This document shows positions 1 to 32,000 of a DNA stretch of 32,000 nt, piece by piece (the stretch's first letter is position 1; each line of letters opens with the position of its first letter). The notes beneath the pieces were generated by a model. The model saw nothing but the letters and a program-made list of their open reading frames with translations, did not search any database and had not been told where the DNA came from. The DNA is from Candidatus Saccharimonadota bacterium (GTDB lineage: Bacteria; Patescibacteriota; Gracilibacteria; BD1-5; UBA2023): the NCBI GenBank assembly GCA_042852035.1, contig BAAFHK010000002.1, positions 60,001 through 92,000 on the forward strand, given 5' to 3'. The translations under genes were made by a program, and so were the position numbers.

Positions 1-122
1 CTATCAATAGGGTTACTTTTCCATTTTTCCAACATGTACTATTCAATCCTGAAACTCTTGAAATTATAGATGAAACATCAGATCCTAATGATATACCTGA
101 ATGAACAATTATTAATTTCTAA
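1..122 (+). CDS. 3' end of an unidentified CDS (partial, continues upstream of window)
   Basis: The frame starting at position 3 is open from the window edge to TAA 120-122, with one in-frame TGA at 102-104. A hairpin terminator follows a few nt later. No motif recognised. Confidence 0.35.
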
Positions 123-126
123 AGAA

Positions 127-146
127 TCCCACCCCACTCGGTGGGA
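127..146 (+). terminator. putative rho-independent terminator
   Basis: TCCCACC (127-133) pairs with GGTGGGA (140-146), followed by a T-rich tract, directly after the TAA at 120-122. Confidence 0.5.
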
Positions 147-166
147 ATTTCTTCATTCACTCATTT

Positions 167-194
167 TTGACAAAAGTATTATAATATCTAAAAT
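167..194 (+). promoter_or_regulatory. putative sigma70-type promoter
   Basis: TTGACA (167-172), 16-nt spacer, TAAAAT (189-194), about 20 nt upstream of ATG 216. Confidence 0.4.
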
Positions 195-215
195 TCGAGA
201 AATACTTTTGTACAT

Positions 216-986
216 ATGACACAGAAAAATCTCTCATGAATGGCAAATACTCCAGAGTTCCAGCAGGCACGAATCCTCGCGAAAAATGGAGGGAGGGGAG
301 AGTGGACATTTTATACTACAATGTGACATATCGTGACGAAGATACTCGATATGGATCTCCGAGTAACCCTTCCTGACGGGAGTGTGATGCCACTTTTTAC
401 GACGGTGTGAGAAGTGAATACGTATTTCCGTATTCGTCCTGATCAGTATGGAGATACCCCGAATAGGTATGCTATGGATCATTTTGTCGGAGAAATGTAT
501 CGACGAAAAATAGCACCAATGGAACGAGCCATTCTCGATCCAGAGAAAGAGGGAATGAAAGATTTTTTTCGTTTGAATGTCTGGGAAATGCTTGTGGAGA
601 ATGATACTATTGACCAGCTCCTGGATGAGGTTGATGCTCTCGCAGATATGTGAATCGTATGAGTCGATAGGGCTGTCACTGGTGATGTTCGTGACTGGAT
701 CGTGAAGAATGCTTACCATAAGCAGAAAGACCTGTTTGATTGGTACCAACTTCCTCCAGAAACTCGGAAAGGATATTGCATTAATCTCCTTGATAGAAAC
801 CAATTTACAGACTATTTTGCTGATCTCGTGGTAGAGTATCCATGGCGAAAACACCCGATGAGTGCCCACCGGCAGATGAATATCATCCAGTCAAGAATCA
901 GAGCACTCTATGTGGTAGATGCGGACCTTGAGAAAGTGGTTGGAAAGGGGAAGTGAGACCAGATGAGGAATACGAGATATTTATAA
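216..986 (+). CDS. hypothetical soluble protein (256 aa)
   Basis: Track ORFs 414..653 and 702..956 lie in the same frame and join with the upstream segment through six in-frame TGA codons. ATG 216 (alternative ATG 240), TAA 984-986. No family motif recognised. The 211-aa antisense ORF 234..869 is treated as an artefact. Confidence 0.6.
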
Positions 987-1066
987 TTTATAAATTCCAA
1001 CCTCACTAGGAGAATTTTGTATTCATCTGAGAATATGGTAGACTCTTGGTATCCTTAGTTGTCATT

Positions 1067-1858
1067 ATGAAATCAAGAATCTTCTCTCTCGGACTCATGC
1101 TCACTATCATTTCTCTCGTAATAGTACCTCTCACAGATACCTTTGCACGTGCGGGAGGTGGGGGTCGGAGTGGTTGAGCGGGAGGTGGTATCGCCCTCGT
1201 CCTCGCTGGTATATACTATGCCATATATACTATCCGCCGAAAGAAGCTCCTGAAAAAAGCTCAGAAAAATCTCGAAAAGGCCCAATCGACAGATTCATCA
1301 TGGAATGAAGAAGAGTTTAAGGAGATTGTCAGAAAGACATTTTTCCTCTATCAGGATGCCTGGATGAATAAAAATCTCGAGAGTCTCGGAGAATACCTGA
1401 GTACTGACTATCTCGAGCGTGCGAAGGCAGATATGGCAGATATACTCGATGGGAAGAAAAATATCATCAAAGACCCAAAGATACGATCGCTCAATCTCAT
1501 CTCCGTGAAAGACACAGAAGGACATGAAGGGGATATGTTCGTCATGGAGATCATCGCTGCGATGATCGACTATACAGTATCTGAGAAGACGGGTGAATTC
1601 ATAGAATCGACTCTCACACAAGAAAAAAATGAAAGTGATGCGAGTTATGAGTCTCGAGCAAAAAGAGAAAAAGAAGAATTTACTGAGTTCTGGACATTTA
1701 TCCGTATCGATGGAAGATGGCAGCTCAATGATATCAAGCAAGGGGGAGTCCTCCTCAGTGATATCGGTTCGAATCCTTCTGAGTCAGAACTCAATGAAAT
1801 ACTCGCCAAAGAAGAGGCAACTGAGGAGATATCGGATGATATGTTTTATAAAAAATAA
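1067..1858 (+). CDS. Tim44-like domain membrane protein
   Basis: ATG 1067, one in-frame TGA (1175-1177) inside a GGGGRSGGAGGG tract, TAA 1856-1858. N-terminal hydrophobic segment MKSRIFSLGLMLTIISLVIV and a second TM, IALVLAGIYYAIYTI. Then WNEEEF..FLYQDAW..FWTFIRIDGRWQLNDI, the layout of bacterial Tim44-like proteins. Confidence 0.7.
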
Positions 1859-1969
1859 AAAATCCAGAGAAAATACCGTAAGAGCTTTATTTTTTACACT
1901 TTTTTAGAATTATCTTTTGCTTTTCAAACAGGGGTAATATAATGAGATTTATTATCATTTTTTACTTTT

Positions 1970-4441
1970 ATGAATCTTCTCCAGAGGACACGAGCGGTTT
2001 CTTGGTTGAGTCTTTCTCTAATAACCCTCTCCATCTCTTTGGAGAATATCGCTGCGGCTCCATTCCCGATGGATGGAAGCTTCACGGCTCGTACGATTCA
2101 GACGAATCAACAGGGAAGGGTCGCGAGAAATGCTTCTGTGACTATCCGCATAGGAGGACTTACTAATGGATTTCCAGCACTGAATAATACTTCGACACAA
2201 TGTTTTAATCAATCAGGAGAACCTCCTAAACCTTATGGTATATTTCTTGATAACACCTCTCTGAATATCAGTCAGTGTGAAGCCTATAATGGGACTAATA
2301 TTATTCGACTCTCCTGAGCCTTTATCATAGATCCATTTTTAGCTCCTACAACCAAAGCAACTCCGACACAAATCGCCAATGCGATCGTCGCACGAGGATA
2401 CCTCTACGAAAATGGGACAACGAATCAATCATTTACTGTCGCGAGTGCTGGCGGAAGTGATGTTGTATTCACTCGAACGAATACCAATGATGGGAATATC
2501 ATCTATACAAATAGTATCTTCGATTCTTCGGATGCATTTCGATTGATGAATTCAGTGAGTGGTCAGTCTCCACTCACGTCTCTCGTACAGCAGTCGACAT
2601 TTACGCCAGCGAATGTTGGTTCAGGAGAAATATATACTATGGATATCGAAGGATACACCTATGAGTATACGGCTCAAGCAGGTGACAGTGTGAGTAATGT
2701 AACAGCCGGAATTATTGCCGCATATAATGCAGCACCACTTGGAAACGTGAATTGTGTCGATCAAACGACTCGAGTCCTCTGTTCTGGAACGGTTGATACT
2801 CAGAGCTTCTCTATCGATGCGTATGTGACATACCCAAATCCAGATACAACCGCACCAATTGTAACCCTTCTCGGCAGTGCAAGTTATGCTCTCGAATATG
2901 GAACACCATTCACAGACCCTGGAGCAACATGGCTCGATAATCGAGATGGTACAGGTACCGTTATGGGCTCTGGTACCGTCGATCATATGACTCTCGGTAC
3001 CTATACGCTCAGCTATAACAAATCAGACCTTGCAGGAAATACAGCTTCCGGGAAGATGCGTACGGTCACTGTTGCAGATACAACGGCTCCAACTATCACC
3101 CTTCTTGGTTCGGATCCTGTGACCGTCGAGATAGATAGTGGATACGATGACGACTGAGCAGAATGGACGGATATCCGTGATGGTTCTGGTAGAGTGAATG
3201 CTCTCCCTTACACTATGAATGCCCTCGGGAATCTAACTCTGACGTATCAGAAAGTAGATGTTGCTGGAAATACTGGTACCGTTACTCGAACGCTTAATGT
3301 CGTCGATACCGTCGCTCCAACGCTCTCTATAAGTACAACTCCGACAACCGTCGATGCGAATGTATTCCCAGTACGAGGAAGTATCGGAGGGTATGGTAGT
3401 GTCACTATCTCAGGTGGAGCTTCCCCGGTTACCCTCTCGAATGTAAATAATAGCTTCACGGCCTATGTCCCACTCACACAAAATTCGGTCAATACCCTCC
3501 TTATCACTGCCACTGACCTCGGAAACAATGTCTCGACAGGGACAATTCTCATTACAGAAAGTGGTGCAGCAAATGGATTCTCTGGGGCAATCAATATGAA
3601 TAGATCAAGTCTTGCCCTTTCTGGTATAACATCACACTCTGGCTCAAGTCTTACTGGTGCAACTCGAGTACTCGTCGAAGCGCCAATATTCTTCTGAGGA
3701 AAGTGAGGCATAGGGACTATCCCAACAAATACGGTTATTACTCCTGCATCAGGAAGTGGTGTATTTGACGCTACGGCAATAAATACCTTCTCAGTGACTG
3801 TTACAGGTGGACTTGCACCAACAGATGTTTCAAAGGGTACTGTTGGATTCGGAATTTCTGAAATAGGATTACACTTTAGTAAGCCGGTAAAGATTGAGAT
3901 TCCCGTCAATGGATACAGTGGTTCGACGATAGCAGTAAAGGTACGTCATGGTGGTACATCAACATTTGTCACGACGGGTCTCACAAATAATCCAAATGCT
4001 ACCTGTACCAATGGTGTCGCATCATCACCCTCAAATATTGCTACCGTAGTTTCGAGTATGGCGACCATATATACATGTGCTGCTTCGGCATTTGTTGCTT
4101 ATACCGAGACAGTCACTTCAGTGACTTCATGAAGCTCAGGTTGAGGAAATTCAGTGGGATACATCCCTCCTACTCCTCTCCCTTGAACAACTCCTTCTCC
4201 TTCTTTTGGATCAGGGGCTTCATTAAGTACGGAAATTGCACGATTTAGTATCGATACAAAGTCACTTTCAAAATCAAAAGTCCTAAAAACAGCAACCTCT
4301 CTCAAGAATGGAACAAAAATAGTTGTCTATCGACTTTCTCTTGGATGAAGAGAGATTCGAGTCTGACAAACGAGAGTAAGTCGCTCGATGATTCAGTATC
4401 GAGTAAAGACAAAAGGAACTTATATTTTCCGAACAAAATAA
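1970..4441 (+). CDS. secreted surface protein with tandem DUF5011-type Ig-like domains (823 aa)
   Basis: Track ORFs 1970..2317, 2543..3157, 3194..3697 and 3794..4132 share one frame. All gaps were checked codon by codon and contain only TGA, no TAA/TAG. Stop is TAA 4439-4441. N-terminal signal-like MNLLQRTRAVSWLSLSLITLSISLENIAA. Two repeats of TAP(I/T)(V/I)TLLGS...(Y/E)..PGA.W.D.RDG.G.V...LG.YTL.Y...D.AGN....R.V.V.DT.AP match my memory of DUF5011. Confidence 0.7.
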
Positions 4442-4446
4442 ATATA

Positions 4447-4468
4447 AAAACTCCCAAATGGGAGTTTT
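4447..4468. terminator. bidirectional rho-independent terminator shared by convergent genes
   Basis: Perfect 9-bp stem AAAACTCCC / GGGAGTTTT with a 4-nt loop, flanked by an A-run and a T-run. It sits 5 nt after TAA 4439-4441 (+ gene) and touches the stop of the minus-strand gpx gene (4468-4470). Confidence 0.7.
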
Positions 4469-4944
4469 TATATAAGGCTCTTTATATCCTCATTTATCGA
4501 GAGAGGTGTAGTCGTTGGTGCATATCGTAGGACGACATTTCATTCTCGGTCTATGAGGAACTTCGTGAAGTTCCATTTGATATCATCCGTGAAGATTCCT
4601 CAGCGAGCATTTTTTAGGTACTGATAGAGTGGATGAGTGTTTTCTCCATTCACTTCTATCTTCGCAAAGATAGGGAAAGTGACTCCATAGTTGATTCTAC
4701 ATACTTCTTCCACGGTTTCATTCGTTTCCGGTTCCTGGTTTGCGAATTGATTGCAGGGGAATCAGAGGATAATAAAATCATCATGAGAATAGGTATTCCA
4801 GAGGGTCTCGAGTTCTTTGAGTTGTGGAGTAAGTCCACATTTGGTTGCGGTATTAACCACAAGAATTACCTTTCATGCGAATGTTTGCAATTGTATATTT
4901 TCACCATTTGTTTTTGTTATTTCGATATCGTAGAGAGAGGTCAT
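4468..4944 (-). CDS. glutathione peroxidase (Cys-type), 158 aa
   Basis: Minus strand, ATG at 4944-4942, TAA at 4470-4468, four in-frame TGA=Gly. Motifs [31 protein letters not shown] and [17 protein letters not shown] are classic GPx signatures. The active-site codon is TGT (4839-4837). Confidence 0.9.
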
Positions 4945-5035
4945 ATGATTAGTGTATGAAGATGATATTATTTTACGGAAAGGAGTTTTTCTTACAAATA
5001 TTTTTCTTTTTTTCGTCTGTAGGTACAATGAGTTT

Positions 5036-5698
5036 ATGAAGTTTGTTCATCCAAAATCGATACTTATATATACTATTATAGTTACGGGTCTTTTATTTTT
5101 GGTCGAAAATATATATCATCCTGTTTATATTCTTCAACTCCTGCAAAAAATCTGCTCATTTCTTCTTATCCCGATATTGGTTGCTTCTATTTTTAAAGAG
5201 ACGGTAGGGAAAGCTGGAAGTATGAGTCGATTCTGATTATTTCTTGGTATTGGACTCTGAATCATTTCAGCAGGGATTATTGCTCTCACGTATTCTTTTC
5301 TGCGAGAATATATTGATTGGCAGGCAATACACTCAAGTATGGAAGCCCGACATATTAATGAAAAAACCTTCACTATAATATTTCTCTATATAATGTTTGG
5401 GAATTCACTTCTCGAAGAATATTTTTTCCGTGGAATTATCTACTATCAGGCTTCACAGATTTCAAAACCTTTCGCCTATCTTCTCTCCGCGCTTATGTTT
5501 TCTCTCTATCATATTGTTATATTTTCGACATGGTTTTCTGGATATATTCTTGGGCTCGCTCTCTTTTGACTTTTTATGGGTGGAATATTTTTCTCATGGT
5601 TGTACGAAAAAACTGGAGGAATATGGAGTGCGTGGATATTTCACATTTTTGCCGATCTTGCTATACTTATCATCGGGTATGTTGAGTTTTTTACTTAA
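5036..5698 (+). CDS. CPBP family intramembrane glutamic endopeptidase (CAAX protease-like)
   Basis: Joins track ORFs 4952..5236 and 5339..5569 (same frame) through TGA codons. Start taken at ATG 5036 (MKFVHPK). Motifs EEYFFRG, FSLYH and WIFHIFAD are the three CPBP motifs. Multi-TM. TAA 5696-5698. Confidence 0.8.
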
Positions 5699-5704
5699 AA
5701 CATT

Positions 5705-6558
5705 ATGAAAATCTGATTTATCGGACTTGGACTTATGGGTATTCCCATGGCAAAAAATATTATCTCGAAGTGACGAGAACTTTTTGTGTGGAATCGTAGC
5801 AGAGAGAAGGCTTATGAGCTCGAAAATCTTGGAGCGAAAGTTTGCGATACGAAAAAGTCTCTCGCACAAGAGGTGGATATCCTTATAACCATGGTGACAG
5901 CAGGGGAGGATGTAGAGGATATACTTTTTGGATTTGATGGGGTAGCTTCGTCGATGAAATCAGGGAGTATCATCATCGATATGTCGACTATAGGTGTTGA
6001 TTGGGCTATGAAAATTGGTGAACGACTTCAGAAACATGGTATCTATTTTCTTGATGCTCCAGTAACAGGAAGTACCCCGAAAGCGATAACAGGAGAACTT
6101 ACAGTATTTATCGGAGGAGAGAAGGAAGTATTTGAAAAAATTAAACCACACTTGCTCTTATGGGGACGAATCTCCAATATATGGGACCTACAGGATCCTG
6201 ACAGGCCATGAAACTCGTGAACAACTCACTTGTTGCTTTTTCGATGATTGGTCTCGGAGAAGTGATGAAACTCGCTGATTTTATGGGGCTCCCACTTGCT
6301 CGCACGGCTGAAGTTATCAAAACCCTTCCCGTAGGATCCCCTTATACTGCGATGAAAGTCGATAATTTTGTAAAAAATGAATATCCTATGATGTTTTCTC
6401 TTGCAAACATGAAGAAAGATATCGCCCTTGCCTTCGAAGAAATGGAAAAACATGGTCTTTCTCTCGATATGCTCTCACTGGCGAAAGTGAAATATGAGCA
6501 AGGAGTTGAAGAAGGATTTGGAGGAGAAGATGTGTCAGCGATCGGTAAAATTCTTTAA
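5705..6558 (+). pseudogene. NAD(P)-dependent oxidoreductase of the 3-hydroxyisobutyrate dehydrogenase family, interrupted by a -1 frame change near 6150-6160
   Basis: N-terminal Rossmann half (MKIGFIGLGLMGIPMAKN...DAPVTGSTPKAITGELTVFIGGEKEVFEKIKPH) is in the frame of ATG 5705. The conserved continuation LALMGTNLQYMGPTGSGQAMKLVNN...GKIL is in the frame of 6208, which carries TAA at 6142-6144. The switch must therefore lie between 6145 and about 6160. This is either a genuine 1-nt deletion or an assembly error. Confidence 0.6.
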
Positions 6559-6569
6559 TTTTCTTGAAT

Positions 6570-7340
6570 ATGTCCACTGTACTTATCACTGGAGCGTCAT
6601 CTGGGATTGGTTTTGAGTTTGCTCGCATTATGGCTCAAGATGGGTATGATCTTGTTCTTGTTGCCCGTCGCAGGGATGAGCTTGAGAGGGTTGCAAAAGA
6701 ATTTCCTCATAGGAAAATTATCCTTATCGAGAAAGACCTCTCGCTCACTCTCTCCCCGAGAGAGGTTTATGATGAACTTATAAAAGAGTGAATAGTGGTT
6801 GATATTCTCATAAACAATGCTGGATTCGGTGATTATGGATACTTTCATGAGACCGATATAGAAAAACAAAAACAAATGATAGATCTCAATATCCGAACCC
6901 TTACAGAGCTCACATATCTATTTGGTCGAGATATGATCGAAAGAAAGAGTGGAAAAATACTCAACGTTGCCTCTACCGCAGCGTTTCAACCCGGTCCACT
7001 CATGTCTGTATATTATGCGACGAAGCATTATGTTCTTGCTTTTTCAGAGGGGATTGCAGAGGAGTGGAGTACTTTTGGTGTAACAGTTACCGCACTCTGT
7101 CCAGGTCCTACCGAAAGTGGATTCCAAAAAGAGGCTCATCTTGAATCAAGTAAGCTGTTCCACGGAAAAAAACTTCCCACATCTCACGAGGTTGCTCAGT
7201 TCGGATATGAGGCCCTACTTCGTGGGAAGAGAGTTGCGATTCATGGGCTCATGAATCGCATCATGGCATGGAGTACTCATATAACCCCGAATTGGTTTCT
7301 CGTCAAAATCGTGAAATGGATGCAAGGGAAGAGAAAATAA
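6570..7340 (+). CDS. SDR family oxidoreductase
   Basis: Track ORFs 6564..6791 and 6795..7340 are in frame and joined by one [11 protein letters not shown] cofactor motif, NNAG, and YYATKHYV (YxxxK active site). ATG 6570 preferred over TTG 6564. TAA 7338-7340. Confidence 0.85.
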
Positions 7341-7347
7341 AAATCTT

Positions 7348-7376
7348 TTGACTTATAAAATTAGCACGTATATAAT
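7348..7376 (+). promoter_or_regulatory. near-consensus promoter of clpB
   Basis: TTGACT (7348-7353), 17-nt spacer, TATAAT (7371-7376), 33 nt upstream of ATG 7409. Confidence 0.6.
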
Positions 7377-7387
7377 ATATGTGCTAA
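7361..7387 (+). promoter_or_regulatory. CIRCE-like inverted repeat (candidate HrcA operator)
   Basis: TTAGCACGT-N9-ATGTGCTAA compared with the CIRCE consensus TTAGCACTC-N9-GAGTGCTAA. 7 of 9 positions match in each arm, with the correct 9-nt spacer. It overlaps the -10 box. Confidence 0.65.
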
Positions 7388-7408
7388 TTATTTTATAATA
7401 TCTTGTAT

Positions 7409-9508
7409 ATGCAGGCAAAATTTGAAGAAACGGATAACCGAAATCCTCTCGATAAATATACCATAAATCTTACCGCATTAGCTAAAGATGGAAAAATCGA
7501 TCCAGTAATTGGTCGAGAAGATGAAATCTATCGTACTATTCAGATTCTTTCTCGTCGAACAAAAAATAATCCAGTTCTTGTCGGCGATCCATGAGTGGGG
7601 AAAACAGCAATAGTCGAGGGGATTGCTCGAAAAATCGTGGCACATGAAGTTCCTGAGATGCTTTTTGATCGAGAAATTCGCACCCTTGATCTTACTTCCC
7701 TTATTGCTGGAGCAAGCTATCGTTGACAGTTCGAAGAGCGCCTTAAGTGAGTAATAGATGAGGTCGAAAAATCAGAAGGGAAGATTATCCTTTTTATTGA
7801 TGAGCTTCATACGATTGTCTGAGCTTGAGCGACCGAAGGGAGTTCGGATGCAGGAAATCTCCTTAAACCTTCTTTAGCACGTGGGCGTATTAAAGTTATT
7901 GGTGCAACCACTATTTCAGAATATCGAAAATATATCGAAAAGGATGGGGCACTAGAACGTCGATTTCAGCCGATTCCCGTGGAAGAACCAACTCGAGATG
8001 ATGCCGTTGCTATTTTGAGAGGACTTAAAGATCGGTATGAATTATTTCATGGGATTCGGATTTCAGATGATGCTTTAGTAGCAGCGGTCGATTTCTCGAT
8101 TCGCTATATTGGAGATCGAAAACTCCCTGATAAAGCCATCGATCTCCTTGATGAAGCAACATCGAGCGTGAAGATGCGTTCGTATTCTCGACCGATTGAG
8201 CTCGATAAAATAGAAAAAGAGATCCGTTCTCTCGAAATCGAAAGAGAAGCCATAAAAGAAGAGAAGGACAAAAAGACCCGTCTTTCAGAGATTGAGGAAG
8301 AAATTACCCTTAAAAAAAGTTCCCAAGAAGAATTCTTAAAAGATTGGACAGCATCAAAGAAGAACCGTGATCGGATAAAGTTCCTTCAAAATGAAATTCT
8401 TGAACTTGAGAAACAAGCTGAAGAGTTAACTTATAGTGGTGAATATGCAAAAGTAGCAGAAATACGCTATGGCAAAATTCCAGAAAAAAAGAAGGAACTT
8501 GATCTTATAGAATGAAGTGCCACCTGTAATGAGACCGTGAAAGAAGATGATGTAGCAGGAATTGTCGGAAAATGGACTGGTATACCTGTCTGAAAGCTTC
8601 TGGAGAAGGAGAGCGCTATTTATGCTCATTTAGAAAGTGAACTCGAAAAATTTGTAGTGGGACAAGATGAACCTCTTCGTAAAGTATCTGAGGCTCTTCG
8701 TCGTTCCAAGGCTGGACTTTCTGACCCGAATAGACCAATAGGATCATTTCTCTTTCTTGGTCCTACGGGGGTTGGAAAAACAGAAACAGCAAAAGCTCTT
8801 TGTCGTATCCTCTGGAACAATCCACATGCCTATATTCGATTTGATATGAGTGAGTATATGGAGGCCCATAGTGTAGCAAGGCTTATTTGAGCTCCTCCTG
8901 GATACATTGGACATGAAGAAGGTGGGCAACTCACAGAGGCTATTAGACGTCATCCATATTCTGTCATACTCCTTGATGAAGTTGAAAAAGCTCATCCTGA
9001 TGTGTGGAATATTTTTCTTCAGATTCTTGATGAAGGTCGTATCACAGATGGGAAGGGGAGAACGATAGACATGAAGAATACCATTATTATCATGACTTCA
9101 AATATCGGAAGTCATCTTCTCGATGAGAATAACGAAAAAAACCTCGAAAAGAAAATGAGAGAGGAGCTTAAAAAATTCTTCCGTATCGAATTCATAAACC
9201 GGATTGATGAAATTATTATTTTTCGCCCACTTTCTCATGAGAGTGTCTTAAAAATTGCAAGCATTCTTCTCAGAGAGGTTCAGAGTCAACTCTTAGAAAG
9301 AGAAATTAATCTGACTTTTGATGCAAGTATTCTTGAATGAGTAGCAAAGCTTTGATATGATGCTGAACTTGGCGCCAGACCTATACGTCGTGCTCTGAGT
9401 GAATATGTAATAAATCCTCTCTCAAAAATGATTCTTGATTGAGTTATTCAAACATGAACTACAAAAGTAGCCTTATTTGACAGAGACTATAAACTAGTAT
9501 TAAAATAA
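7409..9508 (+). CDS. clpB: ATP-dependent chaperone ClpB, naturally lacking the N-terminal domain (699 aa)
   Basis: Track ORFs 7403..7594, 7979..8515, 8657..8890 and 9002..9340 share one frame, and the gaps contain only TGA. Motifs: [41 protein letters not shown] (Walker A Gly is TGA 7592-7594), a coiled-coil middle domain, [21 protein letters not shown] (TGA 8888-8890), [12 protein letters not shown] and GARPIRR. TAA 9506-9508. Confidence 0.9.
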
Positions 9509-9614
9509 CTCTTTTTTTGATAGCACACTATATATTCTAGGAGTCTAGATGATTATTTTTACTTCCTTATTAGGTCGTGATATGCTGGAATAGATTAATT
9601 TCTATTCTTTTCTT

Positions 9615-12600
9615 ATGACATCTCTTTTTCGCAAGTTCCTTGCCTCTTCCTTGGTGGGTACCCTCCTGCTAAGTAATACGGTTTCTCTATTTCTCGTAGA
9701 GAGTACATATGCCGCGCCTGATTCGGATGGTTCTGCAAATATTGACCTTTTTGTCACACCTACAGTGCCAACGAGTTCACTGATTGGTACGAATTTTACC
9801 TATGATGTAAGTCTTGAAAATAAGACTTCTTCCGATGGTGATGGATATCGACCATGATTTATCTTATCGCTTCCGGCTTGAGTGAATCTTGTGAGTACTT
9901 GAGTTCTCGGAAGTCCAGTTCGGACCGTTGTTCATAATAGTGGAAGTACCCTATTATTTTTTGAGACAAGTCTCATTAGTCTCAAGAGTACAACAGTCCA
10001 CTATCCTATTACTCTTGTATCAAATAATACGGCTTGAGTCTTTGTAAATAAGGATATAGGAGTTTTGGTTTATGCTGATGATAGTATATATGGTCGTGGA
10101 GCAGCTCCTTCTGGTGCTCCTCCAGGGACTTTGACATGAGGAATTGATTTTGCTGCTGGCAGTGGAGTAACTATGCCAGATACGACTAATATGACTTTCC
10201 CAAACAATATTAATAGCAGTACAAATCTCAGCACTCTGCCATTTGTTACTCCTCAGACTCGATTTTTTCCTTTTGATGTAAGAAAAGAAGAAGAACCGAA
10301 AGAGCTCATCGGAATACCATTTCTTACGACGCTTCGAGTAGTAGGGAATAGTATGGGGCCATTACAACACTTTCACATACAAGACGTTATCCCTACGAAT
10401 AGGGCATTTTCATGAATTGTATCGGTGGTGGGATGAACCGTAGGAGGTACGAATATTACCTATGATGCTCCAGCTGGATGACAGGTTACTCTTGATTTTA
10501 CTGATATCTCCGTCCCAACATCATCAGAAGTGGTTATTACGTATGAAACTATTCCTCTTGCCTATGATGCAATGAGTTATAGTGGATGAGTCCCAGTACT
10601 TGATACAGGAAGTGTTGTTCCTCACCGTGATCCATCACCAAATACTGTTACTATGCACACTGGTGGGCTTGCGCTCGTTGGTTGACCATACGCTCCAAGT
10701 ACATGGAACAATGGAACTTCAGATATCCTTGTAAATTCGACAAGTATCATTCCACCAAAGACCACTCAAGTCTACAATCGCTATGCAAGACTCTCTAAGG
10801 GTGGAAATGTAAGTCAGGCGGTTATTTGAGATGTTGTGACTTATACGATTAATCTTGAAACGGCGAAAAATGCAGCATTTACCACAAACGCTACAGGAAC
10901 ATATATCGAGGATCACCTTCCTGATGGGCTTACTTACTCAGGTACCCTAAGTTCTACAGTTACATCATGAACGCCACTTACTTTCGTTTCTGCAACAACA
11001 GATGGAAATGGTGATACCACGGTTATTTGGCAGCTTAATTCATGAGTTATTGGTGCCAATGCAAATGTTCAGATTGTATATCAGGCAGTGCTAGATGGAC
11101 TCTTTGAAGGAGCAGGACCAACAGAATATGTCAATACACAAACCCTCGTAAATGATGCTGCATTTTATGGTACTGTTGGAGATGGCGGACTCTCTGGAAT
11201 ATGGGGAGCGACAGATCCATCAAAAGTGGATACTTCAGTGTATATCCATGCTTCACGTTATGATGATAATGCTGTAGCTACGGTAAATGCTCCAGTCCCA
11301 ACCATGAAGAAGCAGCTTATATCTGTCACGGTTCCTGGTGGTATGGTGTACGATTATAATACAGGACTTCCAGGATCTATCCCTCCGGGTTCAGCACTAA
11401 GATTCGCTCTTACTATGGACTTCCCGAAAGTGAATTTTCTAAATCCTAAGATTATTGATGCTCTCCCTCTTCTTGCTTGACCGAATACGAGCGCCTATAA
11501 CATAGCCTTCCAGACGAATCCAAGCCTGAAGGATATTTATAATTCAGGGGTACTTTTCAATACCAATGATGGAACCACTCCTTCATCAGACTTTAATGGA
11601 CTCAATCTCATAGGTACAACCATACCAAATGCAGCTTGGATTAGTGCTACACCAGCAAATAACCTTGAATTTCAACTCAATTCATGAGTAGGAAAGAAGA
11701 CCTTTGCTATCCTTTTTACTGTAGATGTATTATCAACTGAACCAGCAGGAGGAGTATCAACCTCGGGTCTTGTTCCACTTACAAACTATGCTTATAGTAC
11801 TTATAGCGATCCATCAGGTTCTCCTCTTCTTCTTCCAGTTATGGATATACCATTTACTGTAAATTTTCCATCAGTGAGTGCTACAAAGACGGCATCTGGC
11901 TGAACAAATGTGGAAGCTGGAAAAGATATTACCTATACTATTACTCTCACGAATACTGGTTCAAGTCCAGCATTTCTCGAAAATATTATCGATACACTCC
12001 CAGCAAATATGGACTTTATTACAGGTTCTATCATGGCCAGTGGTGCTGTCTCTAATCTTGCTGATTCTGCTTTTGTACAATCAGGGAATGTTCTCACTCT
12101 GGCATTCGATACAGGTTCTACATGAGTCAATAGAAGCTATATTCCGACAGACAATACGGGTACACCAACGGTAAAAGAAAATATTGTAGTTATTCAATAT
12201 ACTATCCGACCAAATACCAGTTTCGTCATCGCATGAGGCGCAACTCGCACCAATACTGTTACACTCGATTACTACGCGAGTTCTGGAGCTATCTCAAATG
12301 GTGTGAATAATCTTGGTCCTGTAACCACTTCTTCAAATGTAACCGTAAAATCCCCTTCAGTAACTCGTTCACTGCTTTCAACCACAGAAGTGGATAGTGC
12401 TACGAACAATCTCTATGTAGGTGAAGAAGTTACGTATCGTACGATTATTACCCTTCCAAATGGTACATTTAACCTCGCGAATTATACGGAAGCAATAAAT
12501 ACGAACCTTCAGTTCCTTACATGAACAGTAGTGTCATATAGTTGAGGTCTTACATTTTCAAATGGTACAACATTCTCTGGTCCTACAGTAAATTTCTGAA

Positions 12601-15600
12601 CCATTACAAATGCTGATACAGATCCAAATACTCTTGAAACTGTCGTTATCGATACTGTATACCGTGTAAAATCGACAGCGGTTGCAGGCACAAATTACAA
12701 TAATAATGGTACTTTTACATACTCTTCTACTTCAGCAGCCTCAGGAATCGTTGTAAATGTCCGAAAGCCGACTGTTACCCTTTCAAAATCCGTATCACCA
12801 ACAACCGGTGATGCAGGAAATATCGTCACGTACACAATTACTGCAAACAATACGAGTACTACGGCAGATGCTTATGATATCCATATTACCGATGTGCTTC
12901 CATCATATCTTACTTATGTAACTGGAAGTCTCTCACTCGGATCTTATTCTGGAACATATACCGACCTCTTTTCTGGAAGTGGTGGAGGAAATGGTCTAAC
13001 TCTTGATCGTATACCAGTTTCTTCTGGTGCATCATTTAGTTTCCAAGCTCTCCTCAATGATACTGTTCAACCAGCAAATAGTTACACTAACAGGGCAGAT
13101 CTTATCTATGATACTCTTGATGATGATAATTCTCTCTATGAATGGAGCGGTGGAGTTTCTGCTACTGCGGTTGTGAGTGTTCCAGATGTGACACTTACTC
13201 ATGCTATTACTTCTACGAGCCTTGCTGATACAACAAGTGCACTCTTTAGTGGGGCTATTGTTGATGCGGCAATAGGGGAACATATTTTCTACACTACAAC
13301 TCTTGGCTTTCCAGAATGATTTGCAACAGGAGTGACTCTTACTCAAACACTCCCTTCAAGCATGAAATTTCTTTCTGGATATATTCTCTTTGATGGAGTA
13401 AAATCTCACACACTTTCAAATATAGTCATTGGTCCAAATAATATTATTACATTCTCTCTCGGTGATATCGATAATGCTGGAATAGGTGCAGGAACTGGCA
13501 TAACAATTGTTACCGAAGCAGTTATGCTAGATAATGTTGCTAATACTGCAGGGAGTATAAAAACTTCAACACTCCAGGTAAGCTATTCCGAGAAGACAAA
13601 ACTAGCAAATACCTTTGTTGAGCCTGTAGAACCAGCTCTCTCTATCGTAAAAGATTACTCACCAAATACAGGAGATGCAGGGGATACAATCCCAGTAACT
13701 ATTACGGTTACAAATACAAGTCAAGTCTATGCTTATGATGTGGTTCTTACGGATATTCCTCCTTCGAAACTTACCCCAGGAGTTGGATTTAGTGGAACTA
13801 TTAATATTGGTACTCTTGCCCCAGGACAGGTCGTAAACTTCAGCTATGATAGTACTATCAATAACACGGTAAATCCAGGAGAAATCCTTACGGGAACGGC
13901 AAGTGTTCTTTATACATCATATCCTGGAACTCCAGTCGATGGAGAACGATCATATACTGCTACGGATAATGATTTCATAAATATCGTTACCCAGTGATCA
14001 ATTGATATTACCTTACTTTCATCTCCAGATGTTGCAATAGGAAATATTTCTCAGTATGAAATCCGAATTCCAGTAGGTGAAGGAGTTACAAATGTTCTTG
14101 ATGTATCAGGCCTCCTTCCTCCTGGTATGGCTCTTATTCCTTCCAGTGTAGTTATTACTCCAGATCCAAGTATTACTTATTCATGAACAGTTACTCCAGT
14201 ATTGACACCATCTTCAGATACAATCACTGCTGGATCCTCTCAGACAGCTACATATACTTTCACAGGAGTAAATAACACCAATACAGATAACGGAACTACA
14301 GAGTATATTACTATCAGGTATGATGCAGTCCTTCTCAACAGTACAGATACAAATAATGGAGGTACAAAAAATCATAGCGTAACCGTACTCTATGATGGAT
14401 CAAATACAAAATCATGAGCCTCTCTTCCTATTACTATCCGTGAACCGAATGTTGTTCTTAGCGTATCAAATACCTACATGTATAATGCTTCAGTTCCGTA
14501 TGTATTTACCTTAGTAAACACAGGAACCTCCACGGCATACAACCTCGATCTTTCTACCCTTCTTCCTCCAGGGGTTTCATATACATGAAATATTAGCATT
14601 ACAAACTCCGGAGGGGCAGTGAACCTGATTCGAGTATGAGATACATTTACCATAGATTCTCTTCCAGTTAATTCCGGAAATCCTCTCGTCTTTACGATTA
14701 ATGGTGCTATTTCAGAATCTGTTCCGAATTTTACGAACCTCACTCTTACAGGTACAGTAGTTTATACATCAGAGGCTTGATCTCATGTTCCTCAGACATC
14801 AAACTCTCTTGATACAGAAAGAACAAGCTGATGAGGAGTAAATGATTATATTGATGCGAATAAGACCACATCATTTATCCTCAATATTCCACTTCTCGAT
14901 GAAGCGATTAGTGTACTCGATCTTAATGGTTGAGATGGGATTATCGGAGATATTTTCGAATATACAGTTACTCTTACCAATACAGGAAATGTAGCTCTTA
15001 CGAATATTCCAGTAAACCTTGATATTCCACTAGGATTTACAGGATTTGTTGTGACCTCTACTCCAGCAGGATCAATAAATCTCTCTACTTCTACAGGTTG
15101 AGTAAATGGTGTCTGATATCTCTCACTTTCAGGTGTTAACATTCCTATTGGTTCGAGCGTAAATATTGTCTATCGAGTTACTGCTCTTACCTCAGTTGTT
15201 CCAGGTACAACACTTTCAACGACGGCTCAAGTAGGAAATAGTTTTGAGTGAGCAATTTGAGGTACTCCAAGTGTCCCAGTTACCATCAATGCCCCTAAGC
15301 TACTTAGTACAGCATCTGAAATAGACCTCAATGGAGGAAGTATGCTCCAAAATGAGACCATAGAGCACAGATTTACTCTCACGAATACTGGTACAGCTAC
15401 GGGCACAAATCTCTCAGTTACTCTTACTTGGGGTACGGGTTCTCGATATACTCCAGAATCTCTAGTGTTCCAATCATGAACCCTTATAAATACAGGAACA
15501 GTGTTTGTAGATATAGTTTCGAATACAATAACATTTACTGTATTAGCCTTTCCTCCTTGAGCTACCGAAGCCTTTACCTTCCACAGTCTAACAACGGGAC

Positions 15601-16784
15601 CTATAGGAACAATTATTTCTAGTAATATAAATGGAACTGTTGATGAATGAGTATCGACATCGACCACAAGCAATCTCCTTATTATAGTAGATAATACTCC
15701 ATGAGCTGGCTGATCTCAGTGAGGATCATCCCCAGTCAATCAAGTACCAGTCTTTACTCCAACTAAGACAGAAGTACTTCCTCAAGTAACTCCTCCTTCT
15801 GAAAAAAAGCCAACAACCATTGTAAAGAGTCCTTTAGATAATGAATATAATAATTATCTTAAACTCAAGAAACGTTTGAGTGATCTTGTTGCTGAAGAAA
15901 ACATGGCAGGAGTGAAGCAATTTACTTCTCCGAAAGTTCTTCCGCAAACAGGAAAGAGTATTCTTTCAAGAGTTAAGAAGCTTGTGAACTCAAAATTGAA
16001 TCTTGAGGCTCCTACCTTTACTCACGGAGGAAAAGATGTACGAGACGATCTCGCGTTCTGGCTTACTGATGTACCAAAAGTAGATCAATCTCGAGATGAG
16101 TACATTGTTCTTCCATCAAATGGTATGGTGGTTCCAATTACTACAGCCCCAAAAGAGAGTGATGTCTATAAAAAACTGATTAGCGGAAGAGAAGGGAACA
16201 TCAACACTTACCTTAAGTCTTGAGTTCTGGTATATCCTGGGTCAAATAATCAATGATATGGTGGAATTGGAAATACAGTTGTCTTTGGTCATTCATCTTA
16301 CTGGAAGTCTGATGATGGAAGATATAAGACTCATTTTCAGAAGATTATTGAGCTTGATGTTGGTGAAGAGGTATGGGTATATAAAAAGCAAGCAGATTGA
16401 AGCTATAAGCGTTACCGTTATAATACAACCGCTTCTTATGAAGTAAAACCTACTGATGTCTCAGTCCTTGAGCCAGGAATAGGGAAGAATCTTACTCTCT
16501 TTACTTGTACACCGATTGGGAATATCGCGGGTCGTTGGGTAGTAAAGGCGAAATATATTGATGAAGAGAAAAAACATATCGAAGATCTTCTTTTTGGGAA
16601 GCTTCTTTCAAGTACTGAACAAAAAGAGGTTTCAAAGTATCTCCAATCCCTCAAATCTCTTACTATCGAAGATAAAAAATCAAGCCTTCTCAAAAAGTAT
16701 GACACAATAAATGCTTTAAACTCCAGTAACTATAAGAACTACTTCCTCATGCAAATTGCAAAAACATATAAGGAACTGAAATAA
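9615..16784 (+). CDS. giant secreted DUF11-repeat adhesin with C-terminal LPQTG motif and fused sortase domain (2389 aa)
   Basis: The frame of ATG 9615 was checked codon by codon to TAA 16782-16784. It has no TAA/TAG and 44 in-frame TGA by my count. It unites track ORFs 9615, 10173, 11088, 11910, 12303, 12894, 13332, 14202 and 15876. Signal peptide MTSLFRKFLASSLVGTLLLSNTVSLFLVESTYAAP. About nine modules carry the G(D/K)x(I/V)xYT(I/V)x(L/V)xNTG...(L/I)P signature. Confidence 0.8.
15939..15953 (+). other. LPQTG sortase-recognition-type pentapeptide inside the adhesin ORF (aa 2109-2113)
   Basis: CTT CCG CAA ACA GGA in the adhesin frame, in the context SPKV-LPQTG-KSILSRVKK. No hydrophobic helix follows it. 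Confidence 0.6.
16095..16562 (+). other. sortase catalytic domain encoded at the 3' end of the adhesin ORF
   Basis: DEYIVLPSNGMVVPI..., GNTVVFGHSSY (His codon 16290-16292), GKNLTLFTCTP (Cys codon 16506-16508) and AGRWVVKA (Arg codon 16533-16535). This is the His/Cys/Arg triad in the canonical sortase order and spacing. Confidence 0.7.
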
Positions 16785-16789
16785 AAATT

Positions 16790-16813
16790 TCCCTCGAATA
16801 GAGGGATTTTTTT
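16790..16813. terminator. bidirectional terminator between the adhesin gene and the convergent GIY-YIG operon
   Basis: TCCCTC (16790-16795), 5-nt loop, GAGGGA (16801-16806), then a T7 run. An A/T-rich run on the other side serves the minus strand. Confidence 0.65.
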
Positions 16814-16858
16814 CAGCAAATTTTCCTAACTTCCTATATGAAGTTTTAGGAAGAAAAG

Positions 16859-17104
16859 TTAAGAAGGTCAAAACATAATTTTCTCCTTCTCAATTCTTGA
16901 GAGCTTTTTGATAGCAATTTCCCGTTTTCTTGCATCACTTTCATTCTCATATTTCTCAAAATATATAAGTTTTACTGGTATTCTTCCACGAGTATACTTT
17001 GCTCATTTTCCACTATTATGAACTTTAAGTCTATTCTCTAAGTTATTAGTATACCCCGTGTAGTATGTATTATCATTACATTGAATGATGTAGGTAAAAT
17101 ACAT
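16859..17104 (-). CDS. GIY-YIG nuclease family protein (UPF0213/YhbQ-like, 81 aa)
   Basis: Minus strand, ATG 17104-17102, TAA 16861-16859. [70 protein letters not shown], where the Gly of GKGAKYT is TGA. The N-terminal extension in track ORF 17003..17215 is not needed. Confidence 0.85.
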
Positions 17105-17649
17105 TAGTGAGAAGAATAAATATATCTGAAAAGGTAATAATAGAATATCCAAAGTCAGTAGGCATATATAAGAACAAATGCTAATGGTTGTTTCATGAGT
17201 ATCATAAATCACCAAAATGCGAGAGAAAAGAGTATGTGGTAATAAAGGACATTTTTTCTGAGAGAACTATATTTTTCTCAGATCATAACCTTAGGAAAAT
17301 AAAATACCCAAATCCACCATATAAACATGCTCGATTGAAATGCATCCGGATTTCAAGAGGGGCTATTTCCAATAAAAATCCACTCTATTACGAAGAGTCA
17401 TAAGCATCAAAGTATAATTGATTCAGTTATTTTTGAGGTACGAGTTTGTTCTTTGGAAAAAGATTTTCTCCGTAGAAAGTAGTAAAGAGTGAGAAGTATA
17501 GTATAGAGGATGAGGGCTCAAGGAAATGATGCCCCGGGTACTATCATAGTATTTATAATGAATTCTGCAGGTGAGACAAAAAACAATCACCACAGGAGAA
17601 ATAGAAAATAGTTTTTTAAAGTGGATGTATTTTCTTGTATTTCTTGCAT
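17104..17649 (-). CDS. hypothetical polytopic membrane protein (181 aa), invisible under the standard code
   Basis: The minus-strand frame is open (no TAA/TAG, all triplets checked) from ATG 17649-17647 to TAA 17106-17104, with 8 in-frame TGA. Hydrophobic segments include [63 protein letters not shown] and [19 protein letters not shown]. The ATG is 2 nt after the MarC-like stop. The TAA overlaps the GIY-YIG ATG (TAATG). Confidence 0.55.
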
Positions 17650-17651
17650 AG

Positions 17652-18302
17652 TTACAATGAATGCTGACCTATCAGTACAAATATCATTTCTCAGAAAGTT
17701 TGAATAGCAACTCACATGAGGAAGAGTCCAAGAATACGAATGATGAGATGAGTTCCTGCTTCTCAAAGGCGCTTAATAAGCTTTCCTCCGTACATAATTA
17801 CGATAGCTGTTACTGCTGCTGCTAATATGATCGCTAGCATTCCATTTACGAGCCCATTTGAATGCATCGAAATAACATAAGCCATGCCTGGCGCAGAGAA
17901 AGTGAGAGGGAAGGCAAGAGGAATAATAAGTCCTTTATTCAGGTATTCATGAATAAGATGATCTCATTCTACTTTATTGATTTTGGTCGTATCAGCTTCT
18001 TCTCCTTGCACCATAGAGAATGCTATAAAGAAAAGAATAATGGCTCAGGCAATACGGAAGTATTCAGTTTTAAGTCAAAAAAATGCCAGAAGATACTGTC
18101 CAAATACAAATGTCGAAAGCATTGCTATAAGGAGTACAAGTCCAAGTCTCATACCATCTTTTCTATATTCCTTTGGATTCGCATTTGGGTGAAGTTTCGC
18201 ATAAAATGACAATGTTGTCAGTGGCTCAAGAAGAGCAATAAGTGACAAAAACATCGTAACAATTACGGTGATGCTAATAGATTCAAGGAATACAGTAATC
18301 AT
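17652..18302 (-). CDS. MarC family (UPF0056/NAAT) integral membrane protein (216 aa)
   Basis: Extends track ORF 18075..18302 through five TGA codons to TAA 17654-17652, with the frame checked. N-terminus MITVFLESISITVIVTMFLSLIALLEPLTTLSFY and the overall six-TM pattern resemble MarC-family proteins. Confidence 0.7.
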
Positions 18303-18344
18303 AGAGGATAAGTATAAGATTTTTTTATAAATGTAAAAGAAAAA

Positions 18345-18361
18345 CCCCCATTAAGTGGGGG
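18345..18361 (-). terminator. rho-independent terminator of the ABC-F gene
   Basis: CCCCCA / TGGGGG stem with a 5-nt loop. On the minus strand it is followed by a T-run (complement of AAAAGAAAAA), 5 nt after stop 18369-18367. Confidence 0.6.
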
Positions 18362-18366
18362 ATGAT

Positions 18367-19845
18367 TTATTCAAGTTCGAGGTATTCGTCAATTCGTACC
18401 TGCCAGACGAATTCATTCACGTGCGAGACAAGAATCATGGTTCCTTCGTATTCATCGAGGGCTTTGGCTATCACTGGTAGGTGTCGGAAGTTTATATGAT
18501 TCGTTGGTTCATCGAGAATAAGAAGACCGGGCTTTTCAAGTGAAAGTTTCGCGAACATAACGAGTCATTTCTGTCCCTCAGAGAGCGCTCCAACAGGAGT
18601 ATTCATGATTTCACCAGTAATAAGAAAACCAGCAGCAAAAGACCGGAGATCTTTATCGAGCATTTTTCGGTCTGTAGCATCAAAAAGGGTATCGTATACT
18701 TTTTTACTAAAATCAAGAGTTGAAAAATCCTGCCTATAGTATCCAATTTTTACTCCAGGAGTTATTTTTACACCTTTTGCCGTTCCATTTGCTATCGACT
18801 CGAGGAGAGTTGTCTTTCCGATGCCATTTGGTCCGGAGAGGAGAAGGTGACGATTTTTACCGAGAGCGATATCATTGACTGGCATCTCGAATGGCTCATG
18901 ATGTCGAATAACTTGAACACTTGTGATTTCTATAATGGTACCACCAATTCCTTCCTGATTTGGGATTATAAAATCTCGAATTGTTTTATCTTCTCTCCGA
19001 GTTTCTCAGATTTGGCCTTCCATTTCTTCTGCTTTTTCCGCGAGCTTCTTTGCTACTGCACGCAATTTCCCACCTTTGTGAGCAAATTGATTCGATTGGT
19101 CTTTTGCTGATTGTATTTCTTTTTCGAGTCGTGCATTTTCTCGATTCTGAGCTTCCATTTTTCTTTCCACTTGTTCAAGAGCATCATTGTAGTCTCCTAC
19201 GAATTGATCGATTTTTCGAGTAAACACATCGAGGTAGATAATTCCATCGGTAAAGCTATTCAAAAATTCTGCATCGTGTGAAATCACGAGCACGGTACCT
19301 TCATAATTTTGAAGAAATTGGGTCATATGCCATATTCCATCAGTATCGAGATTATTGGTTGGCTCATCGAGGAGAAGGATATCTGGTTTTTGTATAAGTG
19401 AGCTTGCGAGAAGGAGTCGTGCTTGTTGTCCGCCTGAGAAGCTTTTTACGATGCGTTTCAGGAATTCTTGAAAATTGAGGGTTTTTGGAGGGAGAAAATT
19501 CACTGCATCAAGAACTTCCTCAATGTCTCGGTCTATATTGTGAGCATCACTCCGAGAATACTTGCGAAAATAGTCATAGAGGTTCATCTCTTTATCTTCA
19601 GCAGGCATGACCTGTTTTGCGATAGCGATATGCTTTCCATTTGTGATATGGATTTTGCCTTCTTTCGGTTTGAGTTCACCAGTAATGAGCTTAAATATAG
19701 TAGATTTTCCAGCACCATTCTGCCCCATAAGAGTGATTTTTGATCCATCTCTCACTGAGAAGGATACTTCATCAAGAAGCCATTTTGGTGGAGCATATCC
19801 GAAAGTGATTTCATCGAAGCGAATAATGACATCTCATTTAGCCAT
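18367..19845 (-). CDS. ABC-F family ATPase (tandem ABC domains, no TM domain; 492 aa)
   Basis: Track ORFs 19006..19755, 18565..18885 and 18367..18558 are in frame and joined by TGA, with the gaps checked. Start MAK-G-DVIIRFDEITFGY at 19845. Two Walker A sites (GQNGAGKST, GPNGIGKTT), two signatures (SFSGGQQARL, LSEGQK) and two Walker B sites (LLLDEPTN, LILDEPTN), with a charged linker between them. Confidence 0.85.
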
Positions 19846-19984
19846 AGAGCAAATAGGTTATTTTTTTGGCGGATAATAGTGAAAAAATAAAAAAACTCAA
19901 ATATTTATTGGAAATATAAAAATATATTTGACAAATTACCATCAAATATATTGCTTCAATACAATACCAATATGAAAAAATATG

Positions 19985-20011
19985 AAATCTCTATCTGTTA
20001 TGAAGAGATTT
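19985..20011 (-). terminator. putative terminator hairpin of the small membrane-protein gene
   Basis: AAATCTCT (19985-19992) pairs with AGAGATTT (20004-20011), overlapping the stop codon. On the minus strand a T-rich run follows. Confidence 0.4.
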
Positions 20012-20324
20012 ATTTTCACTCGGTTTTCGTTTTTTGGACAATTCGTCTCCGAACGTCCCTTTTTTTTGAGGTATTAAAATAATAGACCCCGTCTATATAT
20101 ATGATCTTCCACCATTTTGCTGCCATAAGATACCCCCAAATAACTCCGAGAAATCATACCAGAAGATACGCTTCCTGTGACATAAGTATTCAAAGTACTC
20201 GATCAAGCTGGTTAAGAGGGATGATACGATATCTTGCAAGAAGGGTAAGTACTGAGAGATAGAGAAAGAAACTTATCATGGTTGTTAATACCATCATAAG
20301 AATCGTATAGAATATTTTTTTCAT
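20010..20324 (-). CDS. hypothetical small two-TM membrane protein (104 aa)
   Basis: Minus-strand frame open from ATG 20324-20322 to TAA 20012-20010 (all triplets checked; 3 TGA codons). MKKIFYTILMMVLTTMISFFLYLSVLTLLA and LLVGFLGVIWGYLMAAKWW are hydrophobic, and the tail is basic. No family recognised. Confidence 0.45.
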
Positions 20325-20441
20325 AGAAATTACTTTATGCCTAAAGAGTACTCTTTTCTCGACTCTTTGTCAATGAGAAAGGCTATCATTATTTATTTTT
20401 TTAGGAATATGTGCTATGCTTGGTCTATATAATTATATTTT

Positions 20442-21824
20442 ATGACTCACATAGTCTCCTACAATCCCTCAAATAACGCAATCCTTTGAAAGGTGGCCAT
20501 TACTGCGCAACCTCAAATTGAAGATATAACTCTTGAGGCGCATGATGCCTTTCTGCTCTGGAAAAAAACTCCACTTAAGAAGAGAGTAGATTTCCTTCGG
20601 GAGGCATATGGTTTATTCCTCTCAAGAAAAGAAGAACTCGCTCAGAGTGTAGCAAGTGAAATGGGTATGCCTATAAAGCTCGCTAGAGATGAGGTTCAGT
20701 ATGGGTTGAATTACTTTATTTGGTACCTAGATAATGCTGAAAAATATCTCTCTCCTGAGGTTACTTACGAGAATGAAGGAGAAATTCATACGGTATACTA
20801 TGAGCCGAAGGGGGTTATTGCCGCGATTACACCATGGAATTATCCATTTATGCTTTTTGCTTGGGCATGTATTCAGCCTCTTCTCGCCTGAAATACGGTT
20901 ATATGGAAGGTATCAAAAGAAGTAATCCTTACGGGGAAACTCATAGCATCTATAATGAACGAATCGAATATACCCAAAGGGGTATGGAGTGAAGTATACT
21001 GAGATGGTGCAATAGGGGATTTTCTTACGGATTTAGATATTGATGGTATTGCTTTTACGGGAAGTACAAATGTCGGAAATCACCTTGCGAAAAAGTGAAA
21101 TGAAAAGGGAATTCCCGTTATTATGGAACTAGGTTGATCTGCGCCAGGAATTGTCTGTGAGGATGCCGATATTGATGCTGTTTTAGAGACGATTTATTTC
21201 ATGAGATTTTCAAACTCATGACAGATGTGCGATGGTCTTAAACGCCTTATAGTCCATGCTTCACGTTATGATGAACTTGTTAAAAAGCTCTCAAAGAGAC
21301 TTCTTGAGAAAAAAATGGGAGATGCTTTGGATGAAACGGTTGATATTTGACCTATTGTTTCAGAAAAGCAAAAACTTATTCTTCTTGATCAGTATAATGA
21401 CGCTCTTGAGAAAGGAGCAAAAATACTTGCTGAAAATAAAAGTTTTCCAAACGACGCAGTTGGTTCATATTTTCCAGCAACTCTTCTCGGAAATATTCAA
21501 AAGGATATGAAGGTTTGGAAAGAGGAAGTATTTGGTCCAATTCTTCCTATAATCTCTTATAATTCGCTTGAAGAGGCTATTGAGCTTGCAAATGATACTC
21601 TTTATGGTCTCTGAGCGTATGTTTTTACGAAAGATATGAATACCTTTCATATTCTCGCGCATGCTATTGAAAGTGGTATGGTACAATGTAATAATATCAA
21701 TTATTGCATCCCCCAAGATCCATTTGGTGGCTATAAATCTTCATGAATTGGTCGTGAACATGGAAAATGGGGTTTTTATGAGTTTGTAAATATCAAAGTA
21801 ATTTCTCTTCCTAAGACGCTCTAA
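20442..21824 (+). CDS. NAD(P)-dependent aldehyde dehydrogenase (460 aa)
   Basis: ATG 20442, TAA 21822-21824. Extends track ORF 20493..20891 through TGA codons. ITPWNYPF, FTGSTNVG, MEL-G-G-SAP (second Gly is TGA 21135-21137), FSNS-G-QMC (Gly is TGA 21219-21221; catalytic Cys 21228-21230) and EEVFGPI. Confidence 0.9.
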
Positions 21825-22471
21825 TGTCTCAAAGCGCTATTTTTGCATCCATCTCGATATTTCTTTATTATCTAGGATTTATCCCATACATCTACCATGT
21901 TTTTCATGGGCGAGTTGTTCCACATCCCTTTAGTTGGAGTATTTGGTTCATATTTTCTGTTACCAACCTTTATATTCTTATTGTCACTACTGGTATTGAA
22001 GCATCATTTTACTCACTACTCGCTCGTACATTCGCCCTTGCGGTATGAGTATTTTGTTGATGGTGGTTCATAAGGAAGATATCTATTACCCGCTTTGATT
22101 ACTTCTCCATTCTTATGGCACTTCTTGTGATTATCTTTATGAATCTTTATGGTATGAAGCAGGCAATAGTAGCAATGGTTATAACCGATATAATCGTACT
22201 TCTCCCGACACTGAGAAAGATATGGGTTGATCCAAGAACCGAAGATGCTATAGCTTGGTTTATGACAGCACTTTCACAAGGATGTTTACTTTTATCACTT
22301 CCATTTCTTACTTTTGAGAATTCATTCTTTTGGTTTTATGCCATTTGCGTGAATCTAAGTGCAGGATTATTTATTCATATTCTCAGGAGACAGAGGGAAA
22401 AAAGATTTATTGTTCGTATAGAAAATTTGTATTTCAAGTGTATCGAATCTTGGAAAAGACTTTTGCATTAG
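21824..22471 (+). CDS. hypothetical six-TM membrane protein (215 aa), translationally coupled to the aldehyde dehydrogenase
   Basis: The ATG 21824-21826 overlaps the TAA of the upstream gene (TAATG). Track ORFs 21824..22048 and 22115..22471 are in frame and joined by two TGA codons. Hydrophobic throughout. No family recognised. Confidence 0.6.
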
Positions 22472-22512
22472 AAGAAAAAGTATGGTAGGCTACAGAGGTA
22501 ATTTTCTATTCT

Positions 22513-23931
22513 ATGTCACAAAATCACACCAAAGCACATGATTATGCAAAAACCTGGATTGATATTATAAAAAATAAAAATCATCCTGATAAAGAACTTT
22601 CTGAATGGATTATCTCTGAATCACTTGAGAATTTTAGCGAACACTTTAATAAAGGATGGCTTGATAATAGAAAATCAGTCACACAATGAGGTATGTGGGC
22701 TGCAACTGAGTGGCAAGGAAAATGAGCCATATTTGAAGATGTGATGGGACGAACATATATTGATTGGCTTTGAGGATATGGATTATTTTCTCATGGATGG
22801 TCTCATCCTGATATTGTTGCTACTGTACAGGCACAACTTCTCCACAATCCAATGCCTTCCCAAGAACTTATTGATCCACTTCGAGGAGTGCTTGCGAAAC
22901 TTCTTGCTGATATAACTCCTTGAGATCTCAAGTACTCATTTTTTTGTGCGAGTGGAACCGAAGCAAATGAAGGAGCTATTAAATTAGCAAAGATGTACAC
23001 TAAAAAGTCAGCATTTATCTCCACAGTAAATGCATTTCATGGGAAGACTATGGGATCGCTTTCAATGATGGGAAAAGCCCTTTATCGCGAGCCAGTATGA
23101 GAAATGTATGGTTGACCAGTATACTTCGTAGAGTATGGAAATGTTTGAGCAATGAAGACTCAACTTGAAACCTGTAAAAAGCTCTGAATCTGAGTTGCTG
23201 GTGTAATCATTGAGCCAATTCAATGAGAGGCTGGTGCGATTGTTCCACCAGATGACTATTGGCCTAAAGTAAGAGAACTTACGAAGGAATATGGTGCTCT
23301 TCTTATTGCTGATGAGGTCCAAACATGACTTGGTCGTACAGGGGAGACTTTTGCGGTTAATCACTGGGGTGTTGTTCCAGATATTATGACTCTCGGAAAG
23401 GCTCTTGGAGGTTGAGTTATGCCGATTTCTGCATTTGTTTCAACGGAGGAAATTTGGCAGTGTATGATGTATCCAAATCCATTTATTCACACTACCACAA
23501 CAGGAGGCTGAGCCCTTGCATGTAGTGCTGCAATTGCGGGAATAGAAGTAATGCTCAGGGAAGATTTTCCTAAACAGGCTCGAGAGAAATGAGAGTATAT
23601 GATGGTGCGACTCCAAAAATTCGTCAAAAAGTATCCAGAAATTTATGAATCAATTTCCGGAAAAGGTCTTCTTATAGGCCAACATTTTACTTCCAAAGAA
23701 GTTGGCTATCAAGTTGCTTCAGAACTTTTTCACAGGGGAGTATTGGTTGGATGAACTCTCAATAGTGCAAAAACGATTCGTATCGAACCTCCTCTTATAA
23801 TAAGCTATCAGGAGATAGATCGGGGTCTCGATATTCTTGAGGAAGTGCTTGATTACATCCAGAAACAGATTCATTCGAATGGAAAATCAAACTTCTTCGC
23901 AGAAATAAAAGGGAAAAAAGAAGAAAAATAA
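22513..23931 (+). CDS. patA: class-III aminotransferase, putrescine aminotransferase-like (472 aa)
   Basis: Not present in the + strand ORF track because of about 20 TGA codons. ATG 22513, TAA 23929-23931. It reads co-linearly with my memory of E. coli PatA/YgjG: NRKSVTQGG..EWQ, LKYSFFCASGTEANEGAIKLAK, AFHGKT, EPIQ-G-EAG (TGA 23224-23226), DEVQT-G-LGRTG, LGKALGG-G-VMP (PLP Lys 23398-23400; TGA 23413-23415) and AKTIRIEPPL. Confidence 0.8.
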
Positions 23932-23940
23932 AAAACTTAT

Positions 23941-23969
23941 TTGCCAAAAGAAATATAAATCTATATAAT
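23941..23969 (+). promoter_or_regulatory. putative promoter of the glutamate dehydrogenase gene
   Basis: TTGCCA (23941-23946), 17-nt spacer, TATAAT (23964-23969), 35 nt upstream of ATG 24004. Confidence 0.5.
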
Positions 23970-23984
23970 GAGAATAATTCTCAT
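23968..23984. promoter_or_regulatory. 17-bp palindrome (candidate operator) overlapping the -10/+1 region of gdh
   Basis: ATGAGAAT-A-ATTCTCAT: perfect 8-bp arms around one central base, starting inside the TATAAT box. Confidence 0.35.
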
Positions 23985-24003
23985 TATAAATAAACTTTAT
24001 TCT

Positions 24004-25251
24004 ATGAAAACAAACCCATTTCTCTCTGCTCAGAAGCAAATGACAACGGCTTATGAATTTCTCAAGGGGAAGTATGATGATGAATTTCCACGTCTTCTTT
24101 CACCAGATCGAGTTATAGAGGTCTCTATTCCTGTAAAAATGGATAGTGGTGAAGTAAAGGTATTTACAGGCTTTCGAAGTCAGCACAATTCATCAAGAGG
24201 TCCATATAAATGAGGTGTGCGTTACCATCAGGATGTAACACGGGAAGAGGTTATGGCGCTTTCGATGTGGATGAGTATAAAATGTTCTACCCTTGATCTT
24301 CCTCTTGGTTGAGGGAAATGAGGTATAATAGTGGATCCAAAGACTCTTTCAAAAAGAGAGCTCGAAGCTCTTTCGCGAGGATGGGTGGATCAACTCTATA
24401 AATATATTTGACCTCTTGACGATGTCCCAGCACCTGATGTGAACACGAATGGTGAGATTATGTCATGGTTTGTTGATGAGTACTCTAAACTTGTTTGACA
24501 TTGGTCACCATGAGCTATCACAGGAAAGCCTATTTCTATCGGATGATCTCTTGGTCGAGATACGGCGACAGCACAAGGAGGGCTTTATGTTCTTGAAGCA
24601 TATCTCAACTGAAAGAATGATTTCCTCAAGTGAAAGAAAGTAGTAATCCAAGGAGCGGGGAATGCTGGACTTAATATGATAGAACTTATCGCAAAATCTT
24701 GAGCTATTCTTATTGCTACATCTGATTCACACTGAGGAATTTATAACGAAAATGGGCTGAATGTTGATGAGATAATTCGTCTCAAGAAAGATAAAAAATC
24801 ACTTGGTGAATATACTGGAGGGGGTACTATTTCTAATAGTGAACTTCTCGAGCTTCCTTGTGATATTCTTATTCCAGCAGCCCTTGAAAATCAGATTACC
24901 CTTGAAAATGCTTGAAACATTCATGCGAAACTCATCCTAGAATTAGCAAATGGTCCTATAACTCCCGATGCTGATGAGGTTCTCTATAAAAATGGAATTC
25001 CAGTAATTCCAGATATACTTGCAAATGCCTGAGGAGTTACGGTCTCTTACTTTGAACAGGTGCAAAATAGCATGAACTATTATTGGTCAAAAGAAGAAGT
25101 TCAGGAGAAATTGAAATTAAAAATGGAGAAGGCCCTTTATGGAGTTGTGAAATCGGCACAAACGCATTGAGTCATGCTTCGAACCTGAGCTTACGTAGTT
25201 GCACTTGAGCGCATTCTTGAAGCCATGAGAGCCCGATATGCAATTAAATAA
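24004..25251 (+). CDS. gdhA: glutamate dehydrogenase (Glu/Leu/Phe/Val dehydrogenase family, 415 aa)
   Basis: ATG 24004 (upstream ATG 23968 lies in the promoter), TAA 25249-25251, about 20 in-frame TGA. RGPYK-G-GVRYH. Catalytic loop LPLG-G-GK-G-GI with TGA at 24310-24312 and 24319-24321. [10 protein letters not shown] dinucleotide fold, and [16 protein letters not shown]. Confidence 0.9.
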
Positions 25252-25298
25252 ATTATTTTGGCCCATTTGTGAATTTTTGCAATATCTAAAAAAGTATG

Positions 25299-25327
25299 TT
25301 ACCATGAAAATGGTAATTTATTTTTTT
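25299..25327 (+). terminator. rho-independent terminator after gdh
   Basis: TTACCAT (25299-25305), GAAA loop, ATGGTAA (25310-25316), followed by TTTATTTTTTT. Confidence 0.65.
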
Positions 25328-25337
25328 ATCACTTTTT

Positions 25338-27359
25338 ATGCACACAAAAAGTCAGCAAGCCTTTAGAAAATGAGCTATTATATTTGCATCCTTTCTTTCG
25401 GGTGTTGTCATAACGGTTTTTGCAGCTGCGACCTATGACGCAAGTATTCAGGAACGATCAGCAAAAATGCTTGCTGCCATCAAAAGTAATGCCACGAATC
25501 TTAACTCAGATGATGCAGTGGCATATTATTCACTTGTACGAGAAAATATCAAAACCCTTATTGCAGTTCTTACAGAAGTTGATAAAGGACTTGCTGTACT
25601 CTCCAATGATGGAAATATTATTCCTTCTCCAGGAACTACTTCAGGAACTTCAAATCCTGCAAACCCTACAAATCCAGGCACAGCAACCGGTACAAGTGGA
25701 GGTATTGTATGTAGTGGTACCTATCCAAAATGAGATCCGAATGCTTCATTTTGGCCGAACGGTGGATTTGTGACCTGACCATCAATAACAGACCAATCCA
25801 ATCGAGTCTGGAAATATAAGTATGCTGGTACTTGTATGTTTGATTGTGTAACGGGATATACGTATAATACCGTTAAGAATATTTGTGAAAAAGATGCCTA
25901 TGCTTGGTCTTGTGGTTTTACAACAGGAGGATCTGCTGCTGATCCAAGTACATGTAATGCTAGTACCGTTGGTACACATTCAAGCAATAATTGTACCTGT
26001 GAGCTTACAGGTGGACCGAAAGGAAGTCCTATTTCCTTTACGGTTCCAGAAGGAGTGTTTGATATGGCAGCACCTAAAACCCTTACAACTCGCTTAGATA
26101 AAGTTGGCGCTCAAACTCTTCTTCTTTGTCAGGAAATCCTTTCCCATCCGCTTGCAACAGTAACCAAAAATGAAGGTGCATGTCAGAATTCTTATGCCTA
26201 TTCGCCCCTTCCTGCTTCATCTTGATGGAAATATACGAATTGAGGATATGATGTAGTCGTTCCTTATGATGCTACTATTTGGGGAGCTGCAGGAATAAAA
26301 ACTCGATTCTTCGTAAAGGATAAAACAACCAATCAAATCGCAACCTATACTATTAGTGTAAAAAATAGTGGATCAGCCACTCCTCCGGGTACAGGAACTC
26401 CTCCGGGTACAGGAACTCCTCCGGGTACAGGAACTCCTCCGGGTACAGGAACAAACCCGAATCAAGATCCAGTAGTTTGTACTGGAAATCTCCCTACAGC
26501 AAATGTTGTTTCTTCCATACAGTCTACGTATTCTATGGTGGGATATGATAGCACAAATAGAACGTGGAAATATGGATTTAATGGCACATGTTCATGGTCA
26601 TGCGCAAAATGATATGTAGTAAATACAACAAAGACAGCATGTGAACCACCTAAACCAGGAACTGGTATATCTATTACTGTGGTTGATAAAAGCGGTGCGC
26701 CACTAGCATGAACGGCTCTTTGACTTGTTTATAATCCGAATGCATGAGAAAATGGGTGGACCACTAATCCAAATGGATTTGTTGAGATTTTTCCTGAAGC
26801 TTGATATTCAGCCGGAGTACTTACTATTAATAAGGCAGGATATATTATTTTCTCAGCAGAATGATGTTCAAGTCGAAATGGCGTAGCCTCTACTATTGGT
26901 GGGCAACCGTATTCATACTGTGACAGTACCCCTCTTGCTCCTGGAACAAAGATTAAGGTCGTCATGATGTCTACACCATCAAACTTTCAAAATTTCTCCT
27001 TCCAAAACCTCCAAAATGGAGAGGGAGTATTTTATATCAATGACACAAGAAATCATCTTATTACTACAAAGATTTCATGAGTTTCCCTGGAGGATACTCT
27101 CTCTTGTGTAGAGATACTTGCTCATCCAAATTATCCAAATCTTGTCAATGAAGGGTATTGTTCAGATGCTTCTCATTTTACTCCTTTTTCTGGAAACTCA
27201 GAGTGGGCATGGTCCGCAGAAAGCGGTGGTACTTGGACAGGAAATATTAAATATAGCGATGAGATATATGGTGCTGCAGGTATCCGAGTAAGAGTATTTA
27301 TGAAAAATAAATCAACTAATCAATCAGCAAGCTTTGTTATCGCGGTGTATAAGTCATAA
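25338..27359 (+). CDS. membrane-anchored or secreted Cys-rich protein with internally duplicated modules (673 aa)
   Basis: ATG 25338 to TAA 27357-27359, with every codon checked. Joins track ORFs 25467..25733 and 25836..26225. N-terminal anchor AIIFASFLSGVVITVFAAA, low-complexity PSPGTTSGTSNPANPTNPGTATGTSGG, two Cys-rich modules, two longer modules ending ..GAAGI(K/R).R.F.K.K(T/S)TNQ.., and a 4x TPPGTG linker. Confidence 0.65.
26379..26450 (+). repeat. perfect 4 x 18-bp tandem repeat (ACTCCTCCGGGTACAGGA) encoding (TPPGTG)4
   Basis: Four identical units at 26379-26396, 26397-26414, 26415-26432 and 26433-26450, in frame within the Cys-rich protein gene. Confidence 0.95.
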
Positions 27360-27373
27360 TTTTCAGATTTCTT

Positions 27374-28174
27374 ATGAAAAATCACTCGCTCATCCACCGT
27401 TCCATTCTCATTTCATGACTCATTTTTTTTAGTGGCGCTATTTGCTCCCATGTTAATGCGGATGTTTTTGATGATGAACTTAATGGCCTTCTTACAAAGC
27501 CAACTATCACTACTGAAACACTTGCTGATGGCTCAATAGTATCAACGGTCTCAATTTGATGATCTTCAAGTAGTGCTACTTCCTGATATATTACATTTCC
27601 TGATGGTGTAAAAATCCAATTTAGCAAACCCTCTTCCGGTCCAACTACATTTGTGAACTTAAGTAACGGAACAAAAACAGTATGTATCGGGAAGAGCTGT
27701 AATGGAAATATGAATATATCTCCATCGTTTCAATCATCTTTCTCATCTTTGAGTCAGTCAATCGCATCAAATAATGTTGCTTATAATTCTAATAACTCCG
27801 GTCCAATGACCGTAATCGTAAGTGAAAAAGTCCCTTGAGCCGTTTGTGTCTGTTATATTGGATGACCAGGTGCTAGCGAAGCTACCTGTGAAGCAGCAAC
27901 TGTTGAGACTCGTCTCTATCAGTGTACTGTAGATCGAGGTATGACTGCCTTTCAGAATCTCTTTCGTGATATAATAAAGTGGACTATCTATATTATCATG
28001 CTTCTCTGAGTTCTTGCTCTTGTATGAGCCTGAATACTCTGGGCATGGGGAAGTGAGAGTGAGGAGTACACAAAGAAAGCAAAATGATGGGCAGTGAATA
28101 TCATCGTATGACTCGCAATACTCTTTACCTTCCGTTATATACTTGGATTTCTTGCTCCTTGGATATTTATGTAG
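27374..28174 (+). CDS. secreted protein with C-terminal TrbC/VirB2-like (T4SS-pilin-like) two-TM domain (266 aa)
   Basis: ATG 27374, 14 nt after the upstream stop. TAG 28172-28174. Frame checked; 12 or more TGA codons. Signal-like MKNHSLIHRSILISGLIFFSGAICSHVNA. The C-terminus is FQNLFRDIIKWTIYIIMLLGVLALVGAGILWAWGSESEEYTKKAKGWAVNIIVGLAILFTFRYILGFLAPWIFM: two TM helices around a short charged loop, as in VirB2/TrbC-type pilins common in CPR. Confidence 0.6.
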
Positions 28175-28194
28175 AAAGGATATTTATGTAGAAA
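28161..28194 (+). repeat. perfect 2 x 17-bp tandem duplication (GGATATTTATGTAGAAA) spanning the stop codon
   Basis: Copies at 28161-28177 and 28178-28194. The first contains the last codons and the TAG of the pilin-like gene. Confidence 0.9.
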
Positions 28195-28219
28195 TAAGTA
28201 TTCTTTTAGTAAAATAAAA

Positions 28220-28237
28220 TCCCCAGAAATCTGGGGA
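28220..28237. terminator. hairpin between the pilin-like gene and the convergent tRNA-Lys
   Basis: TCCCCAG (28220-28226), AAAT loop, CTGGGGA (28231-28237). A/T-rich runs on both sides. Confidence 0.45.
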
Positions 28238-28249
28238 ATTATTATCGAA

Positions 28250-28325
28250 TGGTGGAGATGCCGGGGCTCGAACCCGGGACCTTCGCCTTAAAAGGGCGCT
28301 GCTCTACCTACTGAGCTACATCTCC
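28250..28325 (-). tRNA. tRNA-Lys (anticodon UUU), 76 nt with encoded CCA
   Basis: The reverse complement reads GGAGATG TA GCTC AGTAGGTA GAGC A GCGCC CTTTTAA GGCGA AGGTC CCGGG TTCGAGC CCCGG CATCTCC A CCA. Full cloverleaf: 7-bp acceptor, 4-bp D stem, 5-bp T stem with a TTCGAGC loop, and an anticodon loop CT-TTT-AA. There is one G-A mismatch at the top of the anticodon stem. Confidence 0.9.
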
Positions 28326-28531
28326 ATTATAGATTTATTTGGTTTTTATCTGGAGTGAAGATAGATTCTTGAAGAAGCGTCTATCTCTCGGCTTTTCCTC
28401 TACGGCTTGCGCATCATATACAAAAATAAATCTTTGTCGAATTTTTTTTCACTTTTTATCGATTTTCCTTTTGCAATAGAGAAAAAAAAGCATATATTGA
28501 CCCACGAACACGTGCCAAAATTTCACCCGTT

Positions 28532-31500
28532 ATGAAGTTTAAGAAAAAGAGCTTTTCTTTCATTCATCAGTACATTTCTGCTGTATTGATTTTTTTGCTG
28601 TTTATTTCTCAGACCATTCATGTATCATTCTTTGATAAAATTGAGGCTGCTACAACAGATTATCGTGATATTGTTTCCCTCATCGTGGATGAGGATACCT
28701 ATAGTGCTCTTCGAGGGCAAATTCGAACCTATGCAAATGATATACAGGGCTACTTAAAGAATACTCGGGTAACCATTTATGTGGCTCCATCGACGGCTCG
28801 TCCTGAAGTTATAGCCGCTCATAATGAAAAACTCTACTATGAATGAGATGGTCAAAATGGTATCTCCTCGCTCATAGGAACTATAATAATAGGAAATATT
28901 CCAATCCCTGTTGTTCATAAAGAAGGAACATCATTCCCAAGTCTCTACCCATATGTTGATTTTGATGACAAAAGATTTGTTTATGATACCACAACCAAAC
29001 GATATAACTTTTCACAGGAAACAAATGAATGAAGTGATGTTGATATCTGGCATGGTGTTATTAACCCTGCAGTTTGAACTGATTGGGATGCAGCTATAGA
29101 TATTCCGAAGATAGGATTATTTCTTGATAAGACTCACGATTTTTATACCCGATCAGGAAAATTTACTCCTCAAACACTTCCCCCAAGAGTGTATTATTAT
29201 GATGGTTATGCTGAGAGCCTTTCGACGGATCCAACCACAATGTATAAATATGCCCTTTTTACGCAAAATGCTGAAAATGTGGAATATAAACGTTGGGGAA
29301 AGGCTCTTTTAGGAGATATTACAACTTCACTTGCTCAATTTCAAAAAGCAAACAGTGGTGCTGAGGATGCATATGCTGAATCTATTCTTTGACCATGAGC
29401 TGCAATCGGAGATGAATCAATTGATCCAGCAACTCTAGAATCACTACCAGATATTCAGACAGCAACCCCGATTATGTCATATCTCAAGAGATTTCATGAG
29501 ACTATAAACAAGAAAACTCTCTCTGATATTCAAGAATATGTTCATAATGCAGGTCGATATAATTCTGGAATTAATGTCCGAGTGGATCAAGGAGCTGTTC
29601 AGGTAAGTATTACGGATCAGGTTTCTATGGATGTCCTGAAGAATGCTAATGATGCTATCGAGTCATCGATTGATTCTATCCTTACTACAAATAGCTATGC
29701 CCGTCGAATCCCGATACTTAATGGCATTTGGGAACGATCACCTATACTTACGAATACTGTTGGAGCTATACCTGCTTCGGTAGCTGCAAATCCTCTTGTT
29801 GAATATAAAAACTATTACTTTGGAAGAGAGGCACAAACGATAACAAGCCCAGAACAGTGTACCATTGCTCGATGATGGAGCGGTACTACTGATCTATTTA
29901 AGAGACCTCTTCTTGCGGAGGCAAATGTCATGTACAATCTTAATAGTGTACAGGGTCATATTGGATACCTCTCATGAGATACTGATACGATGGTGCAGCT
30001 TTGGAGAAACGCCACTTATGCCTGTTTTACTCAAGCCTGAACCCCCAAGCTTGATTCATACTTCTGAGGAAATAGCCTTCTCAGGCTTATGGTAACTGGA
30101 GAGGATCCAACAACATTCTTAAAATCCCCTCCATCAGGAACCGCACTTACTGGATTTTCACTCCCTATTTTTGATATTGAGGGAATGAAGGAGACCACCA
30201 GACTTCCAAATCCTTCACTCGCTGACTGTACTTGAAATCGTTTCCAATACACTCTTCTTCAGCCACATACATTTTCCTATGATGTCAATGACTCTTGGAG
30301 CTATAATGGATGAACTTATAATTGTACCTGAGGGTACCCTCTTGAGTGGACGAACTCTACTTCCTACTGTCCGAATAATGCTCTTACAAATAGTCCAAGA
30401 TTTACTTGTAATACAGTTCATACCAGTTATCCTGGATGAAGCTCGATGGCTGATTCCCTCGCTGTCTATAACACTCCTTGTTACTATGGAACTCTTGTAA
30501 TTGATGGAAAATATTTTAATAACACAACATCTCTTTCAGTTGGGCAGGTAAACCTTTGAAGTCAGTGTATTATACCAGGAAATGCCTACAATGGTATCCC
30601 CGATGTCGATAATACTGTATATCAGAATCGAGTCTTCCATACTATTCCATCCCTCCTTAAGCATGTCTCACCAACAAGTGCTGAAATTGCTGCAGCGAAG
30701 GCAAATGGAGCAAGTCCATCAATTCCAGTTGATGCAATACGGACGGTTGAGTTTCTCACTCAAAAATGAGGAACAGCACGACTTACATATCCAAATTTCT
30801 TTGAAGCTCCAACGACGTCTATCGCTGATGTTCGTGCCTGGCTTAAAACACTTTCTGATACTGAATGGAATGGAATCATAGCTGCAGAAAATGCACGCGT
30901 ACAAACTGCACTTGATCGAAATGTTGCTTTGAGTCTCTGAGCAAATCCACTCCCGAATGCCCCAATCGACTGGAACACTCTTATTACTGATGATGTAATC
31001 GAAAAAATAATACGAGCAAAACGTTCCCTAGCTCCAAATGTCACAAAAAAATATCAGAATCTTCTCGAGGCGGGTCTTTCATATTCTCATACATCTTCTG
31101 GAGATATACTGGATAATCCACTTCCACTTCCGAAACTATCACAAGGGTATGAAATTGCATACCTTTGATTGACTCCATTTACTCCAAAATGACAGGCAAG
31201 TGAAGAAGATGCTTCTCTTCAGGGATACCAATATCAGCTTTGAGAACTCCAATGACTCAATTTCGTAGAACAAGACCCAGCACTGACTGATCCTGACCCT
31301 TCGATAAAAGCTCAAGCTGAATGTGGGCCGCCAGATGGTGTGCCATTATTTCAGTGGCCTTCAGCGATACAGTGTTGGATTAAGACTCTCTTCCCAGTAA
31401 AGATTGTTCCAGGATCATGTGGCTCAAACACGATTTGAATTGCACAAGGTACGCTCTCAAGTGCTCCACCTCCAATAGCAATAGCAGGGGATAGCGCAAG

Positions 31501-32000
31501 CCTTCGTACATATTATAGTAATGCTCAGATAGTATACAGCATTGAGCGAACTATGATACAGCCAGGATGAAATATAGAAATACAGTACTATCTTAATAAT
31601 AATGGGGTATTGGTAGAACTTCCTCCAGATGCTTCGATAGATTTAAATATTTCTTCGGTTACGGCAAGCGGGCAAAATATTTCACCAGATAAATATGGTG
31701 AGTATGTTACTCTTTCTTCATCGAATTGAACCTATACGAATGAAGGGGCATCATTTGTGGTCAATTCTATATGACCTTTTGCTGACATTTCATTGGTTCC
31801 AAAACTTACCGTTCCACTTCCTGATGGAACAATATATGAAAGTATCGGTGCACAGATGGTTCTCAAGGTTCGAGATGAATATGTCGATATTCTTCCAAAA
31901 GCAGGAACAATCCCAGTATCTTCATTTGAAACAACAAGTACTGAAGCATTAACACTCAATTTCGAAGCAAAGCAAGGAACGGGTATAAATATACCAACTT
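28532..32000 (+). CDS. giant secreted protein of unknown function (partial, >=1156 aa, continues beyond window)
   Basis: The frame of ATG 28532 was checked codon by codon to position 32000 and has no TAA/TAG, with more than 30 in-frame TGA. It joins track ORFs 28532..28846, 29189..29392 and 29474..29875. N-terminal anchor or signal: MKFKKKSFSFIHQYISAVLIFLLFISQTIHV. No catalytic or repeat motif recognised. Confidence 0.7.

Follow-up and report, generated by a model that had tools for sequence, protein, structure and literature searches.

The 32 000 bp stretch of DNA analysed here (the window) has a GC content of 39% and carries 18 protein-coding models, two further small ones and a single tRNA gene. 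With TGA read as a sense codon, its features are:

1..32000, whole window: almost certainly genetic code 25 (TGA = Gly; stops only TAA and TAG), from ORF length, coding density and decoding tests
216..986, +: g01, 256 aa, no Pfam match; 6 in-frame TGA
1067..1858, +: g02, membrane protein with Tim44-like domain (PF04280); 1 TGA
1970..4441, +: g03, 823 aa secreted protein with bacterial Ig-like surface domains (PF16403); 9 TGA
4468..4944, -: glutathione peroxidase-like gene (GPx; PF00255, 138 bits); 4 TGA, including IL[TGA]FPCNQF; active site Cys, not Sec
5036..5698, +: g04, CAAX (Rce1-like) protease (PF02517); 3 TGA
5705..6558, +: g05, 3-hydroxyisobutyrate-dehydrogenase-like; frame change near 6145-6155, with PF03446 in one frame and PF14833 in another
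6570..7340, +: g06, short-chain dehydrogenase (PF00106); 1 TGA
7409..9508, +: ClpB-type disaggregase, 699 aa, without N-domain; 12 TGA, 9/11 aligned to E. coli ClpB being Gly, including Walker A (7592-7594) and LIGAPPGY (8888-8890)
9615..16784, +: g08, 2389 aa surface protein with DUF11/DUF7507 repeats, LPQTG and a C-terminal sortase domain; 44 TGA
16859..17104, -: GIY-YIG domain protein, 81 aa (PF01541); 2 TGA, GK[TGA]AKYT at 17003-17005
17104..17649, -: g09, membrane protein; 8 TGA
17652..18302, -: g10, MarC family membrane protein (PF01914); 6 TGA
18367..19845, -: g11, ABC-F type double ABC ATPase; 3 TGA
20442..21824, +: aldehyde dehydrogenase (ALDH); 9 TGA, 6/9 Gly in SSADH 8of1, including ELGG (21135-21137) and NSGQ.C (21219-21221)
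21824..22471, +: g13, conserved membrane protein between ALDH and aminotransferase; 2 TGA
22513..23931, +: class III (putrescine-type) aminotransferase (PatA); 15 TGA, 10/15 Gly in E. coli PatA, including EPIQGE (23224-23226) and ALGGG (23413-23415)
23968..25251, +: glutamate dehydrogenase (GDH); 15 TGA, including the GGGKGG loop (24310-12, 24319-21); the database copy starts at 24004 and is 415 aa
25338..27359, +: g16, secreted, 673 aa, without a Pfam hit; (TPPGTG)n repeat spanning 26379-26452; 12 TGA
27374..28174, +: g17, 266 aa, C-terminus weakly T4SS-pilin-like; 11 TGA
28250..28325, -: tRNA-Lys(UUU), the sole tRNA in the window
28532..32000, +: g18, >1155 aa, secreted protein, no Pfam match, running past the window end; 24 TGA

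When only TAA and TAG were treated as stops, the longest stop-to-stop stretch was 2397 codons, versus 280 under table 11, and coding density was 0.94 versus 0.62. The same stop-to-stop test returned no ORF gain in the 32 kb window when either TAG or TAA was read as sense. Under table 11 the window breaks up into 62 fragments (median length 97 aa). Each protein-coding model includes at least one in-frame TGA, with a maximum of 44 in g08. In total there are approximately 188 in 9673 codons, five of which are spurious, arising where the g05 model ends out of frame, and no in-frame TAA or TAG was found across the same codons. This frequency of in-frame TGA is far beyond chance. Pfam domain matches run full length, end to end, across TGA, and the frame is kept through each one. 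An initial annotation had proposed that TGA is a sense codon throughout, so that the standard-code ORF track is fragmented and every recognisable gene is broken at TGA, and these results bear it out. The eight positions that it listed are all TGA, all in frame and all in the motifs it named: GDP[TGA]VGKT (7592-7594) and LI[TGA]APPGY (8888-8890) in ClpB, LG[TGA]GK[TGA]G (24310-12 and 24319-21) in GDH, ELG[TGA] (21135-37) and NS[TGA]QMC (21219-21) in ALDH, and EPIQ[TGA]E (23224-26) and ALGG[TGA]VMP (23413-15) in PatA. A further example, GK[TGA]AKYT in a GIY-YIG protein, had been given without coordinates and was located on the minus strand at 16991-17011 (TGA at 17003-17005; PF01541, 73 bits).

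Lineage and the arginine codons

The window was placed by its best hits, by synteny and by its codon usage. The nearest named relatives of its GDH are entries for 'Candidatus Gracilibacteria bacterium' (74-75% identity). The four genes encoding ALDH, the membrane protein, the aminotransferase and GDH form a block with conserved synteny on other contigs, one of them from NCBI assembly GCA_013268835.1; orthologues in the block are 41-90% identical, and those contigs also have in-frame TGA. This fits the earlier assignment to Gracilibacteria or Absconditabacteria. The GTDB class JAEDAM01 comprises both BD1-5 and Absconditabacterales, the latter being a sister order in which UGA is likewise Gly (PMC8629427). 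As CGA and CGG are predicted to have become Trp in Absconditabacteria (Shulgina & Eddy 2021; PMC8629427), table 25 alone would mistranslate the window if it came from that clade.

An Absconditabacteria origin is very unlikely. The named best matches are all Gracilibacteria, with no Absconditabacteria label among them, and the window makes heavy use of CGA, which is its commonest Arg codon (102 per 10 000 codons, with CGG at 18.6), whereas fewer than 37 and 7, respectively, are reported for Absconditabacteria (PMC8629427). When the GDH was compared with 77 standard-code orthologues, CGA was decoded as Arg at +25 bits and four CGA columns were Arg in all 77; this test included only one CGG column. 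In the comparison with close relatives described below, CGG in the window lies opposite Arg codons at 25 of 38 positions and never opposite TGG. In addition, the tRNAs on the CGA/CGG-rich contigs that carry a tRNA(UCA) of one of the two families described below (family B) are the closer match to those of the window and its relatives. No tested codon other than UGA departs from the standard code and, as CGA and CGG still specify Arg, plain table 25 is enough. With both codons common and read as Arg, Gracilibacteria/BD1-5 is favoured over Absconditabacteria.

Termination and decoding machinery

UAA and UAG remain terminators in this lineage. Every model whose end is visible, 19 in all, finishes at TAA (16, including the GIY-YIG and GPx genes) or TAG (3), extending to the full set what had been noted for the genes delimited at first. 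The C-termini of GDH, ClpB, PatA and ALDH agree with those of standard-code homologues to within a few residues, and the last in-frame TGA is 16-20 codons before the end of ClpB and GDH, within the aligned regions. A dual or context-dependent role for UGA, as Gly at most sites and a terminator or Sec at some, is very unlikely: no gene requires a TGA stop, the active site of the GPx has Cys in place of TGA, and prfB is reported to be missing from all BD1-5 genomes (PMC6851277). Selenocysteine recoding, which would put a single UGA in each selenoprotein, at a catalytic Cys/Sec column and accompanied by a SECIS element, was rejected, given up to 44 TGA per gene, their position at Gly columns, the Cys of the GPx and the ordinary class I form of the tRNA(UCA) genes described below.

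No tRNA(UCA) was found in the 32 kb window or in nine related loci, and there is no release-factor gene within the window. A structure-based search for tRNA(UCA) carrying the Gly identity elements matched at least 120 metagenome stretches, of which 94 belong to two tRNA families. These tRNA(UCA) genes are ordinary class I tRNAs of 74-79 nt, and the contigs that carry them are mostly low-GC, with ORFs that are 3- to 10-fold longer when TGA is sense. These loci are tied to the lineage of the window by weak tRNA similarity at most. The reassignment of UGA to Gly in Gracilibacteria and Absconditabacteria has been described together with the tRNA identity rules (PMC8629427). From what is known of the clade, UGA would be decoded by its own tRNA-Gly (anticodon UCA), bearing the Gly identity set G1:C72, C2:G71, G3:C70 and U73, and RF2 (prfB) would have been lost, with RF1 terminating at UAA and UAG. 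There is a slim chance that UGA is Gly by a non-canonical route, for example through a tRNA(UCA) outside the two recovered families, with RF2 retained and termination dependent on context, or alongside a further rare codon, such as CGG, that has been reassigned in part and would escape notice in only 32 kb.

The residue specified by UGA

ORF structure by itself fits tables 4 and 25 equally, and the residue was examined by aligning the TGA columns of GDH, ClpB, PatA and ALDH to solved structures from standard-code organisms. Gly was present at 33 of 50 columns (GDH 8/15, ClpB 9/11, PatA 10/15 and ALDH 6/9; binomial P = 6e-23 for a Gly background of 9%), and Trp was present at none of the 50. 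In the 77 standard-code GDH orthologues, pooled Gly at the TGA columns was 68% and Trp 0, with log-odds of +34.7 bits for Gly, -57.9 for the runner-up Ala and -94.2 for Trp; the control codons were decoded correctly (GGN as Gly, TGG as Trp, GCN as Ala and CGA as Arg). The initial annotation held that the TGA triplets fall on invariant glycines, which is true of about two-thirds of the columns. The remaining third are at variable positions, occupied by residues such as A, S, K, E, N or D, as expected for any Gly codon; the GGN codons of the window have a similar Gly-column share (74%).

Profile scores, one of the checks proposed at the outset, were higher for the Gly version than for the Trp version in all five domains: Aldedh (445.5 versus 409.4 bits), Aminotran_3 (317.6 versus 279.7), ELFV_dehydrog (265.3 versus 232.9), ELFV_dehydrog_N (186.0 versus 163.0) and AAA (87.0 versus 69.7). 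In ALDH, PatA and GDH, which have four of these domains between them, each domain gained 23-38 bits. Codons were also compared at the DNA level, with no use of annotation, between the window and its close relatives (L001, L002 and L081-L086, six to eight compared). TGA in the window is aligned to GGN at 197 of 304 positions (65%), to TGA at 58 (19%) and to TGG at none, while TGG is aligned to TGG at 180 of 193 and to TGA at none. In the other direction, 135 of 838 GGN codons (16%) lie opposite TGA. UGA is thus freely interchangeable with GGN among close relatives, and it makes up approximately 22% of the Gly codons of the window.

Under table 4, UGA would be Trp, as in Mycoplasmatales and several insect endosymbionts. 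A public protein collection has the GDH of the window with Trp at all 15 TGA sites, and Trp appears at invariant-Gly columns in 71 of the 120 nearest entries. Against this stand the structure columns, the log-odds, the lack of any TGA/TGG exchange and the lower scores of the Trp versions. Trp content would also reach an implausible 3.1%; Gly content is 6.8% without TGA and 8.7% when TGA is counted. We consider table 4 to have next to no chance of being correct; the outcome that would have told against Gly, TGA columns matching Trp, did not arise. Four independent lines of evidence, from structures, GDH orthologues, codons of relatives and Pfam scores, all favour table 25 over table 4, as first proposed, and identify glycine, not tryptophan or another residue, as the meaning of UGA.

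The standard code, with the sequence pseudogenised or error-ridden and TGA a real stop or an artefact, can be set aside with even greater confidence: one gene, g05, does have a disrupted frame, but the excess of in-frame TGA over TAA and TAG, the full-length domain matches in a maintained frame, the specific coincidence of TGA with Gly columns and the recurrence of the same in-frame TGA pattern in relatives from independent samples and assemblies all contradict it.

Comparison with known systems and implications

We conclude that the window almost certainly derives from a UGA-recoded Gracilibacteria lineage of the BD1-5 type (GTDB class JAEDAM01) that uses table 25, with UGA = Gly and only UAA and UAG as stops. 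Table 25 was reportedly recognised in Gracilibacteria/BD1-5 by Rinke et al. in 2013 and validated by proteomics by Hanke et al. in 2014 (PMC4032931), and is said to have been found in Absconditabacteria/SR1 by Campbell et al. in 2013. The window differs from Gracilibacteria/BD1-5 in no point of kind, sharing in-frame UGA in all genes and on Gly columns, stops only at UAA and UAG, CGA and CGG as Arg, low to moderate GC and the label of its nearest named relatives. The table 4 systems, which include Mycoplasmatales, Hodgkinia, Nasuia, Zinderia, Stammera and some Eggerthellaceae, captured the same codon with the same ORF-level signature, and loss of RF2 is the accepted route; the difference is that UGA is Trp there and, with decisive support, Gly here. 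The GC content of the window is above the 28.9% of the closed BD1-5 genome of Sieber et al. 2019 (PMC6851277) and inside the reported range of 0.21-0.53 (PMC8629427). As the initial annotation recognised, the phenomenon is already known, and UGA = Gly is established in the literature on the clade (PMC8629427, PMC6851277), including the proteomic validation by Hanke et al. 2014 as given in PMC6851277.

With the biology established since 2013 and validated by proteomics, the value of this finding is practical. Translation with table 4 gives genes of the right length that have Trp in place of catalytic or structural Gly, as in the GDH loop GGGKGG and the ClpB Walker A motif, and table 25 is advised for domain assignment, structure prediction and homology searches on the window. 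Its identity as a BD1-5-type Gracilibacterium would also give context to the large surface proteins and to the amino-acid/polyamine catabolic cluster.

Reading frames and gene content

When the 32 kb window (GC approximately 39%) was read with the standard code (table 11), no stop-to-stop stretch exceeded 280 codons, and the best selection of non-overlapping ORFs consisted of 62 pieces with a median length of 97 aa and 62% coverage. With TAA and TAG as the sole stops, open stretches of 2397, 1190, 833 and 707 codons, and further ones, were found, and 22 genes with a median length of 269 aa covered 94% of the window. No comparable lengthening was obtained when TAG or TAA was made a sense codon. 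A plus-strand ORF at 18496–19890 was dropped and the minus-strand ABC-F gene overlapping it kept, based on Pfam matches and orthologues. The genes referred to here are:

4468–4944, minus strand: glutathione peroxidase (GPx) homologue
5705–6558, plus strand: 3-hydroxyisobutyrate-dehydrogenase-like gene (g05)
7409–9508, plus strand: ClpB homologue
9615–16784, plus strand: 2389-aa secreted protein with DUF11/DUF7507 repeats
16859–17104, minus strand: GIY-YIG gene, 81 aa (PF01541, 73 bits)
18367–19845, minus strand: ABC-F gene
20442–21824, plus strand: aldehyde dehydrogenase (ALDH)
22513–23931, plus strand: PatA-type aminotransferase
23968–25251, plus strand: glutamate dehydrogenase (GDH)
25338–27359, plus strand: 673-aa secreted protein (g16)

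Every protein-coding model contains at least one in-frame TGA, with approximately 188 in 9673 codons, a count that includes five spurious ones from g05, where the end of the model runs out of frame. The eight TGA triplets that the initial annotation had cited in ClpB, GDH, ALDH and the aminotransferase are all in frame, each within the motif it described, and the GIY-YIG motif GK[TGA]AKYT, for which it gave no position, was found at 16991–17011 (minus strand), also with TGA in frame. Its statement that genes end in TAA or TAG holds for all 19 ends inside the window (16 TAA, 3 TAG). The C-termini match those of standard-code homologues in position, and Pfam domains span the TGAs end to end, as in ClpB, where AAA_2 is matched over positions 1–166 of 166. 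A dual meaning for UGA retains a small probability, but no gene in the window needs a TGA stop.

In g05, a frame change near 6145–6155 splits the gene, with NAD_binding_2 in the frame of 5705 and NAD_binding_11 (80 bits) in the frame ending at 6558. Pseudogenisation, a programmed shift or a fault in the assembly could each account for the break; the loci compared from relatives contained no intact orthologue. At 699 aa, the ClpB homologue is short (702 aa in the orthologue at related locus L086), and its alignment starts at residue 155 of Escherichia coli ClpB, indicating that the N-terminal domain for substrate binding is missing.

In the 2389-aa protein, the sorting-type motif LPQTG (residue 2109) is followed approximately 85 residues later by a fused C-terminal sortase domain (residues 2195–2313, TLFTC). 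It is unusual for a sortase to be fused to what appears to be its own substrate, and both features are kept in a 2409-aa orthologue on L082. The g16 protein, for which no Pfam match was found, includes a perfect tandem repeat (18 nt x 4.1, 26379–26452) encoding (TPPGTG)n. Beside it, the N-termini of g17 and g18 resemble signal peptides, and neither protein is assigned to a family; the C-terminus of g17 is weakly T4SS-pilin-like, and g18 exceeds 1155 aa.

The amino acid encoded by TGA

TGA was entered as X in query proteins, so that the answer was not biased by the query. Against four references with solved structures from standard-code organisms, Gly was found at 8 of 15 aligned TGA columns in GDH (Pyrococcus/Thermococcus GDH), 9 of 11 in ClpB (E. 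coli ClpB), 10 of 15 in the aminotransferase (E. coli PatA) and 6 of 9 in ALDH (SSADH 8of1). Summed, this is Gly at 33/50 columns and Trp at 0/50, with a probability of 6e-23 for at least 33 Gly against a 9% Gly background.

A GDH profile search of genome contigs returned at least 80 loci, mostly standard-code; among the matches listed, none exceeded 56% identity to the window GDH. The 77 of the 80 listed that lack in-frame TGA served as the standard-code reference set. At the 15 TGA columns of the window GDH, pooled orthologue residues were 68% Gly and 0% Trp, and the summed log-odds were +34.7 bits for Gly, with Ala next at -57.9 and Trp at -94.2. Control codons (GGN, TGG, GCN, Ser, Cys, Arg) were decoded correctly against the same orthologues, and TGA was the sole codon deviating from table 11 among those with at least three columns in GDH.

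Comparison of codons across eight related loci (32 pairs of orthologous genes), made independently of annotation, revealed that the 304 aligned window TGAs correspond to GGN at 197 positions, TGA at 58 and TGG at none. Window TGG (193 positions) corresponds to TGG at 180 and never to TGA, and 135 of 838 window GGN positions are TGA in relatives. As TGA pairs with GGN and never with TGG, it acts as a synonymous Gly codon. Pfam scores were higher with Gly than with Trp at TGA for Aldedh (445.5 versus 409.4 bits), Aminotran_3 (317.6 versus 279.7), ELFV_dehydrog (265.3 versus 232.9), ELFV_dehydrog_N (186.0 versus 163.0) and AAA (87.0 versus 69.7). Codon composition agrees with this assignment: Gly accounts for 6.8% of codons excluding TGA and 8.7% including it, and Trp would reach 3.1% if TGA encoded it.

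Structures, GDH orthologues, relatives' codons and Pfam scores thus all favour Gly over Trp, as originally proposed, and table 4 (UGA as Trp), contradicted by every decoding test, is rejected. Table 11 with pseudogenes is rejected too: the approximately 188 in-frame TGAs are accompanied by no TAA or TAG in frame, the frame is kept throughout the window, and the TGAs fall specifically at columns occupied by Gly. Many GPx enzymes have a TGA-encoded selenocysteine at the catalytic position. The GPx homologue here has Cys (TKCGLT), and its four TGAs encode Gly in the ordinary way (e.g. ILGFPCNQF). Selenocysteine recoding is rejected on this active site and on the many TGAs per gene at Gly columns. 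Sequence comparison shows that UGA is read as Gly and that UAA and UAG are the terminators, and the window almost certainly represents table 25 in a BD1-5-type Gracilibacterium.

Other codons, clade and decoding tRNA

In Absconditabacteria, CGA and CGG are predicted to be additionally reassigned to Trp, at frequencies below 37 and 7 per 10,000 codons, respectively, and CGG to Trp is predicted in some Gracilibacteria (Shulgina & Eddy, PMC8629427). In the window, Arg is most often encoded by CGA (102 per 10,000), and CGG occurs at 18.6 per 10,000. For CGA, Arg scored +25 bits, and four CGA columns are Arg in 77/77 GDH orthologues. The CGG assignment rests mainly on relatives, where Arg codons were found at 25 of 38 positions and TGG at none, as CGG has one column in the GDH test. 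Reassignment to Trp is rejected on codon frequencies, GDH columns and relatives' codons; both codons remain Arg and plain table 25 suffices.

The closest named GDH relatives are 'Candidatus Gracilibacteria bacterium' (74–75% identity), which supports the initial placement in Gracilibacteria or Absconditabacteria and, with CGA and CGG as Arg, favours the former. The block at 20442–25251 (ALDH, a small membrane protein, the putrescine-type class III aminotransferase and GDH) is syntenic in L081 (NCBI GCA_013268835.1), L082, L084, L085 and L086, some of which also share ABC-F, MarC, ClpB and the giant protein. From its gene content, the block looks like a putative diamine/amino-acid catabolic module with glutamate recycling.

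From the literature, UGA would be decoded by a tRNA-Gly(UCA) and RF2 would have been lost. BD1-5 genomes have prfA, and all of them lack prfB (PMC6851277); tRNA identity rules for UGA to Gly are given in PMC8629427. The window contains no release-factor gene, and its sole tRNA is tRNA-Lys(UUU), with nothing further found by Rfam; no tRNA(UCA) was found there or in nine related loci. A structural pattern combining the UCA anticodon with the Gly acceptor identity set was therefore applied to a metagenome collection. With the anticodon set to UCC and 1.39 Mb of sequence as the test, the pattern found both known tRNA-Gly(UCC) genes and matched nothing else.

At least 120 stretches matched, and ARAGORN identified 99 of those listed as ordinary cloverleaf tRNAs (74–79 nt, anticodon tca). 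Two families account for 94 of the listed loci (L087–L206), most on low-GC contigs where ORFs are 3- to 10-fold longer with TGA as sense. In family A (GCGGATATGATG..., 53 loci), the gene precedes an Ala-Tyr-Arg-Glu-Leu tRNA array, and CGA and CGG are scarce on the contigs (38 and 13 per 10,000, Absconditabacteria-like). Family B (GCGGGGGTAACATAA..., 41 loci) adjoins tRNA-Gly(GCC/UCC) on contigs with 79 and 34 per 10,000, which the window's usage resembles. The families probably mark Absconditabacteria and BD1-5, respectively. In the window and its relatives, the Gly-UCC tRNA is 0.84–0.92 similar to that on family-B contigs versus 0.72–0.82 for family A, Arg-UCU is 0.83 versus 0.76, and Lys-UUU is 0.87 to family B. 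These neighbouring-tRNA similarities hint at a link between the window's lineage and family B; none of the listed tRNA(UCA) matches lies on a contig of its close relatives. An Absconditabacterium with the extended code is unlikely given the CGA/CGG frequencies, their decoding as Arg and the family-B-like tRNAs.

Table 25 in databases

UGA as Gly is already known in the BD1-5/Gracilibacteria lineage, and the window fits NCBI table 25 as a typical case, with no departure found. Table 25 was reportedly described in this lineage by Rinke 2013 and in SR1 by Campbell 2013, and is said to have been validated proteomically by Hanke 2014.

The gTranslate preprint assigns table 25 to the orders BD1-5 and Absconditabacterales of GTDB class JAEDAM01, and table 11 to many of the genomes that NCBI labels 'Candidatus Gracilibacteria'. 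Consistent with this, NCBI labels do not follow the genetic code. The GDH of a 1.93-Mb chromosome labelled 'Candidatus Gracilibacteria' (L003, OY760177.1, 10001–11215) has no in-frame TGA, indicating the standard code, and that of a locus labelled 'Candidatus Peribacteria' (L001, CAZFWS010000084.1, 2026–3258) has nine, one at an invariant-Gly column.

In a public protein collection, the window's own GDH (P0001) is a table-4 translation with Trp at 15/15 TGA sites, e.g. LGWGKWG. Six columns are Gly in every one of the 77 standard-code orthologues; of the 120 nearest GDH entries (P0001–P0120), 71 show Trp in at least one of these, so proteins of code-25 organisms have been widely mistranslated with table 4. 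Table 25 is the right table for all downstream work on the window, and the practical side of this is non-trivial.

Follow-up and report, generated by a model that had tools for sequence, protein, structure and literature searches.

Sortase biology is built on two fixed ideas: a C-terminal hydrophobic tail holds the substrate in the membrane, and a separate, membrane-anchored enzyme processes many such substrates. Sortases generally act in trans. The gene described here lies in a 32,000-nucleotide stretch of Gracilibacteria DNA (the window, meaning the whole stretch analyzed), and its product shares many parts with the classical pathway represented by S. aureus SrtA and protein A, including a signal peptide, an adhesin passenger, a Pro/Thr-rich stalk, an LPxTG motif, a His-Cys-Arg catalytic triad and a TLxTC sequence. 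It differs in that the motif is internal, with 276 mostly hydrophilic residues between it and the C-terminus and no hydrophobic helix or basic tail after it. Moreover, motif and enzyme share one polypeptide, in which the enzyme lies on the C-terminal side and lacks a membrane anchor. A further point of comparison is the class C pilus sortases (S. pneumoniae SrtC-3, 2w1k; A. oris SrtC-1, 2xwg), in which an N-terminal extension packs on the domain just before strand beta-1, as predicted in the model of a homolog of our protein. Unlike the fusion, class C sortases carry a DP(F/W/Y) lid, are membrane-anchored, act on pilins encoded by separate genes and use the Lys of a pilin motif. Known class C lids use DP(F/W/Y) and not a faithful LPxTG.

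A purely functional analogy may be drawn with Hedgehog/Hint autoprocessing, in which the first residue of the enzyme itself undergoes an N-to-S acyl shift. In both cases a thioester would arise at the junction, formed by a single-use catalytic domain at the C-terminus that would pass the N-terminal passenger to a nucleophile. Fold and chemistry are unrelated, there is no homology, and the analogy hinges on the cis mechanism proposed below. In the searchable literature (subscription-only papers aside) no natural fusion of a sortase to its substrate is described; only engineered fusions were found, in agreement with the sequence-only reading that preceded this analysis, which had known of no characterized example. 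Among them are self-cleaving sortase tags such as BISOP, in which enzyme and LPXTG share one chain that is designed to cleave itself, showing that self-cleavage by an in-chain sortase is chemically feasible (PMC2901362). The constructs presented there have the order sortase-LPXTG-cargo, whereas the order here is cargo-LPxTG-sortase; they are also artificial, cytoplasmic or in vitro, and aimed at hydrolysis and release, not at anchoring (PMC2901362).

Gene structure, export signal and passenger

The gene and its parts are as follows.

9477..9506, + strand: promoter-like site TTGACA-18-TAAAAT upstream of the fusion gene, 11/12, a consensus match only
9615..16784, + strand: adhesin-LPQTG-sortase fusion, a single open reading frame of 2389 codons in genetic code table 25
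9615..9713, + strand: Sec-type signal peptide, aa 1-33, with a basic N-terminus and then a hydrophobic core (KD19 1.66)
9714..15704, + strand: passenger, aa 34-2030, a Thr/Ser/Gly/Val-rich beta-domain adhesin region with Pfam matches to DUF11 (five), DUF7507 (three) and DUF7619
12777..13127, + strand: top-scoring DUF11 module in Pfam, aa 1055-1171
15705..15938, + strand: linker, aa 2031-2108, Gly/Ser-, Pro/Thr- and then Lys/Glu-rich, poorly conserved
15802..15808, + strand: A7 homopolymer in the linker, the gene's sole run of such length
15939..15953, + strand: LPQTG sortase recognition motif, aa 2109-2113, within the conserved block P-K-x-LPxTG-x-x-I-x-x-R
15954..16088, + strand: tether of 45 aa, aa 2114-2158, with no hydrophobic helix
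16089..16553, + strand: sortase catalytic domain, aa 2159-2313 (Pfam envelope aa 2195-2313)
16290..16292, + strand: catalytic His2226 in GNTVVFGHSS, invariant (25/25)
16506..16508, + strand: catalytic Cys2298 in TLFTCTP, invariant (25/25) and the sole Cys in 2389 aa
16533..16535, + strand: catalytic Arg2307 in GRWVV, invariant (25/25)
16554..16781, + strand: helical tail of 76 aa, aa 2314-2389, ending YFLMQIAKTYKELK, kept in most of the family
16790..16806, + strand: terminator-like hairpin followed by a T7 run, 6 nt past the stop codon

As the sequence-only reading had claimed, the frame from ATG 9615 to TAA 16782-16784 is free of stops: it contains 44 in-frame TGA codons and neither TAA nor TAG. 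The sortase domain contains three TGA codons, all at Gly-rich alignment columns (25/25, 17/25 and 20/25 family members have Gly there), indicating that table 25, with TGA read as Gly, is correct. The layout is that of a single, transcription-unit-like open reading frame with a promoter-like site on its 5' side and a terminator-like hairpin on its 3' side. The product begins with the signal peptide and roughly 2000 aa of beta domains of the DUF11 type; a linker rich in Pro, Thr and Lys then leads to LPQTG, and the tether, the sortase and the helical tail follow. Orthologs of 2387-2400 aa (L001, L002, L004 and L005) have these parts in identical order.

Cleavage of the signal peptide is predicted, by eye, after TYA and before APDSDG; ortholog N-termini are equivalent and end in A-x-A-like sites. 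The earlier description of the passenger as roughly 2000 aa of DUF11-type repeats held up in part. In Pfam, DUF11 (PF01345) scores above threshold and is repeated (89.1 bits, five stretches), DUF7507 reaches 47.7 bits and DUF7619 also matches, but the passenger is recognized only partly and BLAST detects no internal repeats in it. There is no Cys in aa 34-2030, and the YPK pilin motif is absent from the entire 2389 aa. The linker may be compared to the wall-spanning stalk found upstream of classical LPXTG motifs.

Motif, tether and sortase domain

The LPQTG motif sits exactly where the sequence-only reading had placed it. Across 25 aligned relatives LPxTG is conserved (L 21/25, P 19/25, T 21/25, G 21/25) while the adjoining linker diverges, and the flank is conserved as well, with Ile at +3 in 19/25 and Arg at +6 in 21/25. 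The probability of a chance LPxTG, previously estimated by eye at well under 1 percent per roughly 100 aa, came to about 0.1% per 100 aa. Within about 150,000 aa of open reading frames from these genomes, 17 of the 19 LPxTG occurrences are sortase-proximal and only 2 lie away from the family position. The remark that nothing hydrophobic follows the motif was also borne out: past aa 2100 the top 19-residue Kyte-Doolittle mean is 0.8, in a catalytic beta strand. The helix and positively charged tail of a canonical sorting signal are absent after LPQTG, Gram_pos_anchor gave no match at E <= 0.1, and no DP[FWY] lid motif occurs in aa 2114-2160. In the AlphaFold2 model of the homolog P0025, the equivalent of the tether is predicted to fold into short helices that pack against the sortase domain (pLDDT 82-98), and the LPQT segment has a pLDDT of 93 beside a disordered linker below 50. 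In the corresponding model of P0022 the motif is moderately ordered (pLDDT 68, then 44), so that the two homolog models lend mixed support to a motif that might be ordered and docked.

The sortase HMM (PF04203), recommended earlier as a check, matches aa 2195-2313 with 55.3 bits against a cut-off of 26.6, and the triad identified from the letters alone, His2226, Cys2298 and Arg2307, proved invariant in the 25 aligned relatives. The named sortase classes A-F of NCBIfam stayed far below their cut-offs of 160 (best class E, 28.8 bits, and class C, 28.6 bits), TIGR01076 scored 27 bits against a cut-off of 39.35, and the sequence of the best relative with a solved structure matches at E = 1e-3. For the homologs P0025 and P0022, AlphaFold2 predicts the eight-stranded beta-barrel fold of sortases, with a pLDDT of about 90-98 across the catalytic domain. 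In Foldseek, the homolog model matches class C and class A sortases (E 1e-10 to 1e-7, best 3e-10), and the top matches are lid-bearing class C enzymes aligned over about 205 columns that include the N-terminal extension. No hydrophobic segment lies between aa 2100 and the domain, consistent with the earlier statement that the sortase lacks an anchor of its own. Since it has neither an export signal nor a transmembrane (TM) helix, it would reach the outside only within the fusion. The tail is predicted to form a three-helix bundle in P0022 (helices 376-393, 398-418 and 423-439; pLDDT 77-92). A membrane-binding amphipathic helix in this region was considered and ruled out by a hydrophobic moment of <=0.36 and low hydrophobicity.

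Distribution of the fused layout

A scan of other genomes, as the sequence-only reading had suggested, found that at least 15 independent Gracilibacteria loci keep both frame and order. The distance from LPxTG to the catalytic Cys is 185-191 residues in most loci and 197 or 217 in a few. An exhaustive search of proteins shows the family to number at least 171 clusters at 50% identity. Among the best 150 of these 171 clusters, 45 proteins have lengths of 450-3805 aa. Of the long representatives, 40 could be scored, and 35 have the fused layout, with LPxTG at the spacing given above and no membrane segment in the cassette; in an independent set, the motif is present in 25 of 32 close metagenome proteins. 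The passengers vary and are mutually unrelated (DUF11/CARDB, SdrD_B, MucBP, Big_3), yet all are of types that sortases normally anchor, which points to a portable C-terminal module. As one genome may carry several fusions (L007 and L011; L013 and L017; L022-L024), each adhesin appears to bring its own enzyme. A conserved mature N-terminus was not seen by eye: APDSDG-like starts are confined to orthologs whose passenger is the same, and proteins with a different passenger begin differently.

The family also includes short members (P0011, P0054 and P0058) in which a signal anchor is followed by only 15-60 aa and then by LPxTG and the sortase. Anchored paralogs without the motif occur in the same clade (L014, L018 and L019), and another, L015, has IPQTR; in the genome CALLPL01 this short anchored form co-occurs with the fusions L007 and L011. 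Motif variants have Met or Ser in place of Thr, or Arg in place of Gly (LPKMG, LPQSG, IPQTR), and LLKTG is also found in anchored forms. LPKMG, LPQSG and IPQTR would be unusual as cleavable sortase sites and count against a self-anchoring reading.

Outside this family, LPxTG is found in 0 of 23 distant standard-code sortases, in all of which a TM helix precedes the domain. The separate sortases of Peregrinibacteria and Saccharibacteria (L025-L060) and of Chloroflexi (L069-L080) have a domain homologous to that of the fusion but are short (260-430 aa), TM-anchored and motif-free. Genes neighboring those of Chloroflexi encode canonical signals in which LPQSG, IPQTG or VPQTG is followed by a TM segment and a basic tail. 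No credible canonical sorting signal was found in the 395 kb of Gracilibacteria DNA scanned, while in the Firmicutes and Chloroflexi controls of the same scan canonical substrates adjoin the sortase in 7 of 13 loci, all 7 of them in Chloroflexi.

A self-anchoring proposal and its alternatives

The conservation of order, frame and motif-to-Cys spacing in dozens of divergent proteins, together with the invariant triad, supports the view that adhesin, LPxTG and sortase are translated as one unit and act jointly, which bears out the interpretation of the sequence-only reading in part, and the layout suggests a self-anchoring surface protein. We propose that the gene encodes a Sec-exported giant adhesin whose last ~280 residues would be a self-contained anchoring cassette: LPQTG and the 45-aa tether, then a sortase domain whose catalytic residues are intact, and finally a small bundle of helices. 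The cassette would, in Gracilibacteria, substitute for both the sorting signal (LPXTG, hydrophobic helix and basic tail) and the separate membrane-anchored sortase. Once exported, the sortase domain would fold, and Cys2298 would attack the bond between Thr2112 and Gly2113, either in its own chain or in that of a sister molecule, holding the adhesin on the enzyme as a thioacyl intermediate. This intermediate would be resolved by an amine, most probably that of a peptidoglycan precursor or stem peptide, leaving the adhesin covalently attached via its C-terminal Thr and releasing the spent sortase fragment, which would start with Gly. Patescibacteria are treated as walled monoderms, and a closed Gracilibacteria genome is predicted to make peptidoglycan (PMC12857230; PMC6851277). 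We judge the chances to be slightly in favor of such a modular cassette, which would replace the classical sorting signal, cut its own or a sister chain and transfer the adhesin to an amine, probably on a cell-wall precursor. Cleavage itself, its cis or trans nature, single-turnover behavior and the acceptor are what we infer. A cleaved signal peptide in a protein with no anchor counts against the proposal, which leaves unexplained how the protein would be retained at the surface until a wall precursor is met.

A frameshifted gene elsewhere in the window (5705-6558), the A7 run in the linker and a related contig, L006, that is split at the equivalent A7 run could raise the suspicion that an error of assembly or a frameshift error fused separate adhesin and sortase genes, or that the sortase is made from an internal start. 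However, L006 is identical to the intact L004 at 1000 of 1001 nt; it was rejected as a natural two-gene version, being the only 'split' copy and differing from L004 by a 1-nt homopolymer indel at that run. Across the junction the frame holds in dozens of long database proteins and in over 15 independent assemblies produced by different studies. The internal start raised in the sequence-only reading, ATG 15901, does exist, with true coordinates 15900-15902, but its Met2096 is not conserved, the junction holds no promoter or terminator signal above chance, and a sortase made alone would have no export signal. An artefact is thus essentially refuted. Alternatively, the LPxTG could be genuine but cut in trans by a sister fusion or a short anchored paralog, with the fused sortase mainly cross-linking or polymerizing other chains into a layer or fibre. 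This would agree with the way sortases generally act, with the short, passenger-free anchored paralogs of the clade (alongside fusions in at least one genome, CALLPL01), with the presence of several fusions per genome and with a motif that is not confidently docked in one of the two AlphaFold2 models. We nevertheless consider it unlikely, given that it leaves unexplained why each adhesin has its own intact enzyme at a fixed motif spacing, that a conserved tether is predicted to lie packed against the domain, and that passenger types share no mature N-terminus. Two forms of polymerization were rejected: a pilin-type one, as the protein in the window has no YPK-type pilin motif, and a head-to-tail one, as the APDSDG-like start is limited to same-passenger orthologs.

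A different role for the motif, which we regard as improbable, is that of a pseudo-substrate or pro-peptide: an uncleaved or slowly cleaved active-site lid that keeps the enzyme inactive until it is at its site, so that LPxTG regulates and does not anchor. The structural resemblance of the homolog model to lid-bearing class C sortases, the ordered motif segment in P0025 and the persistence of degenerate IPQTR, LLKTG and LPKMG in anchored forms are consistent with a lid. The nearly passenger-free P0011, P0054 and P0058 retain the motif yet have almost nothing to anchor, so a pro-peptide or lid role fits them better. On the other hand, DP[FWY], the motif of known lids, is missing from the tether, and the Pro/Thr-rich stalk and adhesin-type passengers mimic those of true substrates. 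If the motif were never a substrate, the enzyme would be left without a visible one in 395 kb of these Gracilibacteria genomes. Finally, the fusion might act as a single-use covalent 'harpoon', its LPQT thioacyl intermediate being resolved by an amine of another subunit or of a host or prey envelope and not by the cell's own wall precursor. We hold this to be quite improbable, and its outcome, covalent fibres or a surface lattice, or an epibiotic Gracilibacterium welding itself or its adhesins to a partner, is pure speculation.

Both the membrane-held substrate and the separate anchored enzyme appear to have been given up by an entire bacterial lineage. Were the motif a lid or pro-peptide, this would make it the first sortase to be controlled by a faithful copy of the sequence that it recognizes; were the harpoon reading true, an anchor-free sortase residing in the wall or the milieu would add a new class to enzymology and provide a self-ligating protein tag ready for use. 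If the self-processing that we favor is true, the family would be a natural sortase system with one enzyme per substrate, probably single-turnover, and would offer biotechnology a compact module from nature with which proteins could be made to ligate or anchor themselves. It would also provide a testable handle on how the ultrasmall, host-dependent and mostly uncultured Patescibacteria build and attach very large surface proteins.

The adhesin-sortase reading frame and its surroundings

Reading TGA as a sense codon opens one uninterrupted frame of 2389 codons at nt 9615-16784 of the window (G+C 39%); it contains 44 in-frame TGA and, as claimed in the sequence-only reading, no TAA or TAG until the TAA that ends it. 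The recoding of TGA as Gly is supported rather than assumed, since the sortase-domain TGA codons at aa 2203, 2214 and 2262 sit on Gly columns in 25/25, 17/25 and 20/25 aligned relatives, respectively; the ClpB gene upstream needs 12 TGA read-throughs. The parts that had been assigned to the product by eye were recovered by profile search and position: DUF11 repeats (Pfam DUF11, 89 bits, five stretches, with further matches to DUF7507 and DUF7619), LPQTG at aa 2109-2113 (nt 15939-15953), a sortase domain at aa 2195-2313 (PF04203, scoring 55.3 bits with the cut-off at 26.6), and the catalytic residues His2226, Cys2298 and Arg2307. The proposed lack of a hydrophobic segment after LPQTG and of an anchor for the sortase also held, with a maximum 19-residue hydropathy mean past aa 2100 of only 0.8, located within the catalytic strand. 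Cys2298 is the sole cysteine of the protein, and orthologs L001, L002, L003 and L005 (~2400 residues) likewise have the catalytic one alone; fusions with other passengers (L007, L011, L012, L022) carry 15-30 cysteines, often closely paired. Promoter or terminator signals above chance were not found between adhesin and sortase. Two features lie outside the frame:

9477-9506, promoter-like site, 11/12 match to the consensus
16790-16806, hairpin with a T7 run, just 3' of the stop codon

Elsewhere in the window, a 266-aa protein (27374-28174, + strand) has a C-terminal TrbC/VirB2-like type IV secretion system (T4SS) pilin region (25 bits, just below the Pfam cut-off). It is flanked by large secreted proteins of 673 aa (25338-27359) and >1156 aa (28430 to >32000), neither with a Pfam match, and the genes from 25338 to >32000 may be part of a Patescibacteria-type T4SS pilin cluster as in PMC12857230. 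A frameshift near nt 6145-6167 divides an NAD-binding dehydrogenase gene (6PGDH/HIBADH-like; 5705-6558, + strand) into two overlapping ORFs, and tblastn against the L006 ortholog passes from the first frame to the third. The split reflects either a pseudogene or an assembly indel.

Conservation of the fused layout

The C-terminal 342 aa of the window protein retrieved 83 relatives, whose sequences hold an LPxTG-like motif ~45-50 aa ahead of the sortase core regardless of the upstream region. Many gene calls were in the wrong code, with W in place of TGA-encoded Gly, and 80 genomic loci (L001-L080) were therefore retrieved and their ORFs rebuilt. The TGA-recoded Gracilibacteria loci (L001-L024) encode the sortase domain at the C-terminus of ORFs of 492-3445 aa that begin with a signal peptide. 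The order of repeats, LPXTG and sortase, for which a scan of other recoded genomes had been suggested, is present in orthologs L001, L002, L004 and L005 (2387-2400 aa) and, with unrelated passengers in place of the repeats, in other Gracilibacteria fusions, several of which can share one genome (L007 and L011; L013 and L017; L022-L024). From the Leu of the motif to the catalytic Cys there are 185-191 residues in most of these loci (189 in the window; outliers 197 and 217). The alignment contains a conserved block, P-K-x-L-P-x-T-G-x-x-I-x-x-R, followed by the tether and the sortase core, and no conservation in the linker ahead of it. Among 25 aligned sequences the motif columns read L 21, P 19, T 21, G 21, Ile(+3) 19 and Arg(+6) 21, and the His, Cys, Arg triad is present in all 25. 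The passengers are mutually unrelated across the family (DUF11/DUF7507/CARDB, SdrD_B, MucBP, Big_3); these are domain types anchored by classical sortases in Gram-positive bacteria. The fused layout is no accident of this assembly.

The Lys-rich linker contains an A7 run (15802-15808) 137 nt before LPQTG; runs of this kind, A7 or A8, occur 70-340 nt ahead of the motif in ~10 of 22 family genes. L006 was considered as a two-gene version and rejected, being identical to L004 at 1000/1001 nt with one A fewer in such an A7 run. This change from A7 to A6 (about nt 7740 of L006) separates the passenger from the cassette of LPQTG and sortase, and reflects either an error of assembly or slipped-strand switching, which would turn anchoring off.

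The motif occupies its fixed position in 25 of the 32 close family members whose sequence extends to that region (14 strict, 11 relaxed) and in 0 of 23 distant standard-code sortases, all of which have a TM helix. An exhaustive profile search of 1.84 billion representatives gave 171 clusters at E ≤ 1e-30, the longest member having 3805 aa; among the best 150 of the 171, 35 of 40 scored long (≥450 aa) representatives have the motif in place (26 strict, 9 relaxed). A hydrophobic segment was nearby in one long representative of this set. Standard-code Peregrinibacteria and Saccharibacteria sortases (L025-L060) are 260-430 aa long, have a hydrophobic helix ahead of the catalytic domain in nearly all cases, and include no strict LPxTG. 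In ~150,000 aa of ORFs from Gracilibacteria loci, 17 of 19 LPxTG occurrences are sortase-proximal; the motif is otherwise rare in genomes carrying fusions. A permissive scan of 395 kb of Gracilibacteria DNA (partial genomes) yielded no credible canonical sorting signal, which is suggestive, in a sample short of a whole genome, of their absence from Gracilibacteria. As a positive control, the same scan detected motif (LPQSG, IPKTG, VPQTG or IPQTG), helix and basic tail in seven Chloroflexi loci, in the gene adjoining the sortase. In L069, L071, L072 and L076-L080, this neighbor of the related sortase encodes a protein of 550-760 aa with such a canonical signal (LPQSG, LPASG, IPKTG, VPQTG or IPQTG), forming a dedicated sortase-substrate pair. 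In the window, an 823-aa secreted protein (1970-4441, + strand) with two Bact_surface_Ig-like domains has neither LPxTG nor a hydrophobic C-terminus.

Variants of the motif exist, with Met or Ser for Thr, or Arg for Gly. One subfamily of fused sortases, which has no helical tail, carries LP(K/Q)MG, TPKMG or MPRTG (P0027, P0033, P0034, P0040, P0041, P0046; P0024, P0031, P0038); we know of no sortase motif with Met at the scissile Thr position. Three complete short proteins (P0011, P0054, P0058) have no more than 15-60 residues between a signal anchor and LPxTG, followed by the sortase, and L015 (nt 9815-10660) is a short form with a TM helix and a degenerate IPQTR. Since the passenger is nearly absent, these four are hard to fit with adhesin anchoring; possible identities are pro-sortases or housekeeping forms that act in trans. 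The short anchored paralogs L014, L018 and L019 have no motif.

Class and modeled structure of the cassette

Profile match and triad place the window protein in the sortase superfamily, and its enzyme falls, by sequence, outside every named class: the best class models reach 29 bits where 160 are required, and the closest solved relative by sequence has E = 1e-3. The protein does not carry a canonical sorting signal. Two complete homologs, P0025 and P0022, served as stand-ins for structure models. In the AF2 model of P0025 (541 aa: signal peptide, passenger, Pro-rich linker, LPQTG, sortase), pLDDT is 95-98 for the sortase domain, 82-98 for the tether of short helices and 87 for the block preceding the ten residues that end in LPQT. 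Because these ten residues reach 93 and the Pro-rich linker directly upstream <50, the motif has, in this model, a fixed place on the sortase domain. In P0022, the motif block has a pLDDT of only 68 and the next block 44. Judged by the confidence values of the two homologs, the predicted docking of the motif has real, not robust, structural support.

The 76-aa tail kept in most members is predicted to form a three-helix bundle (pLDDT 77-92) and is neither hydrophobic nor strongly amphipathic. In P0057, P0113 and P0114, SLH and PG_binding_1 modules follow the sortase, replacing or extending this tail, with LPQTG upstream in the latter two (P0114 reads LPQTW). These modules point to a wall-associated rather than membrane-associated enzyme.

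Proposed processing and its alternatives

Up to the motif, the window protein has the order of a classical sortase substrate (signal peptide, adhesin, Pro/Thr-rich stalk, LPxTG); where the classical substrate continues with a membrane-retention signal, it has the enzyme instead. The fused sortase is exportable only as part of the fusion. Given this fusion-only export, the invariant triad, the fixed spacing and the duplication of the cassette per adhesin, we think it the simplest reading, and a somewhat probable one, that the cassette processes its own or a sister chain and passes the adhesin to an amine, by chemical steps that we infer throughout. In this scheme, attack of Cys2298 on the Thr2112-Gly2113 bond would yield a thioacyl intermediate bearing the adhesin, which the amine would then take over. 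A peptidoglycan precursor or stem peptide is the default acceptor candidate, since Patescibacteria are considered monoderms with a wall (PMC12857230) and peptidoglycan synthesis is predicted for a closed Gracilibacteria genome (PMC6851277).

Processing in trans, in which the motif is cut by sister copies or by the clade's short anchored paralogs (L014, L018, L019; L015), seems unlikely; if true, cross-linked layers could be built. We give still less weight to the motif serving as a lid or pro-peptide. By Foldseek, lid-bearing class C sortases as well as class A enzymes match the P0025 model, and the short P0011, P0054 and P0058 keep the motif with almost nothing to anchor. However, known lids are DP(F/W/Y), the motif here is a faithful LPxTG, and no other substrate is visible. 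That an assembly error or frameshift joined two genes is essentially excluded, although one frameshifted gene does occur in the window (5705-6558).

Among known systems, the classical sortase-substrate pair is closest in working, and the window protein has both collapsed into one chain. Engineered self-cleaving sortase tags (PMC2901362) follow a similar logic, as do, by analogy only, Hedgehog-type C-terminal autoprocessing domains. The sequence-only reading knew of no characterized example, and full-text searches, in a literature short of most subscription journals, likewise turned up no natural substrate-LPxTG-sortase fusion; on this point the Gracilibacteria and CPR papers searched offer nothing beyond mention of 'a sortase'. 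An earlier description may exist elsewhere. The fused layout is, as judged from sequence, conserved across the lineage, and it would still be unusual if the motif were to regulate the enzyme as a lid and not serve for anchoring.
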